Shown: positions 1 through 64,000 of the stretch, in pieces
How the letters are laid out: each line of letters opens with the position of its first letter
Position numbering within the stretch: position 1 is the first letter of the stretch
DNA from: Candidatus Poribacteria bacterium
Lineage (GTDB): Bacteria; Poribacteria; WGA-4E; JAJDTR01
DNA: 64,000 nucleotides
Reading direction: 5' to 3'
Assembly: GCA_965222225.1 (NCBI GenBank)
Contig: CBDCTK010000002.1
Coordinates: 3,232,001-3,296,000, forward strand
Translations under genes and position numbers: made by a program
Notes under the pieces: generated by a model
What the model was told of the DNA's origin: nothing
What the model saw: only the letters and a program-made list of their open reading frames with translations
Database searches by the model: none

Positions 1-25
1 CGCTCATTATTCATTTGCTTATGAT

Positions 26-42
26 CGCAGTGCGCACCCTAC
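26..42 (-). repeat. GTAG-type REP-like element (partial)
   Basis: CGCAGTGCGCACCCTAC (reverse complement GTAGGGTGCGCACTGCG); the same 17-mer occurs at 62768-62784. Confidence 0.55.
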
Positions 43-145
43 GAATGTACAGATCCAAGCTAACTGCGTAAATCCTATAAGTGAAATTCTTAATTGAAAT
101 GGCCATAACCACGAACCACCAGTCACTGACCACTGTCTTTTCGAG

Positions 146-1417
146 CTACAGTTGAGCGCGTTTTACACCGTGCGTGAGCCTTCCGGTGGTGCCGTAAAAC
201 GGATCGTCCTTATCCAAGGGCAGCGTCACCGGCTGGCGCTCCTCGGCAGATTTGTATATCGCTCGCACTACCTCCACATGGTGGCGCGGCACATCGATCG
301 GCACGAGCGGCTCCGTGTTATCAGCAATGCTTTCCAAGAAGAGTCGGCTCTGATAGGCTTCGGTCGCGGTTTCCGGGACACCCTCCACCTCCGACCTTAG
401 GTTTTCCAACGCCTCTACCACAGCCGGATTGTCGCTCGATCCGAACGTGGTCTCTGCCCGCCAATAGTTGCTCCTCCCCAATCCCGTGTTATGCGGAGGA
501 GAGTAATAGGCTTCACCAACCAACATAGAGGCGTCGTAACCCAATACTTCGATGCGCCCTTCCGGTGTCAGCGGCTGTTTGTGGTTTAGCAGAGACGCAT
601 GGATGCTGCCGGTTGCGCCGTTGTCGAACTTGACGACTGCCTGACTTAGGCTCTCGTGTTCAATCTCGCGCAGCGTAGGTCCCGAATAAGCAAAGATTTC
701 CACGATTCGCGAACCGAGTACCCACAAGAACGGATCGATAATGTATCGGCCGTGATGGAACGAGGCTCCGCCTCCCTCACCATCCCATGTGCCGTGCCAG
801 CGCTTGTAGTATCGTTGTGGACGATACCAGTTCAGTTCTACGCGAGCGCTGCCGATTTTGCCGAGTTTCCCGCTTTCCGCAACTTTACGCGCCAGAACCA
901 TCCCCCGCGGGTAGCGAGCGCCGCACTGGGAATGAAATTTGACTCCCGTTTTCCGAATGGCTGCTGTCATGGCATCAGCCTGCGCCACGCTGCACGCCAT
1001 AGGGCCCTGAGTGAAGACATGGCGCCCCGTTTCAGCCGCGGCAACCGTCGGTTCCTGCCGTATCGGGGGCGGCGTGAGCAGCACTATTGCCTGCACGTCA
1101 CTATCCTTGAGCAACTCTTCATGAGTGCGATACTTCCGAATCTTTGTCCTAGCGGCGGTTTCAGCCGCTTCCACCATTTGTTGCCGACGCTCGCGTTCCT
1201 CAGGGGTGCGCGCCTCCGAAAGCATCATTCGCGCACGATGGGCTTCCATGGCATACCCCTCGCTGAGCGTAGTTCGCTTCCTTTCAGCCAGTTCATCTAC
1301 GAAATCTGCGACCGCTACCACCTGCGCGATGTCTACCAGACTTGCATAGATGTCCGCGTACAGCCGCGAGATTCCTCCGCATCCGACAAACCCGACGCGA
1401 ATTCGTTCATCTGTCAT
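146..1417 (-). CDS. Gfo/Idh/MocA family oxidoreductase
   Basis: N-terminal Rossmann motif RVGFVGCGGIS, GGGA..HHG.Y..D segment; usual EKP motif reads QGP. Confidence 0.85.
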   Translation of the reverse strand: MTDERIRVGFVGCGGISRLYADIYASLVDIAQVVAVADFVDELAERKRTTLSEGYAMEAHRARMMLSEARTPEERERRQQMVEAAETAARTKIRKYRTHEELLKDSDVQAIVLLTPPPIRQEPTVAAAETGRHVFTQGPMACSVAQADAMTAAIRKTGVKFHSQCGARYPRGMVLARKVAESGKLGKIGSARVELNWYRPQRYYKRWHGTWDGEGGGASFHHGRYIIDPFLWVLGSRIVEIFAYSGPTLREIEHESLSQAVVKFDNGATGSIHASLLNHKQPLTPEGRIEVLGYDASMLVGEAYYSPPHNTGLGRSNYWRAETTFGSSDNPAVVEALENLRSEVEGVPETATEAYQSRLFLESIADNTEPLVPIDVPRHHVEVVRAIYKSAEERQPVTLPLDKDDPFYGTTGRLTHGVKRAQL

Positions 1418-1482
1418 ATCGATTTCTCCTATTTTCCGGTAAAAGTAACGGGCAATGAATGGGATAAGATGGGATTTTCAAA

Positions 1483-1735
1483 ATGTATAGCAACGCCGAT
1501 CGCATGCACACTAAAGTCCCAGCGGGGCGACACTTGGATAGCGACCAAATCAAAAATATCAGCTGTGTGGTTGTTGTAGCATTTTCTGTTGAATTCTGAG
1601 GAGTTCGGATTGCCTATCATTCATAATTTTTCCTTGTTTGAACGATGCATTGAGACACGATCCACCTGTCGCCCCTCCGGGGCTTGGGGATGAGAACATT
1701 CGCTGTTTCTATACACCTGTCGCGCCGCTGGCGCT
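1483..1735. repeat. Inverted pair of short palindromic repeats (CTATACACCTGTCGCCCCGCTGGGGCT family)
   Basis: 1515-1541 AGTCCCAGCGGGGCGACAC faces 1663-1735 (two units); related doublets at 33072-33146 and 62677-62753. Confidence 0.6.
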
Positions 1736-1828
1736 GTACGGTGCGAAACCTATAAAGCCAACAACATCTGCATGGTTACTTTCATCCTGAGGAGATCGAA
1801 GGATTTTAGATGCGATTGCCCTGCTGCT

Positions 1829-3760
1829 CTACGGGAATAATGTATACATATTCTTGCTAAGGATCACGGCAATTAGGCTCCACAGACTGCCAGCGAGAAA
1901 TTGACCGAAGATTAAGCCGAGGAAGAAGGGCAATGCGCGGCGATAGGATTTGACCCCGCCGCCGGCAAACAACAGCTGCTTGAACAACCAACCGAGAAAG
2001 ATAGAAAACCACAACCAACCCATCGCCCAACCGTCACCCACTGCGTATCCCACGGGGTAAAAGGGCCACCACAGGAATCCTTTTTTGAGTATGGTCAGGA
2101 TAATCGTAAATACAAACCCGAAGGTCATGTGCTGAATTGAAGCGATGTCCGTCGTTTGGGGAAATGCAATCCAGTTTTGAAGACGCCCAAACTCGCCGAC
2201 ACCCCAGCGTTGAAACTGATACTTGTGGTAAATGGCGACATGCGCGCCGATTGACATGATCGCGCCAACGATTGACGCCACAATCATTGCCACAACCAGG
2301 CGATTCTCACTCAATTTGAAGGACGATCCAATTTTGAATCCTTCTAACTGATGGGGCATCGGATGAGAACGATAGCCGTACGCCAACCACGACAAAAGTG
2401 TGGTGTTCGTCAAATTCGCGGCGCCGAGAGGCCTCGTCCCCATGAACCATACCATCATCTGATCCGGATGCGCGCCGTGCAACTCGTGCGTTGGGGGCCC
2501 GAGTTCCGCTCGCATTCGCGTGATTGCGGTGCAGAGCACATAATAGATAACGAAGTAGCTAATCACCACCCAAGGTGACAGACCGGCAAGAAGCCAGAAG
2601 ACCACGACGAATGTTATTCCTAGAACCAGACCGACCACGGCAAACGGGTATAAGGGGTCGGCGTCCCTGTTGGTAAACATCCCGCGTAAACCGCGCATGA
2701 TATGCCGTCTGCTCGTCCAAACAGCCATAACTCCGATGCCAATCCAAGCGCCTGCCCGTTGTTGTGTCTGCATAGCTGAGGCGGTCGTCCAACCCGTCGC
2801 GTTGAAAAAGACATCTTGCGCCTGCCAAAACAGAAAGAAGAGCCATAACGACAACGACAAATCCAGGGGCATCAGATACCCGAATCCAATAGCGAAGGGG
2901 TAGACGTAAACTGGCAACACCCCCACTCCGCCCCAACCGATGGTGTTCCACGGTTTCTCGGTAAACTGAATAATATACTTCGCTTTCAGAGCAGGAACAA
3001 TGGGATAGAGAAAATTGAAGCCGGCAAGGATCTCTAGCGTAAAAGCAAGCCCAAAACTAATCCAGATAAATTTGTTGGAGAACAGTCTTGACGTGTTGCC
3101 GATGACTTCAACGGGCATCACCGTCAGCGGATAACTCAGTTTTTCATGCTCTATCCACTGCTTCCTGATGATTATGTTCATGCAGAGCATCACGAAAAGC
3201 AGCACTATTACGAGCGCGGTCCACGCTAGCACTGGCGTCAGCCACGCATTGAGATAATCGGCAGTCCAAAAACTCTCAAACGCGCTCTTGTCGCCCTCGA
3301 AATAACCTTGCAAGATACGTCGATTCTCGACGGCAAGCCATGTTGGAATGAATCGAAAAAAAAGATCTTCCCACTCATTCTCCGGAGTTGCGTACCAGAA
3401 GGGATTCGCCATCAACGGTACCAACTGCCGGATGATGTCGTGCCCGGCAAGCGCCGTCGCAACGGAAACCATGATGTAGGTCATCGCTAGTTCGGCTTCG
3501 CTCAGCGCCAGACCTTTGAAAAAGCGCTTTAACAGCAGATTGACGCCCGCCAAACTGAATAGCGTAAAAAGCACCGTGGGAAAGATGGAAAAGTCCGTTA
3601 GCTCATAGACAACTCGATTCTCTGCGGATATAATCCAGTAACAGTTGAGGATGATTAGGATAGATCCGAAAATAAGCGTCCGGACGATGAAGCGGCCCGT
3701 TGTGCTCGTATCCGCATGAGTTAAAGTGTCTTTTCCCTGTCTCATAGTATCTATTTGCAA
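1829..3760 (-). CDS. Multi-pass membrane protein, DUF6785/DUF6784-like putative transporter
   Basis: Many TM helices; motifs RKQWIEHEKLSYPL, TRMRAELGPPTHE, WWPFYPVGYA, RRALPFFLGLIFG. Confidence 0.75.
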   Translation of the reverse strand: MQIDTMRQGKDTLTHADTSTTGRFIVRTLIFGSILIILNCYWIISAENRVVYELTDFSIFPTVLFTLFSLAGVNLLLKRFFKGLALSEAELAMTYIMVSVATALAGHDIIRQLVPLMANPFWYATPENEWEDLFFRFIPTWLAVENRRILQGYFEGDKSAFESFWTADYLNAWLTPVLAWTALVIVLLFVMLCMNIIIRKQWIEHEKLSYPLTVMPVEVIGNTSRLFSNKFIWISFGLAFTLEILAGFNFLYPIVPALKAKYIIQFTEKPWNTIGWGGVGVLPVYVYPFAIGFGYLMPLDLSLSLWLFFLFWQAQDVFFNATGWTTASAMQTQQRAGAWIGIGVMAVWTSRRHIMRGLRGMFTNRDADPLYPFAVVGLVLGITFVVVFWLLAGLSPWVVISYFVIYYVLCTAITRMRAELGPPTHELHGAHPDQMMVWFMGTRPLGAANLTNTTLLSWLAYGYRSHPMPHQLEGFKIGSSFKLSENRLVVAMIVASIVGAIMSIGAHVAIYHKYQFQRWGVGEFGRLQNWIAFPQTTDIASIQHMTFGFVFTIILTILKKGFLWWPFYPVGYAVGDGWAMGWLWFSIFLGWLFKQLLFAGGGVKSYRRALPFFLGLIFGQFLAGSLWSLIAVILSKNMYTLFP

Positions 3761-3876
3761 GCGTTGAGGGCAGTGTCAGTGATTTCGATCCGAGGTGTTT
3801 ATGGCAGGCAGATGAGGGGAGTTGCAAGCACAAGCAGCTTGTAAACACTCCACTGACCACTAATCACTCTGCAGTA

Positions 3877-5460
3877 TTACTGATCATTACCCATTCTCTC
3901 GGACCAATCACGCCATGCACTTGCCATCTGATCCATGATCTCTGGATGCTTCCGCCCCAAGTCCTTCGATTCTGTGCGGTCTGTTTCGAGGTCGTAGAGC
4001 TCCCAATTTCTCATGTCCCCGAGATTGCCGCGTCCAATGCTTTTCCAGTTTCCGTGCCGTACCGCTCTGTTGCCGCGGTGCTCCCAGAACAGCCAGTCAT
4101 GCCCTTCTCGATGATTGCCTTGGAGAATGGGTATGAGGCACTTTCCCGCACAGGGAGTGAGTTCTCGTCCGTTGTACTCCCTAGAATACTCAATGCCAGC
4201 TGCCTCGCAGAGCGTGGGTAGGATGTCCATTGCGTGTCCAAATTCGTGGGTAATGGCTCCCCCGCCACTGGTGACACCGGGCCAACGAACGACAAGCGGT
4301 GAGGCGATACCGCCTTCGTACAAACTGCCCTTGAAACCGCGCAACGGGGTGTTGTGCAGAGAACCCCACCCGGGTCCAGGCGAGCAGTAGGTGCCAATTC
4401 CGCCGGGGATAATATCCGGTCTATCGCGTTCCTCATTCTCGTACCCATCGCCGCCGTTATCCGACAAAAAGAGGACAATGGTATTCCGGTCCGCGCCGCA
4501 ATCCCCGAGAGCCTGTAGAATGCGTCCAATCCCCTGATCCATGCAGTCAATCATGCCCGCGTAGATCGTCATGCGTAAATCCTGCCACTCCTTATGTTCC
4601 TCGTTAGCCCATGAAGGAAGATTCGGAACACGATCCGGCAACCGAATTTCCGGGTTCAACAATCCCATGCTGAGTTGCCGTTCGTAGCGATTCCTTCGCA
4701 GTTCCTCCCATCCCGCCATGAATTTTCCGCGATACTTTTCGACATCTTCCCGTTTTGCTTGGAGCGGGCTATGCGGCGTCAAATGGGCAACGTAGGCGAA
4801 AAACGGATCTCCCTGTTTGCTGAAACGCTTGATTGTTTCAACCGCATGATCGTTAATCGCATCGGTGAGATAATAATCCTCGGGAAACTCTGACACAACT
4901 TCCTCATTGTGCATAACCGGAGGTCGAAAGCCTACGAATTTAAGATCGCGCAACGCCGGATTGAAATAGTTCGATGGAATATCGGCAAAGCCGTAATACT
5001 CGTCAAAACCCCAGTCTAACGGACTGCCCTGCACCGGCACATTCCATTTTCCGCTGATGGCGGTACGATAACCCGCCGAACGCAGGAGTTGCGCGACAGT
5101 GACTAGATTCGGAGATAATCGAGTGTTTCGCTCATCCACGTAACAATATAACCCGGTCATTAGCGAGGCGCGAGAGGGAACGCAGACCGGATTAACGCAG
5201 AACTGGCTGAAACGCAAACCTTCGGCAGCCAGCCGATCCAGGTGCGGCGTTTCGATTTCGCCCCCGTAACAGCCCGCATCCGACCAGCCCATGTCGTCCG
5301 CCATAATCAGAACGATGTTCGGCTTATCCGTCTCTGCCGCAGCCCCGTTCTTTCCTCCATTGGAAGCGGCATTAACGGCAAATGGTGCGAACGCCGATGC
5401 CGTAGCTGCACCCCCGGCCAGCCTTAGCAATTCTCGTCGAGTCAGTTTATTCCCCGCCAT
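3877..5460 (-). CDS. Arylsulfatase (Cys-type) with Tat signal peptide
   Basis: LTRRELL twin-arginine leader, PNIVLIMADDMG, CVPSRASLMTG (CxPxR), SDNG, KGSLYEGG; ATG at 5460 chosen as start. Confidence 0.9.
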   Translation of the reverse strand: MAGNKLTRRELLRLAGGAATASAFAPFAVNAASNGGKNGAAAETDKPNIVLIMADDMGWSDAGCYGGEIETPHLDRLAAEGLRFSQFCVNPVCVPSRASLMTGLYCYVDERNTRLSPNLVTVAQLLRSAGYRTAISGKWNVPVQGSPLDWGFDEYYGFADIPSNYFNPALRDLKFVGFRPPVMHNEEVVSEFPEDYYLTDAINDHAVETIKRFSKQGDPFFAYVAHLTPHSPLQAKREDVEKYRGKFMAGWEELRRNRYERQLSMGLLNPEIRLPDRVPNLPSWANEEHKEWQDLRMTIYAGMIDCMDQGIGRILQALGDCGADRNTIVLFLSDNGGDGYENEERDRPDIIPGGIGTYCSPGPGWGSLHNTPLRGFKGSLYEGGIASPLVVRWPGVTSGGGAITHEFGHAMDILPTLCEAAGIEYSREYNGRELTPCAGKCLIPILQGNHREGHDWLFWEHRGNRAVRHGNWKSIGRGNLGDMRNWELYDLETDRTESKDLGRKHPEIMDQMASAWRDWSERMGNDQ

Positions 5461-5550
5461 TCTATTCTCGCCCATTTCCTCACATTGAGATCCTGTTTGA
5501 AAACTAGATGGAAAAGTCATTTAGGGCATTTGGAGTGATAGTACCTGCGA

Positions 5551-5698
5551 GAGTTCTATCGATCAACCGAGTGAATAGCGAGGGCGATAGCAAATCCTGC
5601 TCATTTGATCTATTCGCTCGGTTGAGGGATCTCTATCGGAATTTGCTATCGCGTTCCCTATTCGGTCACTTGATCCCTCCTTATTCAGTCGGTTGATC
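5551..5698. mobile_element. Nested cluster of about 5 copies/fragments of the 37-nt GATCAA...TCCC element
   Basis: Forward copy 5561-5598; reverse copy 5638-5675 inside a split reverse copy (5676-5698 + 5626-5637); fragments 5599-5610, 5611-5625, 5551-5560. Confidence 0.75.
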
Positions 5699-7559
5699 CC
5701 ACGGTATCGACAAAGCTTGTATACCCGGGCCCACCGGCGCCCACATAGCCATGACTCGCGCCGGATTCGTCCGGGCTTACCCAAAACGAATAGAGCTCCC
5801 CCAGCCTCAGATGAAAGCGAAATTTAACGGGTTCACCCGCCACGCTTGATAGGTCGGCTCCGCCTTTCCACTCCACCCGATGCGATGTTCTGTTGGCCGT
5901 GAGAGGCACACAGTTATCCACTGTGAACGGCTCAACGACGTTGCCATCCTCATCAAGTACCTCCACCCGCAGTTCACCTTGATCGCAGTCCGTGTTCGCA
6001 AACAAGTACTTACCGGAAAACTTGAGCGGCCTTGTCGTCAGTGTACCGGTGTTCCGGACCGAGCCCATAGAGGCGAACCCGTCGCGCCTCAAGAACGCAA
6101 GCCCCGTATTCACGAACCCGTCCCATAGCTTTCCCTTTTCCGGGAGGTTGCGCCCCGTGAAATACAGGTACAATTTATCTCCGACAACCAGACACGCACC
6201 GCTTGCCGACTGTACATTTCCCCAGTTCCATGCGCCGGGGCTTTCCGTTGCCTCAAAAAAAGGCCGGCGATCCGGGCGGTCGTAATGGAACCCGTCCCTG
6301 CTGTAACCGAGCAGCACCTCGTTCCGCTTCGGTATGTGTTTTACGTGGCACACGTCGTTATCCGGCCCCTGCCAAATCGAAAAGTACCCAAGCATTAAAC
6401 TCTCATAGGCGACCGTGTCGAAATGATACAACTGCGGCAATATTTCTGCACTATCCGGGTTCGGGTTGCGAGGATCGAGCCGGTCCGCACCCAGCCACGG
6501 AACCACCTCACCACCAGGTCTAACCTCTGCCAATTTCACGGCTTCGACAGGGGTATCCCCCTCAACGTACGCACGCGCCCGACCGGTCTCTCGTCCACTG
6601 CGTATGTTAATAATCCACTTGTCCCGGAAGGGGTTGTAGTGCGCGTTCGTGTGGTCCCCGACCACCCCTGCTGAGCTGGCTATCGGCTCAGACCAGTGTA
6701 TGCCATCGGCTGAAGTCCTGTAGGCAACAGCGGAGTCTTCACCGAGGCGCTCAGGTAAGCCTATATGCCACGTTGTGTAGAAAATCTTGTATCGGGCTAA
6801 CCGGTCGCTGGTGTCGTAGTCAATCCAAACGCTTGTGGTATCAATCGGTCGTATGTGCTTCTTTTCTGGCCACTGCGGCGGTATCGGCGGCAACTCCACC
6901 CCGTGGTCAATCACGATGTTCGTTCCCGGCAGCACGTCCTGCTCGGTCTTCTCCCAGTGAACCCCATCCTTGGACGTTGCGTAACAACTGTACTTGATGT
7001 AACCGCCGACGTACCACATCTTGAATAGCTCGTCCTTCGGGTCGTACCAGACGCCGCCGCTGAAGGGACCGGCAAAGGGCGCGGGCCCATGATGTTCCCA
7101 CTCCCTGTCCGGCTTGATGATCGGGTTTCCCTCGTAGTAGGTTGGCTGGTGGAACGTGCGTTGCAGCGTGGTCTCCTCAATCAAGAAATCGTCCACGAAT
7201 AGTTGTCTTCCAACGTCAATGTTGATAACCTCGGGCGGATTTTCGAGATACGGGACAGGCATCGGATCCCGCGTCCATCCGCCGTAATCCGGCGGCCATT
7301 TCTCAGGCAGAACGATACCGTTGTAAAGTTCCTCGCCTGTGTCGTTCTGCTTGTCCTTCATTCTTACCTCCGATTGTCCTTCTCGCCCGGAATCTTGGTC
7401 GGTTTCCGTGACCGCAGCGAGCACTATGTGAGGACCAGATTTGCTGGAAATGTATTCTGTCGACGAACCTGATGGGGCGTTCCCGATCGCCATGGTATTC
7501 ACGAGCCAAACGCCCACAAAAGCTACCCCAAGGATTCCGTAGATTTTAATCGTTCCCAT
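5685..7559 (-). CDS. Secreted glycoside hydrolase-like beta-propeller protein (GH32/GH43-clan-like)
   Basis: Signal-like N-terminus, RQLFVDDFLIE, Asp-box-like SKDGVHW/SADGIHW/SRDGFHY, C-terminal LRRDGFAS...RFHLRLGELYSFW. Confidence 0.7.
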   Translation of the reverse strand: MGTIKIYGILGVAFVGVWLVNTMAIGNAPSGSSTEYISSKSGPHIVLAAVTETDQDSGREGQSEVRMKDKQNDTGEELYNGIVLPEKWPPDYGGWTRDPMPVPYLENPPEVINIDVGRQLFVDDFLIEETTLQRTFHQPTYYEGNPIIKPDREWEHHGPAPFAGPFSGGVWYDPKDELFKMWYVGGYIKYSCYATSKDGVHWEKTEQDVLPGTNIVIDHGVELPPIPPQWPEKKHIRPIDTTSVWIDYDTSDRLARYKIFYTTWHIGLPERLGEDSAVAYRTSADGIHWSEPIASSAGVVGDHTNAHYNPFRDKWIINIRSGRETGRARAYVEGDTPVEAVKLAEVRPGGEVVPWLGADRLDPRNPNPDSAEILPQLYHFDTVAYESLMLGYFSIWQGPDNDVCHVKHIPKRNEVLLGYSRDGFHYDRPDRRPFFEATESPGAWNWGNVQSASGACLVVGDKLYLYFTGRNLPEKGKLWDGFVNTGLAFLRRDGFASMGSVRNTGTLTTRPLKFSGKYLFANTDCDQGELRVEVLDEDGNVVEPFTVDNCVPLTANRTSHRVEWKGGADLSSVAGEPVKFRFHLRLGELYSFWVSPDESGASHGYVGAGGPGYTSFVDTVGSTD

Positions 7560-7593
7560 ATAGCAATCTTCTTTTCTGTTTGCTTCACTTATT

Positions 7594-9085
7594 TCAGTTG
7601 CAACTAAACGAATACAATTTCGCGTTCTGCAACTCAAACCTTAATCGAACGTCCGTGCCTCTCGCGGCAGTCGGATCCCATCCTGCCCTCCACGTTACTT
7701 TGCCATCGGTGACGCTATTGTGGATGAGTTCGCCCTCGACGATTGGCGCTCCCTGCTCTCCAACAACCGCAGCACGGACAGACCCGCCTTCCTGCACATC
7801 TGCTGTAATCCGGAGCGACGCGAAATAACTCGTTACCAGTCTGGTCGTAATGACGGCGGGTATACCCGACGATATCTGTTCGTAACCGGCAAAACCGTCG
7901 GGACGCAACGTCGCCAAACAGAAAGAGCCGACCCGCCAACCGGAATGCGGGCCGTCGCTGGCACCGTAGTACAGACGAATCTCTTCATCCAAAAAGACGG
8001 GATTTGCAGCGGCGTACACGCACCCCCAATCGTAATCGGCTCGCTCGCTGCCTTGTGGAATTAGTGGCGAACCGGGGCATACCCGATGCCACCGAATCGT
8101 ATCCGGGCTCCAAGCCAACTCCGTATGCGTTCGATCGGTTTCCGTATTGTAGATCGCCGGTAATCCGAGATAAATCCCCTGATACCGAAACACCGGCATA
8201 CATATAGATTTGCAGATGGGGCATCTCTCCTTCAAACGCCTGCTCGACCTGCTTCCACTTGAGGAAATCCTTGCTGGCGACCCGTCCTACGGCGCGCACT
8301 CCCTGTTCCTGTCCGTTCACCGTAACCTTGGTTTCGCTGCTTATTCGGGTAAAACCGACATACTCGCCAAGTTCTGGAGACCAAAGAGCGTTGTTGGCGC
8401 TGTCCCATGCAATACCCGCTTCGGGGCATGGAATCTGTTGACTCCAGCGCACGCCATCGGCGGAGAACGCCACCGCCAACATTTGGTGCCCTGTGGTGTG
8501 GCCAATCATGAACGCCTTGTAGCGCCGAGCGGGATCCGGATCGTGCAAATCTTTGAACACGCTCGCACCATGGGGTCCGCGTACGGCAATATTATTTTCG
8601 CTGTTCCCGAGAAATTCAACAACTCCCAGCCTCGGCTTTTCCCAACGCAGACCGTCCTCGGAAACGGCATAGCAGATACCCTCATCCCTGTCCTCCGGGG
8701 ATCTGTAGAGAGTTTCTTCCCGCTCTTCAAGCGTCATGCCCTTTGCGGAGTTGTCGATGATGAACGGCATGTACCAGCACTTGTACAACTGTTCCTCTTC
8801 GTCATAAATGACCCTTGCGTAGAGGTTGTCATAGCGTTTCTCCCACGGCTCGTCTTCACCAAAAAGAGGATTGGAGGCGTGTTTCTCCACCACCCCGAGA
8901 GTCAATTGTGCATTTTGAGTGTTCGCAACAACACGCGAATCAAGCAGAAGGTATCTTTCTTTTTTCACGTCTTCATCCTTCTTTCCGTGGGCGCTGTTCG
9001 TCGAGAGACTATAGATTGCCATGGTGAGAATGACTGTCGCTGCCACCACCGTTTTACCATCGAACCTTGTGCGCCGTGCCTTCAT
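7594..9085 (-). pseudogene. Glycoside hydrolase-like beta-propeller gene, frameshifted copy
   Basis: ORFs 7985..9103 and 7594..8235 together match intact paralog 12363..13862; one extra base near 8200-8205 (ATCTATATGTATG vs ATCTATTGCATG on the coding strand). Confidence 0.85.
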
Positions 9086-9411
9086 GATAACATCCCACAA
9101 CAATATCCACTAGACTTGTGCTTTTAACAGGTTACTCCAAACAGATGCCAATGACGGTGCCGCCGGCAACAAGTTGATGCGTCTCGGTAACAGGCAGGTC
9201 GCGAATTACGGCGTTTCCAGACGGTAGGGCTTGAGGAAGAGCGGTAAATCAATCCGGTGCAAGTCCGGCAAAAATCGGATTCTTCACGCACATCCCTAAA
9301 CTATAGTTTAACCTTACTTAAATAATACGTCAACACAAAGAATCACTTGCGAAAAGTGTTATCATCAACGAGACTCCCTACTTGCAGGGGCATAGCCACG
9401 ACCGCTTTTTC

Positions 9412-9440
9412 TCGACACAATTCGTTGAGCGTGTTACAAT
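9412..9440 (+). promoter_or_regulatory. Putative sigma70 promoter for the FG-GAP gene
   Basis: TCGACA-17 nt-TACAAT; the duplicate copy has TGGACA-17-TACAAT near 14189-14217. Confidence 0.5.
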
Positions 9441-9623
9441 GAAAGCTATTCGGTGGAGATTGTTTTCACACGCTATAAACCGGAGTTTTTTCTTGAGACT
9501 CGGTTGCTGTCGCTTTATTAGCGACAGGGCAGTTCCATGTGTTGCAATCCTTATAAATTGAAACTCGGATGTTCCGTAAAAAACATCCCTATCAAAAAAC
9601 TCTATCGCGAAGGAGCGTTGTCA

Positions 9624-11285
9624 ATGAAATTCTCAAAAATACTCACTGTTTGCTTGATGCTTGGATTTGGGCAACTCACTGCGACTTTCGCGGAGTCCAA
9701 GCTAGTATCTGGCGATCCGAACATGGATGATCGGTTTGCGAACATGGATGATCGGTTTGGCTGGTCGGTAGACATCAGCGGGCATACGATAATCGTTGGC
9801 GCCCCTAATAACCACGAGAACGACGTTATTGAGCATGGATCAGCGTATATCTTTGCACTCAAAAGAGAGGGAAACAAGGACAACTGGGAACAGCAGGCAG
9901 TGCTCGATCCCCAGGAGGACGGACGCCTGAACGATAACTTTGGTTACTCTGTGGGAATCGATGGCGACTATGCCGCAGCCGGATCCCCCGGAATTAATAG
10001 TTCCACCGGTGCCGTGTATACCTACAAGCGCACCGGAGGTGTTTGGAAGCAACAGCAGAAACTCATTCCCGCCGACGCAAAAAAGAGAGACAATTTCGGA
10101 TATTCCGTTGATATGCTAGGAGAGCATCTTATCATTGGCGCTTACCTTGACGATAGCAAAGCAGGATCTGTCTATATTTTCAATCGCAACGGGGATAGAT
10201 GGCGGCAGCAGGCAAAGCTGACCGGCAACGACACTGCCAAAGGCGACAATTTCGGCGTCGCGGTTGCCCTCGGTGGCAACGAGAACGGCGTCGACTTCGC
10301 CATTGTTGGTTCGCCCAACAACACGCACAACGGGAAAAAGTCGGGCGCCGCATATATCTTCGTTCATGACGGAGGAAAATGGACGGAAGAGGCTAAACTA
10401 GTGCCCGCAGACGCTCAAACCTCCGACTTCATCGGAGATGCCGTATCTATTAGTGGGTACCGCGGCATCAAGCGTTACGCCCTCGTCGGAGCGCCGCATT
10501 TGGACTTGGCGCAGGACGTGGAGGGAAGGAACAGCGCCGCCTACATCTTCTCAAGCGATGGAGGCGCGTGGACCGAGGAAGCCAAGCTTAAGGCTAAGGA
10601 TCCGGAGAAGGCAGACGGCTTTGGATCAGGCGTGTCAATCAACCGTAATATCGCGCTAGTCGGCGTGCCGCGTCACGGGGAAGGCGCTATTCTGGACGGT
10701 GAACTCAATGCGGGAATTGTCTATCCTTATCTTCGGGAAGGCGACGGCTGGACTAGGCAACAAGCGCGGGCAACCACGGTAGCTCCGGACTTTCCGGAAC
10801 AGAGTTTCGGAAATGTAGTAATAGCCACGCAGGAGTTTATTGTCATTGCTGCGTACGGCTTGGGAAAGGGGAACCCCGGTCGCGGCGATCCAATGGGAGG
10901 TGCGGTGTATGTCTATCACACCCAAAGGGATTGGAAGCTGCCCTACGCCGTTGAACCGTCTGTACTAAGGGCGGCAACGCTGGGCGGAATAAAGCGAACG
11001 GCGCTATTCCAGAATTTTCCGAATCCATTTAATCCGGAGACCTGGCTGCCGTATCAATTGGGGCGCAAGTCAAATGTGACTCTCCGCATCTATAACACGC
11101 GAGGGCATCTTGTGCGCCGATTGGATGTAGGGCTTCAGCCGGCGGGCAGTTATCAGAACAAAGAAACCGCTGTCTATTGGGACGGTCGAGATCGATTGGG
11201 ACAGCCCGTCTCCAGCGGCCTCTATTTCTACACACTAACCGCAGGCACATCTCAAATCACGCGCAGAATGCTAATTTTGAAATAG
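9624..11285 (+). CDS. Secreted FG-GAP repeat beta-propeller protein with C-terminal FlgD-Ig/sorting-like domain
   Basis: Signal peptide, repeated DNFGYSV..G..A.VGAP...G.VYIF units, C-terminal ALFQNFPNPFNPETWLPYQL...SSGLYFYTL; 21-bp in-frame tandem duplication at 9718-9759. Confidence 0.85.
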   Translation: MKFSKILTVCLMLGFGQLTATFAESKLVSGDPNMDDRFANMDDRFGWSVDISGHTIIVGAPNNHENDVIEHGSAYIFALKREGNKDNWEQQAVLDPQEDGRLNDNFGYSVGIDGDYAAAGSPGINSSTGAVYTYKRTGGVWKQQQKLIPADAKKRDNFGYSVDMLGEHLIIGAYLDDSKAGSVYIFNRNGDRWRQQAKLTGNDTAKGDNFGVAVALGGNENGVDFAIVGSPNNTHNGKKSGAAYIFVHDGGKWTEEAKLVPADAQTSDFIGDAVSISGYRGIKRYALVGAPHLDLAQDVEGRNSAAYIFSSDGGAWTEEAKLKAKDPEKADGFGSGVSINRNIALVGVPRHGEGAILDGELNAGIVYPYLREGDGWTRQQARATTVAPDFPEQSFGNVVIATQEFIVIAAYGLGKGNPGRGDPMGGAVYVYHTQRDWKLPYAVEPSVLRAATLGGIKRTALFQNFPNPFNPETWLPYQLGRKSNVTLRIYNTRGHLVRRLDVGLQPAGSYQNKETAVYWDGRDRLGQPVSSGLYFYTLTAGTSQITRRMLILK

Positions 11286-11313
11286 ACTTCCAAGAGATTC
11301 GAAGATGGTTATC

Positions 11314-11343
11314 GGCAGGGCACGCGGGTGTCCTGCCTTTTTT
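11314..11343 (+). terminator. Rho-independent terminator
   Basis: GGCAGGGCAC-GCGG-GTGTCCTGCC followed by TTTTTT. Confidence 0.8.
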
Positions 11344-11466
11344 GTAATCACTAAACGGGAGCACTTCATGATTTAGACCAATTTTATCAAGCATTTGGCG
11401 GTATGCCTGCCCCAATGGTGGGAATCGTTCCTAAATTATGGAATTGCTAACATTGCCTATTTTGGC

Positions 11467-11495
11467 TTGACAATCTATAGAGCCAACAGTATCAT
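11467..11495 (+). promoter_or_regulatory. Putative sigma70 promoter (accD copy 1)
   Basis: TTGACA-17 nt-TATCAT; the equivalent at 16472-16500 is TTGACA-17-TAATAT. Confidence 0.6.
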
Positions 11496-11560
11496 AACTT
11501 TTTCCTACGAACAAGAATCGAATATGTAGTAAAACCCGGACGCGAGGATGGTGGCGATTC

Positions 11561-11791
11561 ATGGAATTGATTTCCTGTCGGAAATGCGACGCACAACTTG
11601 CCAAACAGGAGTTCATTAAGAGGCACCATAGAGTCTGCCCGGAATGCGATCATCATGACTATTTGAGCGCATTTGAACGTCTTGAACTATTGGTTGATGA
11701 CGGCAGTTTTGAATCGCACGACGACGGGCTTTATTCGCTCGATCCACTAGAATTTCCGGATTACGTGGAGAAACTGGAAAGAGACGCCGCC
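11561..11791 (+). pseudogene. accD: 5' fragment of accD, truncated at the duplication junction
   Basis: Zn-finger CRKC...CPEC through EKLERDAA matches 16563-16793, then runs into the antisense strand of the hydrolase fragment. Confidence 0.9.
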
Positions 11792-12301
11792 GCTGAACGG
11801 ACCGGCGAAAGGCGCGGGACCATGATGCTCCCACTCCCTGTCCGGCTTGATGATCGGGTTTCCCTCGTAGTAGGTTGGCTGGTGGAACGTGCGTTGCAGC
11901 GTGGTCTCCTCAATCAAGAAATCGTCCACGAATAGCTGTCTTCCAACGTCAATGTTGATAATCTCGGGCGGATTCTCAAGATACGGCACAGGCATTGGCT
12001 CCCGTGTCCACCCGCCGTAATCCGGCGGCCACTGCTCAGGTAGAAGGATACCGTTGTAAAGCGTCTCGCCCTTCTGTGTTTCGTCTTTCTCCTCCTGTCT
12101 GATGCGCATGCTTACCTCCGCTTGCCTTTCCTGCCCAGAATCTGGGTCGGTTTCCGTGCCGACTGCGAGCATCACATGAGGGTTCGAATCGGTGGAGAAG
12201 TCTAGTGTCAACGAATCTGTTGGACCACCCCCAAGTGCTATGTTACTCACAAGCCATATTCCAACACAGACCAGCATCAAGATGTCGTTAACTCTAATCA
12301 T
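11782..12301 (-). pseudogene. 5' fragment of the hydrolase gene paralogous to 5685..7559, truncated at the junction
   Basis: Matches the N-terminus up to APFAGPFSGGV, then fuses to antisense accD and stops at 11747. Confidence 0.9.
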
Positions 12302-12362
12302 TCCCGTCTAGTCCTTATGAGCCAAGCTGTTAGCAATTTCTCCTCTTTTTGCTTCGCTTATT

Positions 12363-13862
12363 TCAATTGCAACTGAACGAATAAAGTTTCGCGTTCCGCA
12401 GTTCAAACTTCAATCGTATTTCCTTCCCGTTAGCGCCGTTAGCGCCGATAGGATCCCATCCAGCCTTCCATGTTATCACGCCGTTGGTGATGGTACTCCA
12501 GACGGGTTCACTGTCTACAAGTGTCGCACCCTGTTCATCAACAACCGCGGCGCGGACGAACCCGCCAGTCTTCACGTCTGCCGTGATCCGCAGCGACCCG
12601 AAATAGCCTGTTATCGGTTTGGTCGTAATGCTGGCAGGCTTATCCGCCGATATCGGCTCGTAACCGGCGAAACCGTCGGGCCGCAGTGTCGCCAAACAGA
12701 AAGAGCCGACTCGCCAACCGGAATGTGGACCATCGCTAGCGCCGTAGTACAGACGCACCTCCTCATCCAAAAAGACAGGATTCGCGGCAGGGTACACGCA
12801 CCCCCAATCGAAATCATCTCGCTCGCTGCCTTGTGGAATCAGCGGCGAACCGGGGCATACCCGATGCCACTGAATCGTGTCCGGGCTCCAAGCCAACTCC
12901 GTATGAGTTCGATCGGTTTCCGTGTTGTAGATTGCCGGTAATCCGAGATAAATCCCCTGATACCGAAACACCGGCATGCAATAGATTTGCAGATGGGGCA
13001 TCTCTCCTTCAAACGCCTGCTCGACCTGCGTCCACTTGAGGAAATCCTTGCTAGCGACTCGTCCTACCGCGCGCACTCCCTGCTCCTGTCCATTAACCGT
13101 AACCTTGGTTTCGCTGCTCATGCGGGTAAAACCGACGTCTTCCCCACGTTCGGGAACCCACAAAGCGTTGTTGGCGCTATCCCAAGCAATACCCGCTTCC
13201 GGGCAGGGAATCTCTCGGCCCCAGCGTACCCCATCGGCGGAGAACGCAACCGCCAACATCTGGTGCCCTGTGGTATGCCCAATCATGAACGCCTTATAGC
13301 GCCGCGCGGAATCCGAATCCCGTAAATCTTTGAACACGCTTGCCCCATGCGGTCCCCGCACGGCAATGTTATTTTCGCTGTTCCCGAGAAACTCCACAAA
13401 CCCCAGTTTCGGTTTCTCCCAGTGGAAACCGTCTTTAGAAAAAGCGTAGCAAATCCCCTCGTCCCTATCTTCCGGCGATTTGTAGGGAGTTTCTTCCCGC
13501 TCTTCGAGCGTCATGCCTCTGGCGGAGTTGTCAATGATAAACGGCATGTACCAGCACTTGTATAACTGTTCCTCTTCGTCATAAATGACCCTTGCGTAGA
13601 GGTTGTCATAGCGTTTCTCCCACGGCTCGTCTTCACCAAAAAGAGGATTGGAGGCGTGTTTTTCTACCACCCCGAGAGTCAATTGTGCATTTTGAGTGTT
13701 CGCAACAACACGCGAATCAAGCAGAAGGTATCTTTCTTTTTTCACGTCTTCATCCTTCTTTCCGTGGGCGCCGTCCGTCGAGAGACTATAAATTGCCATG
13801 GCGAGCACAACTGTCACTGCCGCCGCCATCTTACCATCGAACCTTGTACGCCGTGCCTTCAT
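12363..13862 (-). CDS. Secreted glycoside hydrolase-like beta-propeller protein (intact copy)
   Basis: Signal peptide, Asp-box-like SKDGFHW, SADGVRW, SKDFLKW, SPDTIQW; C-terminal LATLRPDGFAG...AKLYSFS. Confidence 0.75.
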   Translation of the reverse strand: MKARRTRFDGKMAAAVTVVLAMAIYSLSTDGAHGKKDEDVKKERYLLLDSRVVANTQNAQLTLGVVEKHASNPLFGEDEPWEKRYDNLYARVIYDEEEQLYKCWYMPFIIDNSARGMTLEEREETPYKSPEDRDEGICYAFSKDGFHWEKPKLGFVEFLGNSENNIAVRGPHGASVFKDLRDSDSARRYKAFMIGHTTGHQMLAVAFSADGVRWGREIPCPEAGIAWDSANNALWVPERGEDVGFTRMSSETKVTVNGQEQGVRAVGRVASKDFLKWTQVEQAFEGEMPHLQIYCMPVFRYQGIYLGLPAIYNTETDRTHTELAWSPDTIQWHRVCPGSPLIPQGSERDDFDWGCVYPAANPVFLDEEVRLYYGASDGPHSGWRVGSFCLATLRPDGFAGYEPISADKPASITTKPITGYFGSLRITADVKTGGFVRAAVVDEQGATLVDSEPVWSTITNGVITWKAGWDPIGANGANGKEIRLKFELRNAKLYSFSCN

Positions 13863-14397
13863 GATAACATCCCACAACAATATCCACTAGACTTGTACTT
13901 TTAACAGGTTACTCCAAACAGATGCCAATGACGGTGCCGCTAGCAACAAGTTGATGTGCCTCGGTAACAGGCAGATCGCGAATTACGGCGTTTCCAGACG
14001 GTAGGGCTTGAGGAAGAGCGGTAAATCAATCCGGTGCAAGTCCGGCAAAAATCGGATTCTTCACGCACATCCCTAAACTATAGTTTAACCTTACTTAAAT
14101 AATACGTCAACACAAAGAATCACTTGCGAAAAGTGTTATCATCAACGAGACTCCCTACTTGCAGGGGCATAGCCATGACCGCTTTTTCTGGACACAATTC
14201 GCTGAACGTGCTACAATAAGATTTATTCGGTTAAGATTGTTAGCACGCTATAAACAGATTTTTTTGAAAACTTGGTTTCTGTCGCTTTATTCTAGCGACA
14301 AGGAAGTGCCATTCATTGCGATCCTCTAATTAAAATGCGAAAGCGGCGTAATAAAATTTTTCCGCCCAAAAAACTCTATCAAGAAGGAGGAGTGTTA

Positions 14398-16041
14398 ATG
14401 AGAATCTCGAGAATACTTACTGTTTGCTTGATGCTAGGATTTGGGCTGTTAAACACGGCTTCCGCGGAGTTCAAGCTGGTATCTAGCGACCCGAACATGG
14501 GAGATCAGTTTGGCTGGTCAGTAGACATCAGCGGGCATACGATAGTCGTTGGCGCACCAATAAACAGCGAGAATAACCTCATCGAGCACGGATCGGCGTA
14601 TATCTTTGAGCTCAAAAGAGAAGGAAACAAGGACAACTGGGAACAGCAGATAGTGCTTGATCCCAAGGAGGATGGACGCCGCAACGACAACTTCGGATAC
14701 TCTGTGGCGATTGATGGAGATTATGCGGCAGTCGGATCCCCTGGCATTAACAGTTCGACCGGCGCGGTTTACATATACAAGCGCAGCGAGGGTGTTTGGA
14801 AGCAACAGCAGAAACTCGAACCCGCCGACGGCGCAAAGAGGGACAATTTCGGATATTCTGCTGATATGCTAGGTGAGCACCTTATCGTTGGCGCTTACCT
14901 CGACGACAGCAAAGCCGGATCGGTCTATATTTTCAATCGCAACGGGGATAGGTGGAGACAGCAAGCAAAGCTTACCGGCAACGACACCGCCAAAGGCGAC
15001 AATTTCGGCGACGCGGTTGCACTCGACGGCAACGAGAATGGCGTCGACTTCGCAATTGTTGGCGCGCCTAACAACACTCACAACGGGAAAAAGTCGGGAG
15101 CCGCATATATCTTCGTTCATGACGGAGGAACATGGACCGAAGAAGCCAAATTGGTGCCCGCAGATGCGCAAAGCTCCGATTTCTTCGGAGATGCCGTTTC
15201 CATAAGTGGGCACCGCGGCATCAAGCGCTATGCTCTCGTCGGGGCGCCGCATTTGGACTTGGCTCAAGACGTAGAGGGAAGGAACAGCGCCGCCTACATC
15301 TTCTCAAGCGATGGCGGAGTTTGGACGGAGGAAGCCGAGCTTAAAGCCAAGGATCCGGAGAAGGCAGACGGCTTTGGATCGGGCGTTTCAATAAACCGTA
15401 ATATAGCACTAGTCGGCGTTCCTCGTCACGGCGAAGGCGCCATTCTGGACGGTGAACTCAATGCGGGAATCGTCTACCCGTTTCTGCGGGAAGGCGACCA
15501 ATGGGTTAGACAAAAGGCTCGTGCAACCACGGTAGCCCCGGAATTCCCGGAACAGAGTTTCGGAAATCTGGCAATAGCCACGCAGGAGTTTATTGTCATC
15601 GCTGCATACGGCTTGCAAAAAGGGAACCCCGATCGCGGCGACCCGAACGGCGGTGCCGTATACATCTATCACACCCAAAGGGACTGGAAGCTTCCCTACG
15701 CCGTTGAACCGTCTTCTGTACTAAGGGCGGCAACACTGGGAGGAATCAAGCGGACGGCGCTATTCCAAAACTTCCCGAACCCGTTCAATCCGGAGACTTG
15801 GCTGCCCTATCAATTGGAACACAAGTCAGATGTGGCTTTCCGCATCTACAACACGCGGGGGCAGCTTGTGCGCCGACTAGACGCTGGGATTCAGCCCGCG
15901 GGCAGTTACCGGAACAGAGATACCGCTGCCTATTGGGACGGTCAGGATCAGTTTGGGCAGTCCGTCTCCAGCGGCCTCTACTTCTACACGCTGACCGCAG
16001 GCACATCCCAAATCACGCGCCGAATGTCAATTTTGAAATAG
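14398..16041 (+). CDS. Secreted FG-GAP repeat protein with C-terminal FlgD-Ig/sorting-like domain (paralog of 9624..11285)
   Basis: Same architecture; GGAGGAG RBS before ATG 14398. Confidence 0.85.
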   Translation: MRISRILTVCLMLGFGLLNTASAEFKLVSSDPNMGDQFGWSVDISGHTIVVGAPINSENNLIEHGSAYIFELKREGNKDNWEQQIVLDPKEDGRRNDNFGYSVAIDGDYAAVGSPGINSSTGAVYIYKRSEGVWKQQQKLEPADGAKRDNFGYSADMLGEHLIVGAYLDDSKAGSVYIFNRNGDRWRQQAKLTGNDTAKGDNFGDAVALDGNENGVDFAIVGAPNNTHNGKKSGAAYIFVHDGGTWTEEAKLVPADAQSSDFFGDAVSISGHRGIKRYALVGAPHLDLAQDVEGRNSAAYIFSSDGGVWTEEAELKAKDPEKADGFGSGVSINRNIALVGVPRHGEGAILDGELNAGIVYPFLREGDQWVRQKARATTVAPEFPEQSFGNLAIATQEFIVIAAYGLQKGNPDRGDPNGGAVYIYHTQRDWKLPYAVEPSSVLRAATLGGIKRTALFQNFPNPFNPETWLPYQLEHKSDVAFRIYNTRGQLVRRLDAGIQPAGSYRNRDTAAYWDGQDQFGQSVSSGLYFYTLTAGTSQITRRMSILK

Positions 16042-16068
16042 GCTTCCAAGAGAATCGAAGATGGGTAT

Positions 16069-16101
16069 AGGCAGGGCATCCACGGGTGCCTTGCCTTTTT
16101 T
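16069..16101 (+). terminator. Rho-independent terminator
   Basis: AGGCAGGGCATC-CACG-GGTGCCTTGCCT followed by a T-run. Confidence 0.8.
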
Positions 16102-16186
16102 GTGACCTGTAAACGACTTAGAAGAGTAAACTCCAATTATAGCATGCTTGCATCCGAACTCAAGGAAATCGCATCTGATGATGGGA

Positions 16187-16224
16187 GATCAAGCGACCAG
16201 ATTGGGAGTGGGATAGAGATTCCT
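16187..16224 (+). mobile_element. 37-nt element copy inside a hairpin
   Basis: GATCAAGCGACCAGATTGGGAGTGGGATAGAGATTCCT between ATGGGA and CCGCAGTGCCGTCCCAT. Confidence 0.65.
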
Positions 16225-16327
16225 CCGCAGTGCCGTCCCATGATTGTAATTGTAACGAACAATCACGGCTGTCCCGACTGGACGGCGTGCATTCTTCAAT
16301 GATCAACTGATGATTGCCCATTACGAA

Positions 16328-16354
16328 AGGGCGAACCTAGAGGTTCGCCCCTAC
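16328..16354 (-). repeat. GTAG-type REP-like hairpin
   Basis: Reverse complement GTAGGGGCGAACC-TCTA-GGTTCGCCCT. Confidence 0.65.
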
Positions 16355-16562
16355 AGAAGAAACAGGGACCGTCTTGTTCGCTAGGAACCAGGGACGGGGT
16401 TTGGAGCAAAATAATCATGACACGTTCACGAGATTTCTGCTGCGCTTACGTGGAGCGGACCCTATTTTGGCTTGACAATCTGAATAGTCAACAGTAATAT
16501 AATTTTCCTGTTAACCAGAATCACATATGCAGCAGAACCCAAGCGTGAAGATGGTGGCAACC

Positions 16563-17330
16563 ATGGATGCAATTTCCTGTCGTAAATGCGGCGCACAGCT
16601 TGCCAAACAGGAGTTTATTGAGAAGAATCATAGAGTCTGCCCGGAATGCAATCATCATCACTATTTGAGCGCATTTGAACGTCTTGAACTATTGGTTGAT
16701 GACGGCAGTTTTGAATCGCACGACGACGGGCTTTATTCGCTCGATCCACTGGAATTTCCAGACTACGTGGAAAAACTGGAAAGAGACGCCGCCAAAACCG
16801 GATTAAAATCGGAAGTGCTCGCCGGTATTGCGAAAGTCGGAAGCTATCCGGTGGCAATTGCAATCGGCGATGTCGGGTTCATTGGTGGAACATGTGGATC
16901 CGTTATGGGTGAAAAGGTGACGCGCTGTATCGAACGGGCAACCGAAAAAAAACTGCCCCTAATCGTCGTCTCCGTAAGCGGCGGGATGCGAATGCAGGAA
17001 GGTACGCTCGCTCTGTTGCAAATGGCGAAAACGGCGGCGGCATGCGTGAAACATTCCCAAGCGGGACTCTTTTTCATTTCCGTATTAACTGATCCGACCT
17101 TCGGAGGAGCAACCGCAAGTTTCAGCTCGCTCGGTCATGTCATTGTCGCTGAACCGGGGGCACGCATCGGATTCGCGGGACCTCTCGCAATTGCGAGCAT
17201 CCGCGAAAAGTTGCCCGACAACTTTCAAACCGCTGAATTCCTGCTTGAACATGGGTTGTTGGATCGAATCGTGCACCGTAACGAGATGCGGCCGCTTCTC
17301 ATAAATCTCCTGGAATTCAGTGCGTCGTAA
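16563..17330 (+). CDS. accD: Acetyl-CoA carboxylase carboxyltransferase beta subunit
   Basis: C4 Zn finger, GGTCGSVMGEK, SGGMRMQEG..L.QMAK, DPTFGG, AEPGARIGFAG. Confidence 0.95.
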   Translation: MDAISCRKCGAQLAKQEFIEKNHRVCPECNHHHYLSAFERLELLVDDGSFESHDDGLYSLDPLEFPDYVEKLERDAAKTGLKSEVLAGIAKVGSYPVAIAIGDVGFIGGTCGSVMGEKVTRCIERATEKKLPLIVVSVSGGMRMQEGTLALLQMAKTAAACVKHSQAGLFFISVLTDPTFGGATASFSSLGHVIVAEPGARIGFAGPLAIASIREKLPDNFQTAEFLLEHGLLDRIVHRNEMRPLLINLLEFSAS

Positions 17331-17347
17331 TTTCAACTACGCGTTAC

Positions 17348-17413
17348 GATCAAACGAGTGAATAGCGAGTGCGATAGAAGATCCCATAGTAAATCCCGTG
17401 CGATAGCAATCCC
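17348..17413 (+). mobile_element. 37-nt element plus two stacked 3' fragments
   Basis: Full copy 17348-17385, ATAGTAAATCCC 17386-17397, GTGCGATAGCAATCCC 17398-17413; flanks GCGTTAC | ATCACGCATTA. Confidence 0.75.
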
Positions 17414-17542
17414 ATCACGCATTAGCTTTATGACATGATAAACTACAAGGTTTTCAGCGTTTGGCCGCGGACGTACTACTTATATCAGCACTACTAGCTC
17501 ATTTTTTCTTATAAACATCGCAATTATAGTGGAGATTAGATA

Positions 17543-19834
17543 ATGCCCAAATCATTAATCGTTGTAGAATCGCCTGCCAAGGCAAAAACAATCAATAAGT
17601 TCCTTGGTAGAGATTTTGTTGTGAAAGCCTCTATGGGGCACATTCGTGATTTGCCTTCCAAGGAACTTGGAGTAGATGTGGACAACGAATTTGCTCCCAA
17701 ATATACGCTTATCCGCGGCAAGGGTAAGGTTATAAAGGAGCTTCAGGCGGCAGCCGAAAAAGTTGATTCCATTTACCTAGCAGCCGATCCTGATCGAGAG
17801 GGTGAAGCCATTTGTTGGCATCTCGCCCATGAATTGAGGAAGACGAAGAAACCCGTCTTTCGCATTACCTACAACGAAATCACAAAAGGAGCAATCCAGG
17901 CTGCCGTTGATAATCCTGGAGAAATCAACCAATCACTCTTTGACGCCCAGCAGACGCGGCGGATTCTGGATCGACTGGTCGGCTACCAGATAAGTCCAAT
18001 CCTGTGGCAAAACGTAAAACCGGGACTAAGCGCCGGTCGTGTGCAATCCGTTGCAGTGCGATTGATTTGTGAACGGGAGGAAGAGATTGAAGCTTTTGAA
18101 GCACAAGAGTATTGGACAATTACGGCAACGCTAAAAGGTGAAGATGCTGCACCATTCGGCGCAAAGTTGCTCCAGATTGGTTCGGAGAAAGGGACAATTA
18201 GCACCTATGGCTTTACGATTGATGAAACGCGCGCGCATGAAATTGTTAATGACGCAAAGACAGAGAAATACGTCGTAAAGGAGATCCAGAAACGTGAACG
18301 AAAACGCCGACCTGTTCCGCCGTTTATCACAAGCACATTACAGCAGGAAGCCGCACGAAAACTGAAATTTACGGTGAGGCGTACGATGTCTATCGCCCAG
18401 AAACTTTATGAAGGACTGGAAGTTGGCTCTCAAGGATCCATCGGCTTAATCACTTACATGCGTACGGATTCAACGCGCGTCGCCGACGAAGCGCTCAACG
18501 AGGCTCGCGGATACATTCAGAAGACCTACGGCTCGGAGTATCTTCCGTCGAAGGGGGTTCAGTATAGGAGCAAAAATTCTGCTCAAGATGCGCATGAGGC
18601 AATTCGACCTACATCCGCCGACCGAACACCGGAATCGCTGCGGTCACACCTGAGCTCAGAACAATATCGCCTTTACGATCTTATCTGGAAACGTTTTATC
18701 GCCAGCCAGATGACCCCGGCAGTTTTGGATCAGACAACAATCGACATTTCAGCCGGGGGCTATTTCTTTCGAGCAACAGGCTCTGTTATTAAATTCAATG
18801 GATTCATGGCTGTTTACATGGAAAGCAACGATGAGGTGCCGATACAGAATAGAGGAAATAGTGACGAAGAGGCTATACTGCCGCCGGTCAAGGTTGGCCA
18901 AGTGCTATCCCTGCTTAAGCTGGATCCCAAGCAGCATTTCACGCAGCCACCACCCCGCTATACCGAAGCAACGCTCGTCAAGGAACTCGAAGCTAAGGAG
19001 ATTGGTCGTCCTAGCACTTATGCGGCAATTATCTCCACAATTCAAGATCGCGAGTATGTCGTCAAGGAAAAAGGCAGTTTTATGTCAACCGATATTGGCA
19101 AACTCGTTAACCAACTGTTGATTAAGGGTTTCCCCAATATTCTTGAGGTTCAGTTCACCGCAAAAATGGAAGAACTGCTTGATACCATTGCCGATGGAAA
19201 AGTGGACTGGGTTAAGGTTATGAGGGATTTTTATCAACCATTTCTTCTGTCTTTGGCAGCCGCTCCCGACAAGATGTACAAAGCTCGCAAAGACATGGAG
19301 GAGGAGTCGGAGGAGATTTGCGAAAAGTGCGGAAGTAATATGATTGTTAAATGGGGCAGATATAGTCGTTTTCTCGGTTGCTCAAACTATCCTGAATGCA
19401 GAAATACCAAATCTTTGGAGGCTGAATCAGCGCAACCTGCCGAGCCTGAAGAGACGGATGAGGTTTGTGACAAATGTCAGAAGCCGATGGTTATCAGAAC
19501 CAGTCGCTCCGGCGGTAAATTCCTCGCGTGCACAGGATACCCGAAATGCAAGAATGCGAAACCGATTAACATTGGAATCGACTGTCCGGAGCCGGGTTGT
19601 GACGGATATCTCGGCGAACGGCACAGTCGCCGCGGGAAGCCGTTTTACGGTTGTAGCAACTATCCCGACTGCGATTTCGCCGTCTGGGATAAACCGCTTC
19701 CACAGAAATGCCCAGACTGTAACGCTCCGTTCATACTTGAGAAGACGACGAAAGCCAAGGGAAAGCATCTCGCATGTTACAATAAAGAATGTAGCTACAC
19801 GCAATCGTTGGGCGATCCGGAGTCTGACGAATAG
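17543..19834 (+). CDS. topA: DNA topoisomerase I
   Basis: LIVVESPAKAKTI, DPDREGE, SAGRVQS, LITYMRTDS (catalytic Tyr), C-terminal Zn ribbons. Confidence 0.97.
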   Translation: MPKSLIVVESPAKAKTINKFLGRDFVVKASMGHIRDLPSKELGVDVDNEFAPKYTLIRGKGKVIKELQAAAEKVDSIYLAADPDREGEAICWHLAHELRKTKKPVFRITYNEITKGAIQAAVDNPGEINQSLFDAQQTRRILDRLVGYQISPILWQNVKPGLSAGRVQSVAVRLICEREEEIEAFEAQEYWTITATLKGEDAAPFGAKLLQIGSEKGTISTYGFTIDETRAHEIVNDAKTEKYVVKEIQKRERKRRPVPPFITSTLQQEAARKLKFTVRRTMSIAQKLYEGLEVGSQGSIGLITYMRTDSTRVADEALNEARGYIQKTYGSEYLPSKGVQYRSKNSAQDAHEAIRPTSADRTPESLRSHLSSEQYRLYDLIWKRFIASQMTPAVLDQTTIDISAGGYFFRATGSVIKFNGFMAVYMESNDEVPIQNRGNSDEEAILPPVKVGQVLSLLKLDPKQHFTQPPPRYTEATLVKELEAKEIGRPSTYAAIISTIQDREYVVKEKGSFMSTDIGKLVNQLLIKGFPNILEVQFTAKMEELLDTIADGKVDWVKVMRDFYQPFLLSLAAAPDKMYKARKDMEEESEEICEKCGSNMIVKWGRYSRFLGCSNYPECRNTKSLEAESAQPAEPEETDEVCDKCQKPMVIRTSRSGGKFLACTGYPKCKNAKPINIGIDCPEPGCDGYLGERHSRRGKPFYGCSNYPDCDFAVWDKPLPQKCPDCNAPFILEKTTKAKGKHLACYNKECSYTQSLGDPESDE

Positions 19835-19900
19835 CGGCTCATGAGCAGCTTTTCACGTTGCGCTTGGCGTCGGAAGGTGAAAATTGAAGAAGGTAGAACG

Positions 19901-19932
19901 AAACCGAGTTTCTCCTTGGAAGCTCGGTTTCT
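19901..19932 (+). terminator. Hairpin downstream of topA (terminator or repeat)
   Basis: AAACCGAGTTTC...GAAGCTCGGTTT inverted repeat. Confidence 0.45.
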
Positions 19933-20080
19933 TTAACTGCCGGTCTGAAGCAGGTACTCATGATTATGCCGCGAACTCGACCTGCAAACCTCCGCTGCTA
20001 GCTATGTCAACCCCTAATAAATAGTGCACGACCGCATCTAAAATGCGTTAACTTCACTTGTACTCAAAAGCGGTGTTCAC

Positions 20081-21805
20081 GTGACAAACGACCAAATCGG
20101 CACAGTATTCCTCAATATCGGACATCTCCTCCAAATTCAGGGTGAAGACTCCTACCGCGCAAGAATTTACGAGCGCGCGGCAGATACGATTGAAAATCTT
20201 GATGTCGATCTCGCTCAACTGGCAGAGGAAGGCAGACTTCAATCAATTCCCGGCATCGGCAAAGCCATTGAGGGAAAAATTGTCGAAATGCTGGAGACCG
20301 GTCAATGCCGTTTCTATGAAGCCTTGATTGCGGAAATGGGAGAGGAAGTGCTCGACCTGCTGCGAATTCGGGGTGTTGGGGTAAAAACGTCATCAAGGTT
20401 TTACAACGAACTCGGCGTGAGAAATTTTCAAGATTTGCGGGCAGCAATTGATGGCGGCAAATTCAAGCTACTAAAGGGTATCGGTTCAAAGACCATCGCT
20501 CAGATTGATGAAGGCTTGCGTTTCCTTGAAATCCAAGACGGCATGCGCCCACTCTGGCGAATCTTGCCGATTGCACAAGCAATTATTCAAATATTGAGGG
20601 ACGCGCCCGAGATAGCGCGAGTGGACTTTACGGGTGAGATGCGGCGGCACGAAGAGATGCTTAATCAACTTGAGCTAACAGTTGAGTGCACCTCCCCCAC
20701 GATAATTGTCGAGGCGCTTTCCAAGGTTGGTGGCGTGAAGGAGTTTGAATCCAAAGAAAGCACTATCTCCGGGGGACAGTGCATTAAGGCATCCGTCGAC
20801 GATGGGTTCCCGCTCCGTGTTCACGCATTCGGTAGCGAGGAATACGAAGCAGGACTGCTGATAACAACCGCTACCGCTGAACACCTAGCGGCATTCGATC
20901 GGATTGTGGGAACGCACAATCGGGAGAAGAGCGAAGGGCGTTTGCCGGATTGGATGAGGGGCAAAACAGAGTCTTCAATCTATGATGCAGTCGCTTTACC
21001 CTTTATCCTTCCGGAATTGCGGCGAGACGAGGACTCAATTGAGGTGGCTGCCGCCGGGGCGCTGCCAACCCTGATTGAATTAATCGACATTCGCGGAGAT
21101 TTGCACACGCACACCGAGTGGAGCGATGGCAGGCACTCGATACGCGAAATGGTGGAAGCCGCAAAAGCATGTGGACACGAGTACATTGCCATTACCGACC
21201 ATTCGGTGTCATCGCGCGTGGCAAACGGATTAACCCCCGATCGGCTACTGGCGCACATGAATGAGGTTCGAAGCATAAACAAAGAAGTGAGTGGCATTGA
21301 GGTTCTCGCAGGTTCCGAAGTGGACATCCAAAATGATGGAAGCCTCGACTTTACCGACGATGTTCTGGCACAACTTGATATCGTAGTCGCTAGTGTGCAC
21401 GCCGGATTTAACATGAGCGAAGCGGAAATGACGAAGCGAATGATTTGTGCAATCGAGAATCCGTTCGTTAACATCATCGGACACCCTACAGGTCGATTGC
21501 TTGGTCGACGCCCCGGATACGCATTAAACCTTGATGCGGTAATTCAAGCGGCGGCTGAACACCATGTCGTCTTGGAAATCAATTCCTCTCCAAACCGACT
21601 GGACTTGGAGCCGGACATGGCAAGAAAGGCAAATGAAGCAGGCGTGCTATTGACGATGAACACCGATGCCCACGCAGTGCCTCAGCTTCAACAAAGCCGT
21701 TTTGGAATCAACGTTGCGCGTCGCGCATGGCTAACAAAAGACGCGGTCATCAACACATATTCGCTGGACGCCTTGCATAAACTATTGCAAGTCCGAAATG
21801 CGTAA
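20081..21805 (+). CDS. polX: PolX family DNA polymerase fused to a PHP 3'-5' exonuclease domain (altered polymerase site)
   Basis: HhH motifs IPGIGKAI, IRGVGVKT, LKGIGSKT; PHP motifs GDLHTHT.WSDG, ITDHS, IIGHPTGR, NTDAH. Confidence 0.92.
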   Translation: MTNDQIGTVFLNIGHLLQIQGEDSYRARIYERAADTIENLDVDLAQLAEEGRLQSIPGIGKAIEGKIVEMLETGQCRFYEALIAEMGEEVLDLLRIRGVGVKTSSRFYNELGVRNFQDLRAAIDGGKFKLLKGIGSKTIAQIDEGLRFLEIQDGMRPLWRILPIAQAIIQILRDAPEIARVDFTGEMRRHEEMLNQLELTVECTSPTIIVEALSKVGGVKEFESKESTISGGQCIKASVDDGFPLRVHAFGSEEYEAGLLITTATAEHLAAFDRIVGTHNREKSEGRLPDWMRGKTESSIYDAVALPFILPELRRDEDSIEVAAAGALPTLIELIDIRGDLHTHTEWSDGRHSIREMVEAAKACGHEYIAITDHSVSSRVANGLTPDRLLAHMNEVRSINKEVSGIEVLAGSEVDIQNDGSLDFTDDVLAQLDIVVASVHAGFNMSEAEMTKRMICAIENPFVNIIGHPTGRLLGRRPGYALNLDAVIQAAAEHHVVLEINSSPNRLDLEPDMARKANEAGVLLTMNTDAHAVPQLQQSRFGINVARRAWLTKDAVINTYSLDALHKLLQVRNA

Positions 21806-21926
21806 CTCTCCTCTCGCATGAATCCAAACAATTTGACTCTCCGCACGTTAAATTATATGGCGCAACCGTTCGCTACGCGCCTATCCATAGAATTCTGAAT
21901 GAATAGTCACAAAATCGGGGATACCC

Positions 21927-23759
21927 ATGAAGATCCAAATAGACAACCAAATCTACGATATTGACGAAGAAATCTTGCGCCTCTGGTTGCGAGTTGGGTC
22001 TATCCCTGTTGAAACTTTCGTTTTCTCAGAGACGCTCACGGATGGCAAGTGGGTGCCGATTCACGAACTAGGCTGGAATAACGAGCAGAATTGGGCACAA
22101 GCTGCCGACGAACCGCATCCATTTAGGCGAGAGTTCGAGAAGGAGAGGCAATTTCTTTCCTATCAAAGACGGATGCCGATTGTTACCCTTGCTCTGATAA
22201 CCCTGAATACAATCGCCTTTATCTTGTTAGACCAATTTGTTGGGCGTTCACAGGACGTAGCGAACCTTATCCGGTTTGGAGCGTATTCCTACCCCTTAAT
22301 AGTCGAGAATGGGGAATACTGGCGGCTGATTACGAACACCTTCCTGCACATCGGGAGTTTTCATTTCCTTCTTAACATGGGAATCCTATTCATACTAGGA
22401 AACCTGCTTGAAGGGTTGTACGGAAGGTCACGTTTTATCATTCTCTATTTGATTTCAGCCATTGGAGGCAGTTTGGCGAGCCTGATTTTTGTCCGAGTCG
22501 CCATTGGAGCGGGCGCTTCCGGCGCGATTTTCGGCCTCATGGGCGTGGTCGTCGCTCTCGGATTGCGCCATCAAGACCGCCTGCCGTTACGGCGAGGACG
22601 AGTCTTTGGAATGCGTCTGCTGCCTTTCATTGCGCTTGATGTTGTTCTCGGTTTTGTCATTCCTCACATTAACATCGCCGCCCATATCGGGGGGTTGGGG
22701 GTCGGATTCGCCACAGGCTTGATTTTGTCGCCGGCTATATACGCCGATGGCGAACGCGAGAGCTACGGCGTGAAAGCGATTGCGGCGGTATTCGTTGGCT
22801 TGACAGTTCTGAGCGGCGCTGTGACGATACAACGATTCTTTAATCCTTCCCAAATTGCCGAAAGGCGTGCGAATGACGGTTTTCGGTCATTGCCATCTTC
22901 TGCCGAACTTCCAGAGTACATTGAGCGTGTCGAGCAGATGTTGCGTAATCGCGATTACACACGAGAATCGTACAGTCTCCTTGCGGGACTCTACTGGGAG
23001 GCGCTACGTACCGATCCGGAGAATTCGTCTTGGGTTCAAAAACTTAGGGGATTTTATGAGCGAGCGCTCCTTGAAGAGCCCAACTACTCGAATTGGAATG
23101 ACGGTCTTCTGAGATTATATCTGTATCAAGCCGAGGTTGTGGGACGGAAGAACGAGACGGAAAACCTCTCAGACTACACTGGACTATGCGAGAAGGTCAT
23201 ACGCAAGAAAGGCTACCATCAAATCCTGTGTCGGAATCTGGAGTATTTCTACACACGTGGAAAATCCTTGAACCCCGATCAGATTTCCGACTGGGATGCG
23301 GAACTTGAAAAACTGTATCGGGAAGCCATCGTCGGTGACCCCGAGTACGCAAATTGGTACAATAACCTCGCGTGGCTCTATGTTGAACAGGGAGAGAATT
23401 CTGGACAGGCGGTTGAATTGGCACGGCAGGCAGTCAAACTCGATTCCAAAAACTCAACAATGCTGGACACACTCGCGTGGGCGTACCTGCAAAATGGTCA
23501 ATTTCGAAAATCTCTGAGAACCTACGAGCAAGTGCTTTCAATCCGTTCCGACTCCGACGAAAATAAGCTTGCGAGAGAGAGTAGCTGGAACGGCGTGAAC
23601 GAGTGGGTACAGACGGGAGTTTCGCCGTCAAAATCGGAGGAACACGTTCAAGTCTTTGAGAAATTCTACTCCTACATGTCCCGCCAATTCACTAATCGTC
23701 CGGAGGAACAGGCAAAGCTGGATGTCGCCTTCGAGAAATTCCAAGCGAATTATTATTAG
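21927..23759 (+). CDS. Rhomboid intramembrane serine protease with C-terminal TPR-like region
   Basis: EYWRLIT..FLH, GASG catalytic Ser, AAHIGG catalytic His; NNLAWLY...LDTLAWAY TPR. Confidence 0.9.
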   Translation: MKIQIDNQIYDIDEEILRLWLRVGSIPVETFVFSETLTDGKWVPIHELGWNNEQNWAQAADEPHPFRREFEKERQFLSYQRRMPIVTLALITLNTIAFILLDQFVGRSQDVANLIRFGAYSYPLIVENGEYWRLITNTFLHIGSFHFLLNMGILFILGNLLEGLYGRSRFIILYLISAIGGSLASLIFVRVAIGAGASGAIFGLMGVVVALGLRHQDRLPLRRGRVFGMRLLPFIALDVVLGFVIPHINIAAHIGGLGVGFATGLILSPAIYADGERESYGVKAIAAVFVGLTVLSGAVTIQRFFNPSQIAERRANDGFRSLPSSAELPEYIERVEQMLRNRDYTRESYSLLAGLYWEALRTDPENSSWVQKLRGFYERALLEEPNYSNWNDGLLRLYLYQAEVVGRKNETENLSDYTGLCEKVIRKKGYHQILCRNLEYFYTRGKSLNPDQISDWDAELEKLYREAIVGDPEYANWYNNLAWLYVEQGENSGQAVELARQAVKLDSKNSTMLDTLAWAYLQNGQFRKSLRTYEQVLSIRSDSDENKLARESSWNGVNEWVQTGVSPSKSEEHVQVFEKFYSYMSRQFTNRPEEQAKLDVAFEKFQANYY

Positions 23760-23867
23760 TTCAGGATTTTCGCACTCTCGCTTGTTATTGGAGGGCACCT
23801 ATCCCTGGAAGAAATCGTCGAACAACGAGATTTTGAGGCGTCACGCCGCAAGTCAAAAAAACACCTT

Positions 23868-24347
23868 ATGAAAAACTTAACACATTTCGACGAGGAAGGA
23901 CACGCGCGAATGGTTGATGTCACCCCCAAGCCGGAGACCAAGCGCATTGCGATAGCCTGCGGGCATGTAACTGCCAAACCGGACACGATTCGCTTGATTG
24001 CCGATCGAGGTTTCAAGAAAGGGGACGTCCTTGAAGTGGCGCGTCTAGCTGGCATCATGGCGGCAAAGCGAACGGGCGATCTCATCCCGCTGTGCCATCC
24101 GCTAACACTTACCTCCGTCAAAGTTGACCTCTCCATTAACAACGCTGAAAACCGGGTTGAAATTGAAGCCGAGGTGCAAACGCTTGGACGCACAGGCGTG
24201 GAGATGGAAGCTCTCACTGCGGTTGCCGTTGCCGGTTTAACCGTCTACGATATGTGTAAAGCCGTTGACCGAGAGATGGTCGTTTCTGAAATACGACTAC
24301 GTAAAAAGATGGGTGGCAAGAGCGGTACATTCGAACGACGCGAATAG
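23868..24347 (+). CDS. moaC: Cyclic pyranopterin monophosphate synthase
   Basis: LTHFDEEGHARMVDV, LIPLCHP, TGVEMEAL, YDMCKA. Confidence 0.97.
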   Translation: MKNLTHFDEEGHARMVDVTPKPETKRIAIACGHVTAKPDTIRLIADRGFKKGDVLEVARLAGIMAAKRTGDLIPLCHPLTLTSVKVDLSINNAENRVEIEAEVQTLGRTGVEMEALTAVAVAGLTVYDMCKAVDREMVVSEIRLRKKMGGKSGTFERRE

Positions 24348-24460
24348 TCAACTGTGTGGAAAACCCGCATTCGCACTATTAAACCATACAGTTGCGATAA
24401 ATCTCGCCGTTGGTCTTTCGCTAGCGCGGATACCTAGCTATCTCCCTTCGCAGGTCAATC

Positions 24461-24859
24461 TCATCGAAGAGTATTCCAAGGCGACTCATCACCGACTTCT
24501 ACTAACTGATATCCTTCATCCCCGCTGCACGGTCCCAAAGTAACAAACAGTTTCGCCGGTGCCGATGAAATGTTGAATGATGCATGCACGACATCCGCCG
24601 GAATGAATACCGAATCGCCTGCGTTCAACTCCTGTCGCCGATCTTCCAACCACTGTTCGATGCTCCCCTTTATAACGTAAATAACCTCCTCCTGAGCCGG
24701 ATGTTTGTGAAAATTGTGGCCGCCACCGGGCATAAGATTAACCTCAATTGCCACAAGATCTTTTGCTCCGGTTGTTTGAGGACGACTTAACCACGTCATC
24801 GTTCCCCAGTCCAGTTCGTCCCGCTCGGCTTCGGATGCCGCGACGAATTTTCCCTGCAT
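24461..24859 (-). CDS. Cupin domain protein
   Basis: HNFHKHP.QEEVIYVIKG...GDSVFIP.DVVHA. Confidence 0.85.
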   Translation of the reverse strand: MQGKFVAASEAERDELDWGTMTWLSRPQTTGAKDLVAIEVNLMPGGGHNFHKHPAQEEVIYVIKGSIEQWLEDRRQELNAGDSVFIPADVVHASFNISSAPAKLFVTLGPCSGDEGYQLVEVGDESPWNTLR

Positions 24860-24989
24860 AACATAGTCTCCTTGGTCGTTTTCGTTACCATTGGTACGTA
24901 CGAAAAATGCTCTTCATATCTTTAATTTTGGTAGCTTCCCACACGGCGGATTATATCACGATCAATCGATGGCGTCAATTGCTGAATAC

Positions 24990-25240
24990 AGAGCAATCGC
25001 ATCTGATTGTAGGCGATTCAATGAGCGAATAGATCAATCAAACGAATAGCGCGCGCGATAGTAATCCTGCGATAGAGATCCTTCTGAGATATCGATCGAT
25101 AGTCTCCAAATCGTCGATTGCCCACTTGTAACGGATACCGCCCTCGCCAATCTTCAAAGATTGCACGCCGTTCAGTCGGGATAGCTTACAATCATGAGAC
25201 GGCACAGGCGCCGTCCCCCACAATCAGGTGTGATTGCCCT
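24990..25240. mobile_element. MITE-like element with ~20-bp terminal inverted repeats; contains a REP-like hairpin and a nested 37-nt element (25015-25082)
   Basis: AGAGCAATCGCATCTGATTG ... CAATCAGGTGTGATTGCCCT; hairpin GACGGCACAGGCGCCGTC near the right end. Confidence 0.6.
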
Positions 25241-25399
25241 TGTATGCCTAATTCGCTTGCATCGGATGCGGCTGCACGTTATAATATCAATCACTGTGCC
25301 CATGACACATAGCGAGTGGATGGCTTGCGTGCGACTGACGCAGCAGACTATATCATACGATATCCGAAATTCCGTGTTGCAGACTAATTCCGATTGGTG

Positions 25400-26236
25400 A
25401 TGACACTTATACTGGAAGAGCGTTCCGGCTCCGAGCTATCTATTATGGATGACGAGGCGCCGATTCTTACATATCACCACGGACATGAACTCCACAAGCC
25501 GTATTTTCATCCCATCTACAGTCCTAACGGATTAATTGTCACAGATGATGCTCCCGACGATTGTCCCTATCACCACGGTTTGTGTTTCGCGTGGGAGAAT
25601 GTGGATGGGATTAACTATTGTCGAGAAACCGACTGCGATGAATCGGATCGTGGGCGGATTGTGCATCGAGAGTTTCGCGACAAGGGCGTCAATGGACACA
25701 TCGCACATTTCACAGTTGTCAATGACTGGGTCACCCCCGATAATTCCAAACCAATTGAGGAACTCTGTCGGATTGAGGTTCATCAACCGCAGGAAGATCG
25801 ACAACTGATAGATTTACAATTTAATTTTTGCGCTCAATCTCGGAACGTTTCAATCAGCCCTTCTCCCGAATCCCAAGGTCTTTGCTTTCGCGGTACAGAG
25901 ATGGAATATCGGAAGGTTACGAATTCCGAATATTCTATCGGTCAATCCGAGGTAAGCGGGAAAACGGGCAAATGGTGTTCGCTCAACGGTGTCCTTTCAG
26001 ATGAGGCGATTGGAGCGGTCATCTTCGACCACCCGTCAAATTTGGGACATCCAACCCCTTTTCTCGCACTGGATGACACAATCGGATTTATCTCTACAAC
26101 CTTTGCCTATGCCAAACCGTACACCATTGCGGCGGGTGAAACACTGTCGCTCCAATACCGGATAGTAGTTTACCTGGGAGATCTTTTTACGTTCGATTTG
26201 TGGAAGTGCTATGACGAGTATGCAAAACAGGGGTGA
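25400..26236 (+). CDS. DUF6807 / PmoA-like (Pfam) family protein
   Basis: KPYFHPIYSP.G..VT.DAP.D..YHHGL.FAW, IFDHPSN.GHPT, TLSLQYRIVV. Confidence 0.7.
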   Translation: MTLILEERSGSELSIMDDEAPILTYHHGHELHKPYFHPIYSPNGLIVTDDAPDDCPYHHGLCFAWENVDGINYCRETDCDESDRGRIVHREFRDKGVNGHIAHFTVVNDWVTPDNSKPIEELCRIEVHQPQEDRQLIDLQFNFCAQSRNVSISPSPESQGLCFRGTEMEYRKVTNSEYSIGQSEVSGKTGKWCSLNGVLSDEAIGAVIFDHPSNLGHPTPFLALDDTIGFISTTFAYAKPYTIAAGETLSLQYRIVVYLGDLFTFDLWKCYDEYAKQG

Positions 26237-27072
26237 AAATGGATCGAGTCAGTGCATTTGCGCCTGGCAACATTTCAGGTGTATTCAAAATCATTTACCA
26301 TGAAGATGCCACTAAGATGCACTCGCTCGGCACGGGATTCACGGTCAAGGAAGGGGTAGTTGCCACGGTTTCCGGGGACAGTCGGACGGCCGTCCTGTTT
26401 AATGAAGAGAAGATTCGTTTCCCAACGGTTTCAGCCGTTGTCCGGGAATTGACATCACAACCGATACGGATAGAAATTTCCTCTCTGCTGCCGCTAGGGT
26501 GTGGATTTGGTCTAAGTGGCGCATCGGCGCTTGCTGCCGCATACGCGGTGAATGCTCTATTGAGCTTGGGCAAATCTGAATCGGAATTGGCGATGATTGC
26601 GCACGTCGCTGAAGTGGAGAATCGCACCGGATTGGGCGATGTATGCGCGCAATATCATGGTGGTTGTCTCGTTAAACTGAGAGAGGGCCACCCATTGGAT
26701 GCCCAACAGTTGCCTGTTCAAGAACAGCCGATTTTCTACAGATACTTTAGCCCAATCCAGACCAAAAAAGTTCTTGATAATGTCGAACAACGCGCGCGTA
26801 TAAACAACGCGGCGGATGAAGCGCTGGAATGTTTGGAAGAATTCACGAGATCGAACGCGGTTGATTTCAGCACCTACGTTCGCGTATCCAAGACATTCGC
26901 CATCAATAGTGGACTGTTAACAGACGCAAACGTCCAACGAACTATTGAAGAAATTGAAGGTAACAAAGGGGTTGCATCAATGATTATGTTGGGTAATGCA
27001 GTATTTGGTACCCATTCCTTTGAAGGTGCCGAAGTGACAACACTGGCTAAACACAGGGCGAAAATATTGTAA
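26233..27072 (+). CDS. Pantoate kinase (archaeal-type GHMP kinase)
   Basis: AFAPGNISGVF, PLGCGFGLSGA, AHVAEVENRTGLGDV, ASMIMLGNAVF; adjacent to phosphopantothenate synthetase. Confidence 0.88.
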   Translation: MKMDRVSAFAPGNISGVFKIIYHEDATKMHSLGTGFTVKEGVVATVSGDSRTAVLFNEEKIRFPTVSAVVRELTSQPIRIEISSLLPLGCGFGLSGASALAAAYAVNALLSLGKSESELAMIAHVAEVENRTGLGDVCAQYHGGCLVKLREGHPLDAQQLPVQEQPIFYRYFSPIQTKKVLDNVEQRARINNAADEALECLEEFTRSNAVDFSTYVRVSKTFAINSGLLTDANVQRTIEEIEGNKGVASMIMLGNAVFGTHSFEGAEVTTLAKHRAKIL

Positions 27073-27813
27073 ATGACGGATGTCTCCGAAAGCCACCCCC
27101 GGTATGTGTCCTTGAGAATCCGAGATGTGATGGCGGCTGGAGTGGAACGTGGAATCACTTCAGTCCACGGTCTGATTGCTCATGGTCGCGGGGAAGCCTT
27201 TGACTACCTTATCGGGGAGAGAACACAGTCGTTCGCTAAGGAAGCGATACACGCATCAGCGGCGATGCTCCTTCTGGCGAAGGAGCCGGTGATTTCTGTA
27301 AACGGCAATACAGCAGCGCTTGTACCCCATAATTTGGTCGAATTGGGTAAAATTCTCAATGCACCGTTGGAAGTAAATATCTTTCACGCATCGGTGTCTC
27401 GCGAACAGGTGATACAGCGCCATCTCCTTAAAAACGGCGCGGTTGAGGTGTTAATGCCTACTAAGGAGGTACAGCTTTCGTACATCGACTCGAACCGAAA
27501 ATTCGTTCATCCGGACGGCATTTTTAAGGCCGATGTTGTGTTCGTGCCATTGGAAGATGGCGATCGCTGCGAAGCGCTGCGAAAGATGGGAAAAGAGGTC
27601 GTGACGGTAGACCTGAACCCGATGTCGCGAACGGCGAAAAAAGCAAGTGTAACCATCGTCGATAATGTAGTGCGAGTTTTGCCGGCACTCATTCAGGAAA
27701 TTCAGACTCTAAGAAAATCGGCACCACCGGTTTTGCAAGAAATCGTGTCTGGATATCGTAACGAAAGCGTTCTGGATTCCGCCCTTGAATGGATTCGTAG
27801 AAAGCAAGAATAA
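27073..27813 (+). CDS. 4-phosphopantoate--beta-alanine ligase (phosphopantothenate synthetase, archaeal-type)
   Basis: HPRYVSL, GLIAHGRGEAFDYLIGE, PVISVNGN, ADVVFVPLEDGDR, DLNPMSRTA. Confidence 0.92.
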   Translation: MTDVSESHPRYVSLRIRDVMAAGVERGITSVHGLIAHGRGEAFDYLIGERTQSFAKEAIHASAAMLLLAKEPVISVNGNTAALVPHNLVELGKILNAPLEVNIFHASVSREQVIQRHLLKNGAVEVLMPTKEVQLSYIDSNRKFVHPDGIFKADVVFVPLEDGDRCEALRKMGKEVVTVDLNPMSRTAKKASVTIVDNVVRVLPALIQEIQTLRKSAPPVLQEIVSGYRNESVLDSALEWIRRKQE

Positions 27814-28083
27814 TCCCCAAATAAAGAGTTTTTTCGTAATCTGTAATAGTCAGACAGATGAAAGACGCTCACAGCTGTTTCCTGCTCGGCTTGGATTGCC
27901 AAATCCAAGCCTTTACCGATAAGATTATCAATCCGCGGAGCAGAGCGGTGTGTAAACCATCTCGTTGACTAATGCAAGTTTTTTCGTAATCGTAGTAATC
28001 AGCAACAGAATCGGGAACTGGATAATCCGGACTTCCATTTTTGCCCCGACAATTGGCAGTGAATCCACATTAAAAGCACAAGA

Positions 28084-29481
28084 ATGACTACACAGAGAAT
28101 CCAGACTAAAAACCCTATTCGATTATACCAACCAACCCCGACAGTTGCCCCAGTCATCGGACTGGACATTCTGGCACCTAGACGTGTCTATATCGAAACG
28201 TATGGCTGTCAAATGAATGTAAGTGACAGCGAGTTGATGACAGGCATCTTGACCAGAAGCGGACACCAAATTGCCAATCGAATTGAAGATGCCGATGTCA
28301 TTCTGCTCAACACATGCGCTATCCGGGAAAACGCCGAAACAAAGGTTATCAACCGTCTCAAGCAACTTAGCCACCGAAAGCGGAGACAGGATGACCTGAT
28401 TCTCGGCGTGTGTGGCTGTATGGCTCAGCACCTGCGCACAAAACTGGTAGAAGCTGCGCCATACGTGGATCTCGTGATGGGACCTGATGCTTATCGCGAC
28501 CTGCCGCGGGCGATAAACTCCGTAGCAAATGGCGACCCGTTCATCAACCTAAGACTAGATAAAACCGAGGATTACGCTGACATTGCCCCAATCCGCAAGG
28601 ATGGGCTGCGAGCGTGGTTGACAATTCAGCGAGGCTGCGACAAGATGTGCACCTTCTGTATCGTACCTTTCGTGCGGGGACGTGAACGCAGCATCCCGCT
28701 TCCGATCTTGGTCGACGACGTTAAACGACTTGTGGACGAAGCATTCAAGGAGATTGTCTTACTCGGTCAAACAGTGAACTCCTACAATGACGGAAAACAC
28801 AATTTCGCCGATCTTTTGTTTGCTGTGAGCAATGTCGAAGGAGTCGAGCGAGTACGTTTCACGTCACCTCACCCAAGCGACGCCACCGATGGGATGATTG
28901 ATGCGATGGCAAACTGCGCTCATGTGTGCAAGCACATTCATTTGCCGCTGCAATCAGGATCGACCAAAATCCTCAAGAAGATGCACCGCACCTACACAGC
29001 GGAGGAGTACCGCGCACTTGTCACGACGATGCGAGAGCGTGTTCCAAATCTGGCAATCTCCACGGATGTTATTGTCGGCTTCTGCGGCGAGACAGAGCAA
29101 GATTTCACGGAAACGTGTGATTTAATGCGCGAGATACGATACGACTGGGCGTTCATGTTCAATTACTCGCCCCGAGAAGGAACGCTCGCGCACAGAAGCC
29201 TTAACGACGACGTTAGCGAAGAAGAAAAAGGACGACGGCTGAGAACTGTCATAGAGCTACAGGAGGATATCTCCTACGAGATTAACCAAGAATCGGTCGG
29301 GAAACCCGTAAAGGTATTGGTTGAGGGTGAATCTCGACGGGAATCTGACAAATATCAGGGAAAATCCGACAACTTCAAAACAACGGTGTTCCCAAAGGAA
29401 AATGCTCAGATTGGTGACATTGTGAATGTGACCGTCGAGTCCGCCTCCGCACACACGCTAGTCGGAAGAATCACGATTTGA
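28084..29481 (+). CDS. miaB: tRNA-2-methylthio-N6-dimethylallyladenosine synthase
   Basis: TYGCQMN..DSE, NTCAIRENAE, GCDKMCTFC radical SAM motif, RFTSPHP, TRAM domain. Confidence 0.95.
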   Translation: MTTQRIQTKNPIRLYQPTPTVAPVIGLDILAPRRVYIETYGCQMNVSDSELMTGILTRSGHQIANRIEDADVILLNTCAIRENAETKVINRLKQLSHRKRRQDDLILGVCGCMAQHLRTKLVEAAPYVDLVMGPDAYRDLPRAINSVANGDPFINLRLDKTEDYADIAPIRKDGLRAWLTIQRGCDKMCTFCIVPFVRGRERSIPLPILVDDVKRLVDEAFKEIVLLGQTVNSYNDGKHNFADLLFAVSNVEGVERVRFTSPHPSDATDGMIDAMANCAHVCKHIHLPLQSGSTKILKKMHRTYTAEEYRALVTTMRERVPNLAISTDVIVGFCGETEQDFTETCDLMREIRYDWAFMFNYSPREGTLAHRSLNDDVSEEEKGRRLRTVIELQEDISYEINQESVGKPVKVLVEGESRRESDKYQGKSDNFKTTVFPKENAQIGDIVNVTVESASAHTLVGRITI

Positions 29482-29611
29482 GGCAGTTTCAAGCGGCGCC
29501 GGTCATCCACAGTCTCAAGGCCATTCACTTAAACGGGTTATATGTATCCTTTAGGTCTTCAAGTTCAGCAACGTTAGCAAAAACAACGGGATTTCCACGA
29601 AAGGACTTCTA

Positions 29612-30553
29612 ATGTCTGCGACTGTTGCAATTGTCAAGTGCTCGACCTATTCTCAAGAAATGGTTGACCAAGCCATCTCTAATCTGCTGGAATTTCTCGG
29701 CGGAATCGGAAACTACGTGAAACCGGGAAACCGTGTTCTTCTAAAACCGAACCTTCTCGGGGCCTCTCACGCCGATGATCCGACAGCCACTCATCACACC
29801 GTGATGCACTCGCTAATTCGCCAAATACAGTCTGTCGGTGGAAAACCGTTTATTGGCGATTCGCCGGCATTTGGAAACGTAACAACAGTTGCGAGACAAT
29901 CGGGACTCATGAAGGTCGCCGAGGAGTTAGGCGTGCTGATCACCGATTGGACCGGCGGAGTGCGAGTGCCTGCCCCGAAATCCTACAGTCTACGAACTTA
30001 TAAGTTGGGGCGCGAGGTCGTAGAGGCGGATGTCGTGATTAACGTGCCAAAACTGAAAGTGCACCAGCAGATGCAACTGACCGCGGCAATCAAGAATAAC
30101 TTTGGTTGCGTACCCGGCAAGCGGAAAGCGCGTCTCCATTTCTCCCGTGGGCAGGACCGCGTCACATTTGGAAAGATGCTAATCGAATACTGCCAACTGA
30201 TTAAGCCTACGCTCACAGTTGTCGACGCAATCACTGCGATGGATAAAATGGGACCGCGTTACGGAAATCCCTATCCGCTCGGCATTTTGACTGCCGGGGT
30301 GGATGTAGTTGCATTGGACCGCGTGCATGCGGAAATAATCGGTCTACCAAATACGCAGTTCGATTTGATGAACGCTGCACGAGAACTCGGTGTCGGCGAA
30401 ACCGACTTGAAGAAGATTGAGATTCTAGGCGATCCTCTTTCGGAGGTGCAAGTGTCTGATTTCCAATTCCCGGGCCCGGTGCCGGTGAATTTCTCGCCGC
30501 TTCGAATTGCCAAGAGTACGCTCAAGCATCTTTGGGCAAAGCGTGTTGCCTAA
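29612..30553 (+). CDS. DUF362 family protein
   Basis: VLLKPNLL, IGDSP, ADVVINVPKLKVH, AIKNNFGCVPG. Confidence 0.85.
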   Translation: MSATVAIVKCSTYSQEMVDQAISNLLEFLGGIGNYVKPGNRVLLKPNLLGASHADDPTATHHTVMHSLIRQIQSVGGKPFIGDSPAFGNVTTVARQSGLMKVAEELGVLITDWTGGVRVPAPKSYSLRTYKLGREVVEADVVINVPKLKVHQQMQLTAAIKNNFGCVPGKRKARLHFSRGQDRVTFGKMLIEYCQLIKPTLTVVDAITAMDKMGPRYGNPYPLGILTAGVDVVALDRVHAEIIGLPNTQFDLMNAARELGVGETDLKKIEILGDPLSEVQVSDFQFPGPVPVNFSPLRIAKSTLKHLWAKRVA

Positions 30554-30613
30554 CTTCGGACCGTGAGATGGCTGATGGTGAGGAGAAAATAAACAAATTC
30601 TCGGGGAAATTTG

Positions 30614-31405
30614 ATGTCAAAAATTAGAATCAAATCTCGACCTGAAATCGAAGCCATGCGACGTAGCGGTAGAGCAGCGTCCATTTTGTTACAAAGAATT
30701 GGAGAGGGTGTAGCGCCCGGTGTTTCAACCTACGAATTAGACCAAATTTCACGCACGACCATTGAAGAACTCGGTGGAATGTCATCATTTCTAGGCTACC
30801 AGCTTCCCGAACACGCCCCATATCCGGCAACGATTTGCGCCTCGATTAACGAAGAGATTATCCATGGCATTCCAAGCAAAGAGGTTATCCTGAAGGAAGG
30901 TGACATTATTGGTATTGATACCGCAATTTTTCTCGGCGGTTTCCATGGTGACAACGCTTTTACCTTTAAGGTAGGAGAAATTTCCAAAGATGCGCGAAAA
31001 TTGCTTGATGTGACCAAAGATTCGCTTTACGCCTCTATTAATGAGGCAAAACCGGGCAACCGATTGGGCGATGTATGCTACGCCGTGCAGGAATGTGTTG
31101 AAGCGCACGGATTCTCCGTCGCTCGAGATTTCGTTGGCCATGGAATCGGGCGCAGTATGCACGAATCTCCACAGGTGCCAAACTTTGGTGAACCCGGCAA
31201 GGGCATTCGGCTGAAACCCGGGATGGTACTTGCAATTGAGCCAATGGTGAACGCAGGGAGTTATGAGGCGGCCGTCCGTGAGGATGGGTGGACCACTGTT
31301 ACTGCGGACTCGAGTTTGTCCGCACACTTTGAACACACGGTAGCCATTCTCTCTGATGGACCGGAAATCTTGACTTACAATCCGGAACTTTGGGAAAGAG
31401 TCTAG
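30614..31405 (+). CDS. map: Methionine aminopeptidase type I
   Basis: CASINEEIIHGIP, GFHGDNA, GHGIGRSMHE.PQV, AIEPM, SAHFEHT. Confidence 0.96.
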   Translation: MSKIRIKSRPEIEAMRRSGRAASILLQRIGEGVAPGVSTYELDQISRTTIEELGGMSSFLGYQLPEHAPYPATICASINEEIIHGIPSKEVILKEGDIIGIDTAIFLGGFHGDNAFTFKVGEISKDARKLLDVTKDSLYASINEAKPGNRLGDVCYAVQECVEAHGFSVARDFVGHGIGRSMHESPQVPNFGEPGKGIRLKPGMVLAIEPMVNAGSYEAAVREDGWTTVTADSSLSAHFEHTVAILSDGPEILTYNPELWERV

Positions 31406-31413
31406 GCAAAAAA

Positions 31414-32079
31414 ATGAAGCTATCTCAAGCTCTCGGGGTAATTGCGACAGCGTTTCTGTTTTTGGCGATTTATCTCGTATTTAGCTATGCGCCAATCGAG
31501 AAGACCATGCTTGAAGTTCAAAAGATCTTCTATTTTCACGTTTCTTCTGCGTTCACCGTCTTCCTTGCTTTTGGCGTGACGTGTCTGTTCAGCCTCCTCT
31601 ATTTGATTAAACGAAATGACAAATATGACATGGTCGCTGCCGCATCCGCGGAGCTTGGAATTGTTTTCTGCACGATCGTGCTGCTCACGGGACCGATATG
31701 GGCGAAACCTGCATGGAATACGTGGTGGAACTGGGAACCGAGACTAACAAGCACGCTCATTCTCTGGCTGATGTATAGCGGCTACTTTATCTTGAGATCT
31801 GCGCTGACGGGGGAGAAGAAAAGAGTTTATGCCGCCGTATTGGGTATTCTCGCCTACTTGGATGTCCCGATTGTGTATTTCTCGGTGGAAGTCTGGCAAG
31901 GCAACCTGCACCCGGACACTAGCACGAAGATGAATCTACATCCGATGATGATCAAAACATGGATGTTGACTTGGCTTGCTTTAACGGTGGTCTATGTCTT
32001 TGTGCTCATGCTGCGATACGAAATGGAACGACTGAAAGCGCGCTTAGAAATTATCCAGTATCAGCAAATAGGTGAATGA
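31414..32079 (+). CDS. ccmC: Cytochrome c biogenesis heme exporter CcmC (WWD family)
   Basis: KIFYFHV, TGPIWAKPAWNTWWNWEPRLT, LHP. Confidence 0.85.
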   Translation: MKLSQALGVIATAFLFLAIYLVFSYAPIEKTMLEVQKIFYFHVSSAFTVFLAFGVTCLFSLLYLIKRNDKYDMVAAASAELGIVFCTIVLLTGPIWAKPAWNTWWNWEPRLTSTLILWLMYSGYFILRSALTGEKKRVYAAVLGILAYLDVPIVYFSVEVWQGNLHPDTSTKMNLHPMMIKTWMLTWLALTVVYVFVLMLRYEMERLKARLEIIQYQQIGE

Positions 32080-32140
32080 TTGTTACCTTTGGATGTCACG
32101 GAATGAAAGCCCTCTCGAAAAGGTGGGTTGGAGGAATTGA

Positions 32141-32500
32141 ATGGACAAAGGAGCGCCGTTAATCGTTGGAGTCATTTTCCTTATCTTTTTCGGTGTATTT
32201 CTCGGCAGTCAAGTTCCGATTACAATTACACAGGATGAAGTTCTCGCGTCAGTTGCCGATGCTATTGCCGAGATGCACGCCCAAGTGGACGAAACAGAAG
32301 TTGGACAGGTAGTAAGCAAATCAATAGAGATGTTGGAAGAACGTCAGAAACGTCGCCTGAAATTTCTGATTTCTGCCTATTTTATGATTTGGCTAGTGTT
32401 TAGCCTCTACGTACTCAGGATTGCCCGGGCCCAATCTCAGTTGCGGCAGCGTTTGGAGCAACTAGAATCTCACGCAAAACGATCGGACGACAGCAGTTAA
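32141..32500 (+). CDS. Membrane protein with C-terminal CcmD-like segment
   Basis: Follows ccmC; FLISAYFMIWLVFSLYVLRIARAQSQLRQRLEQLE resembles CcmD (TM helix plus coiled coil). Confidence 0.55.
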   Translation: MDKGAPLIVGVIFLIFFGVFLGSQVPITITQDEVLASVADAIAEMHAQVDETEVGQVVSKSIEMLEERQKRRLKFLISAYFMIWLVFSLYVLRIARAQSQLRQRLEQLESHAKRSDDSS

Positions 32501-32562
32501 TGCTGCAAAACCCGCCTTCAACAACTCTCAAAAACATCCCCTCACCTCAAGCAGGCATGTAG

Positions 32563-32658
32563 GATTAAATGGGCGGATAGTTCAAGCGATTGAATAAGGA
32601 TCGACTGGGCGAATAACGAATGTTCGAATGAACGGACAGTGAGTGCGATAGAGCTCCC
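32563..32658 (+). mobile_element. Three stacked 5' fragments plus one full degenerate 37-nt element
   Basis: GATTAAATGGGCGGATA / GTTCAAGCGATTGAATAAG / GATCGACTGGGCGAATAACGAAT / GTTCGAATGAACGGACAGTGAGTGCGATAGAGCTCCC. Confidence 0.6.
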
Positions 32659-33071
32659 ACCAAGATTCCCGCCAGTTTGTGGGTGCCTACCTATAACATC
32701 GCCACCCGGTTGCACCGACAAAACTGTCAACTTCCGCCGTAATAGCGACGCATCCCATCCGTACACCTGTTACCCCGTTACCTTAGGCATATTTCCAAAA
32801 TAATCTCGGAGCCTGATGGTGTCTACCTTTGCTCGAATTGGCTTGGGAACCATGTCAATCGTCAGAACTCCGATGCCGACTGAATTCTGTCCATTACATT
32901 GAGTTTATTAGGAAAGATGTCTCTTCTTTGAGGACACTCAAGAGACAAGAACAGGATTAGGAAAAAATTCTCTTTGAATCCTAGCAAACATCAAAACATT
33001 CGTGTTTATTGGCAGTAGGCAACGGTTAGTCAAGCCCACTATACCTCGTCGCTGAGGGTTGCCTCCGTCTT

Positions 33072-33146
33072 GCGCTCCAGCGGAGTGCTATGTTTGTAGC
33101 AAGATTGTGTCGCCTTCTCCCGCTCCAGCGGAGCGGAATGTGGATA
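33072..33146. repeat. Doublet of the GCTCCAGCGGAGC palindromic repeat
   Basis: Two units; related to repeats at 1483-1735 and 62677-62753. Confidence 0.5.
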
Positions 33147-33386
33147 CCCATGGCGATTTAGAGACAACAGGACACCCCTCGCTAATGGATTAATAGGAAC
33201 GAGGCGTATATTTGCGCCAATGTATGGGCGCTTAAGCCAAGAATTCGGCTTCTCTAGATTAAATTACCGGAGGATTGTTGAAAGGAAAAAAGCGGTAGGA
33301 GGGATGGAACGTAGCACATATCTTCCGACAGGAAATTCAGCGTAGCCCGCCTGTCGGGAAGATACGTGCTACCGTCGTTCATCAAG

Positions 33387-33860
<474 letters not shown>

Positions 33861-33938
33861 CTAACATGTGGCAGAACTGTGAAGGGCTGAACTTTAACTT
33901 TCGCGCATCTTCCTACGGCACACGATACGACACAATGG

Positions 33939-35330
33939 CTACAGATTGTAACCTCGTTCATCATGCAGTACGAGGTCTAACCCTTCTCTCTCCTCATCGG
34001 GCTCAACACGCAGACCGATAGTTGCGTCTAGAATCTTAAGAATGATAAAAGAGAGTATGCCACTCCAGACAATAGTGATAACAACGCTGAGGAGTTGCCT
34101 GAAAAACTGACCGCCAACGCCGAAATCTGTTCCTACGCCACCTAAGCCCTTCACTACGAAAACTCCGGTTAAGAGCGCACCGACTATACCACCGATACCG
34201 TGCACGCCGAAGGCATCCAGTGAATCGTCATAACCGAGTTTCTGCTTGAGACTCGTCGCTCCCCAGAAGCAGATGAGACCGGACGCAATACCGATAACCA
34301 AAGCCCCCATTGGGCCGACATAACCTGACGCTGGGGTAATGGCAACAAGTCCAGCTACAGCCCCCGTCACAATACCTAACACGCTCGGTTTACCGTGTTT
34401 CAGCCACTCGGTAAACATCCAGACAATCGCAGCGGTTCCGGTGGAAATCTGGGTCACAAGCATTGCCATTCCTGCGGCGCCATCCGCCGCCAGAGCGCTT
34501 CCCGCGTTAAAGCCAAACCATCCGACCCAAAGCATAGACGCTCCGGCTACAGTCAGTGTTAAACTGTGTGGAGGCATGGGCACCGTAGGATAACCGATTC
34601 GCTTGCCAATCACGATGGCCGCAACGAGCGCGGCGACTCCTGCGTTGATGTGCACCACTGTACCGCCCGCAAAATCAAGTCCGCCAATGATATTCCCAAA
34701 GAGTGAGCCATCACCCGCCCATGCCATGTGGCAGATGGGCGCATACACAATCAGAGACCAAATGCCGGAGAACCAGAGCATTGCCGAGAATTTCATACGC
34801 TCTGCAAAGGCACCCGCTATGAGCGCCGGGGTGATAATCGCAAACGTTAGCTGGAACGTAAGAAATACCGTCTCCGGAATTGTACCGTGGGCGCTATCTA
34901 TGTCTACACCCCTAAGGAACACCTTGCCCAGTCCCCCTATGAACGAATTAAGATTCAGGGTATCTGCATTCATACCTGTCGTATCAAAGGCAAGACTATA
35001 TCCAAGCAAGACCCACAGAATTGTGATTAATCCTGTGAGCGCGAAGCATTGCATCAACACGGATAACACATTGGTCCTTCGGACTAGACCACCGTAGAAC
35101 AGCGCCAAACCCGGAATGGTCATGAACAGAACCAGTGCTGTCGCGGTAAGTAACCACGCGGTGTCGCCGGAGTTAATTGTGGCGGTTTCCTCAGCGAGCG
35201 CAAGCCCGGGTGCCAAAAAACCAACCAACGGTACTATTGCCCATAAAACGTATCTCCGTGGACTACTATCTAAAAACCCAAGCCTCTCACGGCTGCGTTG
35301 ATCGCATTCTGAAATATTGTGCTTTTGCAT
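33939..35330 (-). CDS. amtB: Ammonium transporter
   Basis: GDTAW, PGLALFYGG, DFAGGTVVHINAG, WVGWFGFNAGS, DDSLDAFGVHG. Confidence 0.95.
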   Translation of the reverse strand: MQKHNISECDQRSRERLGFLDSSPRRYVLWAIVPLVGFLAPGLALAEETATINSGDTAWLLTATALVLFMTIPGLALFYGGLVRRTNVLSVLMQCFALTGLITILWVLLGYSLAFDTTGMNADTLNLNSFIGGLGKVFLRGVDIDSAHGTIPETVFLTFQLTFAIITPALIAGAFAERMKFSAMLWFSGIWSLIVYAPICHMAWAGDGSLFGNIIGGLDFAGGTVVHINAGVAALVAAIVIGKRIGYPTVPMPPHSLTLTVAGASMLWVGWFGFNAGSALAADGAAGMAMLVTQISTGTAAIVWMFTEWLKHGKPSVLGIVTGAVAGLVAITPASGYVGPMGALVIGIASGLICFWGATSLKQKLGYDDSLDAFGVHGIGGIVGALLTGVFVVKGLGGVGTDFGVGGQFFRQLLSVVITIVWSGILSFIILKILDATIGLRVEPDEEREGLDLVLHDERGYNL

Positions 35331-35543
35331 ATTAACCCCCCTTTTGACGGTGTATGGTGAGAACAAGCTGCTTTCCCCATTCTAGCACAATACGAATATC
35401 TGATCAAGCATAAAACACGTTTCACCAGTGTAAGCGCTTGACACGGAATATATCAAGCTTGAGAAAGACAACACGCAGGATTTCGCGAGGACAACAGGAG
35501 CATCAGCCGCAATAGTGATTTCTTGCGACTTGATGCTTGTTGT

Positions 35544-36914
35544 CTAGCGAATTGAGGATACTGTGAAGTCTGGATACGCGCTGGCACCGTGCTCGCCGTA
35601 ATCCAATCCTTCAAGCTCTTCCTCTCTGCTGACACGCAGTCCAACAAGTGCTTTGATGAGCTTGAACAAGATTAAGCCTATAATCATGCACCATGCGAAA
35701 ACGGCGATAACACCGACAAACTGGGCACCAAGAAACTTGAAGGCAGCTCCTTTGTCTGCTGCAAAGAAAATCCCTTGTTCTTGATGGAAAAAGCCGAGTA
35801 AGAGCGTGCCAAGCGCACCGCATGTGCCGTGCACGGAGATAGCGCCAACAGGATCGTCAATTTTAATTCGCTCAAAGAGCAATACCGAGAACACGACCAC
35901 GACCCCTCCGAGCAAGCCGATAATCAGCGCTGATCCTGGAGTAACGTATGCACAGGGTGCAGTAATTGCTACCAGTCCTGCGAGCGCCCCATTGAGCGCC
36001 ATTCCCGCATCCGGTTTGCCTAGCATTAACCATGCCGTAACCATCGCCGCGATAGCACCCCCTGCCGCAGCGATATTTGTCGTCACCGCAATTAAAGAGA
36101 TGTCTGGCGCATCGGCTCCCATCTGGCTTCCTGGGTTGAATCCGAACCATCCAAGCCACAGGATAAACACACCAAGTGCCGCCAAAGGGAGATTATGCCC
36201 TGGAATCGGTCGAGGGTTCCCATTGGCATCGTATTTTCCGACGCGCGCACCCAAGACAATAGCGCCTGCCAAAGCAAGCCATCCTCCTGTCGAATGCACC
36301 ACCGTCGAACCCGCAAAATCCCGCATTCCGAGACCCGATAGCCATCCGCCACCCCAGATCCAGTGTCCGACAACCGGGTAGATAAAGCCGGTAATGAAAA
36401 TCGTATAAATGAGATAACTCTTGAACCGAGTGCGCTCAGCCATCGCACCGGAAACAATCGTTGCTGCTGTCGCCGCAAAGACGAGTTGGAATAACCACGC
36501 AGCGTGCGTAGGAACGGAACTCCATTCCAGTGATGCGAAGGCTTTCGATTCTGCTGGAACAAACCAGCCGCTTAATCCGAGGAACCAATTTCCGTTACCA
36601 AACATGACTGCGAACCCGACTGCCCAAAAGGCGACAGAACCTATTGAGAAATCCATAAGGTTCTTCATCAAGATGTTGACGGCATTCTTGGCACGGGTGA
36701 ATCCGGATTCCACCATGGCGAAACCCGCCTGCATAAAGAACACAAGAAAAGCGGCGAGAAGCACCCAGACGGTGTCAGCCATATATTTTGCGGCGGACAC
36801 CTCCTTACCTTCTACTGATCCGTTTAGGGCAAATACCTCTGTACTCATAAACAGGGTAAGGATCAAGATGGTCGCCAGAACACCCGAAACGCCGAGGTAT
36901 GTCCTTTTCATCAA
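35544..36914 (-). CDS. amt: Ammonium transporter (second paralog)
   Basis: FFMQAGFAMVESG, DFAGSTVVH, WLGWFGFNPGS, DDPVGAISVHG. Confidence 0.95.
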   Translation of the reverse strand: MMKRTYLGVSGVLATILILTLFMSTEVFALNGSVEGKEVSAAKYMADTVWVLLAAFLVFFMQAGFAMVESGFTRAKNAVNILMKNLMDFSIGSVAFWAVGFAVMFGNGNWFLGLSGWFVPAESKAFASLEWSSVPTHAAWLFQLVFAATAATIVSGAMAERTRFKSYLIYTIFITGFIYPVVGHWIWGGGWLSGLGMRDFAGSTVVHSTGGWLALAGAIVLGARVGKYDANGNPRPIPGHNLPLAALGVFILWLGWFGFNPGSQMGADAPDISLIAVTTNIAAAGGAIAAMVTAWLMLGKPDAGMALNGALAGLVAITAPCAYVTPGSALIIGLLGGVVVVFSVLLFERIKIDDPVGAISVHGTCGALGTLLLGFFHQEQGIFFAADKGAAFKFLGAQFVGVIAVFAWCMIIGLILFKLIKALVGLRVSREEELEGLDYGEHGASAYPDFTVSSIR

Positions 36915-37348
36915 ACATTCTCCTTCTAATAGCGGTACAGTTAATTTTAGTGAGTTATCGAATAGCTCGGTACAAAGGGAATTCGACGACCAATGAAGAT
37001 TCCCAAAACCAAGAGCTACGCGATGCGGTTCTTGCGAGTCCAGATAACAGAGAATACCGCAATATTGGGAGTGTCATCGCCTCCCCAAATGACGGTTCAG
37101 ATTATCGGGAGTTCTGAATGTGCGGACAAAAACGAGATGCCCAACTTAGGCGCCCATCCACCTATTTCTCACTCATCGCAAGTTTCCAATTTCGATGCAC
37201 ACAAATGGTGGTTGAGCACCACTCCGCAATTCGCCAAAGCAGCCATCTCTCTGACGGTCAAATACATAATAGAATCTTAATTGTGATTCGCTCCTCACCA
37301 TGATATAATGGCAATTAGCCAACCAACCTCTATGATGCTTCCTCTTGG

Positions 37349-37363
37349 GCAAATTGTGTGCCA
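37349..37363 (-). promoter_or_regulatory. Candidate sigma54 (-24/-12) promoter upstream of amt-amtB-glnK
   Basis: Reverse strand reads TGGCAC-ACAAT-TTGC. Confidence 0.45.
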
Positions 37364-37481
37364 TATCAGACATTACATTTTTGAATTATCCTGCATCCCG
37401 CAAATGACGCCACGTAAAGACAGTTCTCACTAGCAGAGTTCACAAGAGATAGCGCTGCTTTCTTTTCGATTTTGAAGACAA

Positions 37482-38996
37482 ATGCTGAAATATTCATCAA
37501 TAAAGTGCTCAATAAATGAGCGATATCCTGATTCTTCAAGACTCCGCACTCAATACCTCCTTGCAGCAATTATAATTGTCGGAGCGATACTTCGTTTCTG
37601 GAATTTGGGGGCGTGGAGTTTGTGGATGGACGAGGTTTTGACGGTGCTTCATGCAAAACAACTTTCGATTGACAGCTTGGGTATAAATCCGCTTCCGTAC
37701 TTTGCTGTCAAACTGTCGCTGTCGGCTTGGGGACTGGACGAATGGGGAGCACGCTTCATTCCGTGTATCGTCGGTATTGTGTCAATCCCGCTAATATTCT
37801 TTATGGGACGGTCATTGGTCAATACGCGTGTTGGAATATTCGCGGCTGGCTTTATTGCGCTTTCAAACTGGCATCTATACTGGTCCCAGAATTCGCGCGG
37901 CTACAGCTTCACGTTTCTATTCGGAATGCTGACAGCATGGAGTTTCTATCGTGCCATACAACATGACCGTCCCTTAATGATGATTGGTTCGCTCTTCTCG
38001 GCAATCTGCTTAATCCTCTCCCACACGCTTTCTATATTCATCCTACCCGCTCTTGCGGGATATGTAGCGAGTTTCTGGCTGGCAGACGTGTTTCCGCGCG
38101 CGCGGGGAATGTCCGCCCAAGCTCAGGAAAGGCAACATTCACTACTCCCATCTGGTGAAAACAGCACTGGACGCCCCGCGGGCATTCGGTGCCGCAACCT
38201 GCTAATCTTTTTTCTTCCGTTCACAATTCCGCTTTTTGTGTTAATCCTGCCAGAATTCCGCAACTGGCTAGTCTCGGGCTGGGGATTGAATGAATGGCGG
38301 CGCAGCCCAATCTATATCATCTTTACCCTTGTGTACGGTTTGAGCGTGCCAGTTGCCGTAACCGCTCTTTTTGCGCTATTCGCCAAGCCGATGGAAAACT
38401 CGGTTCGGTTCTTGGCTTGCTATGCGGGTATGCCGCTTATTCTGTTTCTGATTGCATCTCGCTTACAGAACGTTGCCGGCTACTATCTGTTTTATACAAC
38501 TCCCGCGTACTTCTTGCTCTGCGCTATCGGTTGCGATCGGGTTTCGAGAGTAAAATCGCTTCCTATAGTCGTCCGCGCTGTTCTGCCTTGCGTCATCATT
38601 GTCACAATGCTCTCCCAGAACTATCTGTACTTCAATGTCGAAAACGGGGGTAGACCCAAGTGGCGCGAGGCGTTCTCAACCATCCGATCAGAGATGAATG
38701 ATAACGATCTAGTGGTTATCTCTCTCCCGGAAATGAGTCGGCACTATTTGCCTGAACTCAAGTCAACCGCGATCAAAGAGGTATTGGACAACAGGCTGGA
38801 ATTAGAAAAGCAGTGGAAGTCGGAACGTACGCGGGTATGGTTTGTGATTGATGCGGGAACTTTCGATGTCTTTGATTCGGAGGGAAAATTTCGACAGTGG
38901 GTACGCGGGAGGGCAAGACTTTCCCAGACCTTTCCTGTTTTTGCCAGGACAAAAAATCGGACAATCAACCTCTATCTGTGGGATACAACGGAGTGA
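37482..38996 (+). CDS. GT-C fold glycosyltransferase (GT39/ArnT-like)
   Basis: LRFWNLG..SLWMDE, EWGARF, WHLYWSQNSRGYS, many TM helices. Confidence 0.8.
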   Translation: MLKYSSIKCSINERYPDSSRLRTQYLLAAIIIVGAILRFWNLGAWSLWMDEVLTVLHAKQLSIDSLGINPLPYFAVKLSLSAWGLDEWGARFIPCIVGIVSIPLIFFMGRSLVNTRVGIFAAGFIALSNWHLYWSQNSRGYSFTFLFGMLTAWSFYRAIQHDRPLMMIGSLFSAICLILSHTLSIFILPALAGYVASFWLADVFPRARGMSAQAQERQHSLLPSGENSTGRPAGIRCRNLLIFFLPFTIPLFVLILPEFRNWLVSGWGLNEWRRSPIYIIFTLVYGLSVPVAVTALFALFAKPMENSVRFLACYAGMPLILFLIASRLQNVAGYYLFYTTPAYFLLCAIGCDRVSRVKSLPIVVRAVLPCVIIVTMLSQNYLYFNVENGGRPKWREAFSTIRSEMNDNDLVVISLPEMSRHYLPELKSTAIKEVLDNRLELEKQWKSERTRVWFVIDAGTFDVFDSEGKFRQWVRGRARLSQTFPVFARTKNRTINLYLWDTTE

Positions 38997-39004
38997 GAGA
39001 GGGG

Positions 39005-39697
39005 TTATCGGTTTCGAATTTGTCTAACCGCGTCCATGAGCAATCTCAGATTTCGCGCATCTCGCGAACCCTTGACTGATTCAACACCTGAGCAGAGATC
39101 GATGCCGTAAGGTTGAACGGTTTCGATTGCCCGCCTTACGTTCTCAACGCGAATTCCGCCGGAAAGAAAGGCTGGAATCGCAGATGCAGCAATTAACTTT
39201 TCGGCGATATCCCAATCGCTGGTTTTACCTGTCCCGCCGAAACGCTCTTTGCCCGGGCTAATCTCGGCGGTATCGAATAAGAATGCGTCCGCGCCTGCGC
39301 GAGTGTATGCCTCCATCTCGACATGAATCCCTTCAAGGTCCGGTTTCTTACTCGTACCGGTAGGCAAAAAAAGGGATTTCCAAACATTGCAGGAAAGCTG
39401 CTGTTTTAGCTGATGAACTTCATCAGGTGCTTCGTGACCCAATAGCTGGATTGCGAATGGCTGGATTATCTCTGCGACATGTCGAACCCAGTCTGTCACA
39501 CGGTCAGACACAAGTATCACAGTTGGAATTGAGGTCTGCCGCACAATTGCGACAGCCGTACCAATGGGGACAGATCGCTCCGAGAACGGCACCTCAAGGA
39601 CAACTCCACAATAGTCTGCACCGGCATCTACCGCCATCCGCGCATCTGCAACGTTGGTTGTGCCACAGATTTTTACCTTGCACGCAACTCTTTTCAT
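39005..39697 (-). CDS. trpF: Phosphoribosylanthranilate isomerase
   Basis: KVKICGTT, FGGTGKTSDW, FLSGGI..ENV, PYGIDLCSGVE. Confidence 0.9.
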   Translation of the reverse strand: MKRVACKVKICGTTNVADARMAVDAGADYCGVVLEVPFSERSVPIGTAVAIVRQTSIPTVILVSDRVTDWVRHVAEIIQPFAIQLLGHEAPDEVHQLKQQLSCNVWKSLFLPTGTSKKPDLEGIHVEMEAYTRAGADAFLFDTAEISPGKERFGGTGKTSDWDIAEKLIAASAIPAFLSGGIRVENVRRAIETVQPYGIDLCSGVESVKGSRDARNLRLLMDAVRQIRNR

Positions 39698-39837
39698 ATC
39701 AAGGTGATGGAGGAGAAATAGACGGGGAAATCGTCACTAGCTAGGGGTATAGACCGATTCCCTCTTTATAAGCACTTTTTCCCTGCAAGAGGATGAGTGC
39801 GGGGCATCGTTAATTCTAATCGGCTAGTTGACGGAGA

Positions 39838-41103
39838 CTACATCGTTTGAGCTTCTAGTTGCGCCAATACTTCGTTAAGGAATGTATTCAGGCTACTTTC
39901 ACCTTGGAAGCGTTCCTTCTGGCTCTGAAGCGCCCGAATTGCAGGCGCATCGCCGATTCTGGCAAGCGCGTCAACAATAGTCAATCTAATGGTAAGTTCC
40001 TCTAACGAGTCGAGTGCATCAATTAAAACATCTCGCGATCTAACCCCGCCAATGTTGCCAAGCGCGGAAGCCGCTATATCCTTGACGTTTGCGTCACCAC
40101 GATTGAATGCGACAATAAGCGAATCAACCGCGTCAGTTCCAATCTGACTAAGGCCAAGCCCTGCTTGGAACCGAATGCCCGGCACCTCGCCCCTATCTTC
40201 CATTACGGCGGTCAATACCTCAATCGCAGAGTGAGGTTTAAGTACACCCAAAATGGCTATGCAAGTCCTACGAATCTCTTGGTCAGGCTCAACCGCGCGC
40301 TTGATATATCTTTGTGCTAACGCAACCAGACGTCCCTCTTCAATCTCCCCGCGCGGTGCTTGAACTCTTTTCGTTGCGTCGGCACTTCTTGATCGGCTAA
40401 ACTCAACGAGGCGCGCTAAGCTTCTGACTGCCGGTTTGCGAAGTGACAGGTCTCCGCTCTGTTCCACGATGTCCATCAAGGGGTCAACAGCTCGCGCATC
40501 ACCGAGTTCGCCTAGTGCCTCAACAGCCGCAATTTTGACGCCCGCCAACTCGGTCGTTCGGAACGTGAGCTTGGAGCCGTGTTTCGTAAACTCCTCAATT
40601 GCTTCCTTATAATCATCAATTGTGCGAATCTTGCGCTCATCAATCACTGCGTCAATCGTATCGCCTATACGTATGTTTGCATTCGCCGCTGGACTTCCTT
40701 GCTTCACTTCGCTGACAGTATTTCCATTCACCTTCAGTCCAGTCTTATCACCACTTCGTCGGACAGCAAGCCGGACAGTTCTGTCGTCGGCAAAGCGCAG
40801 TATAAGGTTGTTGTCTCTATGCATTGCCTTTTTTGCCGCACGTCTGTAATTCCCTCCGCTCCCAAGCGAGTATTCGCCGACGACGTAAGAGATTAATTCG
40901 CCCTCTTCAAGATGTGCTCTGGCTGCCGGACCGTTGGGTTCTACCGAAATCACCGCGACTCCGTTCGTAGACCATCGATTTTCGAGATCGCTATCCAACT
41001 GTTGTACCTGAATCCTAAACTGCTCGTCGTGGTAGCGATTCTCGCATCCAACGGCACATAGAAAGATGAAAATAAAAAGCAATGAGTGCACCTTTGTACG
41101 CAT
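39838..41103 (-). CDS. Lipoprotein with PDZ-like domains and HEAT/PBS-lyase repeats
   Basis: Lipobox-like AVGC; VEPNGPAARAHL and VKQGSPAANANI; AAVEALGELGDARAVDPL repeats. Confidence 0.7.
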   Translation of the reverse strand: MRTKVHSLLFIFIFLCAVGCENRYHDEQFRIQVQQLDSDLENRWSTNGVAVISVEPNGPAARAHLEEGELISYVVGEYSLGSGGNYRRAAKKAMHRDNNLILRFADDRTVRLAVRRSGDKTGLKVNGNTVSEVKQGSPAANANIRIGDTIDAVIDERKIRTIDDYKEAIEEFTKHGSKLTFRTTELAGVKIAAVEALGELGDARAVDPLMDIVEQSGDLSLRKPAVRSLARLVEFSRSRSADATKRVQAPRGEIEEGRLVALAQRYIKRAVEPDQEIRRTCIAILGVLKPHSAIEVLTAVMEDRGEVPGIRFQAGLGLSQIGTDAVDSLIVAFNRGDANVKDIAASALGNIGGVRSRDVLIDALDSLEELTIRLTIVDALARIGDAPAIRALQSQKERFQGESSLNTFLNEVLAQLEAQTM

Positions 41104-41265
41104 GAGATCTCCTTATCAAAACATACTAAACAGTGCTCAGAAAAGTGATTATGTCAGTTCGCAACGTCGATTCAACAAGATACTCATGTGTTGTGAATGA
41201 ATCGGATTTCATTTTACAGATTGAAAAAAGAATCAGCGGAATCGTAGAGCGTATGAATCCATCTA

Positions 41266-42186
41266 TCAGAATTTGATTTCAACCTCTCGACTGCCCTGAT
41301 CTCCCAAAGCGTTTAGCAATGGATTAACCGCGCGTTCATCACCGAGTTTGGCAAGCGCGTGAATTGCATCGACACGTAATGAAGAACCTTTATTTTCGGA
41401 AATTTCAACCAATTCCTTAACGGCGGCGCCACCAATTTTCCCGAGTGCTTCGACCGCTAATTGCCGAACTTCTGGACTTTCTCTGTCCCTTGCGCGTTTT
41501 GCTGACCCTGAGTTCACAATCTTAACCAATTCTGGAATCGCCTTTTCGTCTCCGATTTCCCCCAGCGCCTTAACTGCATTTAGTCGCGTCTCCTTGCGTT
41601 TGTGGTCAAGCAACTCGATGAGTAGTGGCACGATTGTGTCGGGAGAAACCTTCCCGATTTCGGCGAGTACCCAGTGAGCGTCGTGACGATCCCGGTTGTC
41701 TTTGGATTTAATCGCTTTTTTCAAAGATCGCAGCAACTTATTGCGATCGCCTTGGTTGTAGATGCGCTTAAGCGCGTTGAGCGCTGCGTTCTGCACACCG
41801 GGCTCATCACGTCTCAATGTCTCAAACACCAAAATTTCAAGATATTTGCTTTTTTCCTGCTGATACGCGAGGAACATATGTTTCCCTCGATTTTCGGTGC
41901 TAGCCATCTCCTCGTGCTCCTCCCAATTTTCTAGGGCGGACTTTGCGCTGTAAAAATCTTGGGAATCTTGGGAATCGTAGAACCCGAGTAGATAATGTGC
42001 CTCGGCATTGGTCGGCTCTTGTTGGATTGCCAACTTAAACTGAGCTACAGCCCGCTCCTCTTTGCGTCGTCTGTCAGATTTAATAAGCTCCTTACCTTTG
42101 GAGAGATATTCATTGTGGCTTCCGCAACTGACCAAGAAAGCGGCAAGTCCAATAGATACAACACTCACCTTGAGACATTTATTCAT
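41266..42186 (-). CDS. Lipoprotein with TPR and HEAT repeats
   Basis: LVSC lipobox; PTNAEAHYLLG; RLNAVKALGEIGDEKAIPEL repeats. Confidence 0.7.
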   Translation of the reverse strand: MNKCLKVSVVSIGLAAFLVSCGSHNEYLSKGKELIKSDRRRKEERAVAQFKLAIQQEPTNAEAHYLLGFYDSQDSQDFYSAKSALENWEEHEEMASTENRGKHMFLAYQQEKSKYLEILVFETLRRDEPGVQNAALNALKRIYNQGDRNKLLRSLKKAIKSKDNRDRHDAHWVLAEIGKVSPDTIVPLLIELLDHKRKETRLNAVKALGEIGDEKAIPELVKIVNSGSAKRARDRESPEVRQLAVEALGKIGGAAVKELVEISENKGSSLRVDAIHALAKLGDERAVNPLLNALGDQGSREVEIKF

Positions 42187-42490
42187 TCTGAACTCCATCC
42201 AATCCATATCAGAGATTACGTAATGGTTATCGCAGTAACTGTCGTTCGCTGCCGCCCGTTTGAGTTTTCAGGATTCGCTCAATTCCTCTTCTACCTCTGC
42301 CCCTGCACTTGGTTACGTCGAAACGCTTTCTGAACGAACTCCAAAAATGAGCGCATCGTCATAAAGATCGAATTACGTTACTGTAACACAATTGATATTT
42401 GAAGGCAAGATAAAGATCTTTCCTCGTCCATTCTAACATCCCACCTTTGAACTTACTCCAAGCGCCCGTTTTTAGACTGGCAGTTAATTC

Positions 42491-44938
42491 TCAGGAGGCA
42501 ACACCTGCGTCGTCAATCACGCCCAATTTCCCGCTTACATCACCGGTCTCGCCTAATTCAACTGGCATCTCGCCGGAAGGTGCGTTGCCTTGTCCCATTC
42601 GTAGCTGACGTTCAGCATCAACCACATCGCGGTTGATTTTTGCGATACATCGATCTAATTTGTCCAACAGTGTGCCATGTCCCTCCATTGCGCGGCGTGC
42701 CTGACGGAGAAAGTCTATCACAAGTCGAAATGAACGGACAAAATCGCCGTCAGCAAGATCCGCATACCTGTGGAGTTCCTCAAATTCGCAACCTCGGCTC
42801 CAGGCAAGCATTGCCGTACTCAGCTTGGTTTCAAACTTCGGCGTGACCTCCGCAACACGGTGCAACGCTTCCAGAACGCGCAGACCTTCAATCTCCCTAT
42901 CCGCCGATTTCAGAACCTGTTTTAATCGGTTGTCATACAGTTTTCGATAGTGCCCCGAATCCTTCCGTGGTTCGGAGACAATCGCCATCATCAAGACATT
43001 GATATCGTCTTCGCCCAGCTTCTCAAAAAAACCACCAAACAGCAACAGAGAGATTTGCATTTCATAACCCGAAATCCGTGAGGCAATCTCCCCTCTAGGT
43101 AACAAATCAGCTTCCCCTATATAACCGAGTTCTTCAAGCACTTTAAGACGGGATGCAATCTGCCTTTGCTGAAAGTGCTCAAAATGATCGCGTTCTCGGA
43201 CGAGGGTTTCAACTTGGCTGGTGAATTGCTCAATTTCCTGATACTGTTGCTGGCACAACTTAAATCGTTGGCAACCGTGGCACAGACTGTCCTGTAATAT
43301 GGACTCAACTTGTCGCATCTGCTGATTATTGTAAGCAAGTTTCTTGAGCCGCATTCGCTTATTCTTGCTGCCACGGTGTTTTCGTTTTATTTCTAGGCGT
43401 TTTGCTTTAAGAGTTTGTTTCTGATCTGTGACGTCGTTGAGGAGATCGAGGTAGTTGGTAACCTGCTCGGAGGCATCCAAATGTTCGTGAACACAGATTG
43501 GCAACGGCGAACTCTTGAGCCCCTTTTCGGCGTGCTTGAGGTCTTTATCAATTTTACGAATTCGCGTGTAGTTTTGGAAATTACTTAAGCTAACCGTACA
43601 AACATCGTATATGTCATTGCCGTACTTCTGGTACAGATTCAAAATGCTTGAATAAGAGAGGTTAAATTGACTCCCAATCGACTCAATCTTATCGGAGGTG
43701 ATTTTTCGGACCTTCTCAGTGTCCGTAAATCGAGGATTGACCCTGGCATAGACGTAACCGACGGGATCGATGCCGCGCCGCCCGGCGCGTCCCGCCATCT
43801 GATGATATTCGCGTGCTTTTAGATAGCGGAAACCGACTCCATCGAACTTTTCTAGGCCCTCAAATATCACCGTACATGCCGGCATGTTAATGCCCACAGC
43901 GAACGTTTCTGTCGTGAAAAGCAACTGCACCAGCCCGGAAGTAAACAGTTGTTCGACTACTTCCTTCAAGGTAGGCAGCATCCCGGCGTGGTGGTAGGCG
44001 ACCCCTTTCAAAATCAGACTGCGCAACTCGGACGCCTTCCGATTATCCTGAATACCGTGCCGTACGCACAGCGAATCAAACAGGACGAGGATCTGTTCCC
44101 GTTGTTCCGCTTTAAGAAAACTACGCCGGGAGGCGTGGGCATAGGACTCGGCGTTTCGCTCACACTGCTTGCGGCTAAAGGAGAAGTATAGACAAGGCAG
44201 CCGCTTACGTTTTTGAACGTAATCCACCAGATCTTCGCGAACCAGGTTGGGCATTCCATCAGCAACGATTTCGTCAACCTTCTCGTCGTCATGAAGATGA
44301 TTGAATTTGTCGATAATCTGTTGACTCCGCAGCAGATCGTCGATTGTCCCAATGCCATATCCGTCGAGGTAGAGGTAATGTTCAAGGGGCACGGGCCGTT
44401 CAAGTTCCTGAACCACATCAATCTCTATCTCTCGGACGCTGCGCATCCAATCCCCGAACTGATTGATATTCGGTATGGTCGCGCTCAAACACGTAAATTT
44501 AATATGTTGTGGAGCGAAAATGATGCTCTCTTCCCACACCGTCCCCCGTTCAACGTCGTTGATGTAATGAATCTCGTCAAAGATAGCGTATTCTACATCC
44601 GACAAGCGCTCAATATCGTCAAAAATCGTGTTTCTGAAGATTTCCGTTGTCATCAACAGAATCTGGGCATACGGATTGAGCACCACATCTCCCGTTAGGA
44701 TACCCACTCGGTCGCCATACCGTTTATAGAAATCTCGATATTTTTGGTTACTCAGAGCTTTGATTGGCGCCGTGTAAATCACGCGTCGATCGTCCTGAAT
44801 ACACTTGTCAACTGCATACTCCGCAACCACCGTTTTGCCCGCTCCGGTTGGAGCGGCGACAATGACAGAACGCTCCTGATCTATTGCCTGGATAGCTTCT
44901 TCTTGGAACCGATCGAGCTGTAAACCCCTGTAGAACAT
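42491..44938 (-). CDS. Ski2/HelY-like DExH RNA helicase
   Basis: APTGAGKT, PIKALSNQK, DEIH, LSAT, HHAGMLP, TETFAVGINMPA, QMAGRAGRRG, DSHCT-like C-terminus. Confidence 0.93.
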   Translation of the reverse strand: MFYRGLQLDRFQEEAIQAIDQERSVIVAAPTGAGKTVVAEYAVDKCIQDDRRVIYTAPIKALSNQKYRDFYKRYGDRVGILTGDVVLNPYAQILLMTTEIFRNTIFDDIERLSDVEYAIFDEIHYINDVERGTVWEESIIFAPQHIKFTCLSATIPNINQFGDWMRSVREIEIDVVQELERPVPLEHYLYLDGYGIGTIDDLLRSQQIIDKFNHLHDDEKVDEIVADGMPNLVREDLVDYVQKRKRLPCLYFSFSRKQCERNAESYAHASRRSFLKAEQREQILVLFDSLCVRHGIQDNRKASELRSLILKGVAYHHAGMLPTLKEVVEQLFTSGLVQLLFTTETFAVGINMPACTVIFEGLEKFDGVGFRYLKAREYHQMAGRAGRRGIDPVGYVYARVNPRFTDTEKVRKITSDKIESIGSQFNLSYSSILNLYQKYGNDIYDVCTVSLSNFQNYTRIRKIDKDLKHAEKGLKSSPLPICVHEHLDASEQVTNYLDLLNDVTDQKQTLKAKRLEIKRKHRGSKNKRMRLKKLAYNNQQMRQVESILQDSLCHGCQRFKLCQQQYQEIEQFTSQVETLVRERDHFEHFQQRQIASRLKVLEELGYIGEADLLPRGEIASRISGYEMQISLLLFGGFFEKLGEDDINVLMMAIVSEPRKDSGHYRKLYDNRLKQVLKSADREIEGLRVLEALHRVAEVTPKFETKLSTAMLAWSRGCEFEELHRYADLADGDFVRSFRLVIDFLRQARRAMEGHGTLLDKLDRCIAKINRDVVDAERQLRMGQGNAPSGEMPVELGETGDVSGKLGVIDDAGVAS

Positions 44939-45052
44939 TCAAATCTCCCAAACCCAAGTAACACCGGCATGATTATAACTGTTTCCGCCCCTTTTGTCAA
45001 ATGTGAATACCCGGTTAAAGGTCAATTGCACCTGATTGTTGCGACCCTGTAG

Positions 45053-45224
45053 GATCAAGCGACCGGATAGGGAGCGCGATAGTAATCCCGATAGTAAATC
45101 CCATAGCGAAGGCGATAAGGATCCCTCTCTTGATAGGGATTCCTGTAGGTGTGCAACCGTCAAATAGTCGATTTCCTCTCTTACTGCGATCAAGCAACTG
45201 AATAAGGAGTACGATAGAGATTTT
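45053..45224 (+). mobile_element. Cluster of 37-nt element copies
   Basis: Full copy 45053-45089, 3' fragments 45090-45102 and 45103-45125, second full copy 45188-45224; a reverse fragment lies at 45365-45381. Confidence 0.7.
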
Positions 45225-45549
45225 CAGGTTTTATGGAAAACGAAAACATGAAAATAAACCGACGGGCGACAGATGAATAGAATGAAAGTGAAGTGACTCC
45301 ATTGGTGCCTAATGCGCAAGGACGACCGCAATACTGCTCGCAACTGCAGGTCTCGATCAGGAGAAGATCTCTATCGCACTCAAATGCCCAGAAATAATTT
45401 TGCTATCTACTTTTCAAAAGGGCTCTAAATCCCTAAAATCCGACGCGGTTGCCCTGCCGTAACATTGAAATCTATAGACAAGGATTCGCGAATTGGTATA
45501 AAATACCATCTAATCGGCAGAACTATCCTATTATCGTGTGAGGAGAGCT

Positions 45550-47466
45550 ATGAAGATTTTCGTTCCCGGCCGAATCTGCCTATTTGGGGAACATAGTGAT
45601 TGGGCCGGAGGCTACCGTCGCATCAATGCAGATTTGGAAAAGGGATACACGCTGATTACTAGCACCAACCAAGGCGTGTATGCCGAGGTGAAACCCCATC
45701 CCACAAAACTTATTTTCCGCACAACGCTGAGCGATGGCGAGCGGAAGCAGCCATTTGAATTGCCGATGGAACGGGAGGCCCTGCTCGCGGAGGCCGAAAA
45801 AGGAGGGTTCTTCAGTTATGCCGCCGGTGTCGCTCACCAAATTTTGACGCATTACCATGTGCGCGGAATCGAAATCGACAACTATCTCACAGATCTTCCC
45901 GTAAAGAAAGGGCTGTCATCTAGTGCGGCAATCTGTGTGCTTGTGGCTCGCGCCTTCAACCGCGTCTACGACCTCAAGATGACCACGCGCGGCGAGATGG
46001 AATCCGCCTACATCGGTGAGATTACCACCCCTTCGCGTTGTGGTCGAATGGACCAGGGCTGTGCTTACGGCAGCCCCGTTATGATGATTTACGATGGCGA
46101 CCGGCTTGACGTCAAGGAATTCAATGTACCGAACGACCTCTACTTTGTTATCGTGGATCTCGCCGCCGATAAAGACACCAAAGAGATATTAAGCGCGCTC
46201 AATCGCTGTTATCCGTTCGCCGAAAACCAACTTCAAAGGAATGTTCAGGAGTATCTTGGACCAATCAACGCCAGAATAACAAATGCCGCCTTTAATGCCT
46301 TACGAAGTGGAGACGCTGCGCGAATCGGTCAATTGATGACGGAGGCACAAGCAGAATTTGACGCTCATCTTCAACTAGCCTGCCCTTCGCAACTGACAGC
46401 CCCGGTTTTGCACCAAATCCTCAAATATGAACCCCTGCAACCCTACATTCTGGGTGGTAAGGGAGTCGGGTCTCAAGGAGACGGTTCCGCGCAATTCATT
46501 GTCGCAGATAAGCAGATTCAGCGGAAAGTCATCGAAATCATTGAGCGCGACCTAAAAATGCCATGCCTTGAACTTGTGATCGAGGCAGGGCGGGGCGTGC
46601 GAAAAGCGGTGATCCCTGCTGCGGGATTCAGTACCCGTTTGTTTCCTGCCTCAAAGGGCATCATAAAAGAGTTATTCCCGATTATAGATCGTGAGGGAAG
46701 AGCTAAACCAGCCATCATGGCATTAATCGAAGAAGCCATAAACGCTGGAGTTGAAGAGGTATGTCTCATCGTTCAGCGCAGGGATCGCCAGCTTTTTGAA
46801 GATTTCTTCAATACCCCGCCTCCAATCGAGAATTACAACCGACTTTCCAAGGAAGACCAAGCCTACTGCCAGTACCTAATGGATATTGGACGGCAAGTCA
46901 CGGTAATCACACAGGAGGTTCAGGAAGGGTTTGGGCATGCCGTTTTCTGCACGAAGGAATGGGTCAACGGGGAGCCCTTCTTGCTCATGTTGGGCGACCA
47001 TCTGTACGCCTCCGACAGCGAAACGTCGTGCGCGAGGCAACTTCTGGACGTTTATGATCGGGTCGGGCATAGCGTTGTTGGATTGAAAACAAGCTCTGCA
47101 GAGGAACTTCATAACTTTGGCTGTGTGAGCGGTGTTTGGCAGGACGATTCTCTTCTTTCGGTAACAGAATTCTATGAGAAACCGCCGGTCGAATATGCAC
47201 GCAAGCACCTTCATGTTGATCGAATGGAGGAGGATCTCTTCCTGACGGTATTTGGACTGTATGTACTCGCGCCACAGATTTTTGACTTTCTCGAAGAAAA
47301 CATTACCCATAATCTCCGCGAAAGAGGCGAGTTCCAGTTAACCCCTTGTCTTGACACACTCCGGAAAGAGGGCAATTTTTCCGGGTATGTTCTCAAGGGC
47401 AGACGCTTTGATATTGGGCTCCCCGAGGCATATAGGGCTACAGTAATCGATTTTCGGAATGCGTGA
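45550..47466 (+). CDS. Bifunctional GHMP sugar kinase / nucleotidyltransferase (GalU-like)
   Basis: PGRICLFGEHSD, PVKKGLSSSAA, CGRMDQ, GGKGVGSQGDG; then KAVIPAAGFSTRLFPASK, QEGFGHAV, LGDH. Confidence 0.85.
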   Translation: MKIFVPGRICLFGEHSDWAGGYRRINADLEKGYTLITSTNQGVYAEVKPHPTKLIFRTTLSDGERKQPFELPMEREALLAEAEKGGFFSYAAGVAHQILTHYHVRGIEIDNYLTDLPVKKGLSSSAAICVLVARAFNRVYDLKMTTRGEMESAYIGEITTPSRCGRMDQGCAYGSPVMMIYDGDRLDVKEFNVPNDLYFVIVDLAADKDTKEILSALNRCYPFAENQLQRNVQEYLGPINARITNAAFNALRSGDAARIGQLMTEAQAEFDAHLQLACPSQLTAPVLHQILKYEPLQPYILGGKGVGSQGDGSAQFIVADKQIQRKVIEIIERDLKMPCLELVIEAGRGVRKAVIPAAGFSTRLFPASKGIIKELFPIIDREGRAKPAIMALIEEAINAGVEEVCLIVQRRDRQLFEDFFNTPPPIENYNRLSKEDQAYCQYLMDIGRQVTVITQEVQEGFGHAVFCTKEWVNGEPFLLMLGDHLYASDSETSCARQLLDVYDRVGHSVVGLKTSSAEELHNFGCVSGVWQDDSLLSVTEFYEKPPVEYARKHLHVDRMEEDLFLTVFGLYVLAPQIFDFLEENITHNLRERGEFQLTPCLDTLRKEGNFSGYVLKGRRFDIGLPEAYRATVIDFRNA

Positions 47467-47482
47467 AACCTTTGGCTAACCT

Positions 47483-47548
47483 GTAGGTTGGGTTGAACGC
47501 TCAAGCGAGCGATTAGCGAGTGCGATAGAGATTCCCGTCAAACCCAAC
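47483..47548 (+). repeat. GTAG REP-like element interrupted by a 37-nt element (47499-47536)
   Basis: GTAGGTTGGGTTGAAC [insert] GTCAAACCCAAC; uninterrupted homolog at 50844-50874. Confidence 0.8.
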
Positions 47549-47657
47549 TGTTTGACCTCCGTTTTTCGCCCCGGCGGGAATCTTCCACTCCTCCAATCCG
47601 ATTCAGTCAAGCCTCTTCAGAAGATAGATTTTAGTACCTAAACTTGCGTAACGCCTT

Positions 47658-49343
47658 ATGTCGGACAAGAAAATAGAAATCCTGCTGCCGGGATTGGCAT
47701 TCCTTGCCATCTGCGCCTTTGCGGCATACGGCGAACAACGTCTAGAAGGATCCAACGTCCTTGTCTGGTACAGCATTGTCCCACCCCTTCTTGCTGTCAC
47801 GTCGGCAATTGCGACACATCGATTGCTGTTGAGCCTAGGATTAGCGGTAGCCGTCGGAATTGTTCTCTCGTCAATACGAATTATGTCGTCTCACGTCTGG
47901 GATTGGTTCCCTTCTGTATACAGCCAAACCGCATCGGGCGCAAAATCGGTCGTAGATTCTTTCAACCTTTTGGTAATTCTTTTCATCGTATTGATTCTGT
48001 CGACAATCTCGGTCGTGATTGTGTCCGGGGGAATCCAAGGCATTATCCGTTGGCTCTCGCGATTTGCGAAAGGCGCGCGTTCAACCCAGTTGGTCACTGT
48101 TCTCATGGGATTTGCCGTTTTCATTGATGATTATGCCAACACGATGATAGTTGGGTCGGCGATGCGTACCGCAACCGACCAAAAACGGATTAGCCGCGCG
48201 AAACTGGCATACCTCGTGGATTCCACAACCGCTCCCATCGCGGGCTTGGCGGTGGTGAGCACCTGGATCGGGTATGAAGTTGGGCTGTTCAATGAGGTCG
48301 CCAATTCGTTAGGCATACAAAAAGACGGATATTCCATGTTTTTCGACGCCCTCGTATTTCGCTTCTATTGCCTGATAACGATCATTTTTGTTCTTGCAAA
48401 CGCACTCAGTGGCATCGATTTCGGTGCAATGCGAAAAGCGGAGATACTTGCCCGAGAAACCGGAAATGTGGTTGGTGAAGATGCGAAACTGATGTCCTCA
48501 AGAGCATTTTCGACGTTGAAATCTGCCCCATCAGCGATTGTGCACCCACTCACCGCGGTTATCCCGATTGGGACCCTTCTCGGAGTCATGTTGGTAGGAT
48601 TCTGGATCGATGGCGGCGGGAAAGGTTTCGTGCTGTCGCCATCGGCGTGGCGTGAGGCATTATCCAATGCGAACAACCTCAAAATCTTGGCAATCGCATC
48701 CGGCAGTGGTTTCCTATTGGCGATTGTCTGTGCGAAGCTGCTAGCGCGGATAAGTTTTTTCGAGATTGGAGTCGCCATAATCTCCGGTCTCAAAGGCAGC
48801 TTGCTGCCAACAGCGGTTCTCGTCCTAGCATGGAGTTTAAAAGCCGTCTGTGAGCAACTTTCGACGGGGGACTTTCTCGCAGCAACGGTCGAAGGTGTGG
48901 TTTCGCCACTATGGTTCCCCGCGCTTCTCTTCATCGTGGCGTCCCTGACTTCGTTCGCTACCGGCACCAGCTGGGGCACTATGGCGATTCTCATCCCGAC
49001 CGCCATTCCGATTGCGTATTCACTTGATGGAAGTACCTACGGATTGACGACGGCAATCAGCTTAGGAGCTGTGCTTGACGGATCAATCTTTGGCGATCAC
49101 TGCTCGCCTATTTCCGACACGACCATCATGAGCTCCATCGCGAGCGAATGCGACCCGATGCACCATGTGCGCACCCAACTTCCCTACAGCCTGACTGTTG
49201 CCGGGCTTGCGCTAATCTGTGGCTACGTCCCGGCGGCGCTGGGGATTTCATCGTTCGTCGGGATAGGTGCCGCCGGGATTCTAATCGTCCTGTTGTTCTA
49301 TGCCGTTGGCAAGTTTGGGGCGAGTCGACAAGGGATTTCATAA
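47658..49343 (+). CDS. Na+/H+ antiporter NhaC family transporter
   Basis: FIDDYAN, AYLVDSTTAP, SFATGTSWGT, FGDHCSPISDTTI.SS, HVRTQLPY. Confidence 0.9.
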   Translation: MSDKKIEILLPGLAFLAICAFAAYGEQRLEGSNVLVWYSIVPPLLAVTSAIATHRLLLSLGLAVAVGIVLSSIRIMSSHVWDWFPSVYSQTASGAKSVVDSFNLLVILFIVLILSTISVVIVSGGIQGIIRWLSRFAKGARSTQLVTVLMGFAVFIDDYANTMIVGSAMRTATDQKRISRAKLAYLVDSTTAPIAGLAVVSTWIGYEVGLFNEVANSLGIQKDGYSMFFDALVFRFYCLITIIFVLANALSGIDFGAMRKAEILARETGNVVGEDAKLMSSRAFSTLKSAPSAIVHPLTAVIPIGTLLGVMLVGFWIDGGGKGFVLSPSAWREALSNANNLKILAIASGSGFLLAIVCAKLLARISFFEIGVAIISGLKGSLLPTAVLVLAWSLKAVCEQLSTGDFLAATVEGVVSPLWFPALLFIVASLTSFATGTSWGTMAILIPTAIPIAYSLDGSTYGLTTAISLGAVLDGSIFGDHCSPISDTTIMSSIASECDPMHHVRTQLPYSLTVAGLALICGYVPAALGISSFVGIGAAGILIVLLFYAVGKFGASRQGIS

Positions 49344-49373
49344 TCGCTACAGTTTTTCCGCAGTCTGACCTTC

Positions 49374-50054
49374 ATGCACGTCAATGAGTTACACCGGCGT
49401 CTCGCCCAACGCTATCCACTGAGGCAGGAAATCATCCAACTGGCGAATCGGAAAATCGCCGTAACGGTTGTGGTCGATCCGGACCAATTCCTTGATGAAT
49501 TGAGCACGGAGGAGAAGGACGGCGAATTACGCCTGCCCTATTGGGCATATCTATGGCCATCTTCAATCGCACTCGCGCGTCATCTGGATCAGATGGACTC
49601 GCCGAAGTCCCAGCGGGTTTTAGAAATCGGCTGCGGATTTGGGGTGTCGGGAATCGTCGCTTCCCAACGCGGCGGAGACGTTCTGTTTACGGACTATGAA
49701 AAGGACGCGCTGCTGTTTGCGCAATATAACGCCCTTCAAAACAGCTGCATTGAGGGAGCATCTTTCGCTCAGATGGATTGGAATGCCCCATGTTTGAAAG
49801 GCCGGTTCAGCCGCATTCTGGCGGCGGATGTAGTTTATGAGGAGAAGAATTGGGAACCGATTCTCGCCCTAATCCAAGAACATCTTGCCGTTAATGGCAC
49901 GGCGATAATTGCGGAACCGAATCGAGCTAACGCGGATGGATTTTTCGATCTGTTCAAACGCCACGGATTCACGTCGGAGGAATTCGGGTATACGGCTCTC
50001 TTGGAGGAAGACCCCTCCACCATCACCGTTTACTGTATTAGGAGGGGGGGTTAA
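49374..50054 (+). CDS. Class I SAM-dependent methyltransferase (METTL21-like)
   Basis: PYWAYLWPSSIALA, VLEIGCGFG, TDY, MDW, ILAADVVYE. Confidence 0.88.
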   Translation: MHVNELHRRLAQRYPLRQEIIQLANRKIAVTVVVDPDQFLDELSTEEKDGELRLPYWAYLWPSSIALARHLDQMDSPKSQRVLEIGCGFGVSGIVASQRGGDVLFTDYEKDALLFAQYNALQNSCIEGASFAQMDWNAPCLKGRFSRILAADVVYEEKNWEPILALIQEHLAVNGTAIIAEPNRANADGFFDLFKRHGFTSEEFGYTALLEEDPSTITVYCIRRGG

Positions 50055-50200
50055 GCGACTTGGAAGAATGGAAGGGCGGAAGATTGTAATGAGGTGTAAT
50101 GGTCAGATAAATAGCAGACACTTGGAACTCTTCACAGTTTTTGTAGCCGTTTTATTCAGCGCTAATCTGCTTCCCCTCTTTTTGTCTTCTCACGCATTAC

Positions 50201-50305
50201 GTTCAACCGAACGAATAGATCAACTGAGCGGATAGCGAAGACGATAGAGATCCCAGGGCGATAGTAAATCCCGTGCGATAGAGTTTCCAGCGCGATAGAG
50301 TTCGC
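50201..50305 (+). mobile_element. Five-piece stack of the 37-nt element inside a CACGCATTAC/ATCACGCATTA repeat
   Basis: 5' piece 50201-50217, full copy 50218-50254, 3' pieces 50255-50272, 50273-50288, 50289-50305. Confidence 0.75.
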
Positions 50306-50373
50306 ATCACGCATTAGCTACTGTAAACCATATCGTTGGCTAATACATAAAGAAGGAAGAATCTAGAACGTCC

Positions 50374-50814
50374 GTGAAAGTTGTGAAAGATACCTACCAA
50401 ACACACAGCCCGAAAGAAACACAGACAATCGGTCAACAGATTGGCGAAACCCTGAAAGCTGGTGATGTAGTCGCGCTTGTCGGCGATCTTGGAGCGGGCA
50501 AGACTTGTCTGACGCAGGGCATTGCTCGTGGGGCTCGCATCGCTTCCCACGAGGTTGTCAACAGCCCGTCCTACACCCTCATCAATGAGTACGCGGGGGA
50601 AATACCAATCTACCACATCGATCTCTACCGCCTACCAGGCCACGGCGAAATCGTCAATCTTGGATTAGAGGAATATTTGGAGGGAAACGGAATTTGCATC
50701 ATTGAGTGGGCGGACCGGATGGCCAATTTGCTGCCCGCGAACCACATCCAAATTACGATGAGTTGGGTTGATGAGTCAACCCGCGTGATTGAATTGCAAC
50801 GAATACCCACCTGA
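50374..50814 (+). CDS. tsaE: tRNA threonylcarbamoyladenosine biosynthesis ATPase
   Basis: GDLGAGKT, VNSPSYTLINEY, YHIDLYRL, IIEW. Confidence 0.95.
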   Translation: MKVVKDTYQTHSPKETQTIGQQIGETLKAGDVVALVGDLGAGKTCLTQGIARGARIASHEVVNSPSYTLINEYAGEIPIYHIDLYRLPGHGEIVNLGLEEYLEGNGICIIEWADRMANLLPANHIQITMSWVDESTRVIELQRIPT

Positions 50815-50843
50815 AATAGGTCACTCGCACCCGATTCTCGCCT

Positions 50844-50874
50844 GTAGGTTGGGTTGAACACAGTGAAATCCAAC
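50844..50874 (+). repeat. Uninterrupted GTAG REP-like element
   Basis: GTAGGTTGGGTTGAACACAGTGAAATCCAAC. Confidence 0.7.
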
Positions 50875-50968
50875 TATTTAGCCTCCATTCCTTCCCTCCA
50901 GAGAAAAGATCCATTGGGGACGGTGTGGAAGATGTTCCCCAACCTTCCGCTCTTCCATCCTTCCAACC

Positions 50969-51811
50969 CTATTCCCACGTCCGCTTCAATGGATCATGGA
51001 TATTGACCGTCAACGCAGGCCCCAACCCTTCTATCTCAAGGCGCAGCGTGTCGCCGTCTTGAATCGGCGACAGCGATTCATGGTGGGTTCCGGTGGACAC
51101 CACATCTCCCGGTTCAAGCGTCAAGACGTTGGTAACCTCCTCAAGCAATTCGGGAATAAAGCGATCCATGGAGTTGGAGGAGAAGTCATGTCGTAGGTCC
51201 TCGTTCACCCAAAGCCGGATGCCGAGTTCATTCGGGTCTTCAATCTCATCCGCCGTGACCAGTGCGGGGCCCATCGGCGCGAAAGTATGCCAACTCTTCC
51301 CAAGGAAAAAGCCTCCGTGCAAGCCGCGGGCTGAGCCGTCTATGAATTGCGTGTATCCGAATACGTGATCCATGGCGTCGGCTTGCGAAACCCGGCTTGC
51401 TGTTGTCCCGATCACCAATGCCAACTCCGGTTCAAAGTGAAAAACGGTGGCATCGGATGAAGGAAATTCGGAGGTGTCGCCTGTGCCGATAATACTCGTC
51501 GGCGACTTGAGGAACGCATTAAACTCTCCACGATCGGGTGATGCAGGTTCAATATAATTTCCGGCGAGGCAGACCAATTGGCCAGGTCGCGGTAGCGGCG
51601 CTCTGAGACGCACGTCCGCAAGTGACTCGCCGTCTCCCCCAGCAACCGCGCTTTCTATTTCAGGTTCGAGGTCGCTGAAATCCTCAATCAGCATTTTCAT
51701 CAGCTCTTGCGGCGTATGGTAGGATATGCCATCCACCGCGGAACCTGCATCAATAATTCGATCGCCCTTTATCACACCAAGTTGGTAGTCATTGAAAAGC
51801 GCAAGCTTCAT
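50969..51811 (-). CDS. Fumarylacetoacetate hydrolase family protein
   Basis: FLKSPTSI, HFEPELALVIG, GKSWHTFAPMGP, TLEPGDVVSTGT. Confidence 0.9.
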   Translation of the reverse strand: MKLALFNDYQLGVIKGDRIIDAGSAVDGISYHTPQELMKMLIEDFSDLEPEIESAVAGGDGESLADVRLRAPLPRPGQLVCLAGNYIEPASPDRGEFNAFLKSPTSIIGTGDTSEFPSSDATVFHFEPELALVIGTTASRVSQADAMDHVFGYTQFIDGSARGLHGGFFLGKSWHTFAPMGPALVTADEIEDPNELGIRLWVNEDLRHDFSSNSMDRFIPELLEEVTNVLTLEPGDVVSTGTHHESLSPIQDGDTLRLEIEGLGPALTVNIHDPLKRTWE

Positions 51812-52111
51812 TTCTTAATCTCCTTGTAGAATCTGTTTCAAGGTGGTGTATTACTACGACATGCTGGGAAAATCCACGCGATAGCGAAAATGAATTAACG
51901 AGTAATGCGTGATACGTAATGGAGTCATTTGGACATTCGGCATCACATTATATTATGAAGGTTTCATTATAGCACGGACGATGTCAATATGGAATAAATA
52001 TCGTTGCATGGTGGGCAATGCCAACCAAAATAATAACGCAAATTGGCACGAAAAAAGGCAGGCCACTACCGACCTGCCTTCCATTACATGTGTTTCAGTA
52101 ATTTCTGTGAT

Positions 52112-53194
52112 TTACCGCTCGCGATCGCCATCAACAAATTCTTGCAATTGTTGAAGTGCGAGACCATCTTCATCAATTGAAATTGGCGGGTGTTTGGTCA
52201 ACACTGCCGATGCGGAATGGAGAGGTCCCGAAACACCCCGGTCAAGCCCTACCTTCATGAATCGAGCCATGTCCGCTATCACGCCGCCAAAATTCGCGCT
52301 GTCTTCCACCTCAAGTTTCGCCTCGAAGTGCAGGGGCGCTCCGCCGTAATTGACGCCATCGACGTAGAAAATCGCAGTTTTGCGGTCACCCATCAACTCG
52401 ACGTAGGAAAATCCTGTGGAAATCTCGGTCTCCGGCGAAACCAACGACGCAAGCGCCTCCCGTTTTGTTTTGTGTTTCGACTGCCCACGATGAACGAGGT
52501 TGTAAAAATCTGTGTTGCCGGCGTAGTTTACCTGATACGTGCGTTCAACATGGATGCCTCTGGCTTTCAACAGTTGAAGGAGCGCTCGATGAATCGCCGT
52601 CCCACCAAGTTGACTCTTCACGTCGTCGCCTATGAGCGGGACGTTGTTTTCCACTGCCGCCTGCTGGTAAGCGGGATCGCAAACAATCAACTCCGGCATA
52701 CCGTTAATGAAACCTATCTGGGCTTCTTTTATGGCAGCGTCCGCGTAAAATCTCGCGGCTTCCGCCGATGCGGTTGGCAGGAAGTTTAACAACATTTCCG
52801 CACCGCTTTCTCGCAGGACTTTAACGACATCCACCGGCGGTCGATCTGCAACTTCCACAAATTCTGCTAACGCCGGGGTAACTCCATCCATCACGGGCCC
52901 CATCTGCACCGTCACCCCACAATCCGCCACTTCGATATCCGGATATCGGTAAGCGATATTGGCGCCTGAAAAAATGGCTTTCGACAAATCTAATCCGACC
53001 CGGCGCGCATCGACGTCAAAGGCTGCCACCGGGACAATATCGGTGACTTTGTACCCGCCGATGTCAACATTGATGAGCCCGGGCGCCTCTGCTCCGAACT
53101 TTCGATAATAAGTCAAACCTTGGATAAAAGCGCTGCTACAATTACCAACACCAACTATCGCAACCCGTATTGGATTGTCTGCTTCCCATGTCAT
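52112..53194 (-). CDS. ino1: Myo-inositol-1-phosphate synthase family protein
   Basis: RVAIVGVGNCSS, AAFDVD, IGDDVKSQLG.T, QVNYAGNTDF, GDRK, KLEVEDS.N. Confidence 0.88.
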   Translation of the reverse strand: MTWEADNPIRVAIVGVGNCSSAFIQGLTYYRKFGAEAPGLINVDIGGYKVTDIVPVAAFDVDARRVGLDLSKAIFSGANIAYRYPDIEVADCGVTVQMGPVMDGVTPALAEFVEVADRPPVDVVKVLRESGAEMLLNFLPTASAEAARFYADAAIKEAQIGFINGMPELIVCDPAYQQAAVENNVPLIGDDVKSQLGGTAIHRALLQLLKARGIHVERTYQVNYAGNTDFYNLVHRGQSKHKTKREALASLVSPETEISTGFSYVELMGDRKTAIFYVDGVNYGGAPLHFEAKLEVEDSANFGGVIADMARFMKVGLDRGVSGPLHSASAVLTKHPPISIDEDGLALQQLQEFVDGDRER

Positions 53195-53274
53195 AAATTT
53201 TCTCCTTAAGCGGTGTACACTCGCAAGATGCGCCTCTCAGTTACGGAGTGCGCCCCGTGATGTTCAAATACCTT

Positions 53275-55731
53275 CTAAATTCCCAATTGATTGCGTCTTA
53301 CAATCTCCTCTACGTTTTGGACAGTGCTGACTTTATGGTTTTTAAGCGGCAAAATTCGCTCGTGAATCGTATCAAGGATCCACTCCTTCTGTGGGAAAAA
53401 CGCCTCCTCTAATTCCGCGGGCGGCGTAATCCAGTTGCGAGCTCCGACCACAGCGACCGGCCCATCCAGATGATTGAACGCCAACTGACTGATATTCGAC
53501 GCCATCGTGTGCAGAAATGATCCCCGCTCACAGGCATCGGAAACGAGTACGACTTTGCCGGTTTTTTCCACCGACTCGACAATTTTCTCGTAGTTGAGCG
53601 GATTGATAAAGCGGGCATCAATCACTTCGGCGGTGATACCGTGTTTATCCTCTAGCTCCTCTGCCGCTTCCAATGCTCGGTAGAGGGCTGCCCCAACTGT
53701 AGCAATGGTCAAATCTCCGCCCTCACGCCGGAGCGCTGGCTCCCCCAATTCGACCTCATAGTATTCTGTCGGCACACCTCCTTCGACGAGTGTTTCCGGC
53801 TCGGGGTACAAACGTTGACTTTCAAAAAACACAACCGGGTCCGTGCCTCGCAGTGCCAAACTCAACATCCCCTTCGCGTCGTAGGCGGTTGCGGGAAACA
53901 TCACTTTCAAGCCCGGGATATGTGCCACGATGGAGGTCCAATCTTGCGAATGCTGCGCTCCGTATTTCGATCCGACAGATACACGCAACACCATCGGCAT
54001 CTGAAGGACGTTTGCGGACATGGATTGCCATTTTGCCATCTGGTTGAATATTTCGTCGCCGGCACGTCCCATAAAATCGCAATACATCAGCTCCGCCACC
54101 ACGCGGCCTCCGGAGAGCGCATACCCGACAGCAGTTCCGACAATCGCCGCCTCGGAAATCGGCGAGTTGAACAAGCGGTGATAAGGCAGGCACTCCGTCA
54201 ATCCGCGGTAAACGCTGAACGCGCCGCCCCAGTCACGGTTCTCCTCCCCGTAGGCAATCATCGTCGGATCTTCGTAGAAACGGTGCATCAAGGCTTCAAA
54301 GAGCGCCTCGGCATAGGTCAAGGTCTGAAGTTTGGGCAGCGGTTTTCCATCTTTTAGTCCAAAGCGGTGTTTCGTTTCCGTAGTCTTGAGACGGCTCTCG
54401 GACTTCAGAATGAGAACCTCGGGCTTATCTTCACTCAGCCGTTCCTCATACTGATCGGAGAACATCATCTCCCCAATGCTATCAACGTGAATGCTGACAC
54501 GCGGCGAGATTTCGAGGGAAGTCGCCGCCTCAAACACTTTCACCAATCTCTCCGTAACATCATCTCGAAAGGCGTCCAAGCGAGCGCTATCGGCATGGCG
54601 ATGTTCCTTAAGGTATCCCCCGTAATTTATCAATGCATCCTGTTGATACCACATGTCCATTTCGGATTTGTCGCGATAGGAGGACGCATCCGACGGTGAA
54701 TGTCCGGAGAATCGGTAGGTCACCGTATCCAGCAGAACGGGTCCCTGTCCCTCTTCCAAGACCTCCCGTTTGCGCTCTACTGCATCTGCCACCGCCAACG
54801 GATTATACCCGTCAATGCGTTCTGAGTGCATGGCATCCGGGTTAACTCCTGAACCGACCCGCGCCAGAATCCCAAAGCCCATCGTTTCACCCTTGGACTG
54901 CCCGCCCATACCGTAAAAGTTGTTCATGAAATTGAAGAGAATTGGCGGGTTGCCTCCCACCTCCTGATCCCAAAGCGTCCGATACTGATCCATCGCGGCA
55001 AAAGTGATGGCTTCCCACACGGGACCGCACCCCATGGAGGCGTCGCCGATATTGGCAATGACAATCCCGGGTTTACGATTAACGCGCTTGAACAGAGCGG
55101 CGCCTGTCGCGATATCCGCCGATCCGCCGACGATGGCATTGTTGGGCATAACGCCAAACGGCGGGAAAAAGGCGTGCATTGACCCGCCCATGCCCTTATT
55201 GAACCCGTTCTCCCTGCCCAAGATCTCGGCGAGCGTGCCGTACAGCGTATAGTTAATTGCCAAATCTTTCGCGTCGCCCCTCGTAAATCCATCCACTACG
55301 CGCAACGACGCACCGTCCATGTACGACTCCATGATACCCATCAAGTCGTTCTCGCTCAGTTTTTCAATCGCCGCGAAACTCTTCGCCAGTATCTCCCCGT
55401 GACTCCGATGAGAGCCGAATATATAATCCTCCGCCGAGAGGTAAAAACATTGACCAACCGCCGCCGCCTCCTGTCCTATGGACAAATGGGCGGGCCCCCG
55501 ATGATCGTACTCCATGCCGCTGTAGGCGCCCTCCTTCTTCACCCCATCCAGCATGCTCTCAAATTCACGAATGTAGACCATGTCCCGATAAATCCGCACC
55601 AAATTCCCGCTGCCATATTTCTTTGCCTCCTGCTCAGGAGTCGCGGCATAGGCGTTCACCGGTATCTCTTGGCTCTTAATCACCGATCTCTGGCGAACTT
55701 CTGACGGATCTATCGTAAGTGACTTCGGCAT
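53275..55731 (-). CDS. 2-oxoacid dehydrogenase E1, fused alpha and beta subunits (TPP-dependent)
   Basis: HLSIGQE, GGSMH, GDAS...NN TPP motif, YRFSGHS.SD, NSPISE, GAQHSQ. Confidence 0.9.
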
Positions 55732-55783
55732 TCTCTTCTTAACTTTCCGGCTTCAATTCCTGATTCTGCAACGACCAAACCCT

Positions 55784-57061
55784 CTAGATTGCCAAGAACA
55801 AATCAATAGCAGCCAATCGTAGCGAGAGCGCGCCTATAAAGCGGGCAGCAGAGGCGCCATCAACTGCCTGATGGTCTATCGTTAATGACAACCCGATGTG
55901 CGAGAGGTGTTGTATCTCGCCGTCAACCTCCACCGGCTTCAGATTCACATTGCCCACACCGAGGATGCCCACCTGCGGTGGGTTTAATATCGGGGTGAAG
56001 TTCTCAATCCCCAAACTCCCTAGATTTGTCACTGTAAATGTGCCGCCGGTCAACTCATCGGGGGAGATGTTTCCTTCCAAACATGCAGCCGTCAATCGTG
56101 TCGTTTCTAGCGAAATCGCTTTCAGATTCAAAGTGTTAGCGTCCCGAATGACGGGCACCATCAGGCACCGAGGCGTATCCACGGCAAACCCTAGATGCAC
56201 ATCTTCGTATTGGGAGATTGTGTTCCTGCGGAGCAGGGCGTTCAACTCTGGATGGTCAGGCAAGGTGCGCGACACGGCGAAAAGGATGAAATCGTTAATT
56301 GTGACGTTCCGAAGATTGAATGCTTCGGCGCTACTCTTCAAACGCTGGCGATAGGATAATAAGGCGCGCGCATCTGCCGAGGCATTGAGCGTAAGCTGCG
56401 CGGTCGTTTGAATCGAATGCAGCATTCGCTCGGCGATAATCTTGCGCGTGCCTTGCAGTGGAACTGCTTGCGCTTCACCCGGAGGGGGCTCAAGCTGAAC
56501 CGGGGAACTTGACCTCGTTTGAACCGCTGCGGGTTTCGCAGCAGCCGTAGGCGCGGCTTGAACGTCTCTCTCAATTATGCGTCCTCCCGGACCTGTACCC
56601 CGGATGCCGGAGATATCCACCCCTAGCTCCTCTGCCAAACTCGCCGCCCGCGGTGATATGCGGCGTTTAAGCCGGTCGGGCTTAGAAGGATGCTCTTGGG
56701 GCGGCTCCAATGCCTCCGGTTGGGTGGGGACAGCCTGAACCGGTTCGTCGGAAGTAGTGGACGATTTGTCGTCGGACTGGAAGACCATCGCTACGGCGGG
56801 TTTTAGGCTGGAAACATCCTCGCCGGGTTCACCAATGGCGGCGATGTTAACCTGTACAGCGACCTCTTCTCCCTCGTCGAAAAACAGATCCAATAGAGTG
56901 CCGGACGCGGGGCTTTCCACTTCCAATGCGGATTTGTCGGTTTCCACCTCGCAGAGCGGTTCCCCTGCGGTAATTGAATCGCCCTTATGTTTCTTCCAAC
57001 CGACGATAATACAGGTTTCGACTGACTGCCCGAGTTTGGGCATTACGACCGCTGTTGCCAT
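55784..57061 (-). CDS. Dihydrolipoamide acyltransferase E2
   Basis: Lipoyl domain EVETDKS, E3-binding GTGPGGRIIERDV, catalytic DHQAVDG. Confidence 0.93.
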   Translation of the reverse strand: MATAVVMPKLGQSVETCIIVGWKKHKGDSITAGEPLCEVETDKSALEVESPASGTLLDLFFDEGEEVAVQVNIAAIGEPGEDVSSLKPAVAMVFQSDDKSSTTSDEPVQAVPTQPEALEPPQEHPSKPDRLKRRISPRAASLAEELGVDISGIRGTGPGGRIIERDVQAAPTAAAKPAAVQTRSSSPVQLEPPPGEAQAVPLQGTRKIIAERMLHSIQTTAQLTLNASADARALLSYRQRLKSSAEAFNLRNVTINDFILFAVSRTLPDHPELNALLRRNTISQYEDVHLGFAVDTPRCLMVPVIRDANTLNLKAISLETTRLTAACLEGNISPDELTGGTFTVTNLGSLGIENFTPILNPPQVGILGVGNVNLKPVEVDGEIQHLSHIGLSLTIDHQAVDGASAARFIGALSLRLAAIDLFLAI

Positions 57062-57151
57062 AAGGTTTTTTTACTTCAGCGTGTTTGATGTGTTTTCATG
57101 AATGTTTGTAATGGTCAGGAAGGTGCGAAACACTCAAAGTTGCTTCCCGCA

Positions 57152-57224
57152 GGGAACTCTATCGATCAACTGAGCGGATAGCGATGGCGATAGAATATCC
57201 TGCTCCCTATTCGGTCACTTGATC
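57152..57224. mobile_element. Forward 37-nt element (57164-57201) inserted inside a reverse copy
   Basis: GGGAACTCTATC [GATCAACTGAGCGGATAGCGATGGCGATAGAATATCCT] GCTCCCTATTCGGTCACTTGATC. Confidence 0.8.
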
Positions 57225-57558
57225 GGTTTCGACGCTTATCGTCTTTACTGTCGCGACCCCAAACTCCCACGTTTTCCCTTTAAGATTTTAACATCTGTCC
57301 CTTACCTTTTGCCAATGAAAAGTCAGTCCCTGAAAACGCCTCGCTTGGCGCTTCATCTATACCCATTCCATTAACCGCAATTGAGGGTGAGTCGGCACGT
57401 CGAGAGGTTGACACAAGTGACGTTGTCCGTCAATTCATTGGCAAGGAGAGAGAGAGGGATGTTACTCTTTATGACTTTGCAACGCGGACTTATTGACAGT
57501 ACATAGAGACATTTGCATGAAGGAGTTTACGAGGCAATAGGAAGTCGCGATTCGGAGA

Positions 57559-57618
57559 GGAATTTTCTATGGGAGCTCTATGGGATTGCTATCGCGTTCG
57601 CTATCCACTCACTTGATC
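57559..57618 (-). mobile_element. 37-nt element plus two stacked 11-12 nt 3' fragments
   Basis: Reverse complement: GATCAAGTGAGTGGATAGCGAACGCGATAGCAATCCC ATAGAGCTCCC ATAGAAAATTCC. Confidence 0.75.
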
Positions 57619-57671
57619 CCTCATTTTAATATCCCACAACGTCCCAACTTCCACGAAAAGGAAACTCAACC

Positions 57672-58703
57672 ATGACAACGACAACCAAAGTTGGTATTAT
57701 CGGCGCCGGTGGCATCGGGGCGGGAAAGCATCTGCCCGGACATCGGGGGGTCAAAGACGTGTCGATCATTGCCGTGTGCGACATTGACGAATCGAAAGCG
57801 AAAGAGTTCGCTAAGCAACACGAGATAGAGCACGTCTTTTCGGATTACAACGACCTCCTCGCCATGGACGAGATAGACGCGGTAAGCGTGTGTACCCCGA
57901 ACAATTTCCATGCGCCGCCAACGATTGCCGCGTTGGAGGCAGGCAAGCATGTCATTTGCGAGAAACCGATGGCGAGCAATGCGATTGATGGACAAGCCAT
58001 GGTTGATGCCTATCATGCGTCGGGAAAGATACTCCAGATCGGTCTGCAGAACCGATTCACGGTGGAATCGAGAACCTTGAGAAAACTCTGTGACGAGGGA
58101 TTCTTCGGGGACATTTACTATGCCCGCGCCATGTCGGTGCGCCGACGCGGCGTGCCCGGGACGCCGTCTTTCATCACGAAAGCTATCTCCGGCGGCGGTC
58201 CGCTCATCGACATCGGCGTGCATATTCTTGACGCGCTGCTGTGGATTCTCGGATGTCCCAAGCCGGTTGAGGCGTTCGGATTCACCGCGCAGAAATTCGG
58301 GAATCAGAAGGACGTAATCAATCCGTGGGGTAGTTGGGATCCTGCCCAATTCGAAGTCGAAGATTTCGCGATGGGGGTTGTTCACTTTGAAGGCGGACTA
58401 ACGGTCGCACTGGAGACCGCATGGGCGTCTCACATCGACAACATCGGCACAACATTCTTCATAGGCGATCGCGCCGGCGCGACGCACTCCCCGCTTCGCA
58501 TCTACACGGACAAGGACGGAAAGATGATCGACTATGAACCTGAACCCCTTACCAATTTGACCGGTGAGTTTGAATCTTTCCACAATGCGATTCGAGAGGG
58601 ATTGCCGTCGCCAGTGCCCCCGGAGGAAACGCTGATAATCACCAAGATTTTTGACGCCATGTACGAATCTGCTCGGATTGGCAGGTCGGTACCGGTTGAG
58701 TGA
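57672..58703 (+). CDS. Gfo/Idh/MocA family oxidoreductase
   Basis: VGIIGAGGI, CTPNNFH, GKHVICEKPMA, GGGPLIDIGVH.LD. Confidence 0.92.
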   Translation: MTTTTKVGIIGAGGIGAGKHLPGHRGVKDVSIIAVCDIDESKAKEFAKQHEIEHVFSDYNDLLAMDEIDAVSVCTPNNFHAPPTIAALEAGKHVICEKPMASNAIDGQAMVDAYHASGKILQIGLQNRFTVESRTLRKLCDEGFFGDIYYARAMSVRRRGVPGTPSFITKAISGGGPLIDIGVHILDALLWILGCPKPVEAFGFTAQKFGNQKDVINPWGSWDPAQFEVEDFAMGVVHFEGGLTVALETAWASHIDNIGTTFFIGDRAGATHSPLRIYTDKDGKMIDYEPEPLTNLTGEFESFHNAIREGLPSPVPPEETLIITKIFDAMYESARIGRSVPVE

Positions 58704-58748
58704 AAAGGCAGCGGTCAGTGGTTGGAGACTGTCTGAATCGCGGATTCA

Positions 58749-58819
58749 GGGATCTCTATGGGACTTCTATCGCGGTCACTATCCGTTTCCTTGATCCCTC
58801 GCTGTCCACTCGGTTGATT
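58749..58819 (-). mobile_element. Self-nested pair of 37-nt elements inside a GTCTGAATCGCGGATT...GGATTA repeat
   Basis: Inner copy 58760-58796 splits an outer copy; near-identical to 60706-60776. Confidence 0.75.
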
Positions 58820-58888
58820 GGATTAGACACGGGTAGTAGGGCAATTTACCTGTAATTCAATGGGCTTCAGCCGTCTGTTACCATTTCC

Positions 58889-59098
58889 TTACATTTTAGC
58901 CAGAGTCTTCCATGCTCGTTCGTACTTTTTCATGATTTTCTTTAGGGCGATCTCGGCATCAGGCTCCACTGGATGAGCCGTGTCCCGCGCCTGTTTATTC
59001 TGAAGATCGACAAGCAAGTCAACGACCAATTTGAGCTCTTCTGTGGACAGTTGTTTGATTAACGCAACGGCTTGTTGTTGTAGTTCTGCTTTTCCCAT
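58889..59098 (-). CDS. Small helical protein (DUF2281-like, possible antitoxin)
   Basis: 69 aa, LIKQLSTEELKLVVDLL...YERAWKTLAK; a paralog with a nonsense codon lies at 60846-61055. Confidence 0.6.
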   Translation of the reverse strand: MGKAELQQQAVALIKQLSTEELKLVVDLLVDLQNKQARDTAHPVEPDAEIALKKIMKKYERAWKTLAKM

Positions 59099-59103
59099 GG
59101 CAA

Positions 59104-60654
59104 TTAGCTAGGTTGTAACATTGCGGCGATGTCTTCCGGTAGTTTCACGTCGTTTTTCTGCTCAAAGTCCGAAACGTCCTCGTATTCGTTTTGAAACGTC
59201 GCAACGATGTCCATCCCCTGTTCTTTCGCGACTATCAAGTCTGACTTCGCGTTTTCCCATTCTTCTAAGTGTAGGCGTGCTTCGCCGCGATTGTAATACG
59301 CTGCCGTAAGATCTGATTTCAGTTCTATCGCTTTGTTAAAGTCTTCAAGGGCACGATTATAATCGGCTTTGTGGTTGTAAGCATTACCGCGATTGTGATA
59401 TGCCCGTGCAAGTTCCGGTTTCAACGCTATCGCTTGCGTATAGTCCGCGATGGATAGGTTGAACTCTTCCTTTTCGAAATAAGCAATGCCTCGATTATAA
59501 TAAGCTGCGGCAAGATCCGGTTTCAGTACAATTGCTTTGTTGTAGTCCACGATTGCAAGATCGACCTCTCCCTTGTTGCGATAAGCGGCACCACGGTTGT
59601 TATAAGGTTCTGCATAATCCGGTTTGAGTCTAATCGCCCTGTTGCAGTCCGCGACGGCACGGTCATAATCGCCTTTGATGCGGTAAGCCCCGCCGCGATT
59701 ACTGTAGGCTTCGGCATAGTCCGGTTTGAACTCTATTGCCTTGTTAAAATCTTCAATGGCGCGGTCAATCTCACCCTTATCACTGTACACGAGACCGCGG
59801 TTATTATAGGCAATAGCAAAATCAGGCTTCAGTTCAATTGCCTTGTTGAGGTGCGTAATTGCTTTCTCATAACGCGCGTGATTTGTCTGTGTCTCCATGC
59901 TTTCAGTCTCCGTTTTGTTGAGGAATCCAATACGCTACTCCTCCAATAGTGTGCTGTCGTCGCGCGGCTCGATTGCACTCCTATAAAGTTCTAAGTATGC
60001 ATTCTGGTGAACACCCTGATTTCTAATGAATCCGTGGAGGTCGTTGTAAACGGTTTCGGTAGATATTCCGTGGTATTTCCTCAAATGGTTTAACATGGGT
60101 TGCTTTATGCTTTGTGGAATATCAATTGTGGTGAACTGTTCCGGTTCAAGAAATCCCTTGGGAGGTCGAACAAACGTACTCTTCTGAGCAATGACTCGAT
60201 TTCTCGGATTCCGAGGCGGGTTGATTGGATCTTCTATGTCCTCGGTTTTCGGCAACAGGACAGCCCTGCCATCTTTGTCACCGGCACCGTCGCACGCAAA
60301 GAAGAGGGCAATGTGATAGTCGGTCGTGAAATCAATCAGATTGGTTTGACCTCCATAGTGCTGGAGTTCGGTCAAGATCTCCATATCGTCCATTTCGTAT
60401 GTATAGCTTCTTGCCGCCTCTAACATTTGATCTTGGATAGCCTCTATGTCAAACGGTTCCTCCCCCATCTCTTTCTTGAATTGACGCCAAAGGTTTGAGG
60501 AGACTTTCCCGCAGTAGGGATCTTCTTGATAATGTTCAGGTTCCCCGCGATAGATGTAGTCGCCGCTGGTTTACTCTGCGGCAATCTCCTGAATCTTTTC
60601 AAAAACCGTATTAAGGTCGTTTGAGGATTCGGATTGGTTCTGTGTGGTCGTCAT
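59104..60654 (-). pseudogene. FRG-domain + TPR gene interrupted by two in-frame stops
   Basis: One reading frame from ATG 60654 (GDYIYRGEPEHY, ELQHYGGQTNLIDFT, RVIAQKS, then TPRs) with TAA at 60571-60573 and TAG at 59935-59937; the TPR part 59104..59898 could still be translated alone. Confidence 0.8.
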
Positions 60655-60705
60655 TTGTCCTCTAGAATGGCAACCTTTTCCTTAATTGTCTGAATCGCGG
60701 ATTAA

Positions 60706-60776
60706 GGGATCTCTATGGGACTTCTATCGCGGTCACTATCCGTTTCCTTGATCCCTCGCTATCCACTCGGTTGATC
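60706..60776 (-). mobile_element. Self-nested pair of 37-nt elements (second copy)
   Basis: Inner copy 60717-60753; differs from 58749-58819 at 2 positions by eye. Confidence 0.75.
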
Positions 60777-60845
60777 GGATTAAATACAAGTAGAAGGGCA
60801 TCTTATTCGGAATTTGTTCCTCTTTGTCCGCTCGTTACTGCTTCC

Positions 60846-61055
60846 TTACATTTTAGCCAGAGTTTTCCATGCTCCTTCATACTTTTTGAAGATTTCCTTT
60901 ATGGCGATTTCGGCATCAATATCCACCGGATGAGCCGTGTCCCGCGCCTCCCTGTCCTGAAGATCAATTAACAAGTCAACGACCATTTCCAGTTCTTCTG
61001 TGGACAGTTGTTCGATTAATGCAATGGCTTATTGTTGGAGTTCCGCTTTTCCCAT
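60846..61055 (-). pseudogene. Paralog of 58889..59098 with a nonsense mutation
   Basis: MGKAELQQ*AIALIEQLSTEELEMVVDLL...; CAA changed to TAA at 61029-61031; same 210-bp length. Confidence 0.85.
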
Positions 61056-61064
61056 GGTAATCCT

Positions 61065-62363
61065 CTAAGGCGTCAACATTGCGGCGATGTCTTCCGGCAG
61101 ATTCGATCCATTTCTCCCCGTGAATTCCCTAACATGTGGAAAAAACTTCTGAAATGAAGCAATGATATCATGGCCCTTGTTCTTGGCAGTTGTCAGGTCG
61201 ATTTTGGCTTCTTCCCATTTCTCGAAGTTTAACTGTACTATACCGCGAGTGAAATGGGCTCTAGCATCATCAGAATTGAGTTCTATCGCTTTGGTTAAGT
61301 CCTCGATTGTACGGCAATAATCGCCTTTCTTAAAGTAAGCAATTCCGCGATAGTGATAGGCATTGGCATAATCAGATTTTAGTTCTATCACTTCATTATA
61401 GTCTGCAATAGCAAGATCGCTCTCGCCACTACAGTAGTAAGCCCAACCGCGATAGAAATAGGCATCGGCATAATTCGGTTTCAGGAATATGGCTTTGCTA
61501 AAAGTCTCAATAGCGAGATTGTACTCGCGCAATTTTAAGTAACACCGACCTTGATCCACATAGGTTGTAGTGTCATACGGCGAATATTGTATCGCTGTAG
61601 TAAAATCCTTGATTGCGCTACGCAACTGATTTTCTCGTTCTTCAATAGTCTGACTTTTTTCCGCAGAGTTCTCTAAGGCACGCTCTGCAAAAACGAGGGG
61701 ATACATCGCATTCTCTGAAGAACGCAAATTTCTATGTCTGATAAATCCGTGAATGTCGTTGTAGATGCTCTGTGTAGATATGTCTTGGAATTTCTGCAGG
61801 TGGATTAGTATCCACTGTTTAAGGTTCCTTGGAACAGTAACAGTAACTATGTCTTGGGGATCAATGTAGCCCGTGGATGGTCTGACAAAAATACTTTTCT
61901 GAGCGATAACGCGGTTTTGCGGGTTCTGAGGTTCTTTTATACGGTATTTTTCGTTTATCTCTTTGGTTCTTTTCAGCAAGATAATTCTGCCATCCTTGTC
62001 ATGGGCCCCGTCGCATGCGAAGAAGAGGGCTATAAGGTAGTCAGTGGTAAAGTCCAATAGATTGGTTGGACTTCCGAAGTGTTGGAGTTCGGTTAAGATC
62101 TCAAATTCTTCTTTGGCATGTTCTCGAATGTGGTCTCTAGCCTCTAACAGAGTTCCTTTTTGCAAATCCTCTATATCAAATTGACTAGATTCAAATGCAT
62201 TCGGATAGCGGTTGTAGAGGCTTGAGGATACCTTATCATAATGTTCAGGCTCACCGCGGTAGATATAGTCACCTCTACCTGATTTTTTTACTATCTCTCG
62301 CGTTATTTTAGACAATTCGTTCAGGTAGTAACGTTGGAGATTGGATTGGTTTGATTTGTTCAA
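61065..62363 (-). CDS. FRG domain + TPR repeat protein
   Basis: GDYIYRGEPEHY, ELQHFGSPTNLLDFT, ALFFAC, NRVIAQKSIF, then TPRs; TTG start after GGAG preferred (ORF extends to 62432). Confidence 0.85.
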   Translation of the reverse strand: MNKSNQSNLQRYYLNELSKITREIVKKSGRGDYIYRGEPEHYDKVSSSLYNRYPNAFESSQFDIEDLQKGTLLEARDHIREHAKEEFEILTELQHFGSPTNLLDFTTDYLIALFFACDGAHDKDGRIILLKRTKEINEKYRIKEPQNPQNRVIAQKSIFVRPSTGYIDPQDIVTVTVPRNLKQWILIHLQKFQDISTQSIYNDIHGFIRHRNLRSSENAMYPLVFAERALENSAEKSQTIEERENQLRSAIKDFTTAIQYSPYDTTTYVDQGRCYLKLREYNLAIETFSKAIFLKPNYADAYFYRGWAYYCSGESDLAIADYNEVIELKSDYANAYHYRGIAYFKKGDYCRTIEDLTKAIELNSDDARAHFTRGIVQLNFEKWEEAKIDLTTAKNKGHDIIASFQKFFPHVREFTGRNGSNLPEDIAAMLTP

Positions 62364-62676
62364 GATTTGTTCTCCACAGTGTCTTTTGACAACTGCCAGA
62401 TTCGCGGATTGCCGCAGCTTAAAGGGTGACACAGATAAAATACCCTCACAGCGTGGATTCGCCTATAATCCGTGTGAAGTGATTTTAATCTGGAGTTACA
62501 AGAGACGAAAAACGCTGATTACCCGAAACTTTGCACCCATACGTTCCAGCTTATTAGAAACAATTATGTGCAAATCCAGTGCTGTGAAACAAGCCTAAGA
62601 ACCTGTTTGAATAATCGGTTGCAAAGCCATTTTTGGTCATTTGTAGGAAGTTTTTTCATGTTTTCATTGTTGGCTG

Positions 62677-62784
62677 CTACATACCTGTCGCCCCGCTGGG
62701 GCTTAGGTGCACGGGGTTTTGGTGTTTCTATACACCTTCCGCCCCTCGGGGCTTTTAGAGGCTGGTACGCAGTGCGCACCCTAC
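62677..62784. repeat. Palindromic repeat doublet plus GTAG REP-like element
   Basis: ACCTGTCGCCCCGCTGGGGCT...CTATACACCTTCCGCCCCTCGGGGCT and GGTACGCAGTGCGCACCCTAC. Confidence 0.6.
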
Positions 62785-62848
62785 AAACTGTATTTTCAAT
62801 CAGGCTCTAAACGTGGTACACCTTATAATTGATAATTGTGGTGTTCTG

Positions 62849-63881
62849 TTATGCAAATCTTGAATGAGCTGAAAACAAATACGAATATATTCCCTTCTCG
62901 ACTTCGTCGCTACCACCCAATCCTGCCAGAGTTCGTGCAGCTGCCAAAAGTCCTCCCAACGGATTTCCAGTAGTAGAAGTCCAAGCGGCTCCTGCTAAAC
63001 CCAAGCAAAAGGATGCGGGCCTTTTCCATGTTTTGCGAGCACGTCTACGGAGATCGCTTGCTATTGAGTCCAGCTCGTCCTGCCGTGCCTCAAACGCTTG
63101 AACTTGCTCTTTAGATTCCATCTGTCCCAACTCCCGGACAAACTTACGCACACATAGACTGTAATTTCGGTGCTCCGAATAATGCTCCTTGCGAAATGCG
63201 AGAACTTCATCAATGGGAGCTGATCTTAAGTCAACTCCGACAGTGTTCATATCAAAGGCGACCACATCGTTGAGTGTCGGTGATGCTGAGATAGACACGA
63301 GTTGTCCAAGTGCTTCAACCAACTCAGGACGATCTGTCGCAGGAGATAAATCCAATCCCCGCTTTTGTCCTTGAGGTCGTAGAATATGTGCAAGCAAGAC
63401 AAGTATCAGAGATCGAACAGCCCTGTGTATTGGGATGGAGTGCCCTCCATCTTCGGTATCTTTAGCTAATCCACGATTTTTTAGCTCCTCAAAAATCATC
63501 TGTGCGAGTCCTGGATCTCCATAAAAACCTAGACGCGAACTTGAGATAGAACCAAAGGCCGTTCCGTCAATATTGAGTCTGTCAAGCGCGCCCGAGGTAA
63601 TGATTTCTGTCATTATTGTAACAAGCTCAAGCGTTGCATCTCTATCCACAGCAGTTTCAGGCTCTATAACATGGAACAATTCATGTTCCTTAAGAGCTGC
63701 GATTAAAGTATGGTCATCAAGGTTAGAATGGTCTTTCATGTAATTGGGAATAAGCATTCCAATTCCATCAAAGAAAAGAATCAAAATGTTTTGCCAATTT
63801 AGGATTACGAAAGTACTGATCTGGATAATAAAAGGCAATTTCTGGATGTGCTTGCGATTTTTCTGAAAACTGCTGTTTCAT
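62849..63881 (-). pseudogene. Hypothetical protein gene, apparently frameshifted near the 5' end
   Basis: AGGAG RBS and ATG at 63881 open MKQQFSEKSQAHPEIAFYYPDQYFRNP, out of frame with the long ORF (..LILFFDGIGML..) that ends at 62849. Confidence 0.55.
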
Positions 63882-64000
63882 TCGAATTGTGACTCCTATT
63901 CGCGTGGTTTACGATATGGAAAAATCTGAATACAGTGGTAAATGCAAAGCTCTGCCCAATGTGCGATTAAGCGAAGTATAACGCAGAGTCGTGCTGAATA

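Follow-up and report, generated by a model that had tools for sequence, protein, structure and literature searches.

The genome of this Candidatus Poribacteria bacterium contains a real family of short repeats, present in 986–1003 copies (about 1000), that has repeatedly entered REP-type repeats, a MITE-like repeat and its own older copies. The repeated unit is 37 nt in length, which places it among the smallest apparently mobile elements known. The element keeps the shape of a hairpin and not the sequence of its stems, and this hairpin forms on the purine-rich strand only. The reading favoured here, at a probability of about one half, is that it is a non-autonomous element of approximately 37 nt moved as a single strand, probably DNA, by a putative trans-acting enzyme, and the covarying hairpin is the strongest clue to such a single-stranded intermediate.

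The window, which is the whole 64-kb stretch of DNA that was analysed, contains 14 matches to the motif GATCAA-NN-GA-NN-GRATAG-S-GA-NN-GCGATAG with up to 3 mismatches, and none were found in 100 dinucleotide shuffles. An earlier note on this DNA had listed about 14 loci, and the element is present at these, although nothing beyond degenerate or partial copies is found at 32563 and 45365. Its count of about 30 full or partial copies is raised to 40 segments by a position-weight scan, which identified 14 full or near-full copies and approximately 26 fragments in 12 repeat-bearing regions. The sharply defined ends that it described are borne out by an information content that falls to background beyond both ends of the 37-nt unit. 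Tail length is 7 nt in 617 of 889 copies and 8 nt in 264. All of the loci lie between ORFs, as also claimed, with the cluster at 5551–5705 abutting or overlapping the stop end of ORF 5685–7637. The copies within the window and one empty host repeat are as follows.

5561–5597, plus strand: full copy, head-to-head inside an older minus-strand copy (tail fragment 5551–5561); motif and position-weight scan
5599–5638, minus strand: three fragments of interrupted copies (model 0–11, 2–17 and 24–36); position-weight scan
5638–5675, minus strand: full inner copy with an 8-nt tail; the outer copy has its 5' half at 5675–5698 and its tail at 5626–5638; motif and position-weight scan
5675–5698, minus strand: 5' half of the outer copy (model 0–23), abutting the stop end of ORF 5685–7637
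16187–16223, plus strand: degenerate full copy with 3 mismatches to the motif
17348–17385, plus strand: full copy with an 8-nt tail, then an orphan 3' fragment at 17398–17413
25020–25082, plus strand: nest with a full copy (25032–25068) in an outer copy (5' part 25020–25032, 3' part 25067–25082)
32563–32658, plus strand: four consecutive degenerate or partial copies; position-weight scan
45053–45143, plus strand: full copy (45053–45089), then 3' remnants at 45090–45102, 45103–45125 and 45132–45143
45188–45224, plus strand: degenerate copy
45366–45382, minus strand: 3' fragment (model 18–34); position-weight scan
47499–47535, plus strand: copy within the GTAGGTTGGGTTGA...TCAAACCCAAC hairpin repeat; congeners differ in the orthologous spacer
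50203–50303, plus strand: nest with the 5' half of an outer copy, a full inner copy (50218–50254) and three 3' remnants
57152–57224, mixed strands: tail fragment (minus), full copy 57164–57195 (plus) and older copy 57196–57224 (minus)
57571–57618, minus strand: full copy (57582–57618) and a tail remnant
58749–58810, minus strand: full copy (58760–58796), nested, with outer-copy remnants on both sides
60706–60765, minus strand: full copy (60717–60753) likewise nested in an outer copy; 48 nt are identical to 58749–58796
62595–62811, plus strand: empty (uninterrupted) MITE-like host repeat of approximately 215 nt bearing TIRs

Genome-wide, the element occupies 720 dispersed loci at which copies adjoin or interrupt one another, and the one 38-nt tandem array found has an 8-nt linker instead of spacers. 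The scan of this and related genomes that had been proposed as a check identified 691–1438 matches per species across the 10 species of the main genus and approximately 230–250 per genome in a second Candidatus Poribacteria genus. These 14 assemblies (10 of the main genus and 4 of the second) form the element-rich set, and lineage-specific tails distinguish their copies. The single sister-genus genome exhibits 4 matches at up to 2 mismatches and 7 at up to 3, and the pattern search did not find the element in most genera of the phylum. The reversed pattern gave no matches in 41 of 41 and 176 of 176 genomes searched. A scan of contigs returned at least 80 loci, all from Poribacteria among the matches listed, and viral contigs gave no exact matches to the pattern. 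The suggested search for a described RNA family, carried out on the window with Rfam 15, yielded no match at the gathering score; at E up to 5 the sole match was a weak and unrelated SorX at 43026–43084. A literature search combining Poribacteria with repeat terms returned no Poribacteria paper among the matches listed. A cyanobacterial host, which GATC and GCGATAG might suggest, was rejected, as the genome contains T9SS and sulfatase domains and only 120 HIP1 octamers.

The element begins with GATCAA, followed by 2 bp, a tandem G.A, 2 bp, a GRATA loop, 2 bp, a second tandem G.A, 2 bp and GCGATAG, and is completed by a 3' tail of 7–8 nt with a pyrimidine end. Watson-Crick or G.T pairing is present at model positions 6-22, 7-21, 10-18 and 11-17 in 94–96% of 986 copies, whereas pairing is only 26–52% when the partner is swapped inside each block. 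The variable 2-nt blocks thus represent four base pairs that covary and surround tandem G.A pairs. The element folds as a small hairpin, and the statement that copies lack an internal hairpin has to be withdrawn. Within the window, 94.2% of cells pair compared to 66.1% in shuffles, with the observed value reached by none of 500, and the covariation score of 35 distinct copies from the second genus was likewise reached by 0 of 500 shuffles. The 986 copies display 286 stem combinations, and approximately 22 positions are strongly conserved alongside stems that are free in sequence but paired. Wobble cells are asymmetric, with 425 G.T/T.G against 50 A.C/C.A; because G.T wobbles occur on the purine-rich strand only, this one strand is the active strand. 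With RNA parameters, four of five top strands adopt a common three-helix rod, which the bottom strands do not, and the covarying fold is not predicted with DNA parameters. The hairpin is thermodynamically weak, with z-scores of -1.1 to +0.8.

Filled and empty sites, whose comparison at orthologous positions had also been proposed, were both found among paralogues of the 215-nt repeat and of the REPs. The 215-nt repeat has paralogues in both states with clean junctions, those of 62595–62811 elsewhere in the genome carrying the element at two defined sites. REP-B was found empty 35 times and filled 19+38+10 times, while REP-A was empty 84 times (62 with the loop GCACT) and filled 16 times. Genome-wide, 160 copies, or 177 of 889 at a looser threshold, lie inside the halves of an outer copy, and the stems of such split outer copies mostly still pair in the examples inspected. 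The claim that copies interrupt other repeats and each other thus holds across the genome. Part of the copy number comes from hitch-hiking in other mobile repeats and from local tandem amplification. At its second site, the 215-nt repeat has 4 filled copies that all show one stem type. This stem type has 38 copies, and the REP-B junction form TGG-GATCAA likewise has 38.

Insertion into REPs is in a single orientation (49 vs 0 in REP-B, 26 vs 0 in REP-A and 9 vs 0 in REP-C), and in REP-A and REP-C the element strand is the one with the GTAG head. In 368 unique non-self flanks, G predominates at position -2 (70%) and C or G at position -1 (90%), and GTAG is located 5 nt upstream of the element in 82 of 412 non-self insertions. 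About 1–3 target bases (GCG, GCA, GA) are lost and target duplication is absent. The earlier account of 2–3 bases replaced without duplication therefore stands in kind, but the exact number is ambiguous (0–3) because the first G or GA of the element can be read as target. The stated lack of TIRs, TSDs and CRISPR-like spacing is supported, and the proposal that the unit is written into breaks or nicks is not. Flanks pair across the element in 63 of the 412 non-self insertions (15%), so targeting of hairpin loops is true for a minority and the idea that the element always lies in loops was rejected. The possibility that the variable stems are copied from the target or direct the element to it was also rejected, their mutual information with the flanks being at most 0.07 bit. 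Unpartnered 5' and 3' fragments are equally common (123 vs 126), and there is thus no 5'-truncation signature of retrotransposition.

Crude ORFs make up 79% of the DNA, and 979 of 1051 copies are located outside of them. The flanking genes are in the ++ configuration 345 times and in the -- configuration 306 times. The top (structured) strand of the element is on the C-rich (lagging) strand in 65–73% (about 70–80% as a summary figure), with replication strands assigned indirectly because of repeated sign changes in the GC skew of the assembly. Approximately 70% of neighbouring loci have the same orientation, giving 229 runs compared to 340 expected. Copies are found on both sides of 92 genes, which is too many to point to an enzyme.

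Orthologous spacers in nine congeners range from 61 to 673 nt and carry differing sets of copies, and orthologous copies in sister species are decayed. Presence or absence at orthologous sites, on which the earlier note had staked its claim, is exemplified at 57152–57224, where four congeners have a remnant of the older copy at the same place and the plus-strand copy 57164–57195 is found in this genome only. The copy at 57571–57618 is common to congener G005, and the locus exhibits a 13-nt tail-unit polymorphism in two other public runs. As independent data, contigs from two other studies bridge 56813–58506 with both element clusters intact. For near-identical strains in four public runs covering 16 kb as contig data, the joints listed include no gain or loss of a whole unit; the differences among them are a 13-nt tail unit and a 34-nt skip. 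Several joints have short sides and probably derive from other copies of the element. Public-run contigs break at repeats and RNA-run contigs end at the edges of element clusters. Metatranscriptome runs contain the region, and as contigs are uninformative on transcription, starts or ends of the element. Matches in four other bins are limited to a few short contigs, which makes the element a practical hazard for assembly and binning.

The earlier note saw no enzyme in the window, and this holds; no RT, IS110, TnpB or specific Y1 transposase is co-distributed with the element in the genomes searched. Of 41 genomes, 34 have Y1 genes, among them 20 of the 26 that lack the element, and each of the three Y1 types tested is absent from some element-rich genomes or present in element-free genera. 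A TnpA-REP-like HUH source, as formerly suggested, thus finds no Y1/HUH subfamily that follows the distribution of the element. RAYT genes are flanked by REP-B or REP-C, the GTAG-headed host REPs are sequences separate from the element, and the element lies next to RAYT genes because it has been inserted into their own REPs. Three individual Y1 genes were rejected. The copies flanking the gene at C2:3080254-3080728 are insertions into its own REP-B; the truncated gene at C2:3560268-3560492 is flanked by the element here, and its full-length homologues in three congeners have none within 1.5 kb; and a 257-aa protein is full-length in only 2 genomes. PF04986 (Y2_Tnp) gave 0 matches, as did its control. 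Only 6 of the 14 element-rich genomes gave a match to the reverse transcriptase domain PF00078, and the RT or retron-like source once proposed is therefore unlikely.

If the element is moved by a trans-acting enzyme, it would be copied and inserted as a single strand that is recognised by its shape and its invariant single-stranded motifs. This strand is more likely DNA than RNA given that no RT is co-distributed, transcription bias is absent and replication-strand bias is clear. The leading candidate for the enzyme doing the work is a resident HUH/Y1 (RAYT-like) protein acting at REP hairpins. Insertion may coincide with replication, either in the nascent lagging strand or where hairpins form. 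The observed insertions are in one orientation relative to REPs, directly after G-[C/G], with about 1–3 bases lost and no duplication.

A special case of this reading, conceivable but on balance unlikely, is that the element is a hyperparasite specific to RAYTs, joined where a RAYT cleaves the REP strand; its hairpin would mimic a REP enough to be cut as well, giving rise to nesting. The single orientation in three REP families, on the GTAG-head strand of REP-A and REP-C and often 4–5 nt past GTAG, is consistent with this proposal. So are the Y1 genes in 14 of 14 element-rich genomes, the lack of any in the sister-genus genome with 4 matches (up to 2 mismatches), and the finding of neither IS110 (PF01548) nor TnpB in this genome. 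However, a genus with the same REP-B and a RAYT that is 70–77% identical has no element, that RAYT type is absent from two element-rich genomes, and RAYT/IS200 chemistry is not known to remove target bases and cuts outside of the hairpin.

Mobility through RNA, in which the element is transcribed, folds as an RNA hairpin and is copied back by an RT or by reverse splicing, is doubtful; mobility of this kind has reportedly been proposed for cyanobacterial SDRs. The G.U-type wobble asymmetry and the tandem G.A pairs speak for it, since G.U wobbles and tandem sheared G.A pairs are typical of RNA, and the covarying fold is recovered by RNA and not DNA parameters in four of five copies. Against this, PF00078 is restricted to 4 of 10 main-genus genomes (3 of these near or below the family cut-off) and 2 of 4 second-genus genomes, orientation is biased by replication strand and not by flanking genes, and truncation at the 5' end leaves no signature. 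Equally speculative is a more specific form of the favoured single-strand reading, in which a resident HUH or other enzyme would add a 37-nt hairpin 'oligonucleotide element' to the nascent lagging strand at REP hairpins or at the element's own hairpin during replication. The element would be a gene-less hyperparasite of the REP/RAYT system that replaces 1–3 bases, and SDRs would be the same phenomenon of independent origin.

It is improbable that the element is not mobile itself and is instead a structured motif selected by the host, such as an ssDNA or RNA binding site in replication or the nucleoid, multiplied through gene conversion and local duplication and as a passenger of REP/MITE repeats. 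The roughly 22 positions conserved beside free but paired stems would suit such a motif, as would an orientation tied to the replication strand, known for polar motifs, the ties of the commonest stem types to composite repeats (the two sets of 38) and the existence of tandem arrays. However, copies degenerate at orthologous sites of sister species and accumulate in gene-free nests where interruption destroys the structure of the outer copy, the element was not found in most genera of the phylum, and the junctions are as sharp and reproducible as in site-specific joining. An assembly, adapter or vector artefact, for which nothing was found in favour, can be dismissed for practical purposes, as 14 assemblies from two genera contain the family, its tails differing by lineage, contigs from several studies' runs bridge its loci, and its stems are diverse and covarying.

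To our knowledge, precise insertion by elements so small, non-coding and devoid of terminal repeats is otherwise confined to the Nostocaceae. The element provides a second and unrelated case, in closed genomes of an uncultivated sponge-symbiont phylum, and it accounts for much of the intergenic variability between Poribacteria species. Its features constrain the mechanism testably through the active strand, the joining site and the bases lost, and it offers a concrete substrate for biochemistry with the few Y1/HUH proteins of these genomes.

Among known systems, CRISPR arrays consist of regular identical repeats with unique spacers, unlike the dispersed, abutting or interrupting copies found here. 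MITEs have TIRs and a target-site duplication, whereas the ends GATCAA and ATCCC of the element are not inverted repeats and bases are lost. A retron or RT-made element would be expected to co-occur with an RT, and PF00078 is present in 6 of 14 genomes. IS110/IS1111 elements that target REPs or attC resemble the element in orientation-specific insertion into REP hairpins without duplication, but are 1.2–1.5 kb long and encode a DEDD transposase, and no match to PF01548 was found in this genome.

The IS200/IS605 family with its miniature derivatives, which are single-strand 'peel and paste' elements, shares the lack of TIRs and TSDs, strand specificity, hairpin recognition (for the IS) and a replication-orientation bias. 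These IS carry hairpins at both ends and insert 3' of a fixed tetra- or pentanucleotide, while the element contains a single hairpin, follows the loose target G-S^G(C)R and removes 1–3 bases. The active strand of IS200/IS605 is the lagging-strand template, and transposition occurs without loss of target bases; if the leading strand is G-rich, the strand preference of the element is the opposite. REPs and REPINs are also short extragenic hairpin units in hundreds to thousands of copies, for which structure-based recognition of a single strand is plausible, as it is for the element with Y1 genes in every element-rich genome. REPs are imperfect G+C-rich palindromes of 20–40 nt that are usually headed by GTAG or CGTC and flank their cognate RAYT in inverted orientation. 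In contrast, the element has two 2-bp stems split by G.A, neither head nor doublet (REPIN) organisation, and is merely inserted into those REPs.

The earlier note put the element forward as a candidate undescribed system, but small dispersed repeats of cyanobacteria are reportedly similar. SDR1-8 of the Nostocaceae, which Elhai et al. 2008 are said to have described, are nested, structured and inserted in other repeats, with a reported length of 21–27 nt. Of these repeats, SDR5 is reported to insert precisely into the HIP1 octamer, and a citing paper states that no SDR-like repeats were found outside the Nostocaceae. The element differs in its length of 37–38 nt, in its host phylum, in its loss of a few target bases and in its replication-strand bias. 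Both are very short dispersed units of a narrow clade that nest in themselves, insert in other repeats and have no known transposase, and shared secondary structure with compensatory changes is common to the element and some SDR families. Judged by this description and not by sequence, the cyanobacterial SDRs appear to be the closest known things to the element.

The repeat family described in the earlier note is genuine and lies far above chance. Its motif matches the window 14 times with up to three mismatches and is absent from 100 dinucleotide-preserving shuffles. Scanning the 12 repeat-bearing window regions with a weight matrix identified 40 segments, composed of 14 full or near-full copies and approximately 26 fragments, in agreement with the initial estimate of about 14 loci and roughly 30 copies. 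The whole assembly (5.70 Mb, two contigs) contains 1003 matches, of which 181, 378, 311 and 133 exhibit zero, one, two and three mismatches respectively. The ends are sharply defined as proposed, with information content at background level directly beyond both edges of the 37-nt unit. The tail 3' of GCGATAG is 7 nt in 617 of 889 copies and 8 nt in 264. Every window locus is located between ORFs and one cluster touches the stop end of ORF 5685-7637, consistent with the intergenic placement and single stop-codon exception first reported.

The variable 2-nt blocks of the element, previously thought to form no internal hairpin, pair with each other as identified by covariation across 986 copies. 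Watson-Crick pairing accounts for 71, 91, 93 and 83% of copies at the pairs 6-22, 7-21, 10-18 and 11-17 (0-based), and G.T for an additional 24, 3, 3 and 13%; swapping the partner within each block leaves only 10-25% Watson-Crick. The invariant G8.A20 and A9.G19 form a tandem G.A between two 2-bp helices, A5.G23 and G12.A16 flank this arrangement, and the loop is R-A-T. The stems occur in 286 distinct combinations. Pairing extends to 94.2% of cells among the window copies and to 66.1% in shuffles; none of 500 shuffles attains the observed score for pairing or covariation, and slid registers give 23-58%. In a second genus, 35 distinct copies taken from four genomes give values of 95.7 and 68.5%, again equalled by none of 500 shuffles. 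The stem cells include 425 G.T/T.G versus 50 A.C/C.A, which indicates that the structure is maintained on the purine-rich (top) strand only. Folding with RNA parameters places four of five top strands in one rod that adds ATC(1-3)/GAT(25-27). No such rod was obtained for the bottom strands, DNA parameters did not recover it, and all folding z-scores are unremarkable. Support for the structure therefore comes from covariation and not from stability, which suits a shape that is read by a protein. This clear structural signature corrects the first interpretation of the element.

The element has been inserted many times, in a strand-specific manner and with slight loss of target bases but no target duplication. 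By site, about 40% of the 986 copies lie in or against another copy, about 20% in three REP-type hairpin families (REP-A, REP-B and REP-C) and about 10% after another GTAG motif, with 27% unclassified. Where both REP flanks are recognisable, the two orientations occur at 49:0 in REP-B, 26:0 in REP-A and 9:0 in REP-C. The 368 unique non-self flanks carry G at position -2 in 70% and C or G at position -1 in 90%, and 82 of 412 non-self insertions follow a GTAG whose end lies 5 nt upstream. The flanks pair across the element in only 63 of 412 cases, versus 5% with shuffled partners, and stems and flanks exhibit no shared information (mutual information at most 0.07 bit).

Copies interrupt each other as claimed, with 160 full copies located between the halves of another (177 of 889 at a looser threshold). 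In the nested examples displayed, the stems of the outer halves are unlike those of the inner copy, and the two halves mostly remain able to pair. The outer copy is entered preferentially after position 22 in 58 cases (GCG or GC missing), after position 18 in 26 (GA missing), after position 11 in 17 (GR missing) and after positions 16-17 in 27. Because the element begins with GA, the junction G (or GA) can also be read as target sequence, and with this assignment GCG and GCA sites lose 1-2 nt and some others 0-2 nt. The proposed replacement of 2-3 bases without duplication is therefore retained as a small loss without duplication, the number of bases being ambiguous. Copies flanked by a 5' outer half alone (123) are as frequent as those flanked by a 3' outer half alone (126), which does not match 5' truncation of the element and agrees with subsequent deletion between adjacent direct repeats. 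Elsewhere in the genome, on contig C2, a tandem array of 38-nt period (C2:1578372-1578600) carries cores of the element linked by TCTTGTAG, and a gene-free nest of 2.2 kb (C2:2705800-2708000) consists almost purely of copies, which run in both directions and show a higher-order period.

The interruption of host repeats is borne out by filled and empty paralogues. This genome carries about 100 full or partial copies of a MITE-like repeat of ~215 nt with terminal inverted repeats (window 62595-62811); those aligned differ at two fixed sites by precisely one or two units of the element. The host repeat is itself made up of a pair of REP-B hairpins and a single REP-A hairpin, and all nine congeners have many copies of it. 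Empty REP-B (CCCCAGnGGGGCGA) occurs 35 times, and the filled forms CCCCAGnG-GG/TGG/CGG-GATCAA... occur 19, 38 and 10 times respectively. Empty REP-A occurs 84 times between GTAGGGTGC and GCGCACC, 62 of these with GCACT, and in 16 filled occurrences GCA is replaced by the element. One stem type, with 38 copies genome-wide, is found in all four 215-nt repeats filled at the second site; the TGG-GATCAA junction form of REP-B also numbers 38. The copy number of the element is partly second-hand through spread inside other repeats.

Presence/absence differences at orthologous sites, a check suggested in the earlier note, were found in six intergenic regions compared with nine congeners (flanking-gene identity about 82-90%). 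Orthologous spacers differ widely in length, e.g. 61-673 nt, and carry different sets of copies. Contigs of other studies also bridge loci of the element. The window features concerned are as follows.
57196-57224: 12-nt remnant of the element kept at the same place in four other species.
Next to 57196-57224, + strand: copy seen only in this genome of those compared.
57582-57618: copy common to this genome and just one congener.
56813-58506: region bridged by contigs of two other studies, with both clusters of the element present.
57561: congener G005 and the contigs from two other studies have an extra 13-nt tail unit at this site that is absent here; this is a small-scale length polymorphism between adjacent tail remnants.
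58749-58796 and 60706-60753: identical 48 nt (tail remnant and full copy) in direct orientation, bracketing two ORFs.
59.3-59.7 kb: many joints in other runs.

The host is a member of Candidatus Poribacteria, with Pfam matches in the window to the T9SS sorting domain, sulfatase and FG-GAP. With up to two mismatches permitted, each of ten species in the main genus contains 691-1438 matches, each of four species in one genus of another family contains 225-249, the sister genus contains four, and 26 other genomes of the order contain none. Matches were found in 21 of 176 genomes of a phylum sample, and a reversed-pattern control gave none in every genome searched. For four of seven low-count genomes (G066, G124, G125 and G146), all matches sit on just one to four short contigs of the bin, at main-genus density, and these contigs are probably mis-binned contamination. 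The sister genus, with seven matches at up to three mismatches dispersed across six contigs, was not counted as such. Genomes of the second genus have the same 30-nt core with a different tail (GATAG-TCTTCTCC or GATAG-TTTTCTCC), which indicates that the family evolved separately there. When all prokaryotes were scanned at one genome per species, at least 80 loci were obtained, and all among the matches listed are Poribacteria. IMG/VR viral contigs gave no matches, and Rfam 15 gave none at gathering score or at E-values up to 5.

The element is extragenic, with 979 of 1051 near-full copies outside crude ORFs that make up 79% of the DNA. Its orientation is linked with the replication strand as assigned via GC skew. 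There is no sense bias relative to flanking genes (++ 345, -- 306). The top strand lies on the C-rich strand by local GC skew in 65-73% of cases, with neighbouring genes co-oriented and opposed alike. Consecutive loci no more than 20 kb from each other point the same way in 64-71% of cases, and 229 orientation runs were observed versus 340 +/- 13 expected; together these correspond to a preference of roughly 80% within a domain. The leading strand is usually the G-rich one, and since this rule is applied here to an assembly with many skew sign changes, the term "lagging strand" is indirect for the element. Over the whole length of C2 the skew changes sign many times and the orientation of the element flips with it. 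These flips indicate many rearrangements or else a mis-ordered assembly.

None of the gene families tested has the distribution of the element. The reverse transcriptase domain PF00078 is present in 13 of 41 genomes, including only four of ten in the main genus and two of four in the second, which counts against the retron-like cDNA source considered earlier. A weak RVT_1 match (27.5 bits) lies in a 679-aa open frame at C2:4500547-4501089, with similar weak matches in two congeners. IS110 (PF01548) and TnpB (PF07282) gave no matches in this genome, with positive controls, and PF04986 gave none with its control likewise silent. As to the HUH (TnpA-REP) source proposed in the earlier note, the Y1 domain PF01797 is encoded by all 14 genomes rich in the element (34 of 41 overall), yet also by 20 of 26 without it, and no tested Y1 type follows the element. 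The five Y1 loci of this genome are as follows.
C2:3080254-3080728: intact RAYT-like gene (loci L037-L049 in the comparison) with inverted REP-B flanks (GCCCCAGCGGGGCGACAGGTG-type) in three genera, one of them free of the element. It is rejected as the enzyme on this ground, since copies lie nearby only through insertion into its REP-B flanks.
C2:3088937-3089269: gene with an in-frame TAG and REP-C flanks (GTAGGAGCGATCTCCAGGTCGCGAC-type).
Truncated gene flanked by the element here: rejected, with intact homologues in three congeners without the element nearby.
C2:2563965-2564705 (L213): gene for a 257-aa protein, rejected as full-length in only two genomes. This genome and one congener share it at 99% identity, and it is otherwise nearly absent, which looks like a recent transfer.
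Fifth locus: 171-aa form whose flanks carry a further GTAG hairpin.
As REP-B and REP-C each flank a Y1 gene, the genome holds several REP/RAYT pairs.

Conserved single-stranded motifs combined with freely covarying stems are what would be expected of a non-autonomous replicator. A putative machine would read the shape and a few bases of the element, and only copies retaining both would leave descendants. The wobble asymmetry on one strand points to a single-stranded intermediate. It is possible that this intermediate moves by an RNA route; a DNA intermediate is favoured by the lack of a co-distributed reverse transcriptase, the lack of transcription bias and the replication-strand bias. It is also possible that the element is a motif selected by the host. 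The strand preference of the element would suit a speculative step in which, at structured pause sites, a top-strand oligonucleotide is joined to the nascent lagging strand.

The element does not exhibit the defining features of REP/REPIN, MITE, CRISPR or retrons. Set beside IS200/IS605 miniatures, it has Y1 genes in its genome but a single hairpin, a loose G-S^G(C)R target and a loss of target bases. The strand preference reported for IS200/IS605 is opposite to that of the element. The SDRs of Nostocaceae, which Elhai et al. reportedly described in 2008, are said to be nested, structured and inserted into other repeats. By this description, the element behaves like the SDRs. A citing paper places SDR5 of Nostocaceae precisely within HIP1, and a later paper describes SDRs as unknown outside Nostocaceae. 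The family in Poribacteria is a real and unusual repeat, belonging to the rare kind of "very small mobile repeated elements".

Follow-up and report, generated by a model that had tools for sequence, protein, structure and literature searches.

Stacked truncated copies of a 37/38-nt repeat in a Poribacteria genome as probable nests of a mobile element

The window analysed here is a 64,000-nt stretch of a Candidatus Poribacteria genome (contig CBDCTK010000002.1, positions 3,232,001 to 3,296,000), in which full copies of a short repeat are followed by 5'-truncated pieces of the same repeat. The locus at 17341-17424 raises the question of how such stacks arise. A preliminary description of this DNA had proposed repeated insertion with deletion at one site, or else abortive re-initiation or template jumping by a polymerase, as in target-primed or telomerase-like synthesis; this inference was partly supported, the insertion with deletion being retained and the telomerase-like or target-primed synthesis given up. 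With a probability of roughly 0.6, the stacks record nested insertions of a non-coding mobile element of 37/38 nt, which enters hairpin repeats as well as copies of itself and whose units later undergo slippage.

The element and its arrays in the window

The locus comprises the following features.

17341-17347, plus strand: left target flank GCGTTAC
17348-17385, plus strand: full 38-nt element (GATCAA, hairpin AC-GA-GT / GAATA / GC-GA-GT, then GC-GATAG-AAGA-TCCC; 58.4 bits, profile columns 0-37)
17386-17397, plus strand: 5'-truncated piece ATAGTAAATCCC, columns 26-37, without counterpart in the G005 ortholog
17398-17413, plus strand: 5'-truncated piece GTGCGATAGCAATCCC, columns 21-36, with an orthologous piece in genomes G001 and G009
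17414-17424, plus strand: right target flank ATCACGCATTA, with nine copies in the genome

A single element orthologous to 17348-17385 was found in genome G005. The 17398-17413 piece is an orphan, left over from the 3' part of an older outer copy whose 5' piece still stands upstream in the G001 ortholog; G009 equals G001 minus 23 nt between two ATCAA repeats, with the variant first base of the outer copy retained.

The consensus of the element is GATCAA-NNGANN-GRATA-NNGANN-GC-GATAG-NNN(N)-TCCC, non-coding and 37/38 nt long, with fixed ends (GATCAA.. at 5' and ..TCCC at 3'). Genome-wide, 991 full copies were identified, and 386 strict copies, 262 with 37 nt and 119 with 38 nt. Each third of the element opens with GAT, giving a degenerate 12-13-nt periodicity.

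The variable blocks form a stem of four base pairs with strong strand-specific covariation and with tandem G.A mismatches within it. In 220 distinct heads, 91.7% of stem cells were paired, compared with 57.8 +/- 1.2% in column shuffles (maximum 61%) and 21-55% when the partner was slid. Wobbles in these heads were 100 G:T versus 19 A:C, that is, G:T wobbles on one strand only, so that folding of single-stranded DNA or RNA is required at some stage. The hairpin spans 17 nt, or 27 nt counting an invariant ATC/GAT outer stem, and its stability is marginal (-3.4 kcal/mol as RNA, z-scores near 0); thermodynamic folding as DNA did not predict the covarying fold. The stem letters vary freely with pairing kept, and the unpaired bases are strongly conserved.

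Arrays lie mostly outside crude ORFs (1121 of 1276), which make up 81% of the genome, and 71 genes have arrays on both sides. Other arrays in the window are listed below.

5561-5698: full element on the plus strand (5561-5597), directly adjoined by a nested array on the minus strand (5599-5698)
45053-45125, plus strand: full element (45053-45089), tail piece (45089-45102) and loop-starting 3' piece (45103-45125)
47499-47536, plus strand: element occupying the loop of a different hairpin repeat (GTAGGTTGGGTTGAAC .. AAACCCAAC)
50203-50218, plus strand: 3'-truncated outer piece TCAACCGAACGAATAG, columns 2-17
50218-50254, plus strand: full element forming the inner copy of the nest
50255-50305, plus strand: 3' part of the outer copy (50255-50272) and two linker-plus-tail units (50273-50288 and 50289-50305)
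57562-57618, minus strand: full element (57582-57618), then tails ATAGAGCTCCC (57571-57581) and ATAGAAAAT.. (57562-57570)
58749-58818, minus strand: complete nest of outer 5' piece, full inner copy and outer tail

The coordinates previously given for full elements followed by 5'-truncated, TCCC-ending pieces hold at all four loci; however, the last two of the three pieces at 50255-50305 end in TTTCC and TTCGC. At this array, the outer piece at 50203-50218 has CC in columns 6-7, whose pairing partner is the GG in the piece that starts at 50255. The nest at 58749-58818 recurs at 60706-60776, both lying in a 1957-nt segmental duplication, and the motif GCGATAGNNNNTCCC has 10 matches in the window at one mismatch or fewer, against 0.9 expected. 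The preliminary description did not include the upstream 3'-truncated pieces (e.g., 50203-50218), the covarying hairpin, or the location of copies mostly inside other repeats.

Insertion into other repeats and reuse of a target

Most copies of the element sit inside other repeats. No fewer than four REP-type hairpin repeats apart from it carry insertions at fixed positions, and these hosts coexist in empty and filled versions.

REP-A: empty 15 (GCAT), filled 21
REP-B1: empty 58 (GCA), filled 21
REP-B2: empty 59 (GC), filled 22
REP-C: empty 18, filled 53

The modal insert in these hosts is 37 nt, and each insert replaces 2-4 target nt, usually starting with GC. Flank identity was at chance for k = 2-8 in 790 arrays, indicating no target duplication. 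At the left junction there is G/GA microhomology, together with small losses of target sequence. Among single inserts, 7 stem haplotypes were counted in 16 for REP-A, 4 in 16 for REP-B1, 10 in 17 for REP-B2, and 13 in 32 for REP-C, and the presence of several haplotypes per host repeat implies that at least several insertions were independent. In the 3'-flanking sequence of a Y1 gene lies an orthologous pair of sites, one empty and one filled.

It is improbable that the 37-mer is immobile by itself, as a module of mosaic REP/BIME-like units copied whole by RAYT enzymes, with the apparent insertions being old features of those units. The location of most copies inside other repeats is consistent with such a module, as are the five Pfam hits for Y1/RAYT genes in this genome, a composite repeat of about 150 nt that carries two fixed element haplotypes and occurs at least 10 times, and the single haplotype common to 13 of 16 REP-B1 inserts. 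A common haplotype in a larger composite that spread as a unit means that some copies are not independent insertions. Against the module stand the empty and filled versions of four host repeats, the 16 REP-A inserts, which all differ in sequence and comprise seven stem haplotypes, the occurrence of the same element in unrelated hosts and in itself, and genus g6, where the host REPs and RAYT homologs are present and the element is absent.

Besides REP-type repeats and the element itself, a TTAC|GT|ATCACGCATTA motif serves as an insertion site, and its uninterrupted form is found in the window.

51903-51921, minus strand: 'empty' target CATTAC-GT-ATCACGCATTA (..CATTACGTATCACGCATTA)

Reuse of this target and the existence of the empty version, both pointed out earlier, were confirmed, with five of the nine genomic occurrences of ATCACGCATTA placed directly after the end of an element or array.

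Order, pairing and turnover of the truncated pieces

A tail piece directly follows 133 of the 386 strict copies, versus 295 of 45,513 of all TCCC sites. Fragment ends along the consensus, for which a genome-wide histogram had been advised, are clustered and not random: starts fall at profile columns 0, 13-16, 20-21, and 24-26, and ends group around columns 17-20 and 22-24 besides the end of the element itself. At the 12-bit threshold used for pieces, where short tail pieces near the threshold include noise, 838 pieces were 5'-truncated and 652 were 3'-truncated, the latter being stacked upstream in mirror order. The order rule held in 876 instances and failed in 50, and in multi-level nests mirror order was found in 11 cases, with 2 against.

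In 67 triplets consisting of a 5' piece, a full copy, and a 3' piece, the two outer pieces paired with each other in 111 of 134 cells, while cross pairing with the inner copy of the same triplet reached 69/134 and 70/134 (about 51%), and the inner copy paired with itself in 130/134. The outer pieces thus belong to each other and not to the inner copy, from which it follows that the stacks are whole elements inserted into resident copies. The earlier proposal of repeated insertion with deletion at one site was essentially right, whole elements entering resident copies with 2-3 nt replaced: the outer copy lacks exactly two columns in 83 of 214 nests and three columns in 80 of 214. The upstream break also predicts the downstream start (0H-0E-tE 89 versus 0H-0E-kE 7; 0l-0E-kE 67 versus 0l-0E-tE 35; Fisher p = 8e-19), although the 35 0l-0E-tE triplets misfit a simple single nest.

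Self-insertion points are confined to two or three fixed sites in resident copies, in either orientation, and the point used by direct inserts also holds inverted ones, which are 37-39 nt long. A kilobase-scale autonomous version was sought among isolated 5' and 3' pieces, which showed no recurrent kilobase spacing, and among inverted inserts, which were of 37-39 nt only. In the most frequent nest class (break column 22|25), where pairing cannot apply, a tandem reading of the 'H H T T' type would be excluded by analogy and by the inverted inserts only.

Internal tails differ in sequence type from terminal or solo tails, a result not predicted by simple nesting of random family members. In orphan stacks, the inner tails are of the types seen in complete nests, unlike the tails of solo copies, in keeping with an origin of orphans from nests. 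The tail block types ARYT, YAAA, and AGAT correlate with the insertion point, and the variable tail block may help in target choice; when the tail block was compared with its flanks for a guide-like relation, the sole signal was an association with the following ATAG piece.

Plain slippage or unequal recombination in a degenerate 12-13-nt periodic sequence, making all partial copies with no insertion, is hardly probable as a full account; it was refuted as the origin of the stacks and is kept as a secondary process that trims and amplifies them. TRF picks up period-12 to period-17 structure, as slippage would produce, and the G001/G009 difference at the 17398-17413 piece is a deletion between ATCAA repeats. 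Array-length heterogeneity, suggested earlier as a check, was found in strain contigs from public runs, which differ by 13, 17, and 34 nt, corresponding to whole units, and these unit-number differences are flanked by 7-nt repeats. The comparison left out joints linking different repeat copies and did not count uncovered stretches as evidence. At 50255-50305, strain contigs are shorter by two units (34 nt) or by one (17 nt); at 57562-57618, one more 13-nt tail unit is present in G005 and in one public run. Local tandem amplification does occur, as illustrated by five near-identical 17-nt units at one G005 locus and by an extra unit in one strain that is almost identical to its neighbour. However, adjacent tails are identical in only 7 of 393 pairs, compared with 12.5 +/- 3.4 expected from random pairing, which bears out the earlier remark that neighbouring pieces differ and are not slippage copies. 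The outer 5' piece is unlike the inner head in the 67 triplets (equal in 44/134 cells) yet pairs with the outer 3' piece, and discrete 37-nt inserts, some of them inverted, occur in unrelated REP hairpins. Comparison of stacked pieces with their neighbours, also proposed for examination, indicates that most stacks are not local tandem copies. Contigs from RNA libraries extend across arrays, which gives coverage only and is not evidence of transcription.

Selection might instead hold each unit in place at its locus, for example because it binds a nucleoid protein or forms an RNA structure acting in termination or mRNA stability, the arrays then being selected multimers; this appears quite improbable. 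A compensatory change at an orthologous copy (A:T in G000, G:C in G005), the intergenic location, and the strong conservation of unpaired bases would fit selection of this kind. The orientation with respect to flanking genes is nevertheless near random in tandem spacers (420 same, 332 opposite), and many copies are split by others, which would destroy a functional unit. Presence and absence also turn over fast at orthologous spacers: only about 3-4 of 10 array loci of the window region are common to G005, where the 45053-45125 array is missing at the orthologous place and the 5561-5698 array is present and expanded. A covariance-model search of the 64-kb window against Rfam gave no match at the gathering score, and the 17250-17500 region searched at E values up to 5 gave a single, chance-level match (E = 4.9).

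In target-primed reverse transcription, non-LTR copies have a fixed 3' end, a varying 5' extent, and microhomology at the 5' junction, and telomerase repeats offer an analogy. Target-primed or telomerase-like synthesis, in which a polymerase would start at a fixed template 3' end (RNA or single-stranded DNA), abort, and re-initiate to leave serial 5'-truncated pieces, accords with the fixed TCCC end and varying 5' extent of the pieces, the somewhat greater number of 5'-truncated ones, the left-junction microhomology with its small target losses, and a strand-specific structure suited to an RNA stage, yet it is very improbable, and as the main process largely refuted, given the 652 mirror-ordered 3'-truncated pieces upstream, outer halves that pair mutually as parts of one split copy, complementary break classes, inverted full inserts at the same point, stacked tails unlike one another, and a sole RVT_1-like ORF that does not track the family. 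This ORF, rejected as a link to a reverse transcriptase, scores 26.8 bits versus a Pfam cut-off of 29.6 and is patchily distributed (6/10 g1, 1/4 g4, and 1/7 g6 genomes), with several copies carrying stops. The excess of 5'-truncated over 3'-truncated pieces (838 versus 652) leaves room for an extra process adding 5'-truncated pieces. Stacked truncated copies with a fixed end need not imply reverse transcription; nesting and abortive synthesis can be told apart by two simple tests, mirror order and cross-pairing of the halves.

Proposed mechanism, related systems and distribution

In the nests, a whole element has entered a resident copy at a fixed point, in either orientation, and has taken the place of 2-4 nt. 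The split leaves a 3'-truncated part of the resident on the upstream side and a 5'-truncated part on the downstream side, and when this is repeated, mirror-ordered stacks result. Recombination or replication slippage between direct repeats of 12-17 nt would delete or duplicate units, a process seen in a few cases and presumed for the general one, and loss of units would leave 'orphan' tails such as 17386-17413 and the length differences between strains. Insertion may use a discrete single-stranded intermediate, handled in trans by a putative HUH-type (IS200/RAYT-like Y1) or other structure-specific enzyme.

More specifically, and rather doubtfully, the unit of 35-37 nt could be a hyperparasite of REPs. 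An enzyme acting on the single-stranded intermediate would read a minimal hairpin, in which four free pairs accompany tandem G.A and the unpaired bases are conserved, and perform a 'cut-and-swap' of the unit for GC-initiated 2-4 nt in unpaired or breathing parts of hairpins, on either strand. To our knowledge, no HUH/RAYT, serine, tyrosine, or DDE transposase performs such an exchange.

No mobilising enzyme was found among the RT, Ssn-type nuclease, and copy-adjacent Y1/RAYT genes compared, none of which is co-distributed with the family. Classical GTAG REPs are also present in this genome, separately from the element. The RAYT genes P0001 and P0002 were considered as cognate enzymes and rejected: they have elements on both sides, but their own REPs differ and the element is a secondary insert. 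Homologs of these genes occur in element-free genera (both in 7/7 g6 genomes, and in 5/10 of g3), and, by the REPIN/REPtron definition, the two Y1 genes are flanked by other REPs and their distribution does not follow that of the family. A link to Ssn/GIY-YIG was likewise rejected, since none of the five GIY-YIG hits in the genome is flanked on both sides; the small GIY-YIG gene P0003 has no array within 1.2 kb and is present in 3/10 g1 and 0/4 g4 genomes. TnpB and IS110 genes were not found in this genome, and a Y2_Tnp search gave no matches here or in any control genome, so that its silence carries no weight.

The closest known systems include the small dispersed repeats SDR1-8 of Nostoc punctiforme and its relatives. 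As Elhai and colleagues reportedly described in 2008 (Genome Res 18:1484), these repeats enter other repeats and one another, and some of them form hairpins. Like them, the element is a dispersed repeat of tens of nt without coding capacity. It differs in phylum and sequence, in its length of 37/38 nt, and in its covarying 4-bp stem with tandem G.A, and its nests are quantified, with mirror-ordered halves and 2-4 nt starting with GC replaced. With its length of less than 40 nt, its orthologous empty and filled sites and its nests, the element fits the Nostoc-type small dispersed repeats as a functional kind, though not as a sequence family. Among tiny nested mobile repeats it represents a novel form, not a product of telomerase-like synthesis.

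REP, BIME, and REPIN sequences are described as short intergenic hairpin repeats with hundreds of copies, often clustered and read as single strands by HUH Y1 enzymes (PMC3116915, PMC3733652, PMC3479197); REP families inside palindromes include A. variabilis GTAG-15, T. roseum GTAG-23, and H. neapolitanus CGTC-1 (PMC3733652). The element shares the intergenic hairpin, the copy number in the hundreds, and the clustering, and it has the 20-40 bp palindromic body, high copy number, and mostly extragenic location by which REPs are recognized. Unlike REPs, it has GATAG 3' of the hairpin and no GTAG/CGTC tag, the 386-copy consensus being without terminal GTAG or CGTC, and it keeps only the pairing of the stem; it also parasitises REPs themselves and nests in itself, and neither P0001 nor P0002 has the element as its own flanking REP, as a cognate RAYT would. 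It differs from MITEs in that its GATCAA and TCCC ends are not inverted repeats and no target-site duplication is formed. A literature search on REPs in Poribacteria and on nested REP insertion returned nothing relevant.

The Ssn-related motifs NTS/SRM (PMC11893778) are also hairpin repeats with hundreds of copies, single-stranded DNA action, and orientation-specific conserved flanks. The same source gives the SRM consensus as HGTCWY(N0-2)YYVSBRH(N0-5)WNVSBRG(N0-2)RNCYNB, with an ssn gene (cd10448 GIY-YIG) flanked by repeats, and reports that the SsnA GIY-YIG ssDNA nuclease loses activity when the stem sequence is changed and the structure kept (PMC11893778). In contrast, the element does not resemble the printed consensus when compared by eye, its stems vary freely, and P0003 lacks the adjoining array that the SRM/Ssn arrangement would have.

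Single-strand transposons of the HUH type have very short targets: IS200/IS605 elements insert on the 3' side of a four-base site, TTAC for example, whereas IS91 goes next to GTTC/CTTG and Helitrons insert between A and T. The element resembles them in its subterminal hairpin, fixed ends, very short target, absence of duplication, and strand-specific structure. HUH transposons, however, insert precisely, whereas the element usually replaces 2-4 nt and enters the same point in both orientations, and it consists of just one 37-mer that carries one hairpin, with no gene linked to it.

A length of 37 nt is near the lower size limit for a discrete mobile unit. From sequence alone, the copies indicate what the machinery must read, namely a hairpin of free sequence and fixed geometry with tandem G.A on one strand, and the nests, with their hundreds of natural before/after junctions, narrow down the possible chemistry and could guide a search for the enzyme.

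Among the matches listed, the element is abundant only in two genera of Poribacteria (g1 and g4), which are sponge-symbiont bacteria, and there it fills and reshapes intergenic spacers. These genera account for 14 genomes rich in the element, and more than 150 further Poribacteria genomes are poor in it. Short-read assemblies break at every copy, and spacer length can serve as a strain marker. The genome G066 has 13 copies, on 4 contigs, attributable to mis-binning or transfer.

The element as a hairpin and as nested copies

The preliminary description had reported full elements followed by pieces with a fixed TCCC end, and at all four loci that it named a full unit is indeed followed by shorter pieces whose ends lie at TCCC or close to it, in arrays of period 12 to period 17 (Tandem Repeats Finder). 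Two of these loci are:

17348-17413: full 38-nt unit GATCAAACGAGTGAATAGCGAGTGCGATAGAAGATCCC, then abutting pieces ATAGTAAATCCC and GTGCGATAGCAATCCC
57562-57618, minus strand: full unit and shorter pieces

The core pattern has 10 matches in the window, compared with 0.9 expected. The window corresponds to positions 3232001-3296000 of a chromosome of 5.64 Mb, which together with a contig of 63 kb makes up the genome (G+C content 50%). By the strict pattern this genome contains 386 copies, among them 262 with a length of 37 nt and 119 with 38 nt, and their consensus is GATCAA-NN-GA-NN-G-R-ATA-R-N-GA-NN-GC-GATAG-NNN(N)-TCCC. Genome-wide, a tail piece directly follows 133 of these 386 copies, versus 295 of all 45,513 TCCC sites.

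Watson-Crick covariation was found between element positions 7/23, 8/22, 11/19, and 12/18 (mutual information 0.43-1.33 bits). Among 220 distinct heads, 91.7% of the stem cells were paired, against 57.8 +/- 1.2% in column shuffles (maximum 61%) and 21-55% with slid partners as control, and G:T wobbles outnumbered A:C mismatches by 100 to 19. This pairing and the excess of G:T indicate that the element folds as a small hairpin on the given strand, with the predicted form NNGANN / GRATA / NNGANN, in which tandem G.A mismatches interrupt the stem at its center. According to the RNA minimum-energy fold, the invariant ATC/GAT pairing may extend it. By nearest-neighbor energies the hairpin is weak (RNA, -3.4 kcal/mol; DNA folds equal shuffles at best), so that it is only marginally stable, yet strictly maintained; covariation, not stability, argues for it. 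Nothing resembling the element was found in Rfam. Internal tails (ARYT, 38-nt types) are unlike the terminal and solo tails (AGATCC type).

Fragments were collected with position weight matrices derived from the strict copies, taking the best ungapped segment per diagonal on both strands. Anchors of at least 22 bits (1999) and secondary fragments of at least 12 bits lying no more than 12 nt from an accepted piece (755) gave 1276 arrays. In these, 991 copies are full, 652 pieces are truncated at the 3' end, and 838 at the 5' end. Because segments of 12-14 bits are noisy across the genome, only peaks were used. As anticipated, fragment ends are not scattered along the consensus: starts peak at columns 0, 13-16, 20-21, and 24-26, and ends at the element end and at columns 22-24 and 17-20. 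In arrays with a single full copy, the position of a piece follows its truncation in 876 cases (3'-truncated upstream, 5'-truncated downstream) and contradicts this order in 50; the arrays are thus symmetric, and the preliminary description had seen only their downstream side.

If a whole element lies inside a resident copy, the two halves of the resident are expected to match each other. This holds in 67 triplets, in which a full copy is preceded by a 5' piece that breaks off within the loop or the 3' arm and followed by a 3' piece whose first column is 20-21: of 134 cells, 111 show pairing between the variable bases of the two outer pieces. As controls, the outer pieces pair with the arms of the inner copy in 69 and 70 of 134 cells, and the inner copy pairs with its own arms in 130 of 134. 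The window array 50203-50272 is one of these triplets. The class of the downstream piece is predicted by that of the upstream piece (89 versus 7, 67 versus 35; Fisher p = 8e-19), and three-level arrays follow a mirror order in 11 cases, with 2 against. When measured against an inner copy that is complete, exactly 2 columns of the outer copy are missing in 83 and exactly 3 in 80 of 214 cases, the main break classes of split copies being 22|26 (50), 22|25 (44), 18|21 (27), and 16|20 (21). The stacks are thus nests of whole elements in resident copies, and the cross-pairing of the halves is the proof.

The pieces had been described as differing from their neighbors, and this held: adjacent tails are identical in 7 of 393 pairs, compared with 12.5 +/- 3.4 from random pairing, so stacks are not neighbor copies. 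About 17 further resident copies carry, at the same split point, an insert of exactly 37-39 nt that is an inverted element. The suggestion of abortive telomerase-like or target-primed synthesis is not supported, given the mirror grammar, the cross-pairing of outer halves, and the inverted inserts.

Window 58730-59029 and 60687-60986 are the two copies of a segmental tandem duplication; they are spaced 1957 nt apart, are 83% identical over 300 nt, and both hold a three-part nested array of identical layout. Window 9718-9759 is a perfect two-copy tandem repeat of 21 nt (CGAACATGGATGATCGGTTTG) with no relation to the element family.

Insertion into other repeats and distribution

Most of the 790 clean-ended arrays are bordered by a few recurring sequences, which are other hairpin repeats. 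Four such host repeats coexist in empty and filled form within the window's genome, with a modal insert of 37 nt.

Host repeats of the element, replaced bases in brackets
REP-A: TAGGCGGG[GCAT]CTTGCCCC; empty 15, filled 21
REP-B1: TAGGGTGC[GCA]CTGCGCACC; empty 58, filled 21
REP-B2: GCGCACTGC[GC]ACCAGCC; empty 59, filled 22
REP-C: CCCCAGNGGG[GCG]ACAGGT; empty 18, filled 53

In each of the four host repeats the replaced segment has GC as its first two bases, and so it does at the principal point of self-insertion, where GC occupies columns 23-24. With the G at the start and the C at the end of the element assigned to the target, REP-B2 and the 22|25 class become precise G/C insertions, and the remaining classes lose a further 1-2 bases. 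No target-site duplication was found at k = 2-8. Single inserts comprise 7 stem haplotypes among 16 in REP-A, 4 among 16 in REP-B1, 10 among 17 in REP-B2, and 13 among 32 in REP-C; there were therefore several independent insertions at the identical point. The exception is REP-B1, where one haplotype is common to 13 of 16 inserts as part of a composite of about 150 nt, which apparently spread as a unit. This composite, with the layout GTAGGGTGC[element]CTGCGCACCAGCCTCTAAAAGCCCCAGAG(T)GG[element]ACAGGTATGTAGCAGCCAACAATGAAAAC and the same two element haplotypes, occurs at least 10 times on the chromosome (including 4528855-4528960, 5220510-5220615, and 4780181-4780320).

Reuse of one target between TTAC and ATCACGCATTA, also proposed earlier, was borne out: five of nine copies of ATCACGCATTA come right after an element end. 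In one empty copy the sequence is CATTAC-GT-ATCACGCATTA, GT therefore being the segment replaced. This target is a low-copy instance of the fixed-point insertion seen in the other repeats.

A strict 30-nt head pattern was searched in 176 Poribacteria genomes. It was abundant (108-768 matches) in all ten genomes of the window's genus and in all four of one genus from another family, and nearly absent from the remaining 162 (13, 4, 2, 1, and 1 matches in five, otherwise 0); the reversed pattern gave 0 matches in all genomes. In a public genome collection, all of the 125 records listed with the repeat were Candidatus Poribacteria bacterium MAGs. Of the 1276 arrays, 1121 lie outside crude ORFs, which make up 81% of the genome. 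Where the genes on both sides of a spacer have the same direction, 420 arrays run with them and 332 against them, which speaks against a role linked to the mRNA strand. Array density is very uneven (5-81 per strand per 1/20 of chromosome), and at about 1.534-1.581, 1.93-2.04, and 2.70-2.72 Mb arrays occupy nearly all intergenic spacers, frequently in one orientation.

Array turnover among species and strains

The accD-topA spacer, which contains the 17348-17413 stack, varies among the ten genomes of the genus. In four (orthologs of window 17330-17542) it is an unrelated 98-nt sequence without the element. G005, another genome of the genus, has only a single full copy, with a compensatory stem G:C where the window has A:T. 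G001 has a full inner copy between the 5' and 3' pieces of an outer copy, and the ortholog of this 3' piece is the last tail of the window stack (17398-17413). The G009 spacer equals that of G001 less 23 nt between two ATCAA repeats, with the unusual first base of the outer copy kept, which shows how orphan tails can be produced by deletion between direct repeats. The full copies of orphan stacks have the tail types of complete nests, both unlike solo copies, and copies retaining the upstream piece alone have solo-type tails; these tail types are consistent with the origin of orphans from nests by deletion. The suggestion of repeated insertion with deletion was thus right, as seen from the nests, the GC-initiated replacement, and the deletion between direct repeats. 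The spacers of G001 and G009 also carry an extra hairpin repeat of about 200 nt (gaaaccgagtttttggtt .. aaaaactcggtttctgg).

Across the syntenic 64 kb, arrays are common to G005 only at 5561, 17348, 57582, and partly 32563, and the 50203 array with its flanks is missing from both G005 and G001. Five near-identical 17-nt linker-plus-tail units in tandem (tgcactGGGATCTCTAT, plus strand) occur in G005, where the window's genome has another array; here a single unit has clearly been amplified by local slippage.

G005:C1 about 5947745-5947900 (extracted region L190, about 13745-13900): five-unit tandem, orthologous to window about 25000

Heterogeneity in array length, proposed as a check, was found by comparing window 44500-58000 with contigs (not reads) of four public runs from four studies. 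Behind 57561, one run carries an extra tail unit of 13 nt. In the 50203 array, two units (34 nt, 50258-50291) are missing from a contig of an RNA-library run, with 7 bases common at the joint, and one contig shows a gap of 17 nt; array length thus changes by whole units. In contigs of two public runs, 27 bases of different sequence, with another element head at their end, stand in place of the 146 nt of window 50067-50212, and the left border of the 50203 array, TTAC flank included, is therefore strain-specific.

Related systems and candidate enzymes

Very small nested mobile repeats were reportedly described in Nostocaceae by Elhai and co-workers in 2008, a study mentioned in PMC3116915, and the element matches them in kind. 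It also resembles REP families located inside palindromes (PMC3733652). It is not a GTAG/CGTC REP, as the defining tag is missing, nor a REP with a RAYT, as no cognate RAYT was found, and by their defining features it is not an Ssn-related motif, a MITE, or a retroelement either. A description of the element was not found in the literature searched on Poribacteria with REP and on nested REP insertion. The original observation is confirmed and extended; new are the mirror grammar of stacks, cross-pairing of outer halves as proof of nesting, GC-initiated replacement without duplication, insertion in both orientations, strain heterogeneity by whole units, restriction to two genera, and the negative results on enzyme candidates.

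The fixed ends, one-strand hairpin, very short GC core, lack of duplication, and hairpin targets point to a structure-specific single-strand enzyme, which, judging from the junction features, would act in trans on a discrete intermediate. An HUH-type enzyme is the favored guess, although the loss of 2-4 target bases usual here and the use of both orientations are atypical of IS200/IS605, IS91, and Helitrons.

Searches of the genome for TnpB and IS110 transposases found none. A small GIY-YIG gene and an RT-like ORF were rejected as movers since their distributions do not match that of the element family. The latter (chromosome 4499560-4501572, minus strand; L063:1001-3013) is 670 aa long and matches RVT_1 only below the threshold; it occurs in six of ten genomes of the window's genus, one of four of the second element-rich genus, and one of seven of a genus (g6) with host REPs and RAYT homologs, with in-frame stops in four homologs.

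Y1_Tnp has five Pfam matches in the genome, two with elements on both sides, P0001 and P0002. These two Y1 genes were rejected as cognate enzymes: their homologs across genera are flanked by their own REPs (REP-C types and GTAG REPs, respectively), into which the element is a secondary insert, and are present also in genera without the element. A RAYT-like Y1 gene (L011:9877-10350, plus strand; chromosome 3088877-3089350) has one in-frame TAG, and its paralogs in related genomes lie between their own GTAG REPs (GTAGGAGCGATCTCCAGGTCGCGA, GTAGGCGGGGCATCTTGCCCCGCC, GTAGGTGCGGTTTCCAACCGCACC, and others). P0001 (IS200-like, 157 aa; L011:1255-1728, minus strand; chromosome 3080255-3080728) lies about 150 kb ahead of the window. 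Its homologs in several genera are flanked by a genus-dependent hairpin repeat (AAAGCCCCAGAGGGGCGACAGGTGTATAG, ..GACATGTTTATAGA, CGCTCCAGAGGAGCGATATGTCTATAGA), and gene and repeats look like a co-evolving REP/RAYT pair without the GTAG tag.
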